A stretch of DNA of 64,000 bases from Thermodesulfobacteriota bacterium (GTDB lineage: Bacteria > Desulfobacterota > Desulfarculia > JACQYL01): positions 1,088,001 through 1,152,000 of the forward strand of contig CAXXLZ010000002.1 of the NCBI GenBank assembly GCA_963675595.2, written 5' to 3'. The stretch's first letter is position 1, and each line of letters begins with the position of its first letter. Below, in pieces: positions 1 to 64,000 of this stretch. The position numbers and the translations under genes are program-made. The notes under the pieces are model-generated. The model was not told the DNA's origin, made no database searches, and saw nothing but the letters and a program-made list of their open reading frames with translations.

Positions 1-154
1 TAGCTGATGAAATAAGGAAGACAATGGCGGAGGCTACGATGATAGTAAACAACTCTACAATACGCATCCGATCCGCCTTAATACGGAAGGCCGGCCTGTT
101 CTCCGAATCGAGATCAAGTCTCTCACTGACAGGCTGCCTCGTCGATTCAGTCAT
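1..154 (-). CDS. 5' part of a probable membrane protein running off the left edge (not in ORF track)
   Basis: Manual translation from ATG at 154: MTESTRQPVSERLDLDSENRPAFRIKADRMRIVELFTIIVASAIVFLISSA..., open to the window edge, AAGGA upstream, hydrophobic helix; resembles a host sensor N-terminus rather than an integrase. Confidence 0.45.
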   Translation of the reverse strand, partial: MTESTRQPVSERLDLDSENRPAFRIKADRMRIVELFTIIVASAIVFLISSA

Positions 155-545
155 GCAATATCCTTGATTCACTGTTATGGACGCGTTCCCCGAACCCATT
201 CCAATGCCGTGATCTCCGTCAGGCTGTCCGGGACAATTTCACAGTTCTTGGGCAATGGACGAAATGGCGCACCCATAGTCTTTTTGCAGCCAAATAGTTC
301 GGCATATAAACAAAGTTTATCCCATATAAGAGATATCTGTCAAACGAACCCAGTCAAGCAGGGATGACGCTTGCATAAACCGCCCGTTGTATTCGGAGGA
401 CTGGATAGATATGTGATGCTCGGTGAATCGAGAATTGAAGAATCAAAGCTTGGGGTGTGAGAGACGGAATGCAGGATAATACACGATAGGCAGAAGATGT
501 CGTAGATAGCCATCGTCAAAGCCATGAGAGGTTGTAGAATTTGAT

Positions 546-845
546 TTAGCGTATTACCCTACTCGCCTCAGGCACTCCTTCGTGGGAGTGTCGGTTCAAA
601 GCTTCCCAGATTTCTCGATCTTCTTTGTCGAATCGCGATTCCAAGCGGGTAAGTTTCTTGCAGTGGTGTTCTCTCCATTCAAGGCAGTGTGTTTCGTCGA
701 CCTTTTCCCTTAGGACGCCTTTTAGGTCTTCAATCACTCCTCGCATATCATTCCACTTGGTCACCCAGATATGGGCGATCAGCCCGTTGACCAGAGTGAA
801 CACAAGTGAACCCGCAACAATAAGGAAGTCGGCGTACTTCTCCAT
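546..845 (-). CDS. Small lysis-region membrane protein (N-terminal TM helix plus coiled coil)
   Basis: 99 aa, FLIVAGSLVFTLVNGLIAHIW hydrophobic segment; 7 bp downstream of the holin. Confidence 0.6.
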   Translation of the reverse strand: MEKYADFLIVAGSLVFTLVNGLIAHIWVTKWNDMRGVIEDLKGVLREKVDETHCLEWREHHCKKLTRLESRFDKEDREIWEALNRHSHEGVPEASRVIR

Positions 846-852
846 TGGAAGG

Positions 853-1248
853 TCATTCCTTTTTGCTTAGAATTTTCTCCGCGCTACGTCCCACCACATA
901 CCCGCCCACGCCCACGTTGAGCAGCGCCCAGAGGCCGTCGGGTAGTTCGAGCATGACCACCTTGTCGGTGAAGGCGGACAGATAGGGGACAATGATGTAA
1001 TTGTTCACCACGATGGCCATGATGGACACCATGAGCATGGGGCGCCAGTTGCGTTGGAGCCAGGAGCCCCGGGCTTCCAGCCGGACGATGCTGGCCCGGA
1101 TTTCCTGATCCTGCAGCATGGCCGCCTGCATGCCGGCTTGGATCTCGGCCTTGGCTTTGGCCTTGTCCGCTTCACTCATGGACGGCGGGAACCAGTGATC
1201 CAGGACCTTACCCGCCACGTTCAGGGCCGTGTCGATAATGGGTATCAT
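853..1248 (-). CDS. Holin, 3TM gene-transfer-release family (GTA_holin_3TM/DUF3154-like)
   Basis: SWLQRNWRP...LWALLNVGVGGYVVGRSAEK signature; adjacent to endolysin; GGAGG RBS. Confidence 0.85.
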   Translation of the reverse strand: MIPIIDTALNVAGKVLDHWFPPSMSEADKAKAKAEIQAGMQAAMLQDQEIRASIVRLEARGSWLQRNWRPMLMVSIMAIVVNNYIIVPYLSAFTDKVVMLELPDGLWALLNVGVGGYVVGRSAEKILSKKE

Positions 1249-1257
1249 AACGTCCTC

Positions 1258-1605
1258 CTAATAGAGCCAGATGGTCGGCGCCGGTTTGCCCGGCACGTCG
1301 TCCACATGGATGAAGTCCTTGCCGATGCCGACCCGGCGAAAACCGGCCTCGATCAACGATTGGACGATTCTGAAGCGCATATCGCCGGAATCCGCGGCGA
1401 TATCCGCCGCAAGACCCGTTGTATGGTTGCCCTTGCCCCCAACGGCTTCGTCGTGTGTCCGGCAACGATAGCCGCTGGTGATCGCGAAAGGAACTCCCGC
1501 TAGCTCCCGCGCTTTATCCAAACGATCAAGGAACGGTTCACTCATATCCGCCTGACCGCACCCGCACCTGCACTTGAACTCTTCGATCTCGAAATATTTC
1601 ATCAT
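1258..1605 (-). CDS. Endolysin, peptidase M15 family (Zn peptidoglycan peptidase)
   Basis: YF...EFKCRCGCG, ITSGYRC..H, H..GLAADI, FIHVD motifs. Confidence 0.9.
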   Translation of the reverse strand: MMKYFEIEEFKCRCGCGQADMSEPFLDRLDKARELAGVPFAITSGYRCRTHDEAVGGKGNHTTGLAADIAADSGDMRFRIVQSLIEAGFRRVGIGKDFIHVDDVPGKPAPTIWLY

Positions 1606-1671
1606 TTACCTCTAAGCTAGCGTTTTTTCGGTAGGGAAGCCCCAACCGAAATTTCGAGTCCAAATTTTTCG

Positions 1672-1869
1672 TTAGATCGCGCAGACCCCGTCCGCGCATC
1701 GCATTCCGAACACCGGGACCGCCAAAGGCTTCACGATGAACCGCTCACAGTGATCCGGCTCCGGAAGCGGGTTGATCCATTGTTCCGTTTTGGATGTGAG
1801 CCTTGCCCATCCACAGACGTCCCAGACCGAGTACGTATTCATGAGCGGGCAGACTTTCGGACGTTCCAT
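1672..1869 (-). CDS. Small Cys-rich hypothetical phage protein
   Basis: MERPKVCPLMN...CGW...HCERF...CADGVCAI; probable start is the internal ATG overlapping the upstream gene. Confidence 0.4.
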   Translation of the reverse strand: MERPKVCPLMNTYSVWDVCGWARLTSKTEQWINPLPEPDHCERFIVKPLAVPVFGMRCADGVCAI

Positions 1870-2060
1870 AAGAGTCGCCCCCAGATGATTGTGTAGACCT
1901 CGGCGATATACAACACGCCCCACTGCCGATGCTTCCACGCGGTCCAGAGCCAGGCGGGCTGAGCCAGAAGCGCCGCGATCAGGCCGAGTTGATTACGGCC
2001 GGTGAGCATCAGCCCGAGCGACGCGGTACCCAGGGCCGCGATGACGAGTTGCGTGATCAC
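1839..2060 (-). CDS. Small multi-TM phage membrane protein
   Basis: 73 aa, hydrophobic, LAQPAWLWTAW..QWG motif; start overlaps upstream stop (GTGA). Confidence 0.6.
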   Translation of the reverse strand: MITQLVIAALGTASLGLMLTGRNQLGLIAALLAQPAWLWTAWKHRQWGVLYIAEVYTIIWGRLLWNVRKSARS

Positions 2061-2410
2061 CTGCCTTCGGCCTCCCCGCGCAGCCGTTTCACTTCCCCCT
2101 CCAGGGCCTCCACTTCCCCGGCCAGGTCGCGTTTCTCCCGTTCCAGAACTTCGATTTGCTTGCTGAGTGAGGCCGCGGTCACTTGGTCTTCACCAACAGC
2201 CGAGCAAATCGCCCGAGGAACGAAGAGCGCCCGGAGCCCTTTGATTCCGAGCATCCTCAGGCGCTTCCGGCCCAGGTGCTTCATGATGCGAGGATGGTCG
2301 GCCGTTTCAATTGTCTGCCGTCCCATCAGGGCTTCCTGCAAGTCGAAACGCCCGAGCAGATGTTCGAGATCCTCAGGCATGAGGGGGATCGGTGCCGTTT
2401 GATTGGTCAT
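2057..2410 (-). CDS. Hypothetical phage protein with C-terminal coiled coil
   Basis: Start at MTNQTAP with AGGAGG RBS just after the hub stop; heptad-rich C-terminus LSKQIEVLEREKRDLAGEVEALEGEV. Confidence 0.55.
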   Translation of the reverse strand: MTNQTAPIPLMPEDLEHLLGRFDLQEALMGRQTIETADHPRIMKHLGRKRLRMLGIKGLRALFVPRAICSAVGEDQVTAASLSKQIEVLEREKRDLAGEVEALEGEVKRLRGEAEGR

Positions 2411-2418
2411 GGGGCCTC

Positions 2419-5400
2419 CTATACGGTGGGCACGGTATTCCACGTTCCACCGACGGTATATGATGTCACGATGCCTTTTTTGTGCTTGAGCTCGATCACC
2501 CTGGCCTGAAGCGTTCCGCCGTTCCATCTCAGGTCGTACACGAAATTATTGGTGGTCTCCGAGCTCGGCACGCCCTGAGTGCCTCCTGCATAGAAATCGT
2601 CACCTCGAATGCTTGCGCCGTAGACGTTGCTCCACTTGTAGCTGCTTGAGCCGAGATTCCGTGTGCCGCTCGGCAACAGCGAACGAGCGAGCGTTGCCGT
2701 GCCGAGGGTACTCGAACTGATCAAAAAGGCGTTGCTCCCTCCCATGAGCACTTGAAAGCCGCTCAGGGCGCCGTCCTGTAGACTTAAAACCGAGGCATAC
2801 CATCTGAAGGTGTTCACGCCGAATTGCAAAACCGTGCTATTGGAAACTTCGAGAGGAGCGATATTTAGTGCGGGGGTTCCGGCCCCCACGTTTCCCCAAA
2901 TGGTCGCGATATTAGTGGAGCCGCGTAGGAATTTGATCTCCGCTTGATCTTCCCCACTGTCGGCGGCCCGCATGATAATATCCGCGCCGTTGTCCAGCGT
3001 GACGGACACGCCCGCCGCGATGACTCCCGATATCAGCTTGTCCACTGAAAGGTTGGCGATCTTGGCATTGGTCACGGCCAGGTTGGCAATTTTGCCCTCG
3101 GTGACCGCCAGGTTTCCGATCTTCGCCGTGGTGATGGACAGGTCCGCGTAATCGTCCGTCCCCTGTTGCGCGGGCGTCGCGCTCCCCATGTACACTCCGG
3201 CGGTGGACGACGGATTCCCGGTGTTATCGAACGCCCGAATCCAGTAGTAATAGGTGGTGGTGTAGCCGGTGGCCTTATCGTCGATCTTCTGCATGATCTC
3301 ACCGGGGCCGCCGGAGATGGAAAACGTGGGGGCCGTGGTATCGAAATTGGGAGCCGAGCCGTTGGTCTTTCTCCATATGCCGACCCACTTGAAGTCTTCG
3401 TCGGCCGGATTGTTCCATTCCAAACTGATACTGCGCTTCGCCGCGGTCACTGACGTAGAAAACGGGCTCGACGGCCCGGTCGTGTCCCCCGGAGCCAGTT
3501 GGTTCTCCAGGGTGATTGCGGTCGATTCCAACGCGAAGTTATTCACCGCCTTGGCCGCGAAGTCGTACTGCAGGCCGGGCGTGAGGCCGTCGAACCGAGC
3601 CTTCCAGGTACCCGATCCGGCGTCCTGGCCGTCCTGCCAACGGTAGGTCGTTTCGCCGTCTTTCTTGCAGCCGAAGACGATCTTGGCGAAGTTGGACGGA
3701 CTGTCCGCGCCCTTGACCGCTTCCACCACGAAAAAGGCTGTGGCGCCGCCGTCCTGGGCCACATACGCGCCGGAACTCGAAACCCCGATATCGGTCGGAT
3801 CATCCGGGGGCGTTCTTGAATAATCCGCGCCGCCCGACTCTTCTCCGTCGCCGGGCAGGGTACCTTCGTCATAAGTGTAGAGCTCGCTTGAATACGCCGC
3901 GACCGTTGCGGTGAAGCCTTCCAGGCCCCGCTCCAGGTCGATGACCCGGTATTCGCCGTTGGAAAGCAGTTCGACCAGGCTCACATCGTCCACATACCAG
4001 GTGCCGGTGGTCCTATTATAACTGCTGACTCTTATGTAACCGTATGCCCCGCCAACGGGTTCATCATATTCAACTTCAATGAGGTTCCACTGATTCAGCG
4101 TCAAACCTGTATGGTTCGTGTAGTCCACATAAGCGGAATTGTCGCCTTTCCTGATGGATATCTGGACGTTGTCATAATCGGTTGGATATACCCAAACTCT
4201 GCACCTATAGTGCTTTCCCGCCTCAACCGTGAAGTAACTACTCCAAATGCCTTCTTGATTCGAATTTACCGTGAATTTTCTTGAATAAGTCCCGGAATGG
4301 GCCTGCTCGGAGGAACGTTCATTTACGGTTGGGGTCCCGTAGCTTGCCCAATCGGAATCAGCCTCCATCGTCCCGTTGGGGACCAAGTTATCGCCCATGA
4401 TCCCGACGTTGAGTCTCGGCACGGAAAGCGAGATCACGTCCCCCGCGTTCAACGTCTTGGCGTCCTGGCCGAGCACCAGGTCCAACCGTTCGGCGGTGTA
4501 CAGGTGAAGCCGCTGGGTCCAACAGGCGATGCGGTCCGCCGTCTCCTTGTCCCGCACAAAGTCCAGCCGCTCGACCTTGTCTTCCCCGAAATCCGCGTTC
4601 ACCGTGCGTGAGCTGGTGGTGAACTCGTAGGAGCCGTCTTCGGCGCGGGCGTACTCGAATTGAATGGTCTTGATCGCGTCCCGGCTCGACGGGCGGTACC
4701 GGGGACCGGCCTGCACGATGTTCCCCTCGGCCGTGGAGAAGGTTCCCGCGCTTTCGGACACGTATTCGCCGTCCACGGAGATGAACCAGGACCCGTCCGC
4801 CCCTTGGGTCAACCGGCCCATGCAGCAGAACACCAGGGCGTCGATGATCTCCTTGGCCCGAGTTTGGGATGTGACCGCTCCATCGCACTTGAGCACCGCG
4901 ATGTCGGTGACCGCCGCGGCCGCGTCGAAGGAGTCCGAGTCCACGCTGAGCCCTAAGCCCCACGTGGCGTCCGACAGCACGTTCCGGATCACTTCCACGA
5001 AGTTCCGTTGGGCCTCGGTGTCGCCCATTTCCAGGCCGTACCAGTCGGCCTTGAGCTCGTAGAAATTGCCGCTGACGTCCCGCTGCTCCCACCCGGACCC
5101 GGTAAACTTCACCGTGGCGTAACCCTCGAAAGGCGACCCCGCGGAACCGTCATAACAGACCACCGTTGCGGCCATCTCCGTGGAACCCACCACCACGTCG
5201 TTACGGTACAAATTGACCGTCGTGGACTTGTTCGAATCGTTGCTCTCGGAGACGCCCCAGCCCACCAGGTAATGAGCCTCGTTATTCACCGAGTCGTTCT
5301 TGACGAGGGTGAGCGGAACCTTTTTGCACCGCCCGAACAGGATGTTGATGGAGGCGCCCAGGGAGTCTTCCGGCGCGTCTGGAAAGAGTTCCGCCGTCAC

Positions 5401-5907
5401 GGTCCGCGCTGGCAGGAGCTTGCTCAGCTCGTCCGGCTCCCGAAAGGACACGCTCACCCGCACCACGTCCTCGTAATCCACCCGGTCCACCCGGCCGGAC
5501 ACGGCGAAACGTTCGGTCAGACCTTCCGTGGTCTTGGTGTAGGGCGTCTCCCAGGAAGCGCCGGATTCCCAAGATACGCCCTCCTCCCAGGACACCAGCC
5601 GGTTGATCTGCTGCGTCGAGGTCTCATAGTCCGCCCTGGCAAGCGTGACTCGGGCGCCCCGCCAGTCCACCGGAGCCACGCCCCAGAGAAGCTCCTTGAT
5701 CTCCCCGTCCTCGTCGGACAGCTCCACCGTCACGTCCCCGTGCTCCAAAAACCCCGAGTACACCTCCGTGAACGTGTCCCGGACGGCCGGGTGAGCCTTC
5801 ACCACGCCCTTGTACTCGGTGGAGCCGTCGTAACAGTCCGCCGTGGCGAACCGGTGCACGGTCTCGCCTTGCGTGATGTCTATGAGCAGAATCGGGACGA
5901 TGGGCAT
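2419..5907 (-). CDS. Tail hub/central fibre (host-specificity) protein with carbohydrate-binding and Fn3-like domains
   Basis: 1162 aa in tail module; NLVPNGTME...WYVDDVSL CBM-like insert, Fn3-like segment (GLTPGLQYDFAAKAVN), ITTAKIGNLAVTEGKIANLAVTNAKIANL repeats. Confidence 0.8.
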   Translation of the reverse strand: MPIVPILLIDITQGETVHRFATADCYDGSTEYKGVVKAHPAVRDTFTEVYSGFLEHGDVTVELSDEDGEIKELLWGVAPVDWRGARVTLARADYETSTQQINRLVSWEEGVSWESGASWETPYTKTTEGLTERFAVSGRVDRVDYEDVVRVSVSFREPDELSKLLPARTVTAELFPDAPEDSLGASINILFGRCKKVPLTLVKNDSVNNEAHYLVGWGVSESNDSNKSTTVNLYRNDVVVGSTEMAATVVCYDGSAGSPFEGYATVKFTGSGWEQRDVSGNFYELKADWYGLEMGDTEAQRNFVEVIRNVLSDATWGLGLSVDSDSFDAAAAVTDIAVLKCDGAVTSQTRAKEIIDALVFCCMGRLTQGADGSWFISVDGEYVSESAGTFSTAEGNIVQAGPRYRPSSRDAIKTIQFEYARAEDGSYEFTTSSRTVNADFGEDKVERLDFVRDKETADRIACWTQRLHLYTAERLDLVLGQDAKTLNAGDVISLSVPRLNVGIMGDNLVPNGTMEADSDWASYGTPTVNERSSEQAHSGTYSRKFTVNSNQEGIWSSYFTVEAGKHYRCRVWVYPTDYDNVQISIRKGDNSAYVDYTNHTGLTLNQWNLIEVEYDEPVGGAYGYIRVSSYNRTTGTWYVDDVSLVELLSNGEYRVIDLERGLEGFTATVAAYSSELYTYDEGTLPGDGEESGGADYSRTPPDDPTDIGVSSSGAYVAQDGGATAFFVVEAVKGADSPSNFAKIVFGCKKDGETTYRWQDGQDAGSGTWKARFDGLTPGLQYDFAAKAVNNFALESTAITLENQLAPGDTTGPSSPFSTSVTAAKRSISLEWNNPADEDFKWVGIWRKTNGSAPNFDTTAPTFSISGGPGEIMQKIDDKATGYTTTYYYWIRAFDNTGNPSSTAGVYMGSATPAQQGTDDYADLSITTAKIGNLAVTEGKIANLAVTNAKIANLSVDKLISGVIAAGVSVTLDNGADIIMRAADSGEDQAEIKFLRGSTNIATIWGNVGAGTPALNIAPLEVSNSTVLQFGVNTFRWYASVLSLQDGALSGFQVLMGGSNAFLISSSTLGTATLARSLLPSGTRNLGSSSYKWSNVYGASIRGDDFYAGGTQGVPSSETTNNFVYDLRWNGGTLQARVIELKHKKGIVTSYTVGGTWNTVPTV

Positions 5908-5923
5908 CGAGATCGTTTGACAT

Positions 5924-5970
5924 GGGAAACCCTTTGAAAAGGGTTCCCCATGCCCCTCCTAAACTTTTTG
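5924..5970. repeat. Palindromic repeat family B (GGGAAACCCTTTGAAAAGGGTTCCCC...AAACTTTT)
   Basis: Hairpin plus tail shared with copies at 14639, 14875, 18452, 19674, 20750, 22078, 23777; overlaps the stop codon of the 5959-6309 gene. Confidence 0.85.
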
Positions 5971-6309
5971 AGCGGCGAGCTTCACCGCTTCGATTTCCTC
6001 TTTGGTTTGCGCGGCCTCCACGGCGGCCTTTTCGGATGCAATGAGTGCATCCAACTTGGCTTGCCGAAGCTCGGCGATCTTGGCGGCCTTGGAGGCTTCC
6101 AGTTCCGCCGCTTCCCGCGCGGCCAGCTCCTCCTTTGTAAATTCGGGTTCGGGAATATTGCCTGCCGCAAGCCACTGTTGAATCTGTTGGTAATGGCGGT
6201 TGCGGGGATCGGGGGGCACCCATATGGTTTGCCCGTCCAGGTCAACGGCGTACCCGCCACCTTCCTGTAGCTTTACCCGACTTGGCTTAAATTCGACCTG
6301 TTCGTCCAT
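5959..6309 (-). CDS. Tail fibre assembly chaperone-like protein
   Basis: VPPDPRNRHYQQIQQWLAAGNIPEP motif typical of small proteins downstream of tail fibres. Confidence 0.7.
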   Translation of the reverse strand: MDEQVEFKPSRVKLQEGGGYAVDLDGQTIWVPPDPRNRHYQQIQQWLAAGNIPEPEFTKEELAAREAAELEASKAAKIAELRQAKLDALIASEKAAVEAAQTKEEIEAVKLAAQKV

Positions 6310-6318
6310 GATCCACTC

Positions 6319-8022
6319 CTAAAGCTCCGCATCTCCGGTGATTTTGCCGGATGTGGTCAGAATGATCAAATAACCATCCGTCAACCCGTGGGATGTTTTG
6401 TCCGCCTGAATGTCGATGTGATCCTTTCTCCTCGAGCTTGTTGCCGAGAAGGTAAATCCGGTCGTGCTGCTACGGTCTACCTTGTATACCGCTATGTCGG
6501 TGTTCGGCGTGCCGACGATGGTCACGGATGGGGTGGCACGCATGGGAACGATTGGTATAACAAATCGGATGTCGTTCGTTCCGTAGTTGGTCATTCGAAA
6601 AGCCGAATACTCACCGAATACCTGATAGTACCTCCGACACAGAGCCAGCTCATAGCCCGGTTGTCGCACTTCAAACTCGGTGGCATGGCTGCCGAGTTCG
6701 AGCTGCACCTGCGCGATTCTGATTTGAGTTGCTGCTGCCTGAACTCCTGGAGTGTTAATTCTAACATACAATCCATTACTACAGTTTGAAGGCACTGCTG
6801 GAATTATATACTTATAATAAGTCCAACTGCTTGAAATATCCGTAAAATCTTCATAATCCTGAAGAGTAATGCTTGATAAATCATCCTCAGAATCTGCTGA
6901 GTAGATATTTACTCGAAGCGAGGTGCTGGTTCCGGCAACTTTTTTACACCAAAAACTTATAGTTATAGGTTTTCCAACAAGCTGTCGTGCGATATAGGCT
7001 TCTATCGGCTGTCCAATACTTACGGGATAATTAGCCACAGAGTTTGATAAATCCATAGAATACTTTGACTTACCGTTACTTGGAACGTCCGTATTTGCAG
7101 AAACCACCATATCCGCGAAGACGGCAATATTTAATATATTCCACCTATCGGCAGTATATGCGTCATAAACCTCCGTTATGCTCGTTCCTCGCTGCCAAAT
7201 GTCAAAGTTTCCATTGATTATTAAGTTCTTACCTAAGCCCAAATCGTCAACCACGGCCGCAACGTTGGCCGGAGTGACAATTCTGGATGTATCTGTACCG
7301 GCTAAGGTTTCGGCTTCCGTAGCTAATTCCGCGATCCCCTCAGCGCTCTCCGTAGCAGACGAAACGGAAGCGGAAGTATCATCATTTACCCATTGATTCG
7401 TGGCTCCATCATAGACAAGTATCTGACCACTACTTGGACTTCCAGCAACAACTTCAATGCCATTCAAATAGTCCGCATCAACACCATCCGGAATCCAAGC
7501 GTTATCTAAAGTGCCCCCAACTCCCCCAAGAGGAACAACCCCTGAACCAGCAGTAGCAGAAATGGTTAGGTCGGTAATGTCGCTTACAACATGATTGTGG
7601 GAAGCGTCCGCGAACGCCGAGGCATGTTCACCGTCCACCGTGTCGGCGTCGAGGCCGCTGCCTGGGCCGTCTTGGATCCATCCGGGATCCAACTTGCCAC
7701 CGGCCCCGCCGAGAGGAATCACGTTCGAACCCGGTGTGCCGGAAATGGTTTCCAGGTCCGGCACATTGGCCTTGGGCACTTCCGGCACGTACTCCAACCA
7801 CCGGCCGTTATTCGCCCCGGCATCGTCGGGTTTGACGGTGTATGGATGGCTCGCAACGGATTCCGACGCGGACGATGACGCCGCGAACCGAAACACATAA
7901 GACTTGGACGACGCAGTGACGAACGCCAGGTCTCCATCGTTCAAATCCGTCCACGGAACGGCGTCCAGGGCATTGGTCCCGCCTCCGGTCAAAGCCGTGC
8001 ATTCGTACACCTTGATCGACAC
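6319..8022 (-). CDS. Tail fibre / receptor-binding protein (about 567 aa; true start GTG at 8022)
   Basis: GSGLDADTVDG, ATESAEGIAELATEAE fibre repeat, KNLIINGNFDIWQRG...VQLELGSHATEFE..ELALCRRYY; GTG overlaps upstream TAG with GGAGG RBS. Confidence 0.85.
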   Translation of the reverse strand: MSIKVYECTALTGGGTNALDAVPWTDLNDGDLAFVTASSKSYVFRFAASSSASESVASHPYTVKPDDAGANNGRWLEYVPEVPKANVPDLETISGTPGSNVIPLGGAGGKLDPGWIQDGPGSGLDADTVDGEHASAFADASHNHVVSDITDLTISATAGSGVVPLGGVGGTLDNAWIPDGVDADYLNGIEVVAGSPSSGQILVYDGATNQWVNDDTSASVSSATESAEGIAELATEAETLAGTDTSRIVTPANVAAVVDDLGLGKNLIINGNFDIWQRGTSITEVYDAYTADRWNILNIAVFADMVVSANTDVPSNGKSKYSMDLSNSVANYPVSIGQPIEAYIARQLVGKPITISFWCKKVAGTSTSLRVNIYSADSEDDLSSITLQDYEDFTDISSSWTYYKYIIPAVPSNCSNGLYVRINTPGVQAAATQIRIAQVQLELGSHATEFEVRQPGYELALCRRYYQVFGEYSAFRMTNYGTNDIRFVIPIVPMRATPSVTIVGTPNTDIAVYKVDRSSTTGFTFSATSSRRKDHIDIQADKTSHGLTDGYLIILTTSGKITGDAEL

Positions 8023-8798
8023 TACACCACCTCCACCAGCGTCATCTGACCGAGTTGCATCTTGCCGTATTGAGGTTGACCGATTCTGATTTCGCCTTCG
8101 AGTTTGGCCAGCCAGGCGCGCGCGGAATCGCCCGAATTCCACCCGTTCTCGTAAAAGAGAAAGACCGACCCGGGATCCTCGGCGTTCCACGCTTCCACCG
8201 TGGGCTCGAAGCCGGACCGGGTATCGAAATCCAGCACGCCGCGCCAGCGGCTCTTGAGGCCCGTGATCACCGTCTCCACCGAACCGGACTCGGTTTCGAT
8301 CCGCTTGTACATCTTTTGGGCGCCGTACTCGTAGCCCCAAGACGGGTTGTACGCGAGGGCCGCGGCGGACCCCACGGCCAGCACCACTCCGATGCGGTAG
8401 AACGCCGCACCGTCCGTCCGAGTCTGGTTCTCAATGACCAGGCGCAGGTACTGGTATTCGAAGCTCGTCAACAAGAAGAAGCCTTTTCGCCGCTGCGTCA
8501 GAACGTCCAAAGTCACGGTCACGGCTTGGGAGAAGGCCGGACTCGACCACGAATCCGTGTCGTTACCCTGGATGACCAGGTCCTCGAAATTGACTTCGCC
8601 CACGTACAGCCCGCCCACCTGGGCGACGGCGCCGAAATCTAAAACCAACGTGGTCTCCGCCGTATCTCCGGACCGGTATTCCTTGCCCGGACGGCCGTAA
8701 ACCAACACGTTGTCACCTGGAAACGAGGCGTTTTCCGATGAGGCGGTCACCGTGCAGGCCAGAAAATCGGATTGTGGAATCAAGATGAAATTGGGCAT
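8022..8798 (-). CDS. Distal tail-like structural protein
   Basis: 258 aa between tape measure and fibre; discoidin-like ASSEN...LVLDFG...YQYLRLVI pattern. Confidence 0.65.
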   Translation of the reverse strand: MPNFILIPQSDFLACTVTASSENASFPGDNVLVYGRPGKEYRSGDTAETTLVLDFGAVAQVGGLYVGEVNFEDLVIQGNDTDSWSSPAFSQAVTVTLDVLTQRRKGFFLLTSFEYQYLRLVIENQTRTDGAAFYRIGVVLAVGSAAALAYNPSWGYEYGAQKMYKRIETESGSVETVITGLKSRWRGVLDFDTRSGFEPTVEAWNAEDPGSVFLFYENGWNSGDSARAWLAKLEGEIRIGQPQYGKMQLGQMTLVEVV

Positions 8799-8826
8799 CG
8801 GATTTCATTGCCTGTTGGGTGTTTCC

Positions 8827-8890
8827 GTAGGGGTGGTTCGCGAACCGCCCCTACGGGTTGGTTTATGGATGGTTCGCGAACCACCCCTAC
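8827..8890. repeat. Two tandem GTAG-type REP palindromes (family A)
   Basis: GTAGGGGTGGTTCGCGAACCGCCCCTAC (8827-8854) and GGATGGTTCGCGAACCACCCCTAC (8867-8890). Confidence 0.9.
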
Positions 8891-8898
8891 GCCTCCGA

Positions 8899-9927
8899 CT
8901 ATCTGCCCCACGCCTCCAGGATGCGTGTCTCCAGGTCCGTATCCTTGATGCCCCAGCCCGGCAGAAAAACGTCCTGCTGCCAGCAGAAGGCCATGACCGC
9001 CTCCGGGGTCTTGGCCGCGGCGCTCACGCCCTCGTAGATGTCATGAATGGCCCGGAATTTGGCCGCGGCATCGGCTCCGGATTCGATGTGGTTGATTTCG
9101 GTGATGACCCATTTGGACCGGCTTTCGTCTCCGATTTCGTCCACCTTGACGAGATTCTGGAAGCCTTTCACGCTCCCGAAATCGAAATCTCCCGGTCGCT
9201 GGTAGGCGTGGAAATTGAATCGATCCGTGTATCGTTCAAGGCCGAGTTCCAGCAGGCGCTTCGCGATCTTGTGGTAGTCATCTTCCGTGATGCTCGTGAT
9301 CCCCGCGTTCCACACCTCGACCTCGGGGTCATACGTTTTGATCAGCTCATAGGTTCGGCTCAGGAACGCGATATATTCTTCCGGCGTAATCTTGCCGCCC
9401 GTCGGGCCGAGCATGTAACGACCCGGCTCCCACGGCTCGTTCCAGACCTGGTAGGCGTGTACCCGTCCGGCATTCGTCCGGACCATGTCCACCACGTAGG
9501 GCGTCCATTCGTGCTCGAACCAGTAGTCGTCGGAAGGCAGCGCCGTCGGATGGTTCGAATAGCGGCTCTGGTCTTCCAACCGAAACACGAGCTTCAAATC
9601 GTACTGCTCGCACCAATGAGCCATCTCCTCAATGTGCGGCCGGACGTTGCGGTCGTCCCACCACGCTTTCCACGGGTTGCTCACCACCCAGTCGCCCATG
9701 TGTTTGATGCGCTCGAAATCGTCGCGGCCGGGATACTCGATGGTGTAGGCGTCGGGATCGCCGGCCACGGGTGCGTAGGCCAGAGGCAAGACATGGAAGC
9801 CGAACCGCTCCGGCCCCAAGGGTTCGTCCGGATCCCCCGAAAGTCCTCCGCAGCCCGTAACAATGAGCAGGCATACGAACACGGCTATGATGATGCCCCG
9901 GGAAAACGCTCCAAATGTCTTTCGCAT
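8899..9927 (-). CDS. Lipoprotein glycoside hydrolase, clan GH-A-like
   Basis: Signal peptide with IVTGC lipobox; YQVWNEP acid/base motif, FNFHAY, WVITE nucleophile-like motif; AAGGAG RBS. Confidence 0.75.
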   Translation of the reverse strand: MRKTFGAFSRGIIIAVFVCLLIVTGCGGLSGDPDEPLGPERFGFHVLPLAYAPVAGDPDAYTIEYPGRDDFERIKHMGDWVVSNPWKAWWDDRNVRPHIEEMAHWCEQYDLKLVFRLEDQSRYSNHPTALPSDDYWFEHEWTPYVVDMVRTNAGRVHAYQVWNEPWEPGRYMLGPTGGKITPEEYIAFLSRTYELIKTYDPEVEVWNAGITSITEDDYHKIAKRLLELGLERYTDRFNFHAYQRPGDFDFGSVKGFQNLVKVDEIGDESRSKWVITEINHIESGADAAAKFRAIHDIYEGVSAAAKTPEAVMAFCWQQDVFLPGWGIKDTDLETRILEAWGR

Positions 9928-9953
9928 TTCGTGCTCCTTTCTATGATTCCGGT

Positions 9954-9981
9954 GTAGGGGCGGTTCGCGAACCGCCCCTAC
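9954..9981. repeat. GTAG-type REP palindrome (family A)
   Basis: GTAGGGGCGGTTCGCGAACCGCCCCTAC, perfect 28-bp palindrome. Confidence 0.9.
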
Positions 9982-9988
9982 GGGGTTC

Positions 9989-12900
9989 TCATTTCCAGTG
10001 CCTCAATTCGTCTCGAATCGTTTTGCCGATGCGTCCGCGTTTGACGCCTTCCACCACGATGTCCGTAATTTCATTGCCCAAGACCCTCTTGGCCACGGAC
10101 GCAACCTTGCGCCCCACGGCCTCGGGGTCCGTGTCGCCGGTGACATGAATGGAAAAATGCAGGTTCACGGCATCCTTGGCGATGTGCACCGACGGTCCGG
10201 CCGATCCGCCGTTGGACAGCAGGGATAGGGGCAACACGACTTCCGGACCTTTCTCGGCGATGCGGGCGATCTGCGGAGTCACGGCGACGCCGCCGTCCGC
10301 GTAGGACGCACCGAGGAAGTTGGCGATGCCGGCCATGATGCCCGACAGGTTGGCCAGGTCCGTGAGGGCCGTGTCCTTGAGGGTCCTAAGGTAGTCGTTG
10401 ATGGGTGAGTTGCTCCCCAGGTACACGTTCAGGGCCTTGGAAACCGCGCTCGCCTGGGCTTCGTAGACTTCACTCCCGGCCGTCATGATCATGCCGTAAT
10501 AGGTCGCCGCCTGTTCCTGGATCAGACCGAGGGACGTCTCGGCCGCCTTCAGGGCTTCCACCGTCGGGTCCCTGTAGTCCCGGTCGAGACGATCCGCCTC
10601 GTCCTTGATGGTCTGCAGGTACCCGGCATACTGCGTGTTCAGGTCCGTCAACGCCTGGTTGCGTTCCGTATCCAGCCGAGCGATTTCGGTATTATTGGCT
10701 TCGATTCGCTGATCGATGGAATCCAGCAGCCCTTCCTGCGCCGTGATCTGCAAATCAATGGCGTTCAGGGCTTCCACCTGGGCCGCGTTGAGGGCGTTGA
10801 GTTCTTCCTGGAGCGCCGCCGTGTCGCTTGCATTGGCGTCGGCATCGGACTGGAGGGCTTCCAGGCCGGAGAGCACTTCCTGATAGAGCTCCTGGTACTC
10901 GGGACTCGGACGCTGCCAGGCCTCCTGTCCGAGGTTCAGGAGATCGCCGTACAGGTTCTGCAACTGCCCGGCGTACTGGATTTTCTCGTCGCCTGTGGCC
11001 CCGGCGTAGAGGCTCTGCACGCGGGCGATCTCCGCGCGCGCGATGTCGATCCGCTCCTCGATATCCTGCTGGTTGTCCCAGTTGAGCTTCATGTCCAGGA
11101 TTTGATCGGCGATGGATTCCGAAAGCCGCTTCCATTCTTCGGCCGCGGCGATCTGTGCTTCAATGGCGTCGATTTGGGTCCGGTAGGACTCTTCCAGGGC
11201 GGACTTTTCGGTGTTCAATGCATTGATACGATTCTGGATTTCGCCGCGATTGGACTGGAGCGTTTCGTTTTCGGTTTGGAGCGCTTCAATCTGCGCATCA
11301 TAGCCCGCGTTGATGCTCGACACCGCCGCGTTGTACGCCTGCTGCAGGTAGGCGTAAGCGTCCTGAAGCGCCTGGGCTCGGCCTTCGATATCGTCGGGCT
11401 CCAGCGCCAAGCCGGCGTTCCATGCGGCCTGGGCCCGGGAGAACGCGTAGCCGATCTGATTGGAATAGTCGCCGGAGAGCCCGGCCAGGGTGGAACCGAT
11501 GTCCGCGGACAAATCGCGGAGCTGATTCAGGTAGGCGAGCACGCCTTGCAGCCGGGAGATTTCGGCCTCGTACAAGGCGGTCTGCATGGCGAGCGCTTCG
11601 TCGAGCCCGGTTTCCACTTGACCCAGCAGTTCGAGTTTGCGGGCCGGGTCGGCTTCGTTCTGGAAGGCGTTCCAGGCATCCACGGTGTGGTTCCACACGA
11701 TGCCGAAGGTTTCGCTGGATCCGGTCAACGAGTCGATCTTGGCCTGGAGCCGGGTGGTGAACTCGTACTGAGCCGCGTTCAACGCCTCCAGCTCGTCCCG
11801 CAGCCCTTCCACGAACGCCTTTTCCGATTCGTAGCGGTCCACGACCAGGGCCTTGATCTGGTTGAGGTAATCGATTTGTTCCGAGGGGTCGTTGGTCTCG
11901 CCGAATTTCTCCCAAAGCAAGGAGATGGATTCTCCGGTGTCGGCCATTTGATTCTGAAACGCCTGGACACCGTAAGGGTCTTCGCCGGAGATGGCCAGGG
12001 AGGCTTCCTCCAAGTCTTCCATCGACTCCCGCGCCGTGCCGATGGCCTGGGCCAGCCGTACCACCACGTCGCGCCAATCTTCGCCCTCCTTCGCCATGTG
12101 TCCGAAGGTTTCGCGAGAAGTTGTCGCAAAAATCGAATCCGGACCGAACAGCTCGTCGGCGAAGTCCATGATAATGTTCGCGGCCACGTCCGTGAAGGCA
12201 TCCTGCACCGTCTCCACGTCCTCAGTTTGGAAGGACCATCCCTCATGATCCGCCATGAGCTCGGTGAACGACTTTTTCATCTCGCCGCCGACGCCGTCGA
12301 AAAACGACCGAATACTCTTGATGAAATCGGTATTCTGGGCGCTGGTCCAATCCTCTCCGCTCTGACTCATATGGCGGGCCGACTCAAACCAGGTGCGGCC
12401 TCCGGCGCCTTCCCGAAAACCCACCTGCAGATTAGGCGCTTCGGGGGATGCTCCATACAGGTTGCTGAAGAACCCGCCCGGATCCCAGAAATTGAGGGCC
12501 ATGCCAATGGGTTCTCCCATAGTAGCAAATCCGCCCGCGACCGGCCCTTCCAATGCTCTGAACCAGGGAGATTCCGCCCGCTTTGCGATGTCCTTGCTGT
12601 TGAACCAGGGGATTTTGTCGCTGCTCAGTATCGGTCCGAGAAACTGCCCCGCGTAGGGAATCATGTAGGCCGCCCCGGTCCCGAACTGGTGCCATCCCAG
12701 CGCGTTGTTGCCTTTGGAGAAGGATTGGCCCGATTGCAGCATGGAGAGCGCCAAACCTAAGTAGTTGGCAGTTCCATAGGCCGAACCAGCGCTGGTCGAG
12801 GATTCGGGCATGGGTCCGACACCCGGATCGATCTCGGCATACGGATTCTTGGACCGTCCGCCGAACCACCCTGACCACAGGCCTCGCATGTTGCCCCAAG

Positions 12901-13870
12901 CTTGACTCATGATGCTCGTCCAGGTGGCCTCTGTGGTGGTCTTACCACCCTCGGGAACCGTGAACAGTTCTCGGATTCCTGAGACGACGGATTCGCCGAG
13001 CATGTTGGATAGCAACCGTTTAAAAGCATCCTCGATGCCTCGAAAACTGAGCTCGGCATTGTCCAGAACAGCGTTAAAGGTATCCGAGAGCTGATTCTCG
13101 AGCACGCCTGCCATGCGCTTCCATCCGGAAGTCGCCGAGTCGGTAGCCTCCACCTGTTTCTTCACTTTCCCCGTACTGTCGCTCACCGTGGCCGCGTATC
13201 CGGAAACCGCCGACGCCGCCTCTCCCGCGTCTCGAACAAACATCTCGAACTGCGAGTTCGCCCGTTCTCCTTCGTCCGCCGTGCGTCGCACGGCCATGCC
13301 GTATTGATCCGCCGCCACGTTGATATAACCCAGCCGCTCGTCCAGCACGGTCACGGTTCGCACGAATTGGTCATGATTCCAAGTGAAGTCCGGTAGCGCA
13401 GCTCCCAGGCGGGTCAGACAATCGAGATTCGAGGATAACGCGGCGTTATAGCTCACGAACGTGTCTGCAGCCTTACCGGCTTTCTCAGACGCTTTACCCA
13501 CGGACTCGGCCGCTTCGACACCGAAAGCCTTGGAACCCAGGTCGATGGAAAAGTCCATAGCCTCCCTCATGCGCTCCGTACTGCCCGTCACACCTTCGAG
13601 CAGCTTCTCCAACCGCTCGAAGCGCACGCCCGTATCCCAGAACGACTTTGCCAAATTGGCCGGCCAGCTCTTGAACAACCCCTGCAGGTTGAAAATGCGC
13701 TGTTCAACTTGGCCGAGCATATCCGTGACGCCGGAATAGCCGAGCTTAACCCCGTCCCAGCCCTTCCGGAGGCCGGTCTTGAGACGATCCGTATTCATCA
13801 GGATGGTATCTACGCCCTGAACATATCCGGACGCGTCCAACCTCGCCGCCAATGTGTGGATTTCAGCCAT
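9989..13870 (-). CDS. Tape measure protein
   Basis: 1293 aa, Ala/Glu/Gln-rich helical; C-terminal YADGG...IAEKGPEVVLPL motif; follows the tail chaperone. Confidence 0.9.
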   Translation of the reverse strand: MAEIHTLAARLDASGYVQGVDTILMNTDRLKTGLRKGWDGVKLGYSGVTDMLGQVEQRIFNLQGLFKSWPANLAKSFWDTGVRFERLEKLLEGVTGSTERMREAMDFSIDLGSKAFGVEAAESVGKASEKAGKAADTFVSYNAALSSNLDCLTRLGAALPDFTWNHDQFVRTVTVLDERLGYINVAADQYGMAVRRTADEGERANSQFEMFVRDAGEAASAVSGYAATVSDSTGKVKKQVEATDSATSGWKRMAGVLENQLSDTFNAVLDNAELSFRGIEDAFKRLLSNMLGESVVSGIRELFTVPEGGKTTTEATWTSIMSQAWGNMRGLWSGWFGGRSKNPYAEIDPGVGPMPESSTSAGSAYGTANYLGLALSMLQSGQSFSKGNNALGWHQFGTGAAYMIPYAGQFLGPILSSDKIPWFNSKDIAKRAESPWFRALEGPVAGGFATMGEPIGMALNFWDPGGFFSNLYGASPEAPNLQVGFREGAGGRTWFESARHMSQSGEDWTSAQNTDFIKSIRSFFDGVGGEMKKSFTELMADHEGWSFQTEDVETVQDAFTDVAANIIMDFADELFGPDSIFATTSRETFGHMAKEGEDWRDVVVRLAQAIGTARESMEDLEEASLAISGEDPYGVQAFQNQMADTGESISLLWEKFGETNDPSEQIDYLNQIKALVVDRYESEKAFVEGLRDELEALNAAQYEFTTRLQAKIDSLTGSSETFGIVWNHTVDAWNAFQNEADPARKLELLGQVETGLDEALAMQTALYEAEISRLQGVLAYLNQLRDLSADIGSTLAGLSGDYSNQIGYAFSRAQAAWNAGLALEPDDIEGRAQALQDAYAYLQQAYNAAVSSINAGYDAQIEALQTENETLQSNRGEIQNRINALNTEKSALEESYRTQIDAIEAQIAAAEEWKRLSESIADQILDMKLNWDNQQDIEERIDIARAEIARVQSLYAGATGDEKIQYAGQLQNLYGDLLNLGQEAWQRPSPEYQELYQEVLSGLEALQSDADANASDTAALQEELNALNAAQVEALNAIDLQITAQEGLLDSIDQRIEANNTEIARLDTERNQALTDLNTQYAGYLQTIKDEADRLDRDYRDPTVEALKAAETSLGLIQEQAATYYGMIMTAGSEVYEAQASAVSKALNVYLGSNSPINDYLRTLKDTALTDLANLSGIMAGIANFLGASYADGGVAVTPQIARIAEKGPEVVLPLSLLSNGGSAGPSVHIAKDAVNLHFSIHVTGDTDPEAVGRKVASVAKRVLGNEITDIVVEGVKRGRIGKTIRDELRHWK

Positions 13871-13878
13871 CTACCTTT

Positions 13879-14226
13879 TCACTTCCTCGATGCCGCCCAG
13901 GACAAATACTCCCGGTCGATGGTCTTCACCTGCTCCACCAACTCCAGCCTGTACTCCTTGGGCACTTCCCTCAAATCCAGGTACGCCACAATTTCTCCCA
14001 GAGGGATGGGCCCCGGAACCAAGCCGCCCATGCCCGCCGGCGCGTACCCCCGGAAGGGATGTAGAAACCGCCAGGACTCCCACCCGGCATCGAATCCGGG
14101 AGCCAGTTCGGGCGGGTTCCATTCGGGTACCTGAATTCCATAACGTTCCGCGTCCTCCGGCCGGATCGCCCCCAGGTGCTCCTGTTTTTCCGCGTTACGA
14201 AAGACCCAACGGGCGAAATCAATCAG
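13879..14226 (-). CDS. C-terminal extension of tail assembly chaperone, reached by -1 frameshift (not in ORF track)
   Basis: Open -1 frame after A AAA AAC: LIDFARWVF...PPELAPGFDAGWESWRFLHPFRG...GMGG.VPGPIPLGEIVAYLDL...KTIDREYL...RK*; stops 8 bp before the tape measure ATG. Confidence 0.8.
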   Translation of the reverse strand: MIDFARWVFRNAEKQEHLGAIRPEDAERYGIQVPEWNPPELAPGFDAGWESWRFLHPFRGYAPAGMGGLVPGPIPLGEIVAYLDLREVPKEYRLELVEQVKTIDREYLSWAASRK

Positions 14227-14606
14227 TTTTTTTCGTCGGTTTCCTCATCCGTGAAGTTGTGCACGTTCAACGCAATCCCCACCACCAGTTCCCGAAAGTC
14301 GGGAAAGTCCATGAGGTATCGGTACCGCTTGTCCGGAGTGCACTCCACCGGCTCCCCGTTCTCATCAACGCCCTCCCAATCCAGAAGCACCGCCTCGGAC
14401 AACGCCTTGGTGGACAGCTCCGTCTGAGTGTCCTCGGGAATCGTACGCATGTTCTTGAACGGCCTGCGCAGGCGCTTGAGCACGCTCTCGTGCCGCTCAT
14501 TGCCCACCTTGGCGATCTTCAATCGAGCTCCGTCCCCCACGTCGAACCACTTGCCCGAGGTCGCCTCGTCCGTCACCCGATACACCTTCGTTATGTCCAA
14601 TCCCAT
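14223..14606 (-). CDS. Tail assembly chaperone (gpG-like)
   Basis: 127 aa between tube and tape measure; VLLDWEGV motif; ends GAA AAA AAC TGA. Confidence 0.85.
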   Translation of the reverse strand: MGLDITKVYRVTDEATSGKWFDVGDGARLKIAKVGNERHESVLKRLRRPFKNMRTIPEDTQTELSTKALSEAVLLDWEGVDENGEPVECTPDKRYRYLMDFPDFRELVVGIALNVHNFTDEETDEKN

Positions 14607-14638
14607 GAAACCTCCTGATTTCTTTTCGGGATGGAACC

Positions 14639-14928
14639 AGGAACCCTTTGAAAAGGGTTCCTGAGACCTCCCAAACTTTCTAAGTGTGGGTTCCGCCTTC
14701 GGCAGGAACCGCCGGGGCGTATGGCACGCTGTGTGCGCCTCCCATAGGGTGACTGTCTATGGTTCCCGAACTCTCCTGAACTTCTTGAGTGTTGGGTCCC
14801 CCTTCTTCAGGGAGCCGACGAAATCCGTGCCGCTGCCCTGTTACTCCTCGCCGAAGGCGGGGTGGAACCTGCTCAAGGTTTTTGGGGAAGGGGCGGGAAA
14901 CCCCTTTTTTCAAAAAGGGGTTTCCCGC
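14639..14928. repeat. Composite MITE/REPIN-like element: inverted pair of family B repeats around internal hairpins
   Basis: AGGAACCCTTTGAAAAGGGTTCCT at left, GCGGGAAACCCCTTTTTTCAAAAAGGGGTTTCCCGC at right; internal CGCCTTCGGC/GCCGAAGGCG and TGCGCCTCCC..AGGGTG units. Confidence 0.8.
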
Positions 14929-14932
14929 TCTC

Positions 14933-16060
14933 TCATCTTGAAATCAGAATCTGCGATCCCAGGGTTTCGTCCAGCAGGGCCTGGAAGGGCATATCCAGCA
15001 TGATTTCGTTTTCTCCGCCCACTTGAGGCGTACTGCCGCTGAATTCAATGTTGGGGATGTAGATTCGATACTGGTTGCCGTCGGCATCCGGGATGCGCAG
15101 GTCCAGGCTTGAGGGCGTTTTGTCGAGCCATTTGTTGAGCAAGGTCAGATCCTGGAAGAGCGCCGACAGGGAGCCGGTGAGGTTGGACCGACCTTCGGAG
15201 ATGTCCGCCTTGCTGTTGCTTCCCAGCGTGTAGACCGCGTTGAGATTGTTGGCTAGGTTGAGGGTCACCGAGGCCACGAGCGCGATGACGGTTCCGCCTT
15301 CCTTGACCATCATGGAGTTGTCGGAACCTTCGAAGGGATCGTTGGAAGCCACGGCCGAGGGCGATCCCAAGGGGGATGAAGTGAAGCTCTGGCTCTTGCC
15401 CGACAGTCCTAAGGACCCGGTGATCATAGCGTTGGGACGGATTTCGAGGCTCAACGTGTCCACCAGGCATCCGGTGAACACCGCGCCTTTGGCGATGTCC
15501 GCGAACCACTTTTCGATGGTGAAGGACTTCTGCACGCTCCCGGCCTTCAAGAACTCGCAGGAAATCGTGATGGAGGTGCCGGAACCTTCATCCGCCATGG
15601 CTTCCACCGTGACCAACGATCCGGAAGCCGCCGTGGCCACGGTGTAGTACCCGTCATTACTTACCGAATCCGATACGCGGATCACGTCTCCCACTTCGAA
15701 CGCTCCCAAGCCGTTGCCCGAATCCGTGATGGTCTTGGATGCCTGATCGAGGGAAATGGTGGCTGCGGTGACCTTCTTGGTTTCGTCCCACGTGTTCCAG
15801 AGAGCTCCTTCCAAAAAGGCGTCGAGGGCCCCGTATGAAAATTCGAAGTTGAAGGACCCCCGCACGTCCACCGCGCCTCGAGACACCGCGGCAATCATCC
15901 GGTCTCCCCGGATTTCGTTGCTCTGTAACTGCTCGATGCTTCCCGCCAAAGACTCGGTGGTGTACCGAACCTTCTTCATGGACGGCGTCTCGGGAGTCGT
16001 TCCCCATTCCACCTCGGGCACATAATTCAACTGGGCCCTGGAACCCGATGCATACGGCAT
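14933..16060 (-). CDS. Major tail tube protein
   Basis: EVEWGTTP, SNEIRGDR, KSFTIEKWF.D, FTGCLVDTLSL, GRSNLTGS motifs; AGGAG RBS. Confidence 0.85.
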   Translation of the reverse strand: MPYASGSRAQLNYVPEVEWGTTPETPSMKKVRYTTESLAGSIEQLQSNEIRGDRMIAAVSRGAVDVRGSFNFEFSYGALDAFLEGALWNTWDETKKVTAATISLDQASKTITDSGNGLGAFEVGDVIRVSDSVSNDGYYTVATAASGSLVTVEAMADEGSGTSITISCEFLKAGSVQKSFTIEKWFADIAKGAVFTGCLVDTLSLEIRPNAMITGSLGLSGKSQSFTSSPLGSPSAVASNDPFEGSDNSMMVKEGGTVIALVASVTLNLANNLNAVYTLGSNSKADISEGRSNLTGSLSALFQDLTLLNKWLDKTPSSLDLRIPDADGNQYRIYIPNIEFSGSTPQVGGENEIMLDMPFQALLDETLGSQILISR

Positions 16061-16087
16061 GATGAACTCCTATTTTCTGGTAGAAGA

Positions 16088-16114
16088 TAGGGGCGGTTCG
16101 CGAACCGCCCCTAC
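16088..16114. repeat. GTAG-type REP palindrome (family A)
   Basis: TAGGGGCGGTTCGCGAACCGCCCCTAC. Confidence 0.9.
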
Positions 16115-16121
16115 GTAAGTC

Positions 16122-16523
16122 CTATTCCCCCACGCATTCGAAAGCCGTGAAGGGGCAGAGCACCGGGATTTGGAGCCGTTGGTCTCCGGTGATGGCCGGA
16201 GTGGGATAGGGTGCTCGGAAGCGGATGTGCCCCACGGTTTTTCGGTTGAACAAGGCACGGAGGCCGTCCACCAGGGTCCAGGCGGTTTCCGTGCCTTGAG
16301 CCTTGGGCACAAAGACATTGATGTGCAGCAGGCCGGGGACGTGGTTGGACCCGCCGGTTCCCAGGGTGGCGGCTTCCACTCGTCCGGGGAGGATGGCCGG
16401 TTGAATCCAGGGTTGGGCTTCGGGAGGCGCAAAGGACGTGTTGGGCCAATGGATTTGCGTAACGGTCCAGTATTCCGAAAGGTAGGGTTCAATTACGTTC
16501 CGAATGTCCGTGTAGGTGTCCAT
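16122..16523 (-). CDS. Tail terminator-like protein
   Basis: WPNTSF.PP...WI, GLLHINVFVP..QGT pattern; position upstream of tube gene. Confidence 0.75.
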   Translation of the reverse strand: MDTYTDIRNVIEPYLSEYWTVTQIHWPNTSFAPPEAQPWIQPAILPGRVEAATLGTGGSNHVPGLLHINVFVPKAQGTETAWTLVDGLRALFNRKTVGHIRFRAPYPTPAITGDQRLQIPVLCPFTAFECVGE

Positions 16524-16574
16524 GCGTTAACGCCTCCGCCAATGGGTTCAGCGATAGACCGTAGGAGATCGATG

Positions 16575-16660
16575 AGATGTACCGGGCGCTCACCCCGAAA
16601 CCCGAGGAGTGTGACGGAGTACGACGCGAGCACGAAGGACATGCGGCAACGCAACAAAGT
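16575..16660. repeat. Degenerate repeat family C
   Basis: GTACGACGCGAGCACGAAGGACATGCGGCAACGC resembles GTACGCCGCAGCGACGAAGGCTGAAGCGCAACGC at 19907 and the copy at 47071. Confidence 0.55.
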
Positions 16661-16678
16661 GCCTGTTTCCACAGCCGG

Positions 16679-17086
16679 TCAAACCCAACCGCATTTCTTT
16701 GCCGCTTCCGTGAAAATTCCTGCCGACTCATCCAAGGCCACCGCCGTCATACTCGCGGGAGCCTGAGCTGAATGCCCGTGTTCGAGGAGCCTGATGTAGG
16801 CCACGTTGTTGTAGACCCACCATTCAGGACTGGTGAGTCCTCCCAGGGACGGAGTCTCGGGTGCGGGATAGTGCTCGGAACCGGAGTCCGGCGTCCATGG
16901 GGACCACCGGGATTCAAGCCGCCACCCCGCCCGCGCGTAGCCGGTGTCTACCGAGGTAAGCAACGTCACGCGAGAATGCAGAGCTTGAGCCACGGCCTTA
17001 CAGATTCGTTCCGGCTTCTTGGACACGGCTTTCTTGTAGCGGTCCAGGCCTCTATTGAATTCCTTGATGTTCAGTTCGAATTCCAT
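16679..17086 (-). CDS. HK97 gp10-like tail completion/neck protein
   Basis: TSVDTGYARAGW, YNNVAYIRLLEHGHSAQAP motifs; start MEFELN. Confidence 0.8.
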   Translation of the reverse strand: MEFELNIKEFNRGLDRYKKAVSKKPERICKAVAQALHSRVTLLTSVDTGYARAGWRLESRWSPWTPDSGSEHYPAPETPSLGGLTSPEWWVYNNVAYIRLLEHGHSAQAPASMTAVALDESAGIFTEAAKKCGWV

Positions 17087-17099
17087 TTGTGTAACCTGA

Positions 17100-17139
17100 G
17101 ACCTAGTAGGGGCGGTTCGCGAACCGCCCCTACTAGGTC
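17100..17139. repeat. Family A REP inside a perfect 40-bp palindrome
   Basis: GACCTAGTAGGGGCGGTTCG|CGAACCGCCCCTACTAGGTC; contains the stop codon of the upstream gene. Confidence 0.9.
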
Positions 17140-17486
17140 CTGCGAAGATGCAGCTCGTAATACGCTTCCGACAAGTCCAGATTGACCAAGACCACGCTGT
17201 AGGTCCGTCCACCCACAGTCACCCGGTCTCCCGGTTCCGGAGCGGTCCCGTGCACGCTCACCAAGCCCTTACGGTCTCCGTCCACAATGCGTCCCTGACC
17301 CATGACTCTTTCGGTGTCCGAAAATTGGGATTCCAGGAGCGCACCGGTCCACACGATGGAATCTTCGGACACGGCCCCGGTTTCCGGATCGTAGGTCCCT
17401 TGAGGCCGAATGAAGGTCGCCGCCGTTCCCAGGCCTTCGATGAGCTGCCTCGCCATGCGTTGGGCTCGTGCCTTCACGAAAAACAC
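17133..17486 (-). CDS. Head closure / head-tail joining protein
   Basis: GTYDPETG, IVDGDRK, PEPGDRV...YELHLR pattern and position. Confidence 0.7.
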   Translation of the reverse strand: MFFVKARAQRMARQLIEGLGTAATFIRPQGTYDPETGAVSEDSIVWTGALLESQFSDTERVMGQGRIVDGDRKGLVSVHGTAPEPGDRVTVGGRTYSVVLVNLDLSEAYYELHLRRT

Positions 17487-17487
17487 G

Positions 17488-17970
17488 CTATCCTCTCCTC
17501 AAAACCACCGATCCGGGACACGACCGGAATGGCGCGATCAGCCGATCCACCGCGGGCGGAAACGCGCCTCCGGGGTCCACTCCGGAAAGGGACATGGATA
17601 ATCCGCCCACGGAAAAAGACTGGACTCCCTCCAACGGGCTGTCCCCACCGGACAACAGCCACAGAGCCAGTTCACAGGCCGCGTCTTGAACCCGGTCCGG
17701 GATCGCGTTCTCGAGCACCAACGCGTCGAACAGATACACTCCGGCCCTGGGCCACTCCAGAGCCTGAGCCTCGGAAGTCTTCTCCCCGGTCCACCGAATA
17801 CGGTCCATCCGACGCGCAACGTCCATCAACGCCTTCTGCCGCGTCTCCGTATTCGCCGAATCCCAAGGCCCGGAACCCGTACGCTTGGCGAAGTAATCAT
17901 CCGCATCTTCCAAGGACACGTAGGTGTTCGTCGAACCTCCACCCACGGTTGCGTCAAATGTAACGGACAC
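17488..17970 (-). CDS. Head-tail adaptor (DnaT-like phage family)
   Basis: NTYVSLEDADDYF, QALEWPR, IPDRVQDAACELA motifs. Confidence 0.8.
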   Translation of the reverse strand: MSVTFDATVGGGSTNTYVSLEDADDYFAKRTGSGPWDSANTETRQKALMDVARRMDRIRWTGEKTSEAQALEWPRAGVYLFDALVLENAIPDRVQDAACELALWLLSGGDSPLEGVQSFSVGGLSMSLSGVDPGGAFPPAVDRLIAPFRSCPGSVVLRRG

Positions 17971-17984
17971 GTCAGCCTCCTTTT

Positions 17985-18135
17985 TGGGAGCCCTTTAGCG
18001 TTGCGGCACCCTTTGGGAGCCGCCGGAGCGTGCGCAACGTTGTGTGCGCCTCCCGCAGGGTGGCGCCTGCTTGGGGGTCCCGAACCCTCCCAAATTTTTC
18101 AGGTGGGGGTTCCGCCTTCGGCGGTCCCCTGGAGT
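17985..18135. repeat. Composite repeat relic sharing internal units with 14639-14928
   Basis: TGTGTGCGCCTCCCGCAGGGTGGCGCC and CCCGAACCCTCCCAAATTTTT...GGTTCCGCCTTCGGC. Confidence 0.7.
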
Positions 18136-18156
18136 GCGTGAGTCAAGATCCGGATG

Positions 18157-18405
18157 CTATTTTCGCTTGTTGTGGTCATTCGGCCTTCGTTTGTGGGACA
18201 ACCCAGCCCCACTTGTTTCGTTTTCACCGGCGCTCGCCGCCTTGCTCTCACCTTGAGAAAGGCTCGGGGTGAGGATTTCCACTGTCGGCCCGGTCGGCGG
18301 TTCCTTCAACCACCCCGCCTCCAGGTATCCTCCGGCATCCTGCTCGTTGACCCGAATGCGCCGGCCTTTTCCACTCCAAAGCATCACAGTCGGAATCTCG
18401 GCCAT
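18157..18405 (-). CDS. Small head-associated hypothetical protein
   Basis: 82 aa, GAGG RBS, IPTV...IRVNEQD N-terminus and low-complexity basic tail; directly after the capsid gene. Confidence 0.55.
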   Translation of the reverse strand: MAEIPTVMLWSGKGRRIRVNEQDAGGYLEAGWLKEPPTGPTVEILTPSLSQGESKAASAGENETSGAGLSHKRRPNDHNKRK

Positions 18406-18414
18406 AAGCCTCTC

Positions 18415-18502
18415 ACTCCGGCCCCTCCGCCAGGGCGGTGGGGCCCGCTTAAAATGTTTTCGGAGGGGGTTCGGGGGAACCCTTTTTCAAAAGGGTTCCC
18501 CC
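18415..18502. repeat. Family B repeat, right-end type
   Basis: AAATGTTTTCGGAGGGGGTTCGGGGGAACCCTTTTTCAAAAGGGTTCCCC. Confidence 0.85.
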
Positions 18503-18518
18503 TCCTTCATCTCTCCGC

Positions 18519-19652
18519 CTATCCCGCCAGCCTGGCGGCCATGCGGGCGTCCAGGGTTTTGACTCCGTAAAGGATGTCCAGGCCCACCTTCACCGAACTG
18601 GTGTCTCCGTCGTACCAGACTCGAGATCGGATGGAGATCCCGTCCCGGGTCACCGTGGCGATCTTGGCTCCCAGTTCGTTGCCCATTTCCGAAAGAGGCG
18701 CCGTGGCCAGGGCAAAGGCGTTACGGTGGAAGGCGAGGTTCACCGTGTGCGTTCCCTTGAAAGTAATGACGTCTCCGTCCAGGGCCTGAGCCGCGAGGCC
18801 GGGCGTGAAGGCCAAGACGATTTCATTGGCTGCGGCTTCGGCCGTGGAGGTGATGACGTATGTCTGACTGTTGCTCGCAACACTGAACACGTCCCCCACG
18901 GCCACGGTACCGGCCAGGGTGCCGGAGCCTCCGTTGTCCGCAGTAAGGGTGGTTTCACCCGCGTCCGTGTCCGCTTTGACGCTGATGACTCCGCCGCCTT
19001 CTCCGGCCAGGGTTCCCTTGGAGTGAGTGGGGGTGTTCTGGTTGACGAAAAGATCGAACCCGAACTTGATGCCGAGGTTGCCCGTGCGAAGTGCCTGGCC
19101 CTGGTCTCCCACCGTCGCGGCGTTGTAAAACAGTTGTCCCAGCTTGTCTTCCGCCGCGGAATCCAGCATGAGGAAGGTGCGGCCATCGAACGGCACGTTG
19201 TTGTCCCGAAGCACCTTTTTGACTCCCGTGAGGTCTTCCACCGCGTCGGGGGTGTCACCGGCTGTGCCGTGCCACGAGTACACGTCCTTGTAGAGCGCCG
19301 CCAAGTCCTGATCCACCTGGTCCGCCAGAGCGTACGCAGCAGGAGCGATGTGATCCGTGATGATCTTTTCCTTGGTGAAGGTCAGCTCTTTGTCGGACAG
19401 GGCAAACTTCACCTCGTACCACTTATCCAGGGTGATCTGGACTCCCTCGGCCGTGAGAGACATGTCGCTTCCAGGCGCGGACTGAGCCGAAAAAGTGGAC
19501 GGTCTCGAAATGTTGATGGTGCTGCCCTTTTGCTGAGGCGCGGCGTCGTACCCTCGATGCACCCGGGTGGATAAACCCAGGTTCTTTTCGAGCTGGATCA
19601 ACGCCTCCTGCGCGTAGAAAATCGGATTGTAATAAAGCAGCGTGTTGGACAT
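18519..19652 (-). CDS. Major capsid protein, P22 coat-like
   Basis: Start MSNTLL with AGGAGG; YAQEALIQLEK.LG, PAAYALADQVD, NLAFHRNAFALA, LDILYGVKTL motifs. Confidence 0.9.
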   Translation of the reverse strand: MSNTLLYYNPIFYAQEALIQLEKNLGLSTRVHRGYDAAPQQKGSTINISRPSTFSAQSAPGSDMSLTAEGVQITLDKWYEVKFALSDKELTFTKEKIITDHIAPAAYALADQVDQDLAALYKDVYSWHGTAGDTPDAVEDLTGVKKVLRDNNVPFDGRTFLMLDSAAEDKLGQLFYNAATVGDQGQALRTGNLGIKFGFDLFVNQNTPTHSKGTLAGEGGGVISVKADTDAGETTLTADNGGSGTLAGTVAVGDVFSVASNSQTYVITSTAEAAANEIVLAFTPGLAAQALDGDVITFKGTHTVNLAFHRNAFALATAPLSEMGNELGAKIATVTRDGISIRSRVWYDGDTSSVKVGLDILYGVKTLDARMAARLAG

Positions 19653-19673
19653 ATCCGGCCTCCTATTCTTGGT

Positions 19674-19966
19674 GGGGGAAAGCCTTCGAAGAGGTTTTCC
19701 CCCATGCCCCTTTCCCAGACTTTTCAAACCGGGCTCACCCGCCTTCGCCGGGAGAGCCGGGTCTGCTTCCGTGGTTCGTCGTTTCCCATACGCGCCTGCG
19801 GCAAAGCCGCCGGCGCTTGCTCAAAGGTTTTTGGGGAGAGGTCCGGGGAGGGGCGTTTTGCTAGAAAGCCCCTCCCCGACATCCCTCTTTCACCTTCCCT
19901 CGCTTCGTACGCCGCAGCGACGAAGGCTGAAGCGCAACGCCGCAGATGGCGTTTCTTGGCGGCCTG
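19674..19966. repeat. Inverted family B pair (19674-19878) followed by a family C copy (19907-19966)
   Basis: GGGGAAAGCCTTCGAAGAGGTTTTCCCC ... CGGGGAGGGCGTTTTGCTAGAAAGCCCCTCCCCG, then GTACGCCGCAGCGACGAAGGCTGAAGCGCAACGCCGCAGATGG. Confidence 0.8.
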
Positions 19967-20692
19967 TCAGGTGATTCTGACCCTGCCTTCCGCAAACGCT
20001 TCCCGATGTTGCCGGTAGATGTTGGGGTCCTTCATCTGTTCCTGAGTCAGGGCGACCATGCCTCCCGACGCGCCTCCGGCCGGGCTGCCTCCTCCGGACC
20101 CGCCCGAGGGCTTGAACAGGTGAGGCGATTTCTCACGAAGTTCCCCGACCAGTTCCTCGGCGGTCAGGGGATCGCCTTTGGTGGAAAGTCGTTTGCGACC
20201 TTCTCCATCGTGCACCATCACTCTGAGTTGGCCGTTGTGTTCTTCCACGGTAAGGTATTTGTTCAGACGAAGCCTTACGTCTTCGGGATCGAAGGCTCCG
20301 ACTCGGGCCGCGGCTTGAGACAGCTCGTTGCCCACCAGCAACCGGTGAATATTGCTCTGAAGCCGTTCGATCTCTTGGTTCTTCCCATTGATCGTCAGCG
20401 CGTGATCCTCGTCCTTACGTTGGAGCAATTCCTGGTACCGCTTCTCGTCCAGGAGTTCTTTCTCCCGGTCTGCCTTGGCTCCGGCATCGAGTTCCCGAAA
20501 CCGGTCCGGGTCCACGCCTTCGAAGCGTTTCTCCAATTCTCCGAGTTTGTTTTGGAGTTGCTCCGCCCATTTCTTGGTTTCGTCCAACTTGGCGGAGGGC
20601 ACGAAAGCGGCTTCTTTGCCGTCTCCAAGCTCGAACACCGGGTTGCCGTCCCTGAGTACCAAGTTGCCGTCATTGTCCAATTTGGGTTTCAT
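19967..20692 (-). CDS. Capsid scaffolding protein
   Basis: KLDNDGNLVLRDGNPVF N-terminus, charged coiled coil, LFKPSGGSGGGS C-terminus; upstream of capsid. Confidence 0.8.
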   Translation of the reverse strand: MKPKLDNDGNLVLRDGNPVFELGDGKEAAFVPSAKLDETKKWAEQLQNKLGELEKRFEGVDPDRFRELDAGAKADREKELLDEKRYQELLQRKDEDHALTINGKNQEIERLQSNIHRLLVGNELSQAAARVGAFDPEDVRLRLNKYLTVEEHNGQLRVMVHDGEGRKRLSTKGDPLTAEELVGELREKSPHLFKPSGGSGGGSPAGGASGGMVALTQEQMKDPNIYRQHREAFAEGRVRIT

Positions 20693-20749
20693 GCGTCCTC
20701 TCTTTGCCTTTATGAATGTCCAAACCTGGCTTGCTTATCGATTTGCTTG

Positions 20750-20935
20750 AGGGAACCCTTTGGAAAGGGTTCCCTCACCCTCCCAAACTTTTTAAGTCTT
20801 TCAGGACAGGCAGCTCGGCTTGCTTATGTTGAGATCGTGCCTCCGCTCCTCTCCGCCAAAGGCGGAGTGGGGCCTGCTCAAGGATTTTTGGAGGGTGGTC
20901 CGGAGGGAACCTTTTTGCAAAAAGGTTCCCTCCGG
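20750..20935. repeat. Inverted family B pair (MITE/REPIN-like)
   Basis: AGGGAACCCTTTGGAAAGGGTTCCCT ... CCGGAGGGAACCTTTTTGCAAAAAGGTTCCCTCCGG. Confidence 0.85.
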
Positions 20936-20950
20936 CTTCACTTCGCCCAT

Positions 20951-21928
20951 TCATGCCGCATCCGGGATGTCTTGGATGCGGAGGATGTTCCCGTGGTAAG
21001 ACACGTCTTCCAGAGGTAAGCCCGCTTTCCACCTTTTCCACCGGATGGGTCCGAGAATCTCTTTTTGAATGGATTCGCCCTGTCGGCGGAGCCATTCCAC
21101 ATAGTCCGATGAAGAGCCCGATTGAAAGTTGCCCATGCGGTCTTCAATGTAGGGCACGTAGACGCATCGGCAGTTGGGATGTTGAGGCACAAGCGGCCGG
21201 TTCGGGTCGTTTCGACCAAAGACCTTGCCCGAAGACGCGGCGCACTTTCCGCACGTAGCGGCGTCAAGCACGGCCACGTATAGGAGACGTTCCACCTTGG
21301 CACCGGCGAACACGTTTTCATTCACCGTGCCCGTGGTACTCATCACCGTGGTCCGAGCCAGAGTGCGGCTCAGTCGTCCGGCTATTTCGGCGACTTTCTT
21401 ACGGATTCTTTGAGCAGCCGAAGCCGGTCCGTCACCCGCCGACGCCGCTTCTACGATCGTTTTCTTGATTCGTCGGCCTATGCCTGTAAAGGCCCGTTTG
21501 ATCCAGGTCTTCAGGGACACCCAACCCACTTCGCTTTCCATGACCGACAGGAGCAACACAGCTTCCACGCCGGAGCTTTCGAACTCGATGCCGTCGACGC
21601 TCCCCCAGATGGATTCCATGGACTTGGTCTGAGCCTCGACAATCTCTTGAATCCTTCCTTCCAAATCGTTCATGAGTGAGGACTCGGCTTCCTCGATCCA
21701 GAGGTCGATATCCGCTTGGACCATTCTGAAGCGTTGCACCCACAGACCATCTTGCGCGTCGGCGATCCCTTTCCAGGGGCCTCGTGAGGCACGCAGCAGC
21801 CGAGATTCCACCTGTTCGACCACCCGTTCAAAAGCTCGCCTGAACAAACGCGCGTCCTTTCGGACTATGGAATCCATTCGCAACGCATTGGTGATCTGTC
21901 GGTCGACGGCCTGTTCCATGTCGGACAT
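20951..21928 (-). CDS. Minor head protein (Mu F / SPP1 gp7 family)
   Basis: TLART, AVLDAATCGKC, PQHPNCRC motifs. Confidence 0.9.
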   Translation of the reverse strand: MSDMEQAVDRQITNALRMDSIVRKDARLFRRAFERVVEQVESRLLRASRGPWKGIADAQDGLWVQRFRMVQADIDLWIEEAESSLMNDLEGRIQEIVEAQTKSMESIWGSVDGIEFESSGVEAVLLLSVMESEVGWVSLKTWIKRAFTGIGRRIKKTIVEAASAGDGPASAAQRIRKKVAEIAGRLSRTLARTTVMSTTGTVNENVFAGAKVERLLYVAVLDAATCGKCAASSGKVFGRNDPNRPLVPQHPNCRCVYVPYIEDRMGNFQSGSSSDYVEWLRRQGESIQKEILGPIRWKRWKAGLPLEDVSYHGNILRIQDIPDAA

Positions 21929-21960
21929 GATGCATGGCCCCTTTCCGGGTGGATTCTTTC

Positions 21961-22128
21961 GGGCAGGCACTATGGCCTACCCCTAAACGGGAAGACACCG
22001 CTGAGTTCCTGATTCCTTCACTCACCCCGCCATTGCTTGCCTCCAACGCCTCCCCGCTTGCGGGGTGGCGCCTGCCCAAAATGTTTTGAAGGAGGTCTGG
22101 AGGAAACTTTTTCAAAAGTTTCCTCCAG
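21961..22128. repeat. GTAG-like REP variant plus family B repeat
   Basis: GGGCAGGCACTATGGCCTACCCCTA (near-identical to 23638) and CTGGAGGAAACTTTTTCAAAAGTTTCCTCCAG. Confidence 0.8.
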
Positions 22129-22160
22129 TTCTTCCCTCCGCTTTTCCTTCCTCCCCCACC

Positions 22161-23531
22161 TCAAACCAGCATGGCGTCGGTTTCGACGCGCAGGCGTTCC
22201 CGTTCCAGCTCCGGATCGAAGTCTTCGTCCAACACGTGTTTCTTGCGGAGGAAATCCCAAAGGGTTTCCCGGGACAAGTCTCCGTTCATGCGCATTTGGT
22301 TCAGACCGGAGATGAGGCCGTCCGCGATCTGCACGGGATCCATGTCTTGGTTGTACTCGACTCGGATGTCGTCGGGGCTTAGCCCCATCCACCGGGCCGC
22401 CCACCGCCAACACTGCTCTTCCGCCCGTCCGGACCGTCTTGATCGCTCCTGCAGCACGCTGACCAGATTGTGCCTGTCTATCGCTTTGGATTCGGCACTC
22501 TCCACGAGCCTGGATGTGCGCCGCACTTGGCGCATACTGATCTCAAAGATGGCGGAAATGAGGTCCGTTTCGCTCCGCCTCATGGACTCGATAGCCGTGC
22601 CGGAATGCTCGAGGATTTCCACTTCCGAATCCCGTCCGGGAGTCACAATACCGTTGCCCGCACCGATGACCACTTCCTGATCTTCCGGCCAGTTCTTGAA
22701 CACCCAGGTAGGCATGCCCGCCCAGAACTCGGAATTGTCCCGGTCCGATGCTTTGCGAAAGTGAAGCAGACAAAGGCTCAAAATACCGTGAAGCGCACTC
22801 CGGCCTTGAAAAGCGCCCACACAATCGGAATAGAAAACCGCAAGAGGTATCTCTCCCAAGCTGTTACGTCCCTCGGCCAGTTTCTTCGGACCCTTCTCCA
22901 CTGCATCGTGTTTCCACAGCTCCCAGCCATCGGGCCGCCATAGCCGGTATCTTTTTTCTTTGGCGTGCCCTACGAAGGGCTCGGCCCGTACTTCCACGTC
23001 CTCCTCGATCACCACCCAGGCAAGGCGCTCCCTTCCGTCCGGCCCGGGCACAAAAGCCCAGTCCAACACGCGCCTCGGGTCCAGATCGATGAAATAGGGG
23101 CGCACGCCGAACGCGTTCTCATCCGCACGGCTTCGCACTTCCGACGTATCCGGATAATCCACGAGCACGAACCGGATGCCTTCCACCTGAGCGTTTTGAG
23201 TCACGTTCTTGAAGAACGCGTCCGCCGGGGTTCCCCTGCGGTCCACATCTCCAGCGAGCCCCTTAAGCCCAACCGGCAGTTCTCTTACAGGTCCCCTCCG
23301 CCAAATCTGTCCCGTGAAACTCTCAATCATGGGCAGGCAAAAATTGCTGTACGCCGCACGACTCAACCGCACCCGATAGTTCCCGGCCGTCTCCCGCTCG
23401 TGCTTGGGCAAGTAGTCCGACCGACCCTCGATGCGGCTCCCGCCTTCGTAACAATCCCGAGCCCGGTTCCATTCCGCGAGCTGACTTAGATACAAAGGAT
23501 GCTTTCGGTCTAGTTGGAGATATTGAGTCAT
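22161..23531 (-). CDS. Portal protein (DUF4055-like)
   Basis: Start MTQYL; HPLY....W, YLPK...E....Y..RL.RA, FVLVDYP, LGEIPL motifs; downstream of terL. Confidence 0.85.
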   Translation of the reverse strand: MTQYLQLDRKHPLYLSQLAEWNRARDCYEGGSRIEGRSDYLPKHERETAGNYRVRLSRAAYSNFCLPMIESFTGQIWRRGPVRELPVGLKGLAGDVDRRGTPADAFFKNVTQNAQVEGIRFVLVDYPDTSEVRSRADENAFGVRPYFIDLDPRRVLDWAFVPGPDGRERLAWVVIEEDVEVRAEPFVGHAKEKRYRLWRPDGWELWKHDAVEKGPKKLAEGRNSLGEIPLAVFYSDCVGAFQGRSALHGILSLCLLHFRKASDRDNSEFWAGMPTWVFKNWPEDQEVVIGAGNGIVTPGRDSEVEILEHSGTAIESMRRSETDLISAIFEISMRQVRRTSRLVESAESKAIDRHNLVSVLQERSRRSGRAEEQCWRWAARWMGLSPDDIRVEYNQDMDPVQIADGLISGLNQMRMNGDLSRETLWDFLRKKHVLDEDFDPELERERLRVETDAMLV

Positions 23532-23637
23532 TTTTTGTGTCCGGGGAACCCTTGGGCGTGGGCCGCGCGCTTCGCGCGGGGCCTGGTCACCGTGGAAATA
23601 ACGATCGAGGTTATCCTTGTGGTGCTTCTTCCTTAGA

Positions 23638-23832
23638 GGGCAGGCACTATGGCCTGCCCCTACATGGGATTTGCATGTTCGTGTAGGGGGCAGCCCACAG
23701 TGGTCGCTCTGGAAACAGGGTTCTCTCGATTTCCATGCCCGCCCCCTTTGCGCCTCCCGAAGGGTGGCGCCCACTCCAAGGTTTTTGGAGGGAGGTTCGG
23801 AGGGGACCTTTTTTCAAAAAGGTCCCCTCCGA
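23638..23832. repeat. Inverted GTAG REP doublet plus family B repeat
   Basis: GGGCAGGCACTATGGCCTGCCCCTAC-spacer-GTAGGGGGCAGCC; CGGAGGGGACCTTTTTTCAAAAAGGTCCCCTCCG. Confidence 0.8.
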
Positions 23833-23879
23833 TTCTCTCTCCCCCTTCCTTCCTTTTCTTCTCTCCCCTTCCCTTCCCA

Positions 23880-25163
23880 TCACACGGTCACCATTCTGGC
23901 TTTGCCGGCGTCTCGCACCGGGTGCTCGGCTTCGATGGCGTAGCCCAGAGCGTCGGTGAGGTGCGTAAGGTGCGGATCGGACTTCTTGTCGATGTCTCCG
24001 GAGGTGCCTTCGAGCACACGTACACCTTCGAAGTCTCGAATGGTTTGGGTGCATTTGGGGTCTACGACTAAATGGACTTCACCGGACGCGGTTTTCAGGC
24101 GACTGTTCACCGCGTTGACTCTTGCCCGTTCGGACGGGTTGGCTTTGGGAACCCGGTCGCTCAGGCGTCCCGAAAAGATCGGACGCAAAGCGGACTTCAC
24201 CAAGTCCCAATCGGTACCGGCGACTTGGGCCGTGCCTCGAGCTCCTCCCGAAGCATCTCCATACAGTCTTACGCGACCGGCATGATGCCGGTAGCGCTGG
24301 AGAAATTCATTGCAGACGGTCGGCGTGTTGGAATGTTTGGGAATATGGATTTCGTCGATGACGCCGGTGACCCCGTCACGTTCCTGCAAAATCCCCGCGA
24401 CACCGGGAGATACATTGAAATCCAGGCAGAACCAAAGGTCCTCCTTGGCTTCGTAGGCAAAGGAGCGCACGTGTTCGTCTCGGGAGAACGGGTAGTAGAT
24501 TCGTCCTTGGAACGCTACGAAAGCCGCTTCGTATTCCTGCCGAAAGGTTGCCGGGTCCAGTTCCCGCCGGGCCGCCTCGATTTCCGCGGGAGGCAGAATG
24601 TCCGATGAGAACCAGGTGTAGCCCCGCCAATCCCGATTCGTGGGATCGCAGGCAAATGTGTACAAGTCATAGTAATGATTGCGTCCTTCCGGGACTCCGA
24701 TCATCCAGGCCCAGCCGGTTCGGTCGGACAAAGCGGGCCGCACGTGAGCCGGCCACGTTTCAGCTTTCATGTTGGCGTATTCGTCCAGCACAACGCCGTC
24801 CCAGGGAGAACCCTCGATGCGTTCCGGCTTGTCCAAACCCAGAACCCACAGCTCCGCCCCCCAGCGAGTACGGATGAACAGATCGCTTTCACTGATCTTG
24901 GATTTCCATTCGGTCGGTACCAGGGCTTTCAGGTCGTTCCAGTAGATACGCTTGGGCTGATCCCGAGTGGGCGCACAGGCCGCGTACCTCGTGTCCGGCC
25001 AAGGCTTCACCTCCACCAGGGAAGTGACGAGAAATCGTTTGGCCAACTCGGTCTTGCCCGACCTCCGCCCGGCGGGCACCACTCTGAAACGTACGTCGTC
25101 GGCCCAGAGAGCGTACTGAATCGAATGGGGGCGAAGCACCGTCCAACGACTAGTCGGAGGCAC
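23880..25163 (-). CDS. terL: Terminase large subunit
   Basis: Walker A AGRRSGKT, Walker B VVLDE, FRQEYEAAF, nuclease LDFN and HLTDAL. Confidence 0.95.
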   Translation of the reverse strand: MPPTSRWTVLRPHSIQYALWADDVRFRVVPAGRRSGKTELAKRFLVTSLVEVKPWPDTRYAACAPTRDQPKRIYWNDLKALVPTEWKSKISESDLFIRTRWGAELWVLGLDKPERIEGSPWDGVVLDEYANMKAETWPAHVRPALSDRTGWAWMIGVPEGRNHYYDLYTFACDPTNRDWRGYTWFSSDILPPAEIEAARRELDPATFRQEYEAAFVAFQGRIYYPFSRDEHVRSFAYEAKEDLWFCLDFNVSPGVAGILQERDGVTGVIDEIHIPKHSNTPTVCNEFLQRYRHHAGRVRLYGDASGGARGTAQVAGTDWDLVKSALRPIFSGRLSDRVPKANPSERARVNAVNSRLKTASGEVHLVVDPKCTQTIRDFEGVRVLEGTSGDIDKKSDPHLTHLTDALGYAIEAEHPVRDAGKARMVTV

Positions 25164-25659
25164 AATCTTTGCCTTTCACCGTGGCACGGTTCATTTCCTG
25201 AAGGCTCTCCAGTACCCGGTCGGCGAAGTCTTTCGACCCGTCATCCTTCGATTCGCGAGAGTTTCCTACTCGCTCGAGGAGTTCCCGTAGTCGATTGATT
25301 TCATCCTGTGTCTTGTGAATGAGGCGGAACAACGCAATTTCAGCGCTTGGTGCAAAGCTGTGAGTGGTGGTGACTTCCAGGCTCCCATTGGAGTATTCGG
25401 TCCGCTTGACCTCTTCCCATCCCTCTTGGAAGCGCTCCAACCGTTCGTTGAGCCTGGCGAGTTCCGCATCCTTCTGAGCCACCGCGTGAACCAGGTCGTC
25501 TTCTCTGGAGAATCCGAGATCGTTTTCGATGACCCAACGCAAAGCTCGTTGCACCGTGCTTTGGGACACACCGAGTTCCTGCGCGATGTGAACAACGTTC
25601 AGACCGCGTCGTTTCAGTTCGAATATCTTGAAGTAGCGGTCCTGGGTTTCCTTTGTCAC
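25150..25659 (-). CDS. terS: Terminase small subunit (N-terminal HTH)
   Basis: IAQELGVSQSTVQRAL helix-turn-helix; overlaps the terL start. Confidence 0.75.
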   Translation of the reverse strand: MTKETQDRYFKIFELKRRGLNVVHIAQELGVSQSTVQRALRWVIENDLGFSREDDLVHAVAQKDAELARLNERLERFQEGWEEVKRTEYSNGSLEVTTTHSFAPSAEIALFRLIHKTQDEINRLRELLERVGNSRESKDDGSKDFADRVLESLQEMNRATVKGKDCASD

Positions 25660-25925
25660 GATGTGGAATCTCCGTCATGGCTGAGTTGTTCTCTTAACCA
25701 AGGGTTGTACAATCTCCGTCCGGTTTGCCCCAAAATAAGACGACTCATTTCCGTTGCCCGAAAGAGGCGGAAACTTGATAACCGACCCGCTCATGGAGTA
25801 TTCCGCAGGCTGAGCGTAACTGAATCGAAGATGCTCGCTGAAACGACTCGACTTCGCTCGACCCCAAATAGCTTCTTTGAGACAAGCGCCTTGGGAATTC
25901 GTCTGCTCCACAAGACTCGAAAAAC

Positions 25926-26879
25926 ATGGAACGCTTCATGAGCAAGACCATTTCATGCGACCTGAAAACGGAATCGGACGCACAACTCAACTGGTACGGG
26001 CAGTTTGCTTCGAAGGATTGGGAAATGCGTTTCAGGGACAGCCGGTGGAAGAGAGACTCGCAGAGAATGCGCCTGATCGGCCTCGTCACCGGTTTTGCCT
26101 ATCTCGCGGGGTTTTTCGGAGACTATGTGCATCCGGGATTGGAGTCCGCCCAACTCTCGGTGATGGCGTCACTTAGAATGCTGGTTTTCCTGGCGGGGGT
26201 AGGGTGCGCAATCTTGGCCGTAAACAGAAAGAACTATCAAGCTCTCGTCTTATACATGGCGGGCTATATGCTGCTGGTCATGTCTGCCGAGTCCTTGGAA
26301 CTAGTCTTCAAGTTCGTACCCGGCGAAGCACAACAGGTACCGTTCACTCTTGTTATCCTGCTGATGTTTTATGTCTTTCTCCCGCTTCAGCTGCTTCCTA
26401 CCGTCTTGGTGGGAGTACTTGCCGGCATTCTTTTTGTTTCCGCCCTTGCATTGTTCACTCCGGCGCCGGCGGCGCACCTGGTGTGCCTCCTTCTCTTTTT
26501 CTCGCTCACCAATGCCTTCGGCGTTTACTTTCTTCTCAGTTTCTCCAAGTCCCAACGAGGGGAATTTCAGGCCCTCGCCGGCCAACAAGAAACGAACCAA
26601 AGGCTTGAACAAGAGATATTCGAAAGGAAGGAAGCGGAGAGGGAGCAGAGACGTCTGGTAGAGGAACTACGCGGGGCTTTGGCGGAAGTCAAGACCCTGC
26701 AAGGCCTAATCCCCATCTGCGCCAACTGCAAGAAGATTCGGGACGACAAGGGTTATTGGCAACAGTTGGAGAAGTATATCCAGGATCGGTCCGACGCGGT
26801 GTTCAGCCACGGCATCTGTCCGGAGTGCGCGAGAAAATATTACCCGGAGATAGCCGACGAATTGGGTGCCGATGGGTGA
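25926..26879 (+). CDS. Multi-TM membrane protein with coiled coil and C-terminal Cys/His metal-binding domain
   Basis: About 6 TM helices; LIPICANCKKIRDDKGYWQQLE...FSHGICPEC motif common in deltaproteobacterial signalling proteins. Confidence 0.85.
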   Translation: MERFMSKTISCDLKTESDAQLNWYGQFASKDWEMRFRDSRWKRDSQRMRLIGLVTGFAYLAGFFGDYVHPGLESAQLSVMASLRMLVFLAGVGCAILAVNRKNYQALVLYMAGYMLLVMSAESLELVFKFVPGEAQQVPFTLVILLMFYVFLPLQLLPTVLVGVLAGILFVSALALFTPAPAAHLVCLLLFFSLTNAFGVYFLLSFSKSQRGEFQALAGQQETNQRLEQEIFERKEAEREQRRLVEELRGALAEVKTLQGLIPICANCKKIRDDKGYWQQLEKYIQDRSDAVFSHGICPECARKYYPEIADELGADG

Positions 26880-26996
26880 CAGGTTCCCTCGCTATCTTGC
26901 CCCGTGGACGTCTCGTCTCCTCCACGTACACGGGCCTTCGTTGTGGAGACCCGGCTCCGCACTGAAAAACGAGCTTTAGGGCCTGCGTGGCAACGA

Positions 26997-27389
26997 TCAA
27001 CCCAAGACTTTTCGAACCGCCTCCAACAACTCGTCCGGCTCCGGCGGTTTCTCGATATAGGAACTGGGCTCGGGGATGGTTTCCCCTTCGTAGCGGTCCA
27101 GCATATCCTGGGAATGGAAAAACGTCTTCTTGGCCATGGCGCTCACCATAATGACCGGGATGTCCTTGAGCTCAGGATCGCTCTTCAGCTCCCGGTAAAG
27201 ATGAATTCCACTCTCTCGGGGCATCATCACATCCATGATGATCAGAGCGGGTTTCTTTGCCTTGGCCGTCTCGAGCCCCTCCACTCCGTCCGCGGCGCTG
27301 ATCGGCTTGTAACCGTTGGTTTCCAGCAGTGTGGTTACAAAGGTCCGCATGTCCAATTCATCATCCACAACGAGCACTTTTTTAGCCAT
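26997..27389 (-). CDS. Single-domain response regulator
   Basis: VLVVDDE, DVMMP, IEKP. Confidence 0.9.
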   Translation of the reverse strand: MAKKVLVVDDELDMRTFVTTLLETNGYKPISAADGVEGLETAKAKKPALIIMDVMMPRESGIHLYRELKSDPELKDIPVIMVSAMAKKTFFHSQDMLDRYEGETIPEPSSYIEKPPEPDELLEAVRKVLG

Positions 27390-27423
27390 ATCAATTTCCT
27401 CCGTCGCCGGTCATGGGCTCGGG

Positions 27424-27921
27424 CTATGCCAGATGGGTGGGAAGCGTGTATCTTTTTGCCGGGTTCCTGATGGCGATCACATGGCAATGGGCGTACTTGG
27501 ACACGTTGGCCACGGTGCTGCCGTGTTCGATCCGTTCCGATTCGGCCTTGCCCAAAGTGCCCATGACGATGGCATCGATGTCGTGCTTCCTCGCGTATCT
27601 TACGATTTCCACGTCGGGTGATCCGCACTTCACCACATAAACATGGTTCGGAAATCCCTCCAGCTTCGGCGCGTACTCCAGTCTTAACGCGTCTTCCGCC
27701 GCCTTTTGCACTTCTTCGCCGAAAAAGGCCTCACCACCGGGAGCCTCAACAGGAACATGCTCGTCCACAACGTGCCGCATGTAGGAATAGGACGAATGAG
27801 GCACATGTAGGATATGCAGACGGGCCCCATATTTTCGGGCCAGATCCAATGCGTGGTGGAAGGCGATATTGGCGTCTTCCGAGAAGTCGGTGCAAAACAG
27901 AATATTTTTGTATTCGACCAC
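27424..27921 (-). CDS. Universal stress protein
   Basis: YKNILFCTDFS, IVMGTLG...GSTVANV. Confidence 0.9.
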   Translation of the reverse strand: MVEYKNILFCTDFSEDANIAFHHALDLARKYGARLHILHVPHSSYSYMRHVVDEHVPVEAPGGEAFFGEEVQKAAEDALRLEYAPKLEGFPNHVYVVKCGSPDVEIVRYARKHDIDAIVMGTLGKAESERIEHGSTVANVSKYAHCHVIAIRNPAKRYTLPTHLA

Positions 27922-28039
27922 GTTGTTCTCCTTTTGATCGGCGTCGGACTACCGCAACACGACGGACACCGTATCGCACCATGTTCGTACACGAGTTGGC
28001 CCCGTGAACTCTCCCCGGACCCCAACCGCGCCCATGGGG

Positions 28040-29188
28040 TCAATCTTGGGCCTGGAACGGGATTCGCATGGTGAATAGGGTCCCCTTTCCGGGTTTCGAC
28101 TCGAATTCGATCGTTCCCCCGAGGCCATCAACGATCCTGCGCGTCATCATGAGTCCGAGCCCCGTGCCTTTGCTCCCTTTGGTGGTGAAGAAACCCTTGA
28201 ACACTTGGGCCTGCGTGTCGGCGTCCATCCCTTTGCCGCTGTCCTCCACCTGATATTGGATGCCGTCGGCTTCATACATGGAACGAATCACGATGCTTCC
28301 TCCGCCGTCCGTGAAGTCTTTTTCAGTGCACGCATCCAGTGCGTTGGTCACCAAGTCCAGCAAACACCGATGGACCGACTCGTAGTCCATCAGACAAGGT
28401 TGCGCATCGGGATCCGGTTCAAGCTCCAACTTCACTCCACATTCCGAGCACCGAGACGCCGTTAGTTCCGCCACCTCCCTGCACGGCAGGTTCGGATCGC
28501 ACGTTGTGTAATGGGGTTTCCAGGGTTTGGCGAAGTTCAGAAGGTCCATGGACAAGGCCTTGATTCGGTTCACGTTGCCCTTGACCATCTGCAGGCCTTT
28601 GTGAAGGTATTCCTGATTGTCGAGTTCCAGGCCCTTTTCCAGAACATAGATTCCGCCGCCGCACCCACCGGTGATGTTCTTGATGGCATGAGCCAGCCCC
28701 GCCACGGTCTGTCCCACGGCGGCCATACGCTCGGCCTCGATCAGTTGTCGAGTCTTCTCCTCCACGAGCCTCTCAAGCTCTTGGGTATGTTCCCGCAGCT
28801 GGGACTTGAGCCGAATTTTCTCCCATGCTCTATCGAGAGCTACCTCCAGAACCTCATCACCCACGGGTTTGGTGATGAAGTCCGTAGCGTCGTACTTCAG
28901 ACTCCGAATGGCCAGTTCCATGTCTCCGTGTCCGGTGAAAACGATCACTTCGGTTTCCGGCCTTTCGTTCTTGATCCGTTGAAGCAGCTCGATACCGTCC
29001 ATACCCGGCATCTTGATATCCGTCAGCACAATGGCGGGATCGTGACGTCTGAACAGCTCCAGGGCCTGCTCTCCATTTGCCGCCAAAAACACCTCATAGC
29101 CGCGGTCTTCCAGGGCGATCCCCAAGACCGTTCGGATTCCTTCCTCATCATCAACCAACAACAGGCGCTTCAAGAAAGTCTTCGCCAT
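28040..29188 (-). CDS. Hybrid response regulator-histidine kinase
   Basis: N-terminal REC (DIKMP), AHAIKN H-box, N box, DSGKG and FTTKG..GTGLGL. Confidence 0.92.
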   Translation of the reverse strand: MAKTFLKRLLLVDDEEGIRTVLGIALEDRGYEVFLAANGEQALELFRRHDPAIVLTDIKMPGMDGIELLQRIKNERPETEVIVFTGHGDMELAIRSLKYDATDFITKPVGDEVLEVALDRAWEKIRLKSQLREHTQELERLVEEKTRQLIEAERMAAVGQTVAGLAHAIKNITGGCGGGIYVLEKGLELDNQEYLHKGLQMVKGNVNRIKALSMDLLNFAKPWKPHYTTCDPNLPCREVAELTASRCSECGVKLELEPDPDAQPCLMDYESVHRCLLDLVTNALDACTEKDFTDGGGSIVIRSMYEADGIQYQVEDSGKGMDADTQAQVFKGFFTTKGSKGTGLGLMMTRRIVDGLGGTIEFESKPGKGTLFTMRIPFQAQD

Positions 29189-29285
29189 TTGCCTTGAGCC
29201 GTTCCTCGGCGTGAATTCGGTCTGAGCGACCCAGCCGATCTCCGCCTTTAAACAATCCCGATCTCACCCTCACTTCGTCCCTGCT

Positions 29286-31556
29286 TCACGCCCCCACCGC
29301 AATGGGAAAACGGACAATGAACGTGGAACCGACGCCTTCTTCACTTTCCACTCGAATCTCTCCGTTGTAATCCTTCACGATGCCGTAGGAAATGGAAAGG
29401 CCCAAACCCGTTCCCTTTCCCACGCGCTTGGTGGTGAAAAAGGGTTCGAATATCCGATCCACAATGGAGTCGGCAATGCCCCGACCCGTGTCCCGCACCT
29501 CCACGTTCACCATAACGTCTTTGAAATGGGTCTTCAGAAATATCTTTTTTTCTTCACCTTCCCGAGGTCCCTGTTCCCATTTCTCCTCGATGGCGTCCCG
29601 GGCGTTGATCAGCAGATTGATGAATACCTGCTCAAGCCGGTTGGCGTCGGCCAGGATAGGAGGGAGCTTATCGTCGAGATCGAAAACCACTTCGATTTCC
29701 CGCAACTTCAGTTGCTGCTGAAACAACTCCGCAGCCTTTCGGAGAGGGTCGTTCACATCCACTCTTTCTCTCTGGACGTCGGACTTCCTGCCGAATTGCC
29801 TCATGTGATCGATGATGCGCGCCGCTCGATCCACATGGGCGTCTATCTCCTCCATCATGGTGGCCAGTATTTCGGGCTTGACGGGTTCCCGTTTGCTCAT
29901 TTTTCGTCTAAGAAAGCTACTCGCCGTTTTGATCACCGACAAGGGTTGGTTCAGTTCGTGAGCCACACCCGTCGCCATTTCCCCCACGGTGGCCATTTTA
30001 CCGGCCTGGATGAGTTGTTGCTCGGCCATGAGGCGCAACGTCACATCACTGGTAGTCGCCAAAAGAGCGGAGCGCCCGAGGTACTCGGAGGAGGAAACCC
30101 GGATATTCACGTAGATGGCTTTCCCATCCTTGCGAACCTGACGCATTTTGTCCAACGTGCTGGTGAGTTTGAGCCGGGCCGCGGCCCGCTTCCGGTCCTT
30201 CTCATCAAACAAGTCCGTGAAACACGTTCCCGTGAGTTCATCCTTCTCATACCCATATACGGGTGTTACACTTTGGTTGGCGTCCAGAATCCGAAGCGTC
30301 TCCGCATCCAAAACGAATACCGGATTAGGGATGGTGTTGAAGATCGTTCTGTAGTTCTCCTCGGATTTGCGGACCTCCTCTTCCAGTGCCCGCATCCGCG
30401 TAACGTCAAGGCAGATTTCCAGAGCCGCCGTCACTTCGCCCTTGGAATTCTTGATGGGAGACACCCTCACCAGCCAACTGGACTCGCTCCCGTCCTTCTT
30501 CAACCCCATCTCTTCACTATAATGAGGCTCGCCGTCCTCGAAAGTTTGGACCACGGGACAGACCTCGCAGGGTTCGGAGCGTCCCTTGTAGGCTTGATAG
30601 CAGAAGTCCCCCACATTGGGGGAAAACTGATCGGCGAATTCCTTGTTGAATTTGACCAACTTGAGATTCCGATCCTGTACCGTGATGAAGCAAGGGGTCT
30701 GCTCGAACAGCACCTGAAACTCGTCGCGTTGTCTTTTCAGCTCCTCCTGGTTTTCCCGGATTCGAGTTCCCATGGCGTTTACCGCATAAGCCAGTTGACC
30801 GATCTCGTCGTCCCGCTCAATGTCCCTCGCATAATCATAGACCCCGGCCCCGATACACTGAGTCCATTGGATCAGCTTGCGGATGGGCCGGTTCACGTAC
30901 CGGGTCAAAAACAGCGCGATGCTGCCGGCGCTTCCCAGGAACAAAAGAAGCAACAACGCGGCGATTCCTCTTTCCTGGGCCCGGATTTCCCCGCGAACCT
31001 GGTCCATGGACACCACCACATCCAGAATGCCAAGAACCTTCTTCTCAGGGGGATGAACATGACAGGCCTGCGAACAGCCCGGTTCGTTATAAATGGGACT
31101 GATCACGCCCATAAACCCTTTTCCGTCCGGTGTCTCGAACACTCGAACTCGCTCTTCCAGAGTCAAGGCCGTTTTGGGTCGTTCTCCGGCGTGGCAGACT
31201 TTACAGGTTTCGGAGTTCAGGTCGCGCGCTTGATCGAGCTCCGTTGAATCGCCGGAAAACTTGATACGCCCTTGCTTATTGAAGATCCGAACCTCCTCGA
31301 TACCCTCCTGCGTCACCACATTGTTGATGATCCGGTTAAGATCGTTTCTTGAATTCAACATCATGGCGTAATGCGTCCCAAGTCGGATCGTGTTGCTCAA
31401 TCGGTCGACCTCGGAAGTCATGTTACGGTAGGCTTTCATTTTTTGGACGTCCAGGGTGTAGTAGCCCCAGAACGAAATGCAAACCAGGAGAATCAGCCCC
31501 ACGCAGAAGCTGAGGCGAAAACCCAATGTGCCGAACAAGGGGAAGAAACGGGCCAT
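29286..31556 (-). CDS. Membrane sensor histidine kinase with periplasmic heme c motif, HAMP and PAS domains
   Basis: Two TM helices, CKVCH and CSQACH in periplasmic part, DDEIGQLA HAMP, HELNQP H-box, GTGLGL. Confidence 0.92.
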   Translation of the reverse strand: MARFFPLFGTLGFRLSFCVGLILLVCISFWGYYTLDVQKMKAYRNMTSEVDRLSNTIRLGTHYAMMLNSRNDLNRIINNVVTQEGIEEVRIFNKQGRIKFSGDSTELDQARDLNSETCKVCHAGERPKTALTLEERVRVFETPDGKGFMGVISPIYNEPGCSQACHVHPPEKKVLGILDVVVSMDQVRGEIRAQERGIAALLLLLFLGSAGSIALFLTRYVNRPIRKLIQWTQCIGAGVYDYARDIERDDEIGQLAYAVNAMGTRIRENQEELKRQRDEFQVLFEQTPCFITVQDRNLKLVKFNKEFADQFSPNVGDFCYQAYKGRSEPCEVCPVVQTFEDGEPHYSEEMGLKKDGSESSWLVRVSPIKNSKGEVTAALEICLDVTRMRALEEEVRKSEENYRTIFNTIPNPVFVLDAETLRILDANQSVTPVYGYEKDELTGTCFTDLFDEKDRKRAAARLKLTSTLDKMRQVRKDGKAIYVNIRVSSSEYLGRSALLATTSDVTLRLMAEQQLIQAGKMATVGEMATGVAHELNQPLSVIKTASSFLRRKMSKREPVKPEILATMMEEIDAHVDRAARIIDHMRQFGRKSDVQRERVDVNDPLRKAAELFQQQLKLREIEVVFDLDDKLPPILADANRLEQVFINLLINARDAIEEKWEQGPREGEEKKIFLKTHFKDVMVNVEVRDTGRGIADSIVDRIFEPFFTTKRVGKGTGLGLSISYGIVKDYNGEIRVESEEGVGSTFIVRFPIAVGA

Positions 31557-31792
31557 GGTATTCCGTCGATCGGAGAACGTCCGTTAGCGAGCAGGCTCCT
31601 GAGACTTTGGTCGGCGTTCCGGAACGGCAATTTCACTTCGCATCCGTTCAAGCGTTTTCTCGGCCTCCGGAGGAAGCGTCCGGCCGACTCGAAGCGCCTG
31701 TCGATACACGACGAATCCGAAACAAGACCAAGGCACGAACCGGCCTCTCAAGTCCACTCTTCCGGATCCTTAACATGATTTCCCCAGGGTCG

Positions 31793-33070
31793 CTACTCTT
31801 CGTCCTCTTCCTGCGGAATCATGTGCTCCGGAACGTCCATGAGTTCCACGATCGCTTCCTTGAAGTGGATCGCCTTGATGCCCAGATCGTACTCCTTATT
31901 CAAATCCCGAATCTGGTCGATGCAGTTGTGGCAAGGTACGAAAACGATCTTCGCTCCCGTCGCCCGAATCTGTTCCGCCTTGATCTTCCCGCTCTTCAAG
32001 CGGTGCTTTCGCATTTCACCGCCCATGGGCATGGCTCCGCCGCCTCCGCCGCAGCACCAGTTATAGTAGCCCTGGTGCTCCATAGGGCGAAAGTCCTCGG
32101 ACAGCATCTCAGCCAGTTCCCGATTCTTTTGCGCAAGACCGCCGCTGCGAATCACGTTGCAGGGGTCCTGAACCGTGGTGGGCTCTTTGATTTTGTGCTT
32201 GAGCTTGATGCGGCCCTCTTTGAGGTAGCCGTGAAACAGTTCGACGGAATGGATCACTTCCTGTTTGGGAGTGTATCCCAGCCAAGTGGGCGCTTCGAAT
32301 TTGAGGGCCCGGAATGCGTGCCCGCATTCCGTCACCGCGACCTGTTGAACGCCCAATTCTTCCGCGCGCTGGAACGTGTTCTCCACGATGGTTTTCGCAG
32401 TCTTCACGTCTCCGCAGAACATGGGAAGATTGGTGTCGTCCCAGCCCTTCTTCGACGGAAGCGTGTAATCCTCCCCGGCAACGTGAAAGATCTTGGAGAC
32501 TTCCATGATATCTTGGGGATAGAACATGGGCTCCCGGGCGTTCACCGTGTACATGATCTTGGCCCCTTGCTTGTCGATGGGTATGGTGACCCCCAACAAT
32601 TCTTCCGCGGTCTCCTCCTCACACCACTCCAGCGTATCGACCCAGTCCTCGTCCGTCACCGCCATTTGGTTGCCGAATTCCCGGTAGTTTTCTCCCGCCT
32701 TCAACAGCCCCTCCGGGGCTTTTCCCTTGGAAAAGAGGAAAGCTCTCAAAAGAGCGATCATCAGGGCGATGTCGATGCCGAAAGGACAATACAATGCGCA
32801 TCGACGGCACATATTGCATTCGTGATAGATCGTGTCGTAGACCTTCTCGAGGTATTGAGGATCGACCTCGCCCTTCTTTTTGAGCAACTCGCTCAGAAAC
32901 CTCACTTTGTAGGAAGGAATCATTTTCGGGTCGTTTCCCGACGCTCGGTAGAAATGGCAGGTATCCGCACACAACCCGCAGTGAGTGCATATCTGCAGCC
33001 AGGTCTTGAAGCGGGCTCCCAGCCTGGGTTTAAGGAATTCCCGGATATCCTCGGCGTTCACGGATTCCAT
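31793..33070 (-). CDS. HmcF/TmcB-like Fe-S protein with CCG domains
   Basis: CTHCGLCADTC, CNMCRRCALYCP, TECGH, DPCN, CCGGGGG, CHNC. Confidence 0.88.
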   Translation of the reverse strand: MESVNAEDIREFLKPRLGARFKTWLQICTHCGLCADTCHFYRASGNDPKMIPSYKVRFLSELLKKKGEVDPQYLEKVYDTIYHECNMCRRCALYCPFGIDIALMIALLRAFLFSKGKAPEGLLKAGENYREFGNQMAVTDEDWVDTLEWCEEETAEELLGVTIPIDKQGAKIMYTVNAREPMFYPQDIMEVSKIFHVAGEDYTLPSKKGWDDTNLPMFCGDVKTAKTIVENTFQRAEELGVQQVAVTECGHAFRALKFEAPTWLGYTPKQEVIHSVELFHGYLKEGRIKLKHKIKEPTTVQDPCNVIRSGGLAQKNRELAEMLSEDFRPMEHQGYYNWCCGGGGGAMPMGGEMRKHRLKSGKIKAEQIRATGAKIVFVPCHNCIDQIRDLNKEYDLGIKAIHFKEAIVELMDVPEHMIPQEEDEE

Positions 33071-33144
33071 TCTATGTGGTCCCCCGTATCTGAGATGGTT
33101 CTCTTTTCAATCAGGCATGACTCTCGGATCGAGCGATTTTCAGC

Positions 33145-33810
33145 CTAAATCGTGTACCCGCGCCTGCCGAATTCCACGGCCGAAGCGGCCCTGGAAAAGA
33201 AGAACAGAATGAAATGGGACAATTTGGTGAACGGAATGAGAATCAACATCAGTTCACCCGAAAGCATATGGAGCAGCTGCATGTGGTCCCCGAAAAAAGG
33301 AACGTCCTGCATGGTGCCGTGCGTGGTGAAATATCCGGTCACGTACGGGAGGAGGACCACGACCAGTAACAGGTAATCCGAAAACGAGGAAATCAAACGA
33401 ACGCTCGGGGACAGCAGTCGTCTCAGCAGGAAGAAAATCCCGATACCGATCACAAAGATCGTCATCCAATCCGCCCACCCGTCCGGAAGCGGTGTCCAGT
33501 ACCATTCAAAACGAGACATCTCCCAGAGCGTGATATGCCCCGACAGCCACACGGGCACAACGATCAGGCACACGTGAAAGATATAGCCCGCGATGGTGAA
33601 CACCGGGTTCTTGATCACGGTTTTGTTGAGAGGAAGAAGCCAGCGGCCCAAGGTGCCGAAAACGAATTTCCAGCGAAAGTGCCGGTACATGATCTTGTCT
33701 TTGGTCACCGATTCGGAAAAGAACAGGACGATCCTGATCAGGCTTCCGATAATGAAGGTGAGCATTGCGACCCAAAGGAGGGGACCTTCCACGAAATAGA
33801 AGAAGTCCAT
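33145..33810 (-). CDS. NarI-like cytochrome b membrane subunit (HmcE/TmcC-like)
   Basis: FVEGPL, IFHVC..GH, LHMLSGE, IPFTKLSH heme-ligand motifs; upstream of the Fe-S partner. Confidence 0.88.
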   Translation of the reverse strand: MDFFYFVEGPLLWVAMLTFIIGSLIRIVLFFSESVTKDKIMYRHFRWKFVFGTLGRWLLPLNKTVIKNPVFTIAGYIFHVCLIVVPVWLSGHITLWEMSRFEWYWTPLPDGWADWMTIFVIGIGIFFLLRRLLSPSVRLISSFSDYLLLVVVLLPYVTGYFTTHGTMQDVPFFGDHMQLLHMLSGELMLILIPFTKLSHFILFFFSRAASAVEFGRRGYTI

Positions 33811-34374
33811 GATCCGATCGATCTCCTTTCACCTGGTGGTTTTGCTGCAGCCCGACGGAGCCGGGTTGACCTCGGAATGCAATTCTCATACCGAGCTCAA
33901 ATCCACAACTTATCACGTAATTTCAATCTGTTATACATTCCAGCCGACACGGCCTCTCCCCCTAAGGACGGGGCATATCTCCCCATCCCGGAAATGCGAC
34001 TCCGGCTCATCGCTCGCCAAAAATGGACGGTGGGTACGGGACGATGGAAAACAATCACATGGAAGGCGTGAAAATCTTTAGGAATGATAAACAAATAGAG
34101 CACATCCCACCGACCTGGGATGGGGCGTGGCGCCCCGGAACGCGTTTCCCAACAACCTGTCACGGGACGATTTTGGCTCCTTCCCCTGCGTTTGGGTAAG
34201 ATCATCCCATACGTTACTTTTATCCCCGGTTGAAATCCATCGGTGAAAATTTTCATTTGCCGGCCCCTGCTTGTGCGGTCTTCGCCCCGCTGAAGCGTGA
34301 CGAAGCCGAACCGGGGAATTCCTTGGCCGATTCAGGAGATGGGGGGATCGTTGGAGATATGTGAGGAGACGAAC

Positions 34375-34456
34375 TTCTCCGCCGAAGGCGCTGATGCCTT
34401 TTGGAGGCGCCTTGGATGGGGGTTCGGGGGAAGACTTTCGCGAAAGTCTTCCCCCG
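34375..34456. repeat. Family B-like repeat in the host region
   Basis: CTCCGCCGAAGGCG...GGGGGTT followed by the palindrome CGGGGGAAGACTTTCGCGAAAGTCTTCCCCCG. Confidence 0.7.
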
Positions 34457-34613
34457 TGAATGCATACAATGTTTCTTTTCGAGCGGGCTCTTCAGACGTG
34501 GTGAGACTTGTCGAGAAACACTGGAAGATTGGAAGCGGCGCCCGATGGGCAGGGTTCGGCGAGCTCCACCGAGTGAACGGACGCTTGGGAGGTCACACCG
34601 TGGAACCGTTTCA

Positions 34614-35471
34614 TCAATACATGACCACCCCTCCGTCCACATTGATGGCTTGGCCCGTAATGAACTCGGATTCCCTTGAGGAGAGAAAGCAAACCAGATC
34701 GGCTACTTCCGAAGGACACCCGAAGCGGGCTTTGGGTATCTGGCTCAGGAGAATGCGCTTTTCCTTCGCCGAATCGATGCCCAACAGGCGGGCTCCGCTT
34801 TCGAAGACCCCGTCTTTTCCTTCAAGGATATGGGTTTGGATGTATCCCGGACACACCACGTTCACGTTGATCCCTTGCGAAGCCCACTCTTGTGCCATCA
34901 CTCTGCTCATGCCGATGATCGCCGACTTTGCCGCCGAATAGGCCCCGCAGAAAAGGCTTCCCACCTTACCCAGTATGGAGGAAATCTGTATGATCCTGCC
35001 GCCCTCTCCTTGTTCGCCCATGATACGAGCTGCGGCCTTGGAGCACAGGAAGCACCCTTTGACCATGACGCGATACGAAAGGTCGAACACCTTTTCATCC
35101 ATATCCTGCATGGGTTGTAGGATACACGCCCCCGCATTGTTCACAAGCACGTCGATACGGCCGAAATGCTCCAAAGCGGCCTGCATGACCCGTTCGACCT
35201 CATCCGCCCTTCCAACGTCGGCCGCCACCCCCAAAGCCTCGTAGCCTTTCTCTCGGAATCTCCGGACGGTACTCTCAAGCTCTTCCTTGGTTGCCGGAAC
35301 ATAATCGGGATATTCCTCCAAAGGTCTCGTAACATCCACCAGAACGACTCGGGCCCCCTCCTCGGCCAAACGTTCCGCCACAGCCGCTCCGATTCCGGGC
35401 ATGCTCGGCCCGTCGGGATCACCTCGTCCCGCACCCGTAATAATCGCCGTTTTTCCAGCTAATCGGCCCAT
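34614..35471 (-). CDS. Short-chain dehydrogenase/reductase
   Basis: TGAGRG...GIG, NNAG, YSAAK, VCPG, INVDGG. Confidence 0.92.
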   Translation of the reverse strand: MGRLAGKTAIITGAGRGDPDGPSMPGIGAAVAERLAEEGARVVLVDVTRPLEEYPDYVPATKEELESTVRRFREKGYEALGVAADVGRADEVERVMQAALEHFGRIDVLVNNAGACILQPMQDMDEKVFDLSYRVMVKGCFLCSKAAARIMGEQGEGGRIIQISSILGKVGSLFCGAYSAAKSAIIGMSRVMAQEWASQGINVNVVCPGYIQTHILEGKDGVFESGARLLGIDSAKEKRILLSQIPKARFGCPSEVADLVCFLSSRESEFITGQAINVDGGVVMY

Positions 35472-36096
35472 AGTCTTCATCCTCCACTGGTGGAATTTCT
35501 CCAATTTCGGAAACGTTTCACGCCGCAGAAGCCATTGTCCCTTCTTCACAAGCTTCCCCGGTACACAAGAAAAACAAAAACGGCCGTCGACCGTTTCATT
35601 GCGACCCTACTCCGCTGCCGTTTCATGGTCAAAGGATTTCAGACGCACGCTCTCCGTAACGACGGATCACTTGAACGGAATATCCAAAATCGCCGGCAAG
35701 TCCCTTCCTACGGCCTTCCCCGATAGAACGCCTCCCCATGGGAGGATTCCGCCGTGTCGAAGGTCGTCTGGGACGCGGCCCCCCTTCCTTTCCAGCCGGC
35801 CGCGAACTCTCCGCTCAATTGAAGGTATTTCCTGCCGTTCAGGTGCCTGGACTGGATTAGATATACGTGTGTTCCGGCCACTCATCTCGACAGTGCACCG
35901 GCAGCACACTCGAAGCTCTCGGCTTCGGGGCCGCCGGCCCAAGGCCGCTAACCGCGGCTCGAACGTTCTTGGAAGAGGTTGAGGTCCGCCTGTGGCGGAT
36001 ATGGAAGGCCCCCCCAAATCACGTCCCATGAATTCCGTGTTCGGGGAGAGAAGAATAAGGTGGGCGCCGGGCAGGCCGGAAATATCCGAGTCGGAT

Positions 36097-37647
36097 TCAC
36101 GACACCGCGACCCGGTTTCTACCGGTTGATTTTGCGTGATATAGCGCATTATCCGCTCGTTGGATCACTTGTTCGGCTCCGGCGTCTTCAGGTTTGATCT
36201 CGGTGAGACCCAGAGAAATAGTCACCGGCACCGTCTCACCCTTGACCGTGAATTTGGTGCCTTCTATCTCCTTACGGAGCTTCTCCCCGACTTCTCGGCC
36301 CTGGGCGGCCCGTGTCTCAGGGAGTAAAACAACGAATTCCTCGCCCCCGTACCGAGCCAACGAGTCACTCTCCCGGATGACTTTTGCCAGCCTGCGAACC
36401 AATTCGATCAGGCAGTTGTCCCCGATGAAATGGCCATACATATCGTTAATCTTCTTGAAATGGTCCACATCCACCATAATCAGGGAGAATATCCTATGAT
36501 AGCGATAGAAACGGCTGATTTCGTCCCCAAGTCGCTCCAGCAGCCCGAGTCGATTCAGGGCCCCGGTCAACGGATCTCTTTGTATCCTGGTGGAGAGGGT
36601 TTTGTTTTCCTCTTCAACACAACGCACATGGTCCTCCAAAACACAAAACTCACGCCTCAAACCCTCCAATTCGCTTCTCGTGGCTCGCAGCCTTACCTCA
36701 TCCTGCGCACGCTTCTTGTTCACCATTTCTTTGATCGTATTCAGCCTGGTCACCACGACTCCCTTTAATTCGGCCAATTGCAGAGAATTGGAGGCCGCCA
36801 TGCCCATATCGTCCGCTTCGGCGACAACCTGTTTGAAAAAGGCGTCGTTGGCCTGGTGAACCACGTTGGAATGCTCCCACCCCGCAGTGAAATGTTTCTC
36901 CAACTCCGAGAGATGCAAAAGCACTTCCGAAATAAAAGTAGCGGCCTGCCGCCGTTCCTGAAACACCTGTTCCGAATAGCGCGTCACCAGACTTTCTATT
37001 TCCGGCCTCAAGGACGACAGCTGTGCCTCATCTCCGGACAGGGTCACTGTCCTCCGCAAGGACCGTATTCGCCGTACGTACTCCTCGTCCAAATCCAGAT
37101 GTAGTCGGTCCAAGAGCAGGAGATAGAGCTGCTTGGCCTCTCCAAGCCATGAATCCACCCCTGCCTCTGAGCGCGCTTCATCGCCGTCCTCATGATCCGA
37201 CTTCAAAGGCGTTGTGACGAGTCCCCCGGTTCGGGTCAGTCGTTCCATTTGATTCACGTTGCGGCAAGCCTGGTTTAGGTAGGCCAGCGCGGCTTCAAGC
37301 TCTATAAGGTCGGCTCCGTTGATCAGTTCCTTCTTCAGGTTCTTCAGTGCCTGATCCAGCATTTCTCCTCGGGGAAGAGAGGTTGAATTGATGACCGTGA
37401 CCAGCGCCGCTTTTAAAAAGTCCGCCAATTCGTCGGCTCCGTACTCCTGATCCGGATGCCTCGCCGCAGTCGTCTCCCGTTCCGGAAGGATCTTCTCGAA
37501 ACACCGAGTCAAAGCTTCCATCTCTGCAGGCTGGGCCATGTATCGCGAGAGATTCGCTATGTTCAGGCTTTCCCCTTTGGCGGAGAGGTGTCTAAGAATG
37601 TCGATCACGATTTTTGCCGGTTCTTTCAAGGATTCAATATAATCCAT
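36097..37647 (-). CDS. Diguanylate cyclase
   Basis: DPLTG, DVDHFKKINDMYGH, RESD I-site, RYGGEEF. Confidence 0.92.
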   Translation of the reverse strand: MDYIESLKEPAKIVIDILRHLSAKGESLNIANLSRYMAQPAEMEALTRCFEKILPERETTAARHPDQEYGADELADFLKAALVTVINSTSLPRGEMLDQALKNLKKELINGADLIELEAALAYLNQACRNVNQMERLTRTGGLVTTPLKSDHEDGDEARSEAGVDSWLGEAKQLYLLLLDRLHLDLDEEYVRRIRSLRRTVTLSGDEAQLSSLRPEIESLVTRYSEQVFQERRQAATFISEVLLHLSELEKHFTAGWEHSNVVHQANDAFFKQVVAEADDMGMAASNSLQLAELKGVVVTRLNTIKEMVNKKRAQDEVRLRATRSELEGLRREFCVLEDHVRCVEEENKTLSTRIQRDPLTGALNRLGLLERLGDEISRFYRYHRIFSLIMVDVDHFKKINDMYGHFIGDNCLIELVRRLAKVIRESDSLARYGGEEFVVLLPETRAAQGREVGEKLRKEIEGTKFTVKGETVPVTISLGLTEIKPEDAGAEQVIQRADNALYHAKSTGRNRVAVS

Positions 37648-37902
37648 AGTGCCTCCCATGTCCGATACGAAGCCGGCTCGTCCAATGAGGCCGGTATTCA
37701 CACGCCTTGCGATCTGAAGAGACTATTTGCATCATCGACAAACCAAAGCCCGTTTACCCGTGCCTGATCACCGCATTCCACATACTCTTCATCCCGGAAA
37801 ACGAGCATGCGGAATTTCCCGAATTTCCGGTCCTCCCGACGAATGGGCGAAACCATCCGCTCCCTTTCGAAGTTCATGCACGAGCGTAAGCCCCGATCCT
37901 AC

Positions 37903-38766
37903 TCAAGTCACCGTCCTCTTGACGGCATCCAGGAGCTTTTCGCGGCTTACCGGTTTCACCAGGTACCCGGATACTTTCAACGTCTTCGCGTGGACCACCT
38001 CATCCGTGCGTGAAGACGAAGTGAGCAGGATGAACTTGGCTTCCGGGGCTCGTTTCCGGATCGTCGTGATGGCATCGAAACCTCCCATCTTGGGCATATT
38101 CAAGTCCATCACAGTGACATGGGGTGCAAAGGACTTGTGCAATTTCGCGGCCTGAAGACCGTCCTGCGCGTCTTCCACTTCGAAACCCGCTTCCTCCAAA
38201 TTGCCACGCACCATGTTTCGAATCACTTTGGAGTCGTCGACCACCAGCACGCGCTTCTTTTCATTGTGCTCTCCGCAGGGTTCATTAAATGAGACCTGAA
38301 ATACAACCTGCGAAAAGGCGAGTTGAAGGATAATCTGGTAGGTTTCGAACTTGAAGCCGACGGTTTGCGACAGCTGGGCTTCCTGTAACGGGGAGGGCGG
38401 ACCGAACAAAACAGGCATACCCATGCGATCCCAGGTTGAGATGGTGCGGCCGACCACCGTGTTCACAAATTCACCAAGAACATCCAATGCCGTCTCGTCA
38501 AGCGAGTCCAATGCCGGCAAGCCCATGTTTTTCGCTACCGAAGACGCCACGGACAGAGCCATCTTCTCGTCGGGGAATCCAAGGATGAAATGCCCCCTGA
38601 TGTTGGGATCATCTCTATGTTCATAACTTATCACCTGCGCCACTGGGAAACTGCTCGTGCGGAACTCCTCCTTATCCACCTTGGAGGACCGGATACCGAT
38701 ACCGGTCATTTCCGAAAAGATGGTCTTGGCACATACCCCCATGATTTCAACATATTTAGTGTACAT
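37903..38766 (-). CDS. CheX/CheC-like domain fused to a receiver domain
   Basis: DVLGEFVNTVVG (ExxN) motif; C-terminal REC (VVDDS, DLNMP, VKP). Confidence 0.85.
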   Translation of the reverse strand: MYTKYVEIMGVCAKTIFSEMTGIGIRSSKVDKEEFRTSSFPVAQVISYEHRDDPNIRGHFILGFPDEKMALSVASSVAKNMGLPALDSLDETALDVLGEFVNTVVGRTISTWDRMGMPVLFGPPSPLQEAQLSQTVGFKFETYQIILQLAFSQVVFQVSFNEPCGEHNEKKRVLVVDDSKVIRNMVRGNLEEAGFEVEDAQDGLQAAKLHKSFAPHVTVMDLNMPKMGGFDAITTIRKRAPEAKFILLTSSSRTDEVVHAKTLKVSGYLVKPVSREKLLDAVKRTVT

Positions 38767-39500
38767 GTATACGCCTCCCGCGGGCCTGCCCTACCGAGCC
38801 GCCGGTCCACCTGAAAATCTTGACAAAAAGAACTCCGGAATCTGTTGTATCCTTATTTCCCACTAGCTTGACCGGCTATTGGAACCATGCCGGTCGCGAC
38901 GAGCGCCCTCCGCGTCGAATCCGATTGATGTTCGGGGTATGACAACATAATGGTTATACATAATAATCTCAATCAAAGACCGCATGCAGCCTTTTCTTGG
39001 GCATGAAGGAAATTATGCATTGAAGACGGCGGTTGGTGGACAAACGATCCGGAAGGACCGCCTGATCATTCGGGGTCGCGCGTGGATGGAACTACCTGAT
39101 GATCCGGCTGAACATCCGTATCAAGGGTCGTTCCGCATCCCGTCGTCTTCTGCAGCTTCCGAGGATTCAGCGTCCATTCGGTTCCCACGGATGATGCGGA
39201 GGGCAAATAGGATCATCCGGCAAATGCCGGGACCCGGTCACCAATCAGACGGTTATTTCCACAGGCTTATCCCTCTCAAGGTTCGGAAGCCCGAATCATG
39301 CATCTACTCGCTCCGACAGAAACCCGGCAAGCTTTTTTTGCCCGCTCTCAGGGCACATACGTTGGCTTGAACGCTTGAAAGGCACATAATGCGGCCCCAA
39401 AACCTCACCGACGGCACATCCAAACGTGGTTGGAGCCTTTTTCACCGAAAAGTACCTCGCCTGACGGAACCATGCAAACCATTGATCAGGTCACGCCCCC

Positions 39501-39791
39501 TCAATCTCGCCGCCCGAATACCGCTCGGCACTGGTGCCGCAAAAGGAACGCCGAGGCAATTTGCGCCTGCCGATAAAGGGCGTGGTAGCCAATCCTTGCT
39601 CCGGCTTTGGTCAATCACATGATAATCTATTCCATGGAGTGGTGCCCGTCCCCGCCCCAAAAACAGGAACGGCGGATCAGATGAAACAGGTTGTGTGCAC
39701 GAAAACCCATCTTCAGCCTGGCTTCATTGGCCGCAGAGCGACTGCAACTCGTCTTCTCCCGTCGCAGTGTGTGCTTACCCTCCTAAATATC
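39501..39791 (-). pseudogene. Degraded 3' fragment of an IS1380-family transposase
   Basis: Manual translation DI*EGKHTLRREKTSCSRSAANEARLKMGFRAHNLFHLIR, frameshift, then SME*IIM*LTKAGARIGYHA...IASAF; matches the IS1380 C-terminal IKEGK..L..SC..F.AN.ARL pattern. Confidence 0.7.
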
Positions 39792-39968
39792 GAAGGAAGT
39801 GGAAGGACCGGCCAAGGACTCGACGGCTCGGTCGGAAACCGGAATCCAAAGCGCGCCCGCCAAAGCGTAAATCAGGGCTATGCACAGAGCCACGGTCCGA
39901 CGTGGCGGCTTTCCGCGGGTTTCGTGAGGGCGTTCGTGGTCTTCCAGGCAGGACATGGGGGGCTTCAC
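39783..39968 (-). pseudogene. Truncated N-terminus of a membrane sensor gene, running into the IS relic
   Basis: IALIYALAGALWIPVSDR motif typical of sensor N-termini; ORF stops inside the transposase fragment. Confidence 0.55.
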
Positions 39969-40118
39969 CCCCGATGGATATTTGGAGTGAATTATTACGT
40001 CAATGCGTTATCGAACACAAAAATGGAAAGACCGGTTTCAATGCGGTCGCCGCAGGGAACCGGTCCTACCTCGGTCGGAGTCCGCACGGAGGAGTTTGCG
40101 GAAGGTAGTGATTCTCAT

Positions 40119-41249
40119 TCAGCTGCATTCGAAAATATGAACCAGTTCGTTCACCGCCATGGTGGGCGACATTTCCCCTTCCAGAACGGCACTCTCAACA
40201 GTGTGCTTATTTTTCTTGATCCCCGCATGATTAAAGAAGCTGGACTTCAAATACTCCTGTACCATGCTGTAGACCCATTCCAGCAGTTGCGATCTCCGTC
40301 GTGCGTCGAACCGGCCGGACTGCATGGTGACCTTTCGGAATTCCTCAATAACCGACCAGATTTCCGCGATACCCACTCCCGTCAATGCCGAACAGGTATA
40401 GGCCTCGGTCCTCCATCCCTCGGTGGCCGGTTGCAGGTAGGGTAGAATACGGGAATATTCCAAGCGGGCGGTTTCCGCCCTGATCTTATTGTCACCGTCC
40501 GCTTTGTTCACCAGGATGGCGTCGGTCAACTCCATGATCCCCTTCTTCAAACCCTGCAACTCGTCTCCGGCTCCCGCGATCACAATCAGCAGGAAGAAAT
40601 CCACCATGGATCGGACCGTGGTCTCACTCTGTCCCACCCCCACGGTTTCCACCAGGACCACGTCGTAACCGGCGGCTTCGCAAACCAATACCGTCTCACG
40701 GCTCTTTCTGGCCACACCCCCTAGCACGCCGCCGGACGGTGAAGGTCGGATGAACGCATTGGGATGTCTGGAAAGCTTCTCCATGCGGGTCTTGTCCCCC
40801 AGGATGCTCCCTCGGGTCACGGTGCTGCTGGGGTCCACGGCCAGTACCGCCACTCTGTGGTCCTGATCGCACAAATGCGTCCCCAAGGCCTCGATGAAAG
40901 TGCTTTTCCCAGCGCCGGGAAAACCGGTGATTCCCACACGCATGGATCTGCCCGTCTCGGGGAGGAGGGCTTTCAGCATCTCCTGCGCTTGTTCCATATA
41001 AGCCGGAGAATTGCTTTCAACCAAGGTAATGGCCCTGCCCAGGACGGTTCGATTTCCTTCAAGCACTCCGTTCACATAATCATCTACGGACAGTTTCTTC
41101 CGCCGAGGGCCGGACGCGGGTTTAACCGGCCGGCACACTTTGGACGTCATACCGTCGTGACCGCCCATGACTCCGGCCATGACATGCGTGGTGAACTCTT
41201 CCCCGGCGTTCCCGGGTGTCCATTCAGGTCGCTTCTTGTTATCGGTCAT
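40119..41249 (-). CDS. meaB: Methylmalonyl-CoA mutase-associated GTPase
   Basis: GITGFPGAGKST, VDPSS..RGSILGDKTRM, VETVGVGQSE, NKADG. Confidence 0.95.
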   Translation of the reverse strand: MTDNKKRPEWTPGNAGEEFTTHVMAGVMGGHDGMTSKVCRPVKPASGPRRKKLSVDDYVNGVLEGNRTVLGRAITLVESNSPAYMEQAQEMLKALLPETGRSMRVGITGFPGAGKSTFIEALGTHLCDQDHRVAVLAVDPSSTVTRGSILGDKTRMEKLSRHPNAFIRPSPSGGVLGGVARKSRETVLVCEAAGYDVVLVETVGVGQSETTVRSMVDFFLLIVIAGAGDELQGLKKGIMELTDAILVNKADGDNKIRAETARLEYSRILPYLQPATEGWRTEAYTCSALTGVGIAEIWSVIEEFRKVTMQSGRFDARRRSQLLEWVYSMVQEYLKSSFFNHAGIKKNKHTVESAVLEGEMSPTMAVNELVHIFECS

Positions 41250-41296
41250 GCCCTTTTTCCATCCTTGGTCCACTGCCCCGGGAGTTTCTCCCACAA

Positions 41297-41340
41297 GAGG
41301 CCCTCAGGCGGAACGCTCGTGCCCCGCCCGTGAGGGCCTC
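41297..41340. other. Intergenic hairpin between mutB and meaB
   Basis: GAGGCCCTCA-GGCGG...CCGCC-CG-TGAGGGCCTC inverted repeat with no U tract. Confidence 0.5.
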
Positions 41341-41396
41341 TCGATTTGACGGTTACTGTTGCATCAAGTCGGTTTTGGATCGTGTTTCGACCCGCG

Positions 41397-43577
41397 TCAC
41401 TCGTCGCCGATACGACGGTTCATTTCGTCGAGGACTTTGTGAGCGGCCACTGGAATCACGGTACCCGGTCCAAAAATCAGGGTTGCGCCGTGCTCCCTCA
41501 GGAAATCGTAGTCCTGAGCGGGAACCACGCCGCCCACGATGACGATGATGTCCTCACGGTCCAACTTCTTGAGTTCCTCCATCAGCATGGGCAAAAGAGT
41601 CTTGTGCCCACCGCCCAACGAACTCATGCCGATGACGTGCACGTCGTTTTCCGCCGCTTGAGCCGCGGCTTCCGCCGGAGTCTGGAACAAGGGGCCCACG
41701 TCAACGTCGAATCCCATGTCCGCAAACGCCGTGCTGATTACTTTGGCCCCGCGGTCATGGCCGTCTTGTCCGAGCTTGGCCACCATGATCCTGGGCCGGC
41801 GGCCTTCCTTGGTCTCGAATTCATCGGCCATTTGGCGAACCACGTCGATCTCGTGCTCGTCGGCAAACTCGGCGCTGTAGACTCCGGACACCGAACGAAT
41901 CAAAGCTACGTGACGCCCCGCCACCTTTTCGATGGCCGTGGAGATCTCTCCCAGGCTGGCCCGCGCTTTCGCCGCTTCCACCGCCAGTTCCAGCAGGTTT
42001 CCCTCACCGGTTTCCGTGGCTTTGGTGATGGCGTCCAGAATTTGGCTCACCTTGGTTTCATCCCTTTCCCCGCGCAGTCTCTCCAATCGCTTGAGTTGCG
42101 CCTCCCGAACCGCCGTGTTGTCCACTTCGAGAATCTCGATGGGGTCTTCACTTTCGGGACGATATTTGTTCACACCGATGATGGCCTCCTTTTTGGAATC
42201 GATGCGGGCTTGACGCCGAGCCGCCGCTTCCTCGATACGCATCTTCGGAAGTCCCGTCTCAATCGCCTTGGCCATGCCGCCCAGCGACTCGATCTCTTGG
42301 ATGTGGCCCCAGGCCTTTCGAGCGATCTCCGCGGTCAAGGCCTCCACATAGTAGGAACCCGCCCACGGATCCGCCACCTTGCAGATGTACGTTTCGTCCT
42401 GGAGGAAAAGCTGGGTGTTCCGGGCGATACGGGCGGAAAAGTCCGTCGGCAGAGCAATGGCCTCATCCAAAGCGTTGGTGTGCAGCGACTGGGTGTGCCC
42501 CAGAGACGCCGCCATGGCTTCGATGCAGGTACGGGCCACATTGTTGAACGGATCCTGCTCCGTCAAACTCCACCCGGAAGTCTGAGAGTGCGTTCTGAGA
42601 GCCATGGACTTGGGGTTCTTGGGGTTGAACTGCTTGATGATCTTGGACCAGATGAGCCGGCCGGCCCTCAGCTTGGCCACTTCCATGAAGAAGTTCATGC
42701 CTTCGCCCCAGAAGAAAGACAATCGAGGCGCGAAAGTATCTACATCCATCCCCGCGTTCACTCCGGTCCTGACGTATTCAAGACCGTCCGCCAAGGTGTA
42801 TCCGAGCTCCAGGTCCGACGTGGCGCCCGCTTCCATCATATGATAGCCCGAAATACTGATGCTGTTGTACTTGGGCATGTTCTTGCTGGTGTATTTGAAA
42901 ATATCCGCAATGATGCGCATGGAGGTATCCGGAGGATAGATGTAGGTGTTGCGCACCATGTACTCTTTGAGAATATCGTTTTGGATCGTACCGTTAAGCT
43001 GGGGAAGTTGGACTCCCTGTTCCTCCGCCGCCACGATGTAAAAAGCCATTACGGGAAGCACCGCACCGTTCATCGTCATGGATACGGACATCTCGTCCAG
43101 CGGAATGGCGTCGAAAAGAATCTTCATGTCCAAAATGGAGTCTACGGCCACGCCGGCCTTGCCCACATCGCTGACCACACGCTCATGATCCGAATCATAC
43201 CCTCGGTGAGTCGCCAGATCGAAGGCCACCGAAAGCCCCTTCTGACCGGCGGCCAAGTTGCGGCGATAGAACGCGTTGCTCTCTTCCGCCGTGGAAAAAC
43301 CGGCGTATTGGCGCACGGTCCAGGGCCGCGTCACATACATCGTGGGGTACGGGCCTCCCAGATACGGCGGGATGCCTGCCACGAAGCCCAAGTGCTCCAG
43401 ATGCTTCGTGTCCTCTTCCGTGTAAAGGGGTCTCACTTCTATCTGTTCGTTGGTCATCCACGAAGTCTCGACGGCCTCCCGGGCGACTTCCTCGAACGTC
43501 TTCCGCCACTGAGCTAGGTTCACGTTCCCCTTGCGGGGCTGATAAGACAGGGATGTGAAATCCGGTGAATTACCCAT
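41397..43577 (-). CDS. scpA: Methylmalonyl-CoA mutase, catalytic subunit
   Basis: [26 protein letters not shown]12-binding motif. Confidence 0.97.
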
Positions 43578-45759
43578 GGAGTCCTCCAACGGCTTTCTGA
43601 AGATTAGTCAAAACCTGAAGGCAGTTTGAGCGGATGTGAATGTAGTCGTCCATTCCCGCCTCCCGATAGGATTGCTCATACTCCGAAGCGGGCTTGCCCG
43701 CCAATACGACCTTGACCTCCGGCCGAGCCGCCTTGATTTTGCCTGCCAGAGGCGGCACGATGTCGGGGTAGGTCTTGTCCGTGGAACAGATGACCACGAT
43801 ATGCGCACCCGAAGCCAAAGCCGCGTCCGCCGCTTCTTCAACGGACGAATGTCCAAGATTCGAGATCACCTCAAACCCGCCCACTTCGAAGAATCCGGTA
43901 GAGAAGTCGGCCCTGGCCTTATGCTGAGTCACCGGCCCCATATTGGCCAGAAAGACCTTCATGCGGTTCCCGGTCTTCTGCAGGTATTGTTCGGCCCGCG
44001 CCCGGAGCTCCTCAAAAGGCTCCGAGAGGCGATGAATGCGCAAGGGATCCACTGACCAGGCTTTCGATTCCGCAGGCGACATGGCTTGCGTCAAATCGCC
44101 GAGCGTGGCTCCGGCCGGCACGGCCTCCGCGGCCGATTCCACAACCGTCGCCGAGCCCTCACCCACAGACCGCCCCAAGTCGGCCAAGCGCTCCGTCAAC
44201 TGAGCACGATCACCGCGGGAGCGGTACGCCACGATCTCGTCGACTCGAGCCGCCAGAATTCTTTCGTAATCCACCACCGGCTTTTCCAGGGGCTTTTCCA
44301 ACATGTTGGCATACATATTCGTGCCGACCATCACGTCCTTACGCACGGCCAGACTTTCCTGTTTCTTACCCGCGACCGCCCCCAGCGTTTCCTGCGGCAT
44401 GCCCGCCTTCAAGGCCTCCAGCATGCCTCCCCGCGACTCCACGTCCTGGAACAAAGCCCAGGCTTTCTCACCCAAAGCGTCGGTCAGTACCTCCACATAC
44501 CGGGACCCTCCGGCGGGATCAATGGGATGAGTGAAATGACATTCTTCCTGCAGCACGATCTGCAGGTTCCGGGAGACCCTCCTGGAAAACTCATCCGAGT
44601 TTCTTACCGGCTCGTCGAAAGGCACCACCTCGATGCCGGCGGCTCCGCCCATGGCGGCTGAAAACGTCTCGGCGGTGTTCCTGAGCATGTTCACAAAGGG
44701 ATCGCACGCGGTCTTGTTGTAGGATGATGTTCGGGCGTGGATGACCATCTTGCACGCTTCATCGTCCCCGCCGAAGGCCGACACCACTTGGGACCAGATC
44801 GCCCGTGCGGCTCTCAGTTTGGCGATTTCCATGAAGAAATTGGAACCCACGGAAAAAGAGAACTGCATTTTCCGTGCAATGTCCCCGGGCTCAAGCCCTC
44901 GCTTCGTCAGGGCTCTCATGGTCTCCACCGCGGCCGCTGTGGCGAAGCCCAGCTCCTGCACGGAACTGGCGCCCGCATTATGATAGACGCCGGCGTCCAC
45001 AAGAATCGTCCGCAACTTGGGTGCATGGCTCAAACTCCAGGAAACCGCGGCCGCCAGACCGTCATAGGCCGCTTCCGTATCCAGCCCCGCCGAACCCGCC
45101 ATGACCAATTGCGCCACCGGGTCGGCCCCGATGCATCCATGAAGAACTTGGGGAGATGCGCCGCGTTTTCGGAGCATGGCGCAGAACAGCCCCAGAATCG
45201 GAACCACTGCGGTTCCCCCGTCGATCATCAGAGAAAACCGCTCCAGGTCGATATCTTGAAACGCTTTCTCCAAATCTTCCAGCGTGGAAAGGGAGAGTCC
45301 TCCCTTACCCACCTGTCCGGGCGCAGCCTGATCCGGATCCAACCCCAAACGGGTGGGACGGTCCAACACGACGGTCAGGGCCGTCTGCCCTCTTTCCAGA
45401 TCATGCAGCGCGATCCGGTTGAATTCCTCAGGCGTACTTCCCGGGATGCTTTGGCAGATATCCCAAGGTTTGGCGATATATCCCCCGACCTCGGTGCCCC
45501 GGACATAGGGCGGGAACCCCGGGAACGTCCCCATGTGAGCCAAATTCTCCATGTCTTCCGGCCAGTACATGGGTTTAAGTTGAATACCTTCATAAGTCTT
45601 TGTGAGGACCTTCTTCTCGAAAGGCTCTCCTTTGAGGCTGGCTACCGCCTGCTCGTACCATTCATCGTAGCTCGGGAAAGAAAATTCGGGGAAAAGGCGA
45701 TCCCCACCCGCACTATCTGCTGTTTTTGGTTTTTCGGATTGGTCGGACATGGTTGTCAT
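43570..45759 (-). CDS. mutA: Methylmalonyl-CoA mutase, small (beta) subunit
   Basis: Mutase fold lacking DxHxxG; [22 protein letters not shown]; overlaps the catalytic subunit start. Confidence 0.9.
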
Positions 45760-46326
45760 CTACTCCTTCATTCCAAGAATTTACGCAATATTGCATGCGG
45801 AAAAGAGCATGGACTCGGGCGAGCCGATTCACCTTTGCAGACCATTTCGGAACTTCGACGGAAAACGGGAGGTGGAAAACAGGTCATGATCGACACAACA
45901 AGGCAAAAGAAAGCACCACCACGCCCCCCGATTCCTCCTGTCGGGAACCGGTTCCGATGGCCTTCTTTCGCAATTGGACGGCCAAGACCCGATGTCTCGG
46001 TTCAAAATTTGAACATACATGGGTTATATCCGGAATGCAATGACTAAATCCTTTCTGTGGCTTACTCGGAATTACCTCCAGAAGACACGACTCGGGTATG
46101 GGAATTTCCCCGCACACCCATGGTCCGGTTCCGAAGTATCGCTCTTTGCATCGACCGATCAATACATGCCCGAGCAGTGAATGGAGAATCCAATTCGGTT
46201 GCTTTGTTCAGAATGTGATATACTTTTTACGGATACGATCGCTTTTTGGAAGCCTTCCTTATCAAGTCGGCACCATAGGCGCCCCCGTCAAAAATCCTCG
46301 ACATCGCCTTGAGAAGGGAACGAACC

Positions 46327-46656
46327 ATGTGTTTGAAGTGCGATGCGCCCAACGACCGTTACTTCGTGCAGGACGCGGAAACCGGGTGGTATTTATGTGA
46401 AGAATGCGGATTCGCGGTGGAGACCTTCACACAGGCCGGATACTCCAATGGGATCTACATTTGGGAAATCAACGCCCATTGGCCTGTCTTTGCTTCCTTC
46501 CAAGAACTGATCCGAAAGGTGGTCCGAGAGAGCGAAGTTCTCCTGCCGGCTTGCAGACTCGTTCAGGAGATTCCCTCCCGATTGCTGACCTTTCTTTTCG
46601 AGCTGCTGGCAGCCGACGAAACCGACGAAAACAAGTCCCAAGAGCCGCTTCAATAG
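46327..46656 (+). CDS. Small zinc-ribbon hypothetical protein
   Basis: MCLKC...YLCEECG CxxC pair; AAGGGA RBS. Confidence 0.55.
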   Translation: MCLKCDAPNDRYFVQDAETGWYLCEECGFAVETFTQAGYSNGIYIWEINAHWPVFASFQELIRKVVRESEVLLPACRLVQEIPSRLLTFLFELLAADETDENKSQEPLQ

Positions 46657-47070
46657 ACCCCCGAGCCCTGCGACCCCTCCGCCTATTTTGAAGGGTGACT
46701 TCTCGCCGACCGACTTTACTTCGCTGCCGCCGACAACGTTCCAATCCGTCGAATTCCCTAGAGGAGATGATTCCAAAGCACCCCCTGCCTCGCCGAAATA
46801 CTCTGCTACCGGCCTCTTGAGACGAATCTGAGCTCAGAATCAGCTTTTGCCTTTGGATATCGGGATGTTGAGCTGTTGCAGCCGATGACGATTCCTAGTT
46901 GACAAGACTTTCCACGAGTGATAATAGCCGACCACCCGGCCGGATGAATGCGCTTTTGAAGGAACCCCTTTGTCCGAGGCGGGTTTTCATCCCGGAAACG
47001 GCACGGCCCGCAACCCGAAATCAGGTTTGAAAAACGATGTTTCGGCTTGCGGACCGGCAAAACGACATGA

Positions 47071-47145
47071 AGATGCAGGGCGCGCGAGTTCTGAGAAAAC
47101 GTGGCGTGCGTAGGGAACGCGCGGCGGCGAAGGATCAAGCGCAAT
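47071..47145. repeat. Degenerate repeat family C
   Basis: AGATGCAGGGCGCGC...GCGGCGGCGAAGGATCAAGCGCAA similar to 19907-19966 and 16575-16660. Confidence 0.5.
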
Positions 47146-47305
47146 CCCCGTCCGGAGTGCTCTTTTCTGCGCCTACCCACACGGCTCATCAACAACGACA
47201 TCCACCAACCCGAGGAACAGAGCCGATGTCCCCGGTGAACCCTCCGAACTGATTGACTCGGAAGCGCCGCCCCACGGGCTTCCACCCAACCTACAGGAGC
47301 GACGG

Positions 47306-47728
47306 ATGGCGAGCGAAATCGAACTACCGGAAGGCTATCAACCTTCCTCCGACGAGCCTTACATGAATCCCAAACACCTCGAGTACTTCCGGCGCAGGCT
47401 CCTCCAATGGCGGAGCGACCTGTTGGCCGAATCAGGGGAAACCCTGGAGAGGCTGCAGGAGGGCATTGCAAAGGAAGGAGACGTCGTCGACCTGGGCAGT
47501 CAGGAAACGGATACGGCTCTTGAACTGAGAACCCGTGACCGAGACCGAAAACTGCTGTCCAAAATCGACGAGGCCATGGAAAGGATCGAAGACGGGAGCT
47601 ACGGATTCTGTGAAGAAACGGGAAAACCCATCGGCCTGAAACGCCTTGAAGCCAGGCCCATCGCCACACTCTCCGTAGAAGCCAAAGAGCGCCGAGAGCG
47701 GGCTGAAAAGCAGCGCAGGCTCGGATAG
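47306..47728 (+). CDS. dksA: RNA polymerase-binding factor DksA, one-cysteine type
   Basis: YMN...LEYFR..L, DVVD tip, RDRDRKLLSKIDEA, YGFCEETG.PIGLKRLEARP. Confidence 0.93.
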   Translation: MASEIELPEGYQPSSDEPYMNPKHLEYFRRRLLQWRSDLLAESGETLERLQEGIAKEGDVVDLGSQETDTALELRTRDRDRKLLSKIDEAMERIEDGSYGFCEETGKPIGLKRLEARPIATLSVEAKERRERAEKQRRLG

Positions 47729-47794
47729 CACTCGGGCAAGCCGCTTTTTGCGGTGTCCTTACCTGTCTCGGTCAGGCACGATCGGACCACCAAG

Positions 47795-47827
47795 GCGACC
47801 CTCCGGTTACGGAGGGTCGCTTTTTTT
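47795..47827 (+). terminator. Rho-independent terminator after dksA
   Basis: GCGACCCTCCG-GTTA-CGGAGGGTCGC followed by T7, between convergent genes. Confidence 0.85.
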
Positions 47828-47861
47828 GCCGCGGCAAGCGAAATTCGACGTTCGATTCGCT

Positions 47862-49163
47862 TTACTCTTCTTCCATCTCTTCAAGCTCGACGCCCAGCCG
47901 CTCCCACTGCTCGTCCCGAGCCTTTCGGCCGACCTCGATCTCTTGTTCGCTCCAGGGCTCTATCTCCAAGGCTTCTGAAACCAGCTCCCACAAGTACATG
48001 ACTTCGCACCCGAGGCTGTATTCCTTATCCAGGCTTTTCATGAGCTGGTCTCGGCAATTATGACACGGGGCGATGACCATGTGAGCCCCCGTTTCCTTGA
48101 TCTGTTCCGCCTTCTTCCGACCGTAAAAAATTCTCTCCTCGGAATAAGGCATGGCCCATGCGCCGCCTCCGGCGCCGCAACAAAGGTTGTTCTGTCGGTT
48201 GGTGGTGGTGTCCACGAAATCCGGACAACATTGCTGCAGAATCCACCGAGGTTCCTCGTAATAGCCGTGCCCGAAGGCTTTTTCGGACTTACGTCCGTAG
48301 TTGCACGGATCGTGATAGGTCACCCGTTCCGTGAAGAACTCAGGGTTTACTTTGATACGGCCTGTTTCAAGGTAATGTTTCATCAGATCGTGGACGGACC
48401 ATATCTTGAAATTCTTCATCTCTTCCTTAAACCACTTATTGAGACCTAACCTGGTCGCATAGTAGGCGTGGCCTCATTCGGGTAAAAGGAGGTTGGGGAT
48501 TTTGTAGCGCTGCATGTGCTCCACGATGCGGCCCACGATGGTTTTCATGGACTCGTCGTCGCCGGAGAACAGTCCCCAGTTCACGCCCTCCCAGTTCTCG
48601 CTCGTGGTCGTCCAATCTTCTTTGGCGGCATAGAATATCTTCCACCAAAATTTCATATCGTCGGGTTCGCCGAACGGTTCTTTGGAATTGATGGTTACCA
48701 ATATATTGGCGTTTTCCTTATCCACCGGAACGTAGAATCCCGGACAACATTCATCTTCCATTTCCTGGCCCATCTCGGCCAGCAGGAAGAGAAAGTCGTC
48801 TCTCGGAATACCAAGATTGTTCCCGCGCTCGATGCACATCATGGTACCTTTGTGGATGGGCCCCGGTACCTTGTCCCGTTCCCGCATGCCGCGGGCGGTG
48901 CGCATCATGGCCACAATTTCCACTCCGGCGGGGCAGGCGTACTCGCAACGGCCACAGAGAGTGCACACCCAGGGGAATCGGGAATCCACCAGTTCCTGAT
49001 CCAGACCGAGCGCCGCCATGCGCACCGCCTTTCTGGGGTCCATCCCGTCCACGCCGGTTACCGGGCAGCCGCTGGCGCAGGTCCCGCAGGTAAGGCACAC
49101 ATCGGCCCAAGCGGGATTCACCCTAAGCTTGCCCTTTTCTCGGCTTAGCGTAATTGCTTCCAT
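47862..49163 (-). CDS. HdrD/HmcF-like Fe-S CCG-domain protein with in-frame UGA (codon 230), probable selenoprotein
   Basis: ORFs 48474-49241 and 47862-48419 share a frame; LPE-UGA-GHAYY aligns with TECGH of the paralog at 31793-33070; hairpin follows the UGA. Confidence 0.85.
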
Positions 49164-49394
49164 ACAAAATTTCTCCTCCATCATTTGTTGTGAACCAAAC
49201 CACAACTCCCGGCGATCCGAATCGGCGCCACGCAGGCGCAAACGACGGCGTTCTCCAAGAGTGCTTGCCGATCCTATTTTCTTCCAACATCAATGGTCTC
49301 TTCCGCAAAGAGCCCCACGCCCACTCCGGAGGCTTTCCTCACGGTCGATCCCCTCTCTTCCCCTCGTCGGTTCTCCTGCGGTGAATCCCCGAGT

Positions 49395-50771
49395 TCAGAA
49401 AACCACCCGCAAATTATACCGCTTAATCTTGTGTCCCAACGTTTTCCTGTTAATCCCCAAAATTCTCGCCGCCTCCTGCCGCTTTCCCTTGGTGTTTCTC
49501 AGTACAAACTGAATGTAGCGCTTTTCAAGTTCCTCCAGGGTATATTCGCCGTCGGAAAATACCTGAAACTCACCCTGTCGTTGGGTGATAAAACTCGGAA
49601 GATGCTCCGGTTGGATCGTATCCGTGTCCTCCAAGATCAAGATCCTCTCGATGGTATGCTCCAATTCCCGAACGTTACCCGGCCACGGATAGTCGCTCAA
49701 CAGCTTCATCGCCCGGCTCGACACTCCCTTGACCTGCCTGTCGCTCTTCAGATTGTGCTTTTCGATGAAATGGTTGACCAACAAGGGGATGTCGCCCGTA
49801 CGCTCTCTCAAAGGCGGAAGGTGAATGGGAACGACGCTCAGTCGATAGTACAGGTCTTCCCGAAACGTTCCCGCTTTGATGGCTTCCTTCAGGTCTCGGT
49901 TGCAGGAAGCGATAATCCTGATATCCAGCCGAATTCGCTTCTGGCTGCCGACCTTCATGAACTCCCGCTCTTGAATCACCCGCAGGAGTTTGGCCTGGAT
50001 GTTCAGGCTGAGATTGGTGATTTCGTCAAACAAAAAGGTGCCATGGTTCGCCAACTCGAATAGCCCATGCTTGGTCTGATGCGCTCCGGTGAAGGAGCCC
50101 TTCACATGCCCGAACAGCTCGCTTTCCAGCAGGGACTCCACCAAGGCGGAGCAATCCACGGGCACAAATTCATGATCCCGACGAGAACTCAATCGATGAA
50201 CCGCTCGAGCCGCAAGCTCCTTGCCGGTTCCGCTTTCCCCGGTGAGAAGCACCGTGCTGTCACTGGGCGCCGCTCTCCGTATTTTCGCGAAAACCCTCTT
50301 CATGGCGGGGCTTTCTCCGACCAGGGAATCGATCCCCTCCCCGCCGTCGGAATCGCTGTCCTGGACTGAAACAACAGCCGACTCGTTTTCGAGACTTTCC
50401 CGGGCCTTGCGCACAACCGACTCGAGTTCATCCAGGCGAAACGGTTTCACCAGGTAGTCCAGAGCCCCGTGCTTAACGCATTCCACGGCGCCCTCGATCG
50501 AGGGATGCCCGGTAATGATGATCACTGCGGTGTGGGGATACTCATTGCGTATGACCTTCAAGACGGCCATCCCGTCCATTTCGGGCATTCTGATATCCAA
50601 GAGCACGATCCCGAACGGCTCTTCGGACATCCTCTCCAGGGCCTCCGGACCGCTCTCCGCGGATTCCACGCGGTAGCCTTGTGAAACAAGTACCCTCGTG
50701 ATTCCCGTGCGGACCACGGGTTCATCGTCCACCACGAGGACCCGGTCTTTTAAGTCAAGCCTCTCCGACAA
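49395..50771 (-). CDS. Sigma-54-dependent response regulator (NtrC family); start uncertain
   Basis: REC, GESGTGKE, ESELFGH.KGSFTGA, WPGNVREL, Fis-type HTH. Confidence 0.93.
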   Translation of the reverse strand: MSERLDLKDRVLVVDDEPVVRTGITRVLVSQGYRVESAESGPEALERMSEEPFGIVLLDIRMPEMDGMAVLKVIRNEYPHTAVIIITGHPSIEGAVECVKHGALDYLVKPFRLDELESVVRKARESLENESAVVSVQDSDSDGGEGIDSLVGESPAMKRVFAKIRRAAPSDSTVLLTGESGTGKELAARAVHRLSSRRDHEFVPVDCSALVESLLESELFGHVKGSFTGAHQTKHGLFELANHGTFLFDEITNLSLNIQAKLLRVIQEREFMKVGSQKRIRLDIRIIASCNRDLKEAIKAGTFREDLYYRLSVVPIHLPPLRERTGDIPLLVNHFIEKHNLKSDRQVKGVSSRAMKLLSDYPWPGNVRELEHTIERILILEDTDTIQPEHLPSFITQRQGEFQVFSDGEYTLEELEKRYIQFVLRNTKGKRQEAARILGINRKTLGHKIKRYNLRVVF

Positions 50772-52260
50772 GGCAGTCCTCTGTTTCCGGCACCACGGGG
50801 AGAAGAACCTTGAAAGTGGTCCCGGCACCTTTCCGGCTCTCCACCTCGATCGACCCTTGATGGGCCTCCACAATGCCCTTGACAATGGCGAGCCCCAGCC
50901 CGGACCCGATCACCTGACGCGTACTCGGATCTTTAACTCGATAGAACTTATCGAAAATCTTAGGAATCTCGGTTTCTTCAATACCGATCCCCGTGTCGCT
51001 CACCCGAATCTCCACGTAATTCCCATGAGGAATGATCTCTGCACGAACCTCCCCACCGTCGGGAGAATAGTTGATCGCGTTCGTGAGTAAATTGGTAAAT
51101 AGTTCCTCCATTCCTCTTCGATCGGCGCGGATCACTGTTGGAGCGGTAGGCTGTTCCAGTACCAGACGTATTCTCAGGCTCGTCGCCCTCGCATCCAATA
51201 GGCCCGTGACTTCGGCAATCACTTCATGCAGGTTGAGAGGCACCTGCTCCATGCGGCCATGACCCGCTTCGATTTTGGAGACGTCCAATAGATCGTTAAT
51301 CAATTCAATCAGCCCATCGATCTTGTCGTGGGCGCGCTCTATAAGATGACGTTGTTTTTCGGTCAATTCTCCGGCCAAACCATCCAATATGACTTTATGC
51401 TGCAATTTGATCGCCGTCAACGGTGATCTGAGCTCGTGTGAAACCATGTGCACGAAGTCGTTCTTCATCTCCTCAACTTCTTTAAAACTCGAAATGTCGT
51501 GAAAGACGGTGACCGTCCCCAGGACATGCTCATCCGGTCCGAAAAACGGAGCAGACAACGCCCTAAGCTGGGTTTTTCCTCTTGTAAGTTCTTGGGCGAT
51601 GCGACGGTCCGGGTCTTCACCGGCGTCTTGCAGCAGGCTCTCGATCGACTCTCTCAGAGCCGCATCGTCAAAGTAGTTCGACAAAGGTCCGGGCAGCGAA
51701 GCAGGATTGGACAAACCCAGATGCTGAGACAAGGCGGGATTGTACAACACCACTTCCATGTCCCGATTGGTGACCAGAACACCGTCGCCCATGCAATTAA
51801 TGATGGTTCTAAGCCGGCTTTGCTCCAAGGCCAGGGAATAAAGGTTCCGGGCCTGCTCCTCCTGAAGATCCCGGGCCTGCCGCTCCAGCACCTGCTTATC
51901 GAGGGCCCTGCGTACCACCAGAACCAGATGGTCGATGCGAAAAGGCTTGGTCACAAAATCATAGGCCCCTTGCTTCATGCACTCTACGGCATCAGCAACG
52001 GTTCCGTGACCGGTAATAATGATCACAGGCACATCGGGGTACCTCGTGCCCGTGATCTCAAGCACCTCCAGAGCACCCATGACCGGCATTTTCAGATCAC
52101 ACAAAACCACGTTCACCGGTTCCGTCTCCAACAAATCGAGTGCTTCCCGACCGTTGGCCGCCGTGGTCACCCTGAACCCTTCCGGCTCCAGGAATCGGAT
52201 ACACCCATCGCGGATCACTTTCTCGTCATCGACCACGAGCACGGTGTAGTTTTCATCCAT
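50755..52260 (-). CDS. Hybrid REC-PAS-histidine kinase
   Basis: DLKMP, SHELRSPL, NAINY, DTGIG, GSGLGL. Confidence 0.93.
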   Translation of the reverse strand: MDENYTVLVVDDEKVIRDGCIRFLEPEGFRVTTAANGREALDLLETEPVNVVLCDLKMPVMGALEVLEITGTRYPDVPVIIITGHGTVADAVECMKQGAYDFVTKPFRIDHLVLVVRRALDKQVLERQARDLQEEQARNLYSLALEQSRLRTIINCMGDGVLVTNRDMEVVLYNPALSQHLGLSNPASLPGPLSNYFDDAALRESIESLLQDAGEDPDRRIAQELTRGKTQLRALSAPFFGPDEHVLGTVTVFHDISSFKEVEEMKNDFVHMVSHELRSPLTAIKLQHKVILDGLAGELTEKQRHLIERAHDKIDGLIELINDLLDVSKIEAGHGRMEQVPLNLHEVIAEVTGLLDARATSLRIRLVLEQPTAPTVIRADRRGMEELFTNLLTNAINYSPDGGEVRAEIIPHGNYVEIRVSDTGIGIEETEIPKIFDKFYRVKDPSTRQVIGSGLGLAIVKGIVEAHQGSIEVESRKGAGTTFKVLLPVVPETEDCLVGEA

Positions 52261-52421
52261 TGCTTTCCCTCACCACGTCATTTTTCTTCCTCGGCGTGCA
52301 ACATCGCCTTTCAAGGAATTCTCCGACGTTGATCAAGCTTCCCGCGGGAAATTTTCGAGCATCTAATGCACGCATGCGCGTCGTTTTGCGAAGCGCAACT
52401 CCAGCCGTCGCCCCCGCGTAT

Positions 52422-54731
52422 CTAACCATCCAGAAACGACTCCTGTTCAGGCCCTTCAAAAGGAAGGAAAATAACAAACGTGGTGCCCCCCTCCGGGGGA
52501 CAATGCACCTCGATCATCCCTCCATGTCTTTGGATGACGCCGTAAACGATGGACAACCCAAGGCCGGTCCCCTTGCCCGGGTCCTTGGTGGTGAAAAAAG
52601 GTTCGAATATTTTGTCCCGAATGCTTTCGGGGATGCCGCAACCCGTATCGGCGAACCATACGCGCACTCCGCCTTCGTCCTCTTCCTCGCGCGCGGTGAT
52701 TTTGATCCTCCCTTGACCGTCCATGGCATCGGCCGCGTTGAGGAGCAGGTTCATAAAAACCTGTTGAATTTCACCGGGATCGCCTAAAACCTGCCGCATT
52801 TCAGCCTGGTAATCCTCCGTGACCGCGATGTCGTGAAACAGGGCTTGGTGCCCCACCAACTCCACACACCGATGTATGATGTCGCCCACATCGAACAAGG
52901 CGCGCTGTCCCAAGGATTGTCTGCTGAACTCAAGGAGCCGGGTGACGATTTGTTTGCACCGAAGGGTCTGAGCAATAATTTCTTCGACGTCCGAACGGAT
53001 GGAAACCGCCGGACCAAGTTGTCCTTGAATAATTTCCGCATAAATCAGAATACCCGCCAAAGGATTGTTGATTTCATGAGCCACCCCGGCGGCAAGCTGT
53101 CCGAGAGAAGCGATCTTTTCGGCCTGCATGAGCTGAGCCTGAGTTTCCTCAAGCTTCTTTCTCATTCTCAAGGTTTCCCGCAAGTCGGAAAAGATGGCCA
53201 CAATCCCGAGTTCCTTGTCCCCTTCCTTGATCAGAGATGCGGAAAAATTTACGGGAACATCCTCACCGTTCTTGTTTCGAAAGGACATCTGGCTGGTGTT
53301 GAGTTTTCCCGGAGGGCCGAATTCCGCCCCCCGCAGCCGGTCAATCAGCTCCGACGCCGATGCCGTTGTGAAGACTCTGTCCAGCACGCCCGCATGACCG
53401 ATAACCTCTTCGCCTCGATAACCCAGTATCCGCTCGGCGCCTTCGTTATAGATAACGGGCACGCCGGAACGATCCACCACGACGATCCCGTCCACTGAAC
53501 TGTGAATGATATTGCTCAGGAAATTGTTTGCTTTTTCGAGCTCCCGCTCGATCTTTAGTCTGTTGGTAAGGTCTCTGAGATAGATGCAGGTCAGCGCCGA
53601 AGCGCCGAGGCGCGCGACGGCCATGCAGGCCTCGTAAACCCTGTATTCGTCGTTGGATGAATGCTGCTGATCCAAGATTCGACAGTACTGAACCCCCAAA
53701 GGAGGACTCTGGTCGAGCATCCGTTCCAGATCTTCGCCCATGGCGGGGTGGCGGGGTTCGAGCACTTCCCGCAGTTTCTTGCCCACCAAGTCCTCCTTGG
53801 CCTGGCCCACGATCTCCGCCATTCTGGAGTTTACGAAAAGGATCCTCCGTTCCTCATCCAGCATGGCGATCCCCTCCCGCGTCAGTTCGGTAATGAGATC
53901 GATCTTCTTCTGGGCCTCCACCAGGGGCGTGATGTCGCGTATCGCTTCAAAGCCGCCGATAACCCGGCCCGAGGGATCGGTGATGATCGAAGCGGAAACC
54001 ACCACGGGAACCTGCCGTCCGTGCTTGTCTCTCGCCACTCTCCTTACCTCGGAAATGGGCTGCTTGTGCTCCATCACCTGCCGAAGAATGCATTCACACG
54101 TCTGGCACTGTACCGTGTTCAGTACCTGGCCGCAGGTCATCTTTCCCACGACTTCCTGCCGCGAGTAACCCGTAAGCTTCTCCATGGGCTCGTTGATATG
54201 CGTCACCACCAGATCGGGAGCCACCGTGAAGAAGGGCGTGGGGAAGTGCTCCAAAATGCTCGACAGGGTGGCGGTCTGAAGCTGGGTGACCGGATGTGAA
54301 AGCAAGTCCGCCTGGAACTCGCGAAGCACCACAAAACATCCCCGCCCGAACCCCAAAGAGCTTCCAATGGGACTCGCGGTCACCGTGGTGGGCTTGGTTT
54401 TCCCGAACCGGTACTCAAGATTCAAAGGCACCCTTGAGAGGCTTTCGCCTCTCTCCAGGCACCGCTCGATCATGGCGTCCCCACTCTCCAGGCCTTTCAC
54501 TCCCCTGGACAACGGCCGACAGACGGGACACCGGTCCATCAGACGAAAGTCCGGGCCGAAGAGCGCTTGGGCGGAATCATTCAAGAACACCACCCGCTTC
54601 TGCTCATCAACGATCAAGATAGGATCGGGAAAATCACCGGCCAGGTCCGCCAACAACTCAGGCGATGCCGATTGGACCGATGTCCGGCCCCTCTCCCGGG
54701 CAATCGTCCGTTCGCTTTGTTGCCGGTCCAC
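52422..54731 (-). CDS. Cytoplasmic multi-PAS histidine kinase
   Basis: Four PAS-like repeats, [26 protein letters not shown]. Confidence 0.92.
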
Positions 54732-54782
54732 TCAGGCCCTCCCTTCAGGCCGGTCGGCGAGAATCCCGCCGCTCCGCCGCCT

Positions 54783-55874
54783 TCACGTTTCCTCTCTGGC
54801 CACTTCAACACGTGCTTCTCTCGTAGGTGAAGTGGGGTGAAACACCTGCTCTAAAATCGCAATGCCTCGCTTCAGCTGCGTTCTCGAAATGACCGCCGAC
54901 ATGGAGGAAACGGTACAGCTCAAGGCTTCGATGGATATTCCGTTCCCTTCCAGTGCACTCACCAGCGTGTTGGCGATCCCGTACCGGTCCCCGAAATGCG
55001 GCCCGTGGAGATAGACGGCGGCCATTCCGCCGGTTCGGTAAACGGCGGTCTTTTCCGTGAACGAGTCGAGGCATAGGGCCCTTTCGTCCAAACGCCCGCC
55101 GTTACGGTCCGTTTCACGCAGGCAGAAAGCCAAGTCCATGCTTCCGGACTTTCCGGGAGCGCCGGCAAGAAAAGCGATTTCTAGATTCATGTCCTGCCAA
55201 CCGCGTACGGCCGAGGCCAGAAGGCTGAGATCGCCGGCGCCCGACGAGACTTCCCATAAATCCAGATGGTCCCGGTATTCGATCCAATAAATCCGCGCGA
55301 TCTTCTCCTGAAAGGAGGCGATTACACTGCGGAAGTGCTCATCCGGACCAACAAGGCTGTCGAGAAAATCCGCCGGAGAAACGAACGACGCAAACCGAAA
55401 CCGGCCGAACAGAGCCTGCACGGCACGTTCTTTTTGCGTGATGGGGATGATCGTAGAAACCGCGGAAGGAGAGCTTGCAAACCCGTAAAGGGTCAACCCC
55501 GCTTCGGCGAAGGCGCCGATGAATGCACCGATTATACTTGGGCGCCCGTGGTGAGGAAACACGGAGAAAATGCCTATTTTGGACACCGTTCCCATCCCGC
55601 CGCCGGGAACTCCCAACAACGCGGCATGGGCGACCCCGTCGGAACGCGCGGCACAGAACAAGGTACGGCATCCCGTCCCCGGCCGATCCGGGACGGACGT
55701 CAGAAGAGTCAGGTTGATCTTGTTCAGGGCCAGAGGAGAACAAACCCCCTCGCACAAGGGCGAAACATCCTCCACGCATGAACACGACACGCAGTCGTTG
55801 TCCTCGAGGACTTTCAGACCCCGAACTTCGATCAATCCCGACGTTTCACGCAGGCGCCCATCGGGCGCCCGCAA
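54783..55874 (-). CDS. ACT-domain protein resembling aspartokinase regulatory domains; start uncertain
   Basis: IFSVFPH, ASSPSAVS, HGPHFGDRYGIA...SCTVSSMS ACT-like repeats without a kinase domain. Confidence 0.7.
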   Translation of the reverse strand: MRAPDGRLRETSGLIEVRGLKVLEDNDCVSCSCVEDVSPLCEGVCSPLALNKINLTLLTSVPDRPGTGCRTLFCAARSDGVAHAALLGVPGGGMGTVSKIGIFSVFPHHGRPSIIGAFIGAFAEAGLTLYGFASSPSAVSTIIPITQKERAVQALFGRFRFASFVSPADFLDSLVGPDEHFRSVIASFQEKIARIYWIEYRDHLDLWEVSSGAGDLSLLASAVRGWQDMNLEIAFLAGAPGKSGSMDLAFCLRETDRNGGRLDERALCLDSFTEKTAVYRTGGMAAVYLHGPHFGDRYGIANTLVSALEGNGISIEALSCTVSSMSAVISRTQLKRGIAILEQVFHPTSPTREARVEVAREET

Positions 55875-55883
55875 GTTTGTCCT

Positions 55884-56273
55884 TCATTGCTGAATAAGCC
55901 GTTCCACCGCCTCCACAAGAGTGTTGGAATCCACGGGTTTGGAAATATAGTCGTCCGCCTCCATGGACAGCCCTTGGGCGTGAGTGTAGCTCGTGGAAGT
56001 CACCGCGTCGCCCACCGCGGTCAAAAGCACAATGGGGATGTCCTGAGTCCAGTTGTTGGACTTCAGCTCCGCACAAAGCTCATATCCGTTCTTGCGGGGC
56101 ATCATCACGTCCAGAACCAGCACGTCGGGACGCCTCTTCTTGATGGCCTGCTCGGCCTCAATTCCGTCATAAGCCTTGCCCACCTCATATCCCTTGCCTT
56201 CGAAAACCATGGAAACGGTTTCCACCAAATCGGGATCATCATCGACGATCAGGATATATTTCTTGTCGGACAT
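55884..56273 (-). CDS. Single-domain response regulator
   Basis: ILIVDDD, DVMMP, DYISKP. Confidence 0.9.
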   Translation of the reverse strand: MSDKKYILIVDDDPDLVETVSMVFEGKGYEVGKAYDGIEAEQAIKKRRPDVLVLDVMMPRKNGYELCAELKSNNWTQDIPIVLLTAVGDAVTSTSYTHAQGLSMEADDYISKPVDSNTLVEAVERLIQQ

Positions 56274-56375
56274 TGTTCTTCCCTCCTTTTGCAGGATGGC
56301 GTTTTGGAGTCCCCATTTACAACAAATCTCTTAAATCATTTCGCAGTTGTCAACGTCGCTTCCATCCGGGTGTTC

Positions 56376-57305
56376 TTATGCGCTCGGCCGAGGATAAAGA
56401 CCGGCCCGCTCCACAATCTCGGGTACCTTCTCCTCCCATTCAATGGCCATAATGTGAAAGCCTCGAACTCCCTCCACGTCCTTCAGTTCTTCAATCTGTT
56501 CGATGGCCAACTTGATTCCTTCTTCCGGTTGGTTTTCTTTGGGTACGCCTCCCATCCGTTTAACCACTTCGTCGGGCACGTCCATACCAGGCACGCGTTT
56601 CTGCATGTAACGGGCCATGCCCACACTTTTCATCGGAGTGATTCCGGCCAGAATGGACACCTTTTCGTGCAGTCCCCAATCCCTGACCATTCCCATCCAT
56701 GTCTTGAACTTCTCCATATTGTAAATACACTGGGTTTGAATGAACTGAACCCCGGCATTGACTTTCTTGGCCAAACGGGCCACCCGGATTTCAAAGGGGT
56801 CCGCAAAAGGGTTGGCCGCCGCCCCGATGAACATCTTGGGGCGCACGGGCAATTCGAAGCCGCTGAGCAGCTTTCCATCGTCCCGCATCATCTTTACGGT
56901 CTGTATCAACTGTGTGGAATCCAGATCGTACACGTTCGCCGCATTGGGATGGTCTCCGAAATGCGGATGATCGCCCGTCAGACAAAGCATCGTGTTAATC
57001 CCGCAGGACGCGGCGCCCAACAAATCGCTCTGCAGCGCAATCCGATTTCGGTCCCGCGTAACCATCTGAAGGATCGGCTCGTAGCCGAGCTGTTTGATCC
57101 GGACGCAGGACACCAGGCTGCACAGGCGCACCACCGACGTCTGGTTGTCGGTCACATTGATCATATCCACGTAGTCGCCGATCAACTTGGCTTTTTCGTC
57201 GATGATCCGCCCGTCGCAACTCCGCGGGGGACCGCACTCCGACGTAACCGCGAAATGACCTCCCGCCAACACTTTTTCCAGCTTGCTGTCCGTAGTCATA
57301 CTCAT
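56376..57305 (-). CDS. metF: Methylenetetrahydrofolate reductase
   Basis: VTSECGPP, INVTDN, RDRNRIALQSDL, LTGDHP, FIQTQ. Confidence 0.93.
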   Translation of the reverse strand: MSMTTDSKLEKVLAGGHFAVTSECGPPRSCDGRIIDEKAKLIGDYVDMINVTDNQTSVVRLCSLVSCVRIKQLGYEPILQMVTRDRNRIALQSDLLGAASCGINTMLCLTGDHPHFGDHPNAANVYDLDSTQLIQTVKMMRDDGKLLSGFELPVRPKMFIGAAANPFADPFEIRVARLAKKVNAGVQFIQTQCIYNMEKFKTWMGMVRDWGLHEKVSILAGITPMKSVGMARYMQKRVPGMDVPDEVVKRMGGVPKENQPEEGIKLAIEQIEELKDVEGVRGFHIMAIEWEEKVPEIVERAGLYPRPSA

Positions 57306-57970
57306 ACCCGTATATCCTCTCTGACGATCTTTCGAGGTCCGCCGTCGCGGCTGGTGCTCCAATCCTTGGGAGAAACGGGCTGCTGGAAGCGTTCCAACTG
57401 TCCCAAGGTCTTCAGCCGCTCGTAGATCAGGTGCCACCCGCAGTCGATCTCCGAATTGACCTCGCACTTTCCCTTGGATGATCCGCCGCACGGGCCGTTC
57501 AACATGCGCTTCGAACACCGGGCGATGGGGCAAATCCCTCCCGTCTCTGCCAGGATGCATTTGCCGCAGGCTTGGCACCGTTCGGCATAAAGCCCCCGCT
57601 CCAGGTTCACGCCCATGAAGCACGTATCGACACCCGGATAGACGATCTTTTCCGGGAATCGTTCCGCCAGATGCTGACAACCCACGCCGCAGGCAAGGGA
57701 TATCATGGCGTCATATTGGTCCGCTCTGTCCGCTAAAGGGTCCAAGTATTCCCGCTCGCATTGCCGGGTGCACGTCGTCTCGTCGATCTGCATTTTCTTT
57801 CCGGCCTGGGTGAAGTACAACCTCAACGCCGCGGCAAGCACGTTGACTTCCTTGAGGCCGCCCGCCTCGCAAACGGTCACGCACCCGTCACATCCCGCGA
57901 TGAGGAGCGTTTCGTAATCCTTCACCAACTCTATAATTTCCTCGATCGGTTTTCCTATCGCCTTGATCAT
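57302..57970 (-). CDS. metV: MTHFR small subunit MetV
   Basis: GCDGCVTVC, ACGVG, CQACGKC...CPIARCSK..LNGPCGG...CEV...CGW; overlaps the metF start. Confidence 0.9.
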   Translation of the reverse strand: MIKAIGKPIEEIIELVKDYETLLIAGCDGCVTVCEAGGLKEVNVLAAALRLYFTQAGKKMQIDETTCTRQCEREYLDPLADRADQYDAMISLACGVGCQHLAERFPEKIVYPGVDTCFMGVNLERGLYAERCQACGKCILAETGGICPIARCSKRMLNGPCGGSSKGKCEVNSEIDCGWHLIYERLKTLGQLERFQQPVSPKDWSTSRDGGPRKIVREDIRV

Positions 57971-58419
57971 GCGGCTTCCTCCCCAATATGGCTCTCCCGG
58001 CGCCCTTCGGTCAAATTGATGGGGCTCGGGCCCAGTTCCTTGATCCGAGTCCCCATTTCCCTTGCGATCTCGGCGAACCTCCCTCCCATCCCGGCGGAGA
58101 GGTTGTACATCTCGATCCGTTCCCCGCCGATTTTCACCTTGTCCAGGATCTGCTTCACATAGTTGACTCGTTTTCTGGCGCGCAGGTTCCCTTTCAAGTA
58201 ATGGCAGTCACCCTCCAGACAACCGGCCACAAACACGCCGTCCGCTCCTTCCTCGAATGCGCTCAACATATGCGTAATGTCCACCCTGCCCGTGCAGGGG
58301 ACTTTGATGATCTTGATGTTCGCGGGATATTGAAGTCTCATCGAACCTGCCAGGTCCGCAGCCGAGTACGCTCAATAGCTGCAGCAAAACGCCAGTATTT
58401 TCGGCTCAAAATCTTCCAT
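57967..58419 (-). CDS. mvhD: MvhD/FlpD [2Fe-2S] subunit with in-frame UGA at codon 16
   Basis: MEDFEPKILAFCCSY-UGA-AYSAADLAG continues in frame into PCTGRVD...GCLEGDCHY; AAGGAG RBS before the ATG at 58419. Confidence 0.9.
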
Positions 58420-58430
58420 GTTCGGACTCC

Positions 58431-61400
58431 TTAAGAAAATGCGCTGATACCGGCCCTGATCTGCCCGTCCTCATAGTGGGCCAGTTGGATGACTTTGGCG
58501 GGGCACTCCGACGCACATACCCCGCACCCCTGACACAAGGCCTCATTGATTTCCGAAACGTTGTCCTCGTTGATCTTCGGAACCCCGAAGGGACAACTTC
58601 GCACACACACCAAGCAGGCGGCGCAGCGGCTCGTGTCCACTTTGGCCACCACCCCGCTGATCGTCTGGTGGGTATCCGCCAAAAACGCGCCGGCTCTTGC
58701 CGATGCCGCCAACGCCTGCGCGATGGTTTCGCTGATCAACTTGGGACTATGAGCCGTACCGCACAGGAAGACTCCTTCGGAACTGAAGTCCACGGGCCGA
58801 AGTTTGGCGTGCGCTTCAATGAAGAATCCGTAGGCGTTGCGCGGGACCTTCAGCAGGGTCGCGAGTTCCTCGGTGTCGGACGCCAACGTGGCCGCGCTCA
58901 GAACCACCGCGTCCACCGCCATTTTGATGGGACGGTTCAGAACGTGGTCTATGAACGTCACGCTCAGCTCGCCGTCGGCGTTCTCAACCACGGGCTCCTT
59001 GTCCAGGCTGAAACGGCTGAACAGCACGCCCTTTTTCCGGGCTTCCCGATAATAGTCCTCCAGCAAACCGTAAGTTCGCATGTCGCGATAGAGGATCACG
59101 ACCTCCGTTTCCGGATTCATCTCCTTGAGCTGCAACGCGTGCTTCACCGCGCCCTGGCAACAGATGCGGCTGCAGTTGGGATTCTCCTCGTTTCTGGAGC
59201 CCACGCACTGAATCATGACCACACGCTTCCAGTTCGACGTGGTTCCCGGTTCTTCGTGCATCCGATCGCCCAGTTCAAGCTGGGTCATGACCCCTTCGTG
59301 TTCTCCGTAGAGGAACTCCTTGGGTTTGTACTCGAAAGCCCCGGTGGCCACGATGGCCGCCCCGTGGTTGATCTTCCTCTCGTACATACCCGGGCCCACC
59401 AACACCTCCGTGGTGAAGTTGCCCTTGTATCCGCTGAATCCCACGATCAAAGCCTCGATCAGCACCTGAATCTTTTCATGGGACCGGACCCTTTCAATGA
59501 GTTCGTCCAGGTAGCGGTTCACGTCCAGACCGTCGATGGTGTGATACAGCCGTCGAGCCATGCCGCCCAGAGCCTTTTCCTTCTCGATGACGACGGCTTC
59601 GAATCCCTGCTGAGCCAGATTGAGGGCGGCGTTGAGTCCCGCGATACCGCCGCCGACCACCAGGGCTCTCTGGTTGATTTCCAGGGGTTTTTCCACCAGG
59701 GGATTGAGCAGACCGGCCCGCGCCACGGCCATGCGAACCAGATCCTTCGCCTTCTCGGTGGCCCGGCGGGATTCCTTCATATGCACCCAGGAATCCTGAT
59801 TACGAATGTTGGCCATATCGAACAAATACTTGTTCAGACCGGCATCAATGAGGGTTTCCCGAAACAACGGCTCATGGGTCAAGGGTGTACAGGCCGCCAC
59901 CACCACTCGGTTGATGTCGTTTTCCCGGATGACTTTGGCCATTTTCACCTGAGTGTCCTGGGAGCAAGTGTACAGGTTATCCTCGACGTGGACCACGTTG
60001 GGCAGGGATCGCGCATATTCCCGCACTTCGGGCACGTTGACGATGCCCCCGATATTGATCCCGCAATTGCAGACGAACACGCCCACCCGCGGCGGTCCTT
60101 CCATGACCTCCTTACGTTCGGGCGGCGTCACCTTCACCTCGGTCCGCGTCCAACGAACATCACCCAAAACCGCGCTGCAGGCCGCCGCTCCGGCGGAAGC
60201 CTCCATAACCGACTGTGGAATATCCTTAGGCCCCTGGAAAGTCCCACATACGTAGATTCCGGGGCGGGACGTGCTGACCGGAGACGAGGGCAGCGTTTTG
60301 GCAAAATGGTGCGTATTCAATTCGATGCCAAGCCGGTCCGCCAATTCAGTCGCGCCTTTGCTCACCTCAAAACCCGTGGACAGCACCACCATATCGAACT
60401 CTTCCCGCCTGGGCTCTCCGTTTTCGTCCACGTAACTGATGGCGAGTTCCGCCTCGCCCGTCGGGTCGATGCTGTGCACCCGACAGCGAATAAAGCGGAC
60501 TCCGTGCTCGTTTCTCGCCCGATTGTAGTACTGCTCGAATTCCTTTCCGTAGGTCCGCATATCCATATAGAAGATCGCGGTATCCAGGTCTCCGTGCGCA
60601 TGCTCCTTGGCGATGACCGCTTCCTTGATGGCATACATGCAGCACACGGCCGAGCAGTAGGAATGGTCGCAACGGTTCATATCTCTCGAACCCACGCATT
60701 GCAGCCAGGCGATCTTTTTGGGCTCGTCCCGATCGTAGGGCCGCATGAGGTGTCCCTTGTACGGACCGGAGGCACTCAAAATGCGCTCAAACTCGAGACT
60801 GGTGACCACATTGGGCAGCCGCGTGTATTTGTAGGTCTCGAATCGGCTCGGATCGAACACTTCGTTGCCTAAAGTCAGCAGCACCGCACCCACTTCCACT
60901 TCCCGTTCCACTCGAGTCTGCTCATACTCCACGGCCCGGGCCAGGCAAACCTTTTCGCAGAGCCCGCAGCCGATGCAGGCGTCCTTGTCGATGGAATAAG
61001 CCAGCGGAACCGCTTGAGGGTATTTGATATAGGAGGCTTCTCGCCGGTCCAGCCCACGGTTGAAAAAGTTTACCGCGCTTACCGGACATGCCTTCTTGCA
61101 GTCGCCGCAAGCCGTGCATTTCACCGGATCGATGTATCGCGGACGGCTCTCGAGGACCGCCTTGAAGTTCCCTACGTCGCCTTCCAGGGACTTGACTTCC
61201 GTGTTCGTGAGCACGTCGATGTTCAGGTGACGGCCCACTTCCACCAGCTTCGGGGATATGATGCACATGGCGCAGTCGTTGGTCGGAAAAGTCTTGTCCA
61301 ACTGTGACATGACCCCGCCGATGGAGGGAGAGCTTTCCGCCAGGTAAACGCGATAGCCCGAGTTGGCCAGATCCAGGGAAGCCTGCATCCCGGCGACCCC

Positions 61401-61454
61401 CGCGCCCACGACCAATACCGAGCCGATCCTTCCGTTATTGCTTTCATTCGCCAT
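58431..61454 (-). CDS. hdrA: Heterodisulfide reductase subunit A-like flavoprotein
   Basis: GAGVAG FAD site, LDKTFPTNDC, ferredoxin motifs, QCVGSR twice, AHAKLRPVDF. Confidence 0.95.
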   Translation of the reverse strand: MANESNNGRIGSVLVVGAGVAGMQASLDLANSGYRVYLAESSPSIGGVMSQLDKTFPTNDCAMCIISPKLVEVGRHLNIDVLTNTEVKSLEGDVGNFKAVLESRPRYIDPVKCTACGDCKKACPVSAVNFFNRGLDRREASYIKYPQAVPLAYSIDKDACIGCGLCEKVCLARAVEYEQTRVEREVEVGAVLLTLGNEVFDPSRFETYKYTRLPNVVTSLEFERILSASGPYKGHLMRPYDRDEPKKIAWLQCVGSRDMNRCDHSYCSAVCCMYAIKEAVIAKEHAHGDLDTAIFYMDMRTYGKEFEQYYNRARNEHGVRFIRCRVHSIDPTGEAELAISYVDENGEPRREEFDMVVLSTGFEVSKGATELADRLGIELNTHHFAKTLPSSPVSTSRPGIYVCGTFQGPKDIPQSVMEASAGAAACSAVLGDVRWTRTEVKVTPPERKEVMEGPPRVGVFVCNCGINIGGIVNVPEVREYARSLPNVVHVEDNLYTCSQDTQVKMAKVIRENDINRVVVAACTPLTHEPLFRETLIDAGLNKYLFDMANIRNQDSWVHMKESRRATEKAKDLVRMAVARAGLLNPLVEKPLEINQRALVVGGGIAGLNAALNLAQQGFEAVVIEKEKALGGMARRLYHTIDGLDVNRYLDELIERVRSHEKIQVLIEALIVGFSGYKGNFTTEVLVGPGMYERKINHGAAIVATGAFEYKPKEFLYGEHEGVMTQLELGDRMHEEPGTTSNWKRVVMIQCVGSRNEENPNCSRICCQGAVKHALQLKEMNPETEVVILYRDMRTYGLLEDYYREARKKGVLFSRFSLDKEPVVENADGELSVTFIDHVLNRPIKMAVDAVVLSAATLASDTEELATLLKVPRNAYGFFIEAHAKLRPVDFSSEGVFLCGTAHSPKLISETIAQALAASARAGAFLADTHQTISGVVAKVDTSRCAACLVCVRSCPFGVPKINEDNVSEINEALCQGCGVCASECPAKVIQLAHYEDGQIRAGISAFS

Positions 61455-61536
61455 GGAGTGTCCTCTCCGAAGGCCCGCCGCCGTTCCCTTCCCGCCGAAA
61501 GAAGCCGGAGGCCGAGCCGATTGAGTCCAAAGTGAG

Positions 61537-62292
61537 TTAGGCGGTCAGCATGAATCTGGGACTGTGCCCGTCGTAGCTTTTAAGGTCCGCCAGCCCGGTT
61601 CTTTCCAGATCGTTCAGCCGAAGCGACACGCAATAGATCGGCAATCCCGTTTCGGCGGACATTTCACGAACCGTTTTCGGGCCCTTGGCCAGAACCTCGT
61701 AAATGAGGGCCCTCTGGTACTCCTCCTCCGCACAGGCCTTGAAAAACTCCGCGTATCGGGATGGATCGATCCGCTCATGATAAACGTTATCGCGCTCGGT
61801 GACGTGTCGACCCGTTCCCGTGAGCCACCGCAGTTTGGGAGCGGTCAATGCGCGTTCCAGCGCGGGCAGTGCCACGGGGTACGCATCCGGATCAAAGGGT
61901 CCCAGGTCCCGGATCACTCCGGTCAGTTCGGTGATGAAATCGGCGAAAATTTGACCTTCGGCGGCACTGACCCATCGGAGTTGCACCCGGTCTTTTCCGA
62001 TGCCCGAAAAATCCAGTAGGTGGGTAACGAGGCTAATCCTGCGCTGCGCATATACATTACCTTCCAGGTAATGGCAGTCCCCGATGTGTCACCCGAAGAC
62101 GAAAACCCCGTCGAATCCGCTTTTCAATCCTTCCATAATGTGGAGCGGGTCAACCCGCCCGGAACACATGGTGCGGATCACCCGGATGCTTGGTGGATAC
62201 TGAAACCGGGAAACGCCGGCCAGGTCCGCGCCCGCATAAGCGCACCAGTTGCACAAAAAAGCCAGAATCTTAGGTTCGAAGAGCTCGCTCAT
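61537..62292 (-). CDS. mvhD: Extended MvhD with in-frame UGA at codon 68 and C-terminal helix-turn-helix-like region
   Basis: FLCNWCAYAGAD...CSGRVD...VFG-UGA-HIGDCHYLEGN reads through in frame into ORF 61537-61986. Confidence 0.88.
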
Positions 62293-62303
62293 GATATCTC
62301 CCT

Positions 62304-64000
62304 TTAAGCCTCCTGCACGGCATTGCGGCCGCCGCCGGCATGAATGGCGGCGGAGATCTGACTGTCACGGAAGCCGATCATGTCTATGGCCCTTTGAGGA
62401 CAGGCCGCGGAACAGATTCCACATCCCTTGCACGAGGCGGAGATGTTCTCCGCCCGAAAACCCTTGCCCTGCACCGCGATCAGGTGAATGGCGCTGAACG
62501 GGCAGGAAGCCTCGCACAGCCCGCACCCGATACACAGCTCCTGGTTCACGGAAGACACCAGGGGATCCACCTCGATCTCCCCACGGCTCAACACTTCCGC
62601 CGCACGGGAAGCCGCTGCTTGGGCCTGCGCGATGGACTCCTCAACGGGCTTGGGATAATGGGCCAGACCGGCCACGAATACACCGTCCGTGGCAAAATCC
62701 ACGGGACGGAGTTTCATATGGGCTTCCAGAAAGAAGCCGTCCCCATTCAGCGGCACTTTGAACATCTGAGCCAGACCCTGCACGTCTCTGGGGACAATGG
62801 CGGAAGCCAAATTCAGGAAATCCACCGGCAGGGTGACTTCCCTTCCCAACACATGGTCCTTCACCGTAATTTCGAGCTTGGGTTTCCCCTGTCCGCTCGC
62901 AACCTTCACCTTGGGTTTGTTTTCCAGGTCGAACCGCAGGAACAAGACTCCCAGCTCCCTGGCCTTGCGATACAGCTCCTCCCGTTCTCCAAAGGTGCGC
63001 AAGTCCCGATACAGCACAAACACCCTCAAATCGGGCTTGCGCGTTTTGAGATCGATGGCTTGTTGCACCGAAGCGGTACAGCAAATCTTTGAACAATAGG
63101 GCCGTTGGGGCTCCCTGGACCCGACACATTGAATAAAGGCAACGGCTTCGGCCTCGTTCAACAGGGCCGGATCGGCGGCGAGTCGCTCTTCCAGCTCATG
63201 TCCTCGGGTCACCAGATCGCTTTGCCCGTAAAGGTATTCATCCGGCACGAAGGACTCGGCGCCGGTGGCCAGCACGGCCACGCCGTGTTCGATTTCCCGG
63301 TCTTGGCCTCCGCTCTCGAGCACCGTCTTGAAGTTCCCAACAAACCCGGCGACATGGCTTATTCGGGTTCCGGTGAACACTTCGATCTTGTCATGCCCGT
63401 GAATCTTGGCCTTCAGGTCCTCCATGTAGCTTTGCACATCCTCGCCTTTCCAGGTCTTCTTGAGCTTGAGGGCATGCCCCCCCAGCTCGCTTCCCTGTTC
63501 CACGAGGTAGGTATGAATGCCTTGGGTGGCCAGATTCAGTGCCGTGTTCATGCCCGCAACGCCGCCTCCCACCACCAGAGCGTTTTGACTCAATCCCACG
63601 GTCATCCGGCCCACCGGCTCTAGAAGCGCCGCCTTGGCAACGGCCATGCGCACCAAGTCTTTGGCCTTTTCCGTGGCCTTTTCCGGCTCGTTTTGGTGAA
63701 CCCAGGAATCCTGATCCCGGATGTTGGCCAATTCGAATAGATGGGGATTGAGGCCCGCCTCCTTCAGAGTTTCCTGAAAGAGCGGCTCATGGGTCCTCGG
63801 CGTGCATGCGGCCACCACCACCCGATTGAGCTTATGCTCATGAATCGCTTCACGGATCAGGGCTTGGGTGTCTTGGCTGCACGTGAACATGGTGTTGGAA
63901 GCGTAGGCCACGTGAGCGAGGTTCTTGGCGTAATCACGAACTTCCTCGGGGTTGATCACGCTGGCGATGTTGATCCCGCAGTGGCATACGAATACACCGA
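62304..64000 (-). CDS. hdrA: HdrA-like flavoprotein, 3' part (5' end beyond the window)
   Basis: VFVCHCGINI, AACTPRTH, GGGVAG, QCVGSR, CIGCGLC and CKGCGIC. Confidence 0.93.
   Translation of the reverse strand, partial: GVFVCHCGINIASVINPEEVRDYAKNLAHVAYASNTMFTCSQDTQALIREAIHEHKLNRVVVAACTPRTHEPLFQETLKEAGLNPHLFELANIRDQDSWVHQNEPEKATEKAKDLVRMAVAKAALLEPVGRMTVGLSQNALVVGGGVAGMNTALNLATQGIHTYLVEQGSELGGHALKLKKTWKGEDVQSYMEDLKAKIHGHDKIEVFTGTRISHVAGFVGNFKTVLESGGQDREIEHGVAVLATGAESFVPDEYLYGQSDLVTRGHELEERLAADPALLNEAEAVAFIQCVGSREPQRPYCSKICCTASVQQAIDLKTRKPDLRVFVLYRDLRTFGEREELYRKARELGVLFLRFDLENKPKVKVASGQGKPKLEITVKDHVLGREVTLPVDFLNLASAIVPRDVQGLAQMFKVPLNGDGFFLEAHMKLRPVDFATDGVFVAGLAHYPKPVEESIAQAQAAASRAAEVLSRGEIEVDPLVSSVNQELCIGCGLCEASCPFSAIHLIAVQGKGFRAENISASCKGCGICSAACPQRAIDMIGFRDSQISAAIHAGGGRNAVQEA

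What the first reader, a model, noticed from the sequence alone, without database searches (positions are those of the whole stretch)
546..25659. Candidate gene transfer agent (domesticated siphovirus-type particle locus) in a Desulfobacterota genome
Seen: a complete, single-strand 25-kb set of packaging, head, tail, fibre and lysis genes with intact terminase motifs and an intact chaperone frameshift. It starts at terS only 266 bp from a divergent host gene and ends at the lysis genes next to a host-like membrane ORF. No integrase, excisionase, repressor, replication or recombination gene and no convincing att repeat is visible. Repeats fill the intergenic gaps, yet no ORF is broken, which suggests long residence under purifying selection. 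Known: GTAs such as RcGTA, BaGTA and VSH-1 are structure-focused clusters that package host DNA; the holin here resembles the 3TM family named for gene-transfer release, although ordinary phages carry it too. The Desulfovibrio agent Dd1 was described as short-tailed, whereas this locus has a 1293-aa tape measure, a P22-like capsid and a scaffold. Inference: an independently domesticated, host-regulated GTA-like system. Retention of head and terminase argues against a tailocin.
Basis: partly seen in the sequence, partly recalled or inferred. Interest (0 to 1): 0.88.

Follow-up and report, generated by a model that had tools for sequence, protein, structure and literature searches.

The report
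Early-gene-less phage particle locus
A complete, intact set of phage head, tail and lysis genes sits fixed between host genes with no integration or replication genes, so it is a plausible but unproven domesticated particle-making locus, and it does not fit the classical gene transfer agent pattern.

Summary
Window 340-25659 (minus strand) carries a complete siphovirus late region, terS to holin, with no broken ORF and an intact -1 chaperone frameshift. No integrase, recombinase, repressor or replication gene lies in it or beside it. Both flanks are host genes. An IS rearrangement at the lysis end, once undone, again gives a host flank. In another study's sample about 3% diverged, one contig bridges the same terS-host junction. 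Its cluster pieces show 348 substitutions and 2 gaps. A host-wide hairpin repeat family fills the intergenic gaps, while a complete prophage on contig C1 has none. These points favour long residence and maintenance.

The GTA label is not earned. [quoted passage not shown] The head module's cultured relatives have 55-62 kb genomes. The nearest related cluster, in another genus, lies at a different locus, and a third family member lacks it. The "GTA holin" family also occurs in the C1 prophage.

Best reading (about 0.45): a grounded, selectively maintained particle locus that probably packages from a specific pac site into the adjacent chromosome. No expression or particle data exist.

The parts
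25150..25659 (-). Small terminase, 169 aa: N-terminal helix-turn-helix, then an oligomerisation helix, a beta hairpin and a second helix
   Evidence: Pfam HTH_23 scored 24.7 bits against a cut-off of 24.6, with 11 further hits, most of them HTH families, at E<=0.01. The AF2 model has pLDDT 88 with helices 3-17, 22-29 and 33-45. The best Foldseek hits are the G20c/P74-26 small terminases at E 4e-3 to 2e-2; none reaches 1e-3.
23880..25163 (-). Large terminase, 427 aa, with Walker A AGRRSGKT
   Evidence: phrog_2 at 1.3e-34; Terminase_6N; Walker A motif; 76% identical to the G001 orthologue.
22161..23531 (-). Portal. The 456-aa form is likely; the open frame extends to 23774.
   Evidence: phrog_145 at 4e-98; DUF4055; the collection's own entry is 456 aa.
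20951..21970 (-). Head morphogenesis / minor head protein
   Evidence: phrog_241 at 4.6e-29.
19967..20692 (-). Scaffolding protein
   Evidence: phrog_206 at 1.2e-30.
18519..19727 (-). Major capsid protein, P22 coat family
   Evidence: phrog_283 at 1.9e-72; PF11651 at 8.5e-39.
16070..17970 (-). Head-tail joining genes: Ad1 (17488-17970), Hc1 (17133-17486), tail completion (16679-17212) and two unassigned ORFs
   Evidence: phrog_477, phrog_161 and phrog_169.
14933..16060 (-). Tail tube protein
   Evidence: Phage_tube_2 at 8e-56; phrog_290.
13871..14606 (-). Tail assembly chaperones G and G-T, with a -1 frameshift at A_AAA_AAC (14232-14226)
   Evidence: phrog_313; three-frame translation and slippery site.
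9989..13870 (-). Tape measure protein, 1293 aa. Assigned by position and length; no family hit.
   Evidence: It follows G/GT directly. The G001 orthologue is 36% identical over residues 1-1151.
2419..9927 (-). Tail tip and fibre genes: 8899-9927, 8022-8798, 6319-8340 (fibre), 5959-6309 and 2419-5907 (fibre-like)
   Evidence: phrog_4492 at 1.3e-42 for 6319-8340, and weak fibre hits for 2419-5907. Homologues lie in the tail regions of the G001 cluster and the C1 prophage.
340..2527 (-). Lysis end: small ORFs, endolysin (1258-1605), holin (853-1248), and unassigned ORFs at 546-845 and 340-525
   Evidence: phrog_894 and phrog_3427; Peptidase_M15_3 and GTA_holin_3TM.
14840..23850 (-). Six copies of a host-wide two-hairpin repeat of about 100 nt in intergenic gaps: 23765-23850, 22040-22125, 20848-20940, 19800-19885, 18415-18510 and 14840-14932. 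A weaker seventh copy lies at 5925-5988.
   Evidence: the repeat finder. nhmmer gave 221 genome hits, 9 of them in the cluster at 7 places. The covariance model found at least 150 hits in G000 and 109 in G001.
8827..17133 (.). Five copies of a 28-nt GC-rich palindrome, just upstream of the tube, 8899 and 8022 genes and inside the Hc1/tail-completion overlap
   Evidence: 4 of the 12 genome copies (<=2 mismatches) lie in the cluster.
25926..26879 (+). Right flank: host membrane protein with a Cys-rich C-terminal domain, divergent from terS
   Evidence: Translation. Its C-terminal domain matches the paralogues found (17 places other than the two halves of the cut gene). No phage family was found.
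1..238 (-). Left flank: N-terminal part of a host gene cut by an IS. The IS lies at window -2049 to -172; the C-terminal part of the gene now lies at C2:712361-712588.
   Evidence: The IS target duplications do not match, and a 210-codon frame is restored by joining the flanks. 10 of 17 paralogue alignments start at least 11 residues before the junction and cross it.

Best explanation
This is a grounded (non-excising, non-replicating) siphovirus late-gene locus. It holds a full packaging, head, tail and lysis module that has lost every early, lysogeny and integration function. It sits fixed in a divergent host intergenic region and has been kept intact by selection.

Shown:
- Completeness and intactness of the module.
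- Host genes on both flanks.
- The same right junction in a roughly 3% diverged sample.
- Colonisation of its intergenic gaps by host-wide repeats.
- A phage-type TerS.

Inferred:
- When expressed, through a host or other trans-acting signal (no regulator is encoded), it builds capsids and tails and lyses the cell with its holin and endolysin.
- Because TerS keeps a sequence-reading HTH domain, and the head module's cultured relatives have 55-62 kb genomes, packaging would start at a specific pac site in or near terS. It would then run by headfuls through the 25-kb locus into the neighbouring chromosome.
- That would make it a lateral-transduction-like launch pad, GTA-like in effect, rather than a small-headed random packager.
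For: - The module is complete and the G/GT frameshift is intact.
- Core genes align over nearly their full length with the G001 orthologues.
- The right flank is host: Usp, histidine kinases, Fe-S proteins.
- The left flank is an IS. Undoing the IS exchange rejoins a host gene, and the ancestral neighbour L003 is host: MsrAB, TED, LpoB.
- No tyrosine integrase lies within 200 kb, and the genome's only serine recombinase is 3.5 Mb away.
- In sample X4 one contig bridges 24549-27995, from terL through terS into the host flank. Its cluster pieces (9894 nt) show 348 substitutions (3.5%) and 2 gaps. The host flank 28001-32000 shows 95 substitutions (2.4%).
- All the listed indels that fall in the cluster lie in intergenic gaps (table 4; 18 further rows were not shown).
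- 12 of the 20 variant positions listed in cluster genes are silent.
- The host-wide repeat occupies 7 places in the cluster and none in the 65-kb C1 prophage region.
- The TerS HTH is supported.
- Related clusters in G014, G010 and G007 also begin at terS, and no recognisable early genes lie upstream.
Against: - There is no expression, particle or packaging evidence of any kind.
- No promoter-like site was found upstream of terS and no regulator was identified.
- The variant table was truncated (723 rows not shown), so no proper dN/dS was computed. The 20 positions are a small, non-random sample.
- X3 pieces carry 23 gap positions whose places I could not see; some could break frames in that strain.
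- The left junction was not examined in other samples.
- Cluster divergence (3.5%) exceeds that of the one host-flank piece measured alone (2.4%).
- GC is 58.5% against 56.2% for the genome, so amelioration is incomplete.
- Several flank ORFs in the related genomes have no annotation at all, so 'early-gene-less' is not proven there.
- Capsid capacity and packaging direction are inferred, not measured.
Confidence: 0.45

Rival explanations
1. Inert defective prophage remnant. The early half was deleted and the late half survives by chance, silent and without benefit to the host.
For: This is the commonest fate of prophages. The genome is IS-rich, with 21 copies of one IS, one of them at the cluster's edge. 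No regulator or promoter was found. GC is slightly foreign. Repeat invasion of the gaps may reflect relaxed constraint.
Against: No ORF is broken, even though there was time for 7 repeat insertions. Divergence from X4 is about 3.5% with only 2 gaps in 9.9 kb of cluster pieces. The programmed frameshift is kept. 12 of the 20 listed variants are silent.
Confidence: 0.25
2. Classical gene transfer agent: a host-regulated, small-capacity particle that packages random host DNA and is inherited vertically.
For: The locus is structure-only and endogenized, and it is conserved in place in a diverged strain. Early-gene-less relatives occur in other genomes of the class. The holin belongs to PF11351.
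Against: TerS is 169 aa with an HTH. [quoted passage not shown] The capsid is of the P22 coat family, and the nearest cultured portals belong to 55-62 kb phages. G001 carries its cluster at another locus and G002 has none. PF11351 also occurs in the C1 prophage.
Confidence: 0.12
3. Helper-dependent element. The locus is switched on, and perhaps mobilised, by a complete prophage such as the one on C1, which would supply early functions in trans.
For: C1:1288-1348 kb holds terL, a primase, an integrase and a holin that is 95% (amino acid) and 87% (nucleotide) identical to this one. That indicates exchange within one phage gene pool.
Against: Only the holin is shared. No shared regulatory sequence was found. 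The other head and tail genes have no close copy on C1; the endolysin (51%) and the 8899 gene (43%) are only distant relatives.
Confidence: 0.1
4. Complete prophage whose early module is hidden by misassembly or rearrangement.
For: The IS at the left edge lacks matching target duplications.
Against: Rejoining the true partner flank restores a host gene that directly abuts the lysis end, and that neighbour region is host. An independent sample's contig confirms the terS-host junction.
Confidence: 0.03

Closest known systems
BhGTA / VSH-1 of Brachyspira hyodysenteriae
   Same: A single structural gene cluster that makes siphovirus-like particles (PMC9662315, passage seen). That it holds lysis genes, lies among host genes and lacks integration or replication genes is my recollection of Matson et al. 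2005, which I did not read.
   Different: BhGTA is 16.3 kb, with a 45-nm head that cannot hold its own cluster. Here the cluster is 25 kb, the coat is of the P22 family, the TerS is phage-type, and no particle data exist. No sequence relationship was tested.
RcGTA-like GTAs (Rhodogtaviriformidae)
   Same: Endogenized head-tail genes. The holin family PF11351 is named for them.
   Different: RcGTA TerS is 107 aa without a DNA-binding domain. RcGTA-like clusters co-diversify with their hosts. Here TerS has an HTH, and the nearest relative sits at another locus. I did not compare the other genes directly.
PBSX-type defective prophage of Bacillus subtilis (recalled from my own knowledge; no call)
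   Same: A late operon plus lysis genes without integration or replication functions, chromosomally fixed and kept intact.
   Different: PBSX carries its own repressor and late regulator and has undersized heads. No regulator was found here and the head size is unknown.
Lateral transduction by pac-type prophages (P22, S. aureus phages)
   Same: In situ packaging from a prophage pac site into adjacent chromosome (PMC8575938; search listing and start of abstract only). This is the mechanism I infer for a pac-type TerS that cannot excise.
   Different: Those phages are complete and also excise and replicate. Here the element would do only the in situ part. This is inference only.
Cluster in G001 (same family, another genus): contigs C22 and C69
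   Same: It is colinear from terS to holin. Identities are terL 76%, capsid 75%, tube 70% and portal about 65%.
   Different: Both flanks differ. Small unassigned ORFs and an IS21-like element lie upstream of terS. Only one repeat copy lies in the 24.5-kb contig C22, which holds the terS-to-tape-measure part.

Membership tests
Gene transfer agent (viriform definition, PMC9662315) | Particle proteins derived from tailed phages | tested here: met
   PHROGs and Pfam hits to terminase, portal, capsid, tube, chaperone, fibre and lysis families.
Gene transfer agent (viriform definition, PMC9662315) | Genome fully endogenized in the host genome | tested here: met
   No integrase, recombinase or replication gene lies in or beside the locus. 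Both flanks are host. The same right junction occurs in X4. The left junction was not checked in other strains.
Gene transfer agent (viriform definition, PMC9662315) | Particles mostly hold random host DNA | not testable with these tools
   This needs sequencing of DNase-protected particle DNA.
Gene transfer agent (viriform definition, PMC9662315) | Head too small to hold the agent's own genes | tested here: inconclusive
   Only indirect evidence: the coat is of the P22 family and the nearest cultured portals belong to 55-62 kb phages. That suggests capacity above 25 kb, so this feature is probably not met.
Gene transfer agent (viriform definition, PMC9662315) | Mostly vertical inheritance and co-diversification with the host | tested here: inconclusive
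   The locus sits in the same place in a sample about 3% diverged. But G001's cluster lies at another locus, G002 has none with this query, and only 8 of 41 related genomes matched.
Gene transfer agent (viriform definition, PMC9662315) | Packaged DNA is delivered to other cells | not testable with these tools
   This needs marker-transfer experiments.
Gene transfer agent (GTA-type small terminase; PMC6854486, PMC11841831) | [quoted passage not shown] | tested here: not met
   TerS is 169 aa. HTH families match residues 11-42. The model shows a three-helix N-terminal domain at pLDDT 88. The nearest folds are the G20c/P74-26 TerS, with weak E-values. Predicted GTA TerS proteins are 92-125 aa.
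Complete temperate prophage | Integrase or recombinase, a lysogeny and replication module, and att repeats | tested here: not met
   The best boundary repeat is 10 nt and the window holds no tRNA. The C1 prophage does have an integrase and a primase.
Tailocin (phage-tail bacteriocin) | Tail genes without capsid, portal or terminase | tested here: not met
   Capsid, scaffold, portal and both terminase subunits are present and intact.
PBSX-like defective prophage (features recalled from my own knowledge) | Own repressor and late-gene regulator upstream of the late operon | tested here: not met
   Only 266 bp separate terS from a host gene. No regulator family was found in any of the 30 cluster ORFs or in 26904-27470.

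The most novel reading that the evidence does not exclude
Desulfobacterota may harbour a recurrent class of terS-first head-tail(-lysis) loci without recognisable early genes. Examples seen here are this locus, its G001 relative, and more distant ones in G014, G007 and G010. On this reading they are kept by their hosts as fixed chromosomal launch pads: a phage-type TerS starts packaging at a site inside the locus, and headful packaging exports the adjacent chromosome. This would be a third route to domesticated gene transfer. It would differ from small-headed random-packaging GTAs and from lateral transduction by live prophages.
Probability: 0.25. Interest if true: 0.8.

Novelty: new variant of a known kind. 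Interest (0 to 1): 0.6.

Why it matters
If functional, this would be the first gene-level candidate for a domesticated particle system in this branch of the Desulfobacterota. My two searches found nothing in print on such loci there beyond the Desulfovibrio agent.

It would also be a natural test of whether a grounded prophage with a sequence-specific terminase can serve its host as a directional gene-export device. The prediction is sharp and cheap to test: one-sided, stepwise read depth starting at terS in DNase-protected particle DNA.

If the locus is inert, it is still a well-documented case of an unusually intact prophage half colonised by host repeats.

Tried and rejected
- Split-off early module. 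I looked for one behind the IS. The true partner flank (C2 up to 712585, L003) is host, so this was rejected.
- Close relatives, to study synteny and dN/dS. IMG/VR gave 20 loci, GTDB genomes 5 loci and JGI metagenomes 27 loci with terL. All were at most 62% identical, and the seven longest that I compared with the cluster's proteins share little beyond terL.
- The protein collection holds no member that is 90-99% identical to the portal.
- Cultured phages are at most 30% identical.
- dN/dS among strains could not be computed. Read laying lists only 40 of 763 variant places and is capped at one call.
- No RNA holder was listed among the sequencing runs, so there is nothing on expression.
- The sigma-70 and terminator scan upstream of terS found nothing.
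- Rfam gave nothing above gathering score for the repeats.
- A first exact-motif count wrongly suggested that the repeats are cluster-specific. Profile and covariance searches corrected this.
- tblastx synteny plots among G007, G010 and G014 were too noisy until filtered by score.
- Pfam or PHROGs found nothing in 13 flank ORFs of G014, G010 and G007. They remain unknown and are not shown to be host genes.
- ORF-length tests for the other two IS joins were indecisive.
Supplementary files of papers were not consulted.


Full report
**What is there.** The window is G000:C2:1088001-1152000 of a 6.79-Mb, three-contig genome. From 25659 down to 340, on the minus strand, lies an uninterrupted phage late region. 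PHROGs gave a family for 18 of the 30 minus-strand ORFs I submitted. In order they are:
- terS
- terL (phrog_2, 1.3e-34)
- portal (phrog_145, 4e-98)
- head-morphogenesis protein and scaffold
- major head protein (phrog_283, 2e-72)
- adaptor Ad1, head closure Hc1 and tail completion protein
- a tube-type protein and the tail chaperone
- a 1293-aa ORF in the tape-measure position
- two unassigned tail-tip genes, a fibre (phrog_4492, 1e-42) and a second fibre-like 1162-aa protein
- small ORFs, endolysin and holin

Pfam added P22_CoatProtein, Phage_tube_2, Peptidase_M15_3, GTA_holin_3TM and Terminase_6N. terL has a Walker A motif. The chaperone pair has a canonical A_AAA_AAC slippery site at 14232-14226, and the -1 frame stays open through the T part. 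The core genes align over nearly their whole length with the orthologues of the closest relative, G001.

**What is missing, and the flanks.** None of the 30 ORFs hits an integrase, repressor, replication or recombination family. To the right, 266 bp from terS, a divergent gene encodes a membrane protein. It ends in a Cys-rich domain that has many paralogues in this genome. After it come a universal stress protein, two histidine kinases and Fe-S proteins.

To the left, just outside the window, is a 1878-bp IS with a DDE transposase. The genome holds 21 full copies. This copy has no matching target duplication. Its right flank (AGCTC) matches the left flank of the copy at C2:712586. Joining those two flanks restores a 210-codon frame. 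10 of the 17 paralogue alignments start at least 11 residues before the junction and cross it. The lysis end therefore originally abutted the start of a host gene. The DNA beyond it (L003) is host: MsrAB, a thioester-domain protein and an LpoB-like protein.

The three copies with cyclically swapped duplications fit a 371-kb segment that moved from C1 into this IS by IS recombination. Only the one join is independently supported.

The genome has 11 tyrosine-integrase matches, none within 200 kb, and one serine recombinase 3.5 Mb away. The window has no tRNA. The best direct repeat across the boundaries is 10 nt.

**Evidence on residence and maintenance.** Eleven of the twelve intergenic gaps longer than 40 nt carry hairpin repeats. 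The main one is a two-hairpin unit of about 100 nt.
- A profile built from the six cluster copies finds 221 hits genome-wide.
- A covariance model built from six cluster copies and ten other copies finds at least 150 in G000 (the scoring cap). It finds 109 in G001, 30 in G007, 9 in G014 and 3 in G010.
- It is therefore a host repeat family, not a phage feature.
- The cluster holds it at 7 places. The 65-kb prophage region on C1 holds none.
- The G001 relative has one copy in the 24.5-kb contig C22, which holds its terS-to-tape-measure part.

Public runs from two other studies hold near-identical sequence. In X4 a 3463-nt contig covers 24549-27995, from terL through terS and the 266-bp spacer into the same host genes. 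Five other X4 contigs cover 9894 nt of the cluster with 348 substitutions (3.5%) and 2 gaps. The host flank 28001-32000 has 95 substitutions (2.4%) and no gap. The indels listed inside the cluster fall in intergenic gaps, and two intergenic repeat regions are replaced by different lengths in X3 and X4. Of the 20 variant places shown inside cluster genes, 12 are silent.

These data argue against neutral decay since the strains split, but they are incomplete:
- 723 variant rows and 18 indel rows were not shown.
- X3 pieces carry 23 gap positions that I could not place.

**Why it is not a classical GTA on present evidence.** The viriform definition lists random host DNA, endogenization, a head too small for the agent's own genes, vertical co-diversification and delivery (PMC9662315, passages). 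Only endogenization and phage ancestry are met here.

The one sequence-level hallmark proposed for GTAs fails. [quoted passage not shown] This TerS is different:
- It is 169 aa.
- It matches HTH families at residues 11-42.
- It folds, at pLDDT 88, into a three-helix N-terminal domain followed by a helix, a hairpin and a helix.
- Its best, though weak, structural matches are the G20c and P74-26 small terminases.

The coat is P22-type, and the nearest cultured portals (at most 30% identity) belong to phages of 55-62 kb. A head smaller than 25 kb is not indicated.

Deeper inheritance is not vertical. Of the three species genomes in the family, G001 has a colinear cluster (terL 76%, capsid 75%) with both flanks different, and G002 has no match. 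Overall 8 of 41 related genomes matched the portal.

The PF11351 holin also occurs, 95% identical in protein, in the C1 region. That region has its own terL, a primase and an integrase, so it looks like an ordinary prophage.

**A pattern that keeps the bold reading alive.** In G014 (a complete genome), G010 and G007, clusters with related head modules (portal 38-41%) also start at terS. Recognisable host genes or unannotated ORFs lie upstream, and host genes lie beyond the far end where I looked (G014 and G010).
- G014: a sigma-54 activator, then Pta and EutQ upstream; TetR, a hydrolase and a DEAD-box helicase at the far end.
- G010: a CheZ-domain protein, YbaK-like protein, PurL and PurQ upstream; unannotated ORFs and then an Mrp/ParA-type ATPase at the far end.
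- G007: a homologue of that CheZ-domain gene, then glycosyltransferases.

No PHROG family was found in the ten unannotated ORFs tested. Their tail modules differ from ours, which is phage-like mosaicism. Several flank ORFs remain unknown, so this is a lead, not a result.

**Most likely mechanism.** I read the locus as a grounded late-gene module that the host lineage has kept intact. It encodes no regulator, so it needs an outside signal. If it fires, it should assemble full particles and lyse the cell. With a phage-type TerS and no excision or replication, packaging would begin in situ at a pac site and proceed by headfuls into the chromosome. This is the logic of lateral transduction (PMC8575938, listing and abstract only). 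The steps from 'expressed' onward are inference.

Rivals and their odds are given in Rival explanations. The inert-remnant reading remains substantial at 0.25, because no expression or particle evidence exists.

**Verdict.** I class it as a new variant of a known kind, with interest 0.6.

Noticed in passing
G000 C2:712586-714463, C2:1085951-1087828 (window -2049 to -172), C1:337377-339254: Three copies of a 1878-bp IS have cyclically swapped 4-5-bp target duplications. This fits a 371-kb segment (C2:714464-1085950) excised from C1 and inserted into the IS at the cluster's edge. Alternatively it could be misjoins at IS copies in the assembly.
   Followed up: partly
window 26622-26876 and window 1-238 plus C2:712361-712588; G001:C69:12038-12304; G014:C1 about 3657100-3657340: Both genes that flank the cluster end in the same uncharacterised Cys-rich domain (IPICxxCKKIRDD...HGICPxC). 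It has no Pfam family. The nearest Atlas clusters are hypothetical proteins of Thermodesulfobacteriota. Copies also lie 17.5 kb and about 8 kb from the related clusters in G001 and G014. This could be chance or a functional link; it is unexplained.
   Followed up: partly
genome-wide, e.g. G000 C2:1267939-1268039; window 14840-23850: A two-hairpin intergenic repeat of about 100 nt has at least 150 copies in G000 and 109 in G001. It has no Rfam family. The first stem shows compensatory changes between copies. It may be a REP- or MITE-like element or a structured RNA.
   Followed up: partly
G000 C1:1288000-1348000: A second phage region of about 60 kb looks like a complete prophage: integrase, primase, terL, portal, a 1336-aa tape-measure-like ORF, a 3571-aa ORF and a PF11351 holin. 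It carries none of the host repeats.
   Followed up: partly
window 19907-19971: Another short repeat in the scaffold-capsid gap has 41 blastn-short hits across the genome.
   Followed up: no
G000 C2:36643-36939: A 58%-identical paralogue of the unassigned 99-aa ORF (window 546-845) that follows the holin. Its neighbourhood was not examined.
   Followed up: no
G001:C22:20549-22783: An IS21-like element (IstA in two pieces, plus IstB) lies 4.8 kb upstream of terS in the closest related cluster. It may have removed or interrupted whatever lay there.
   Followed up: no
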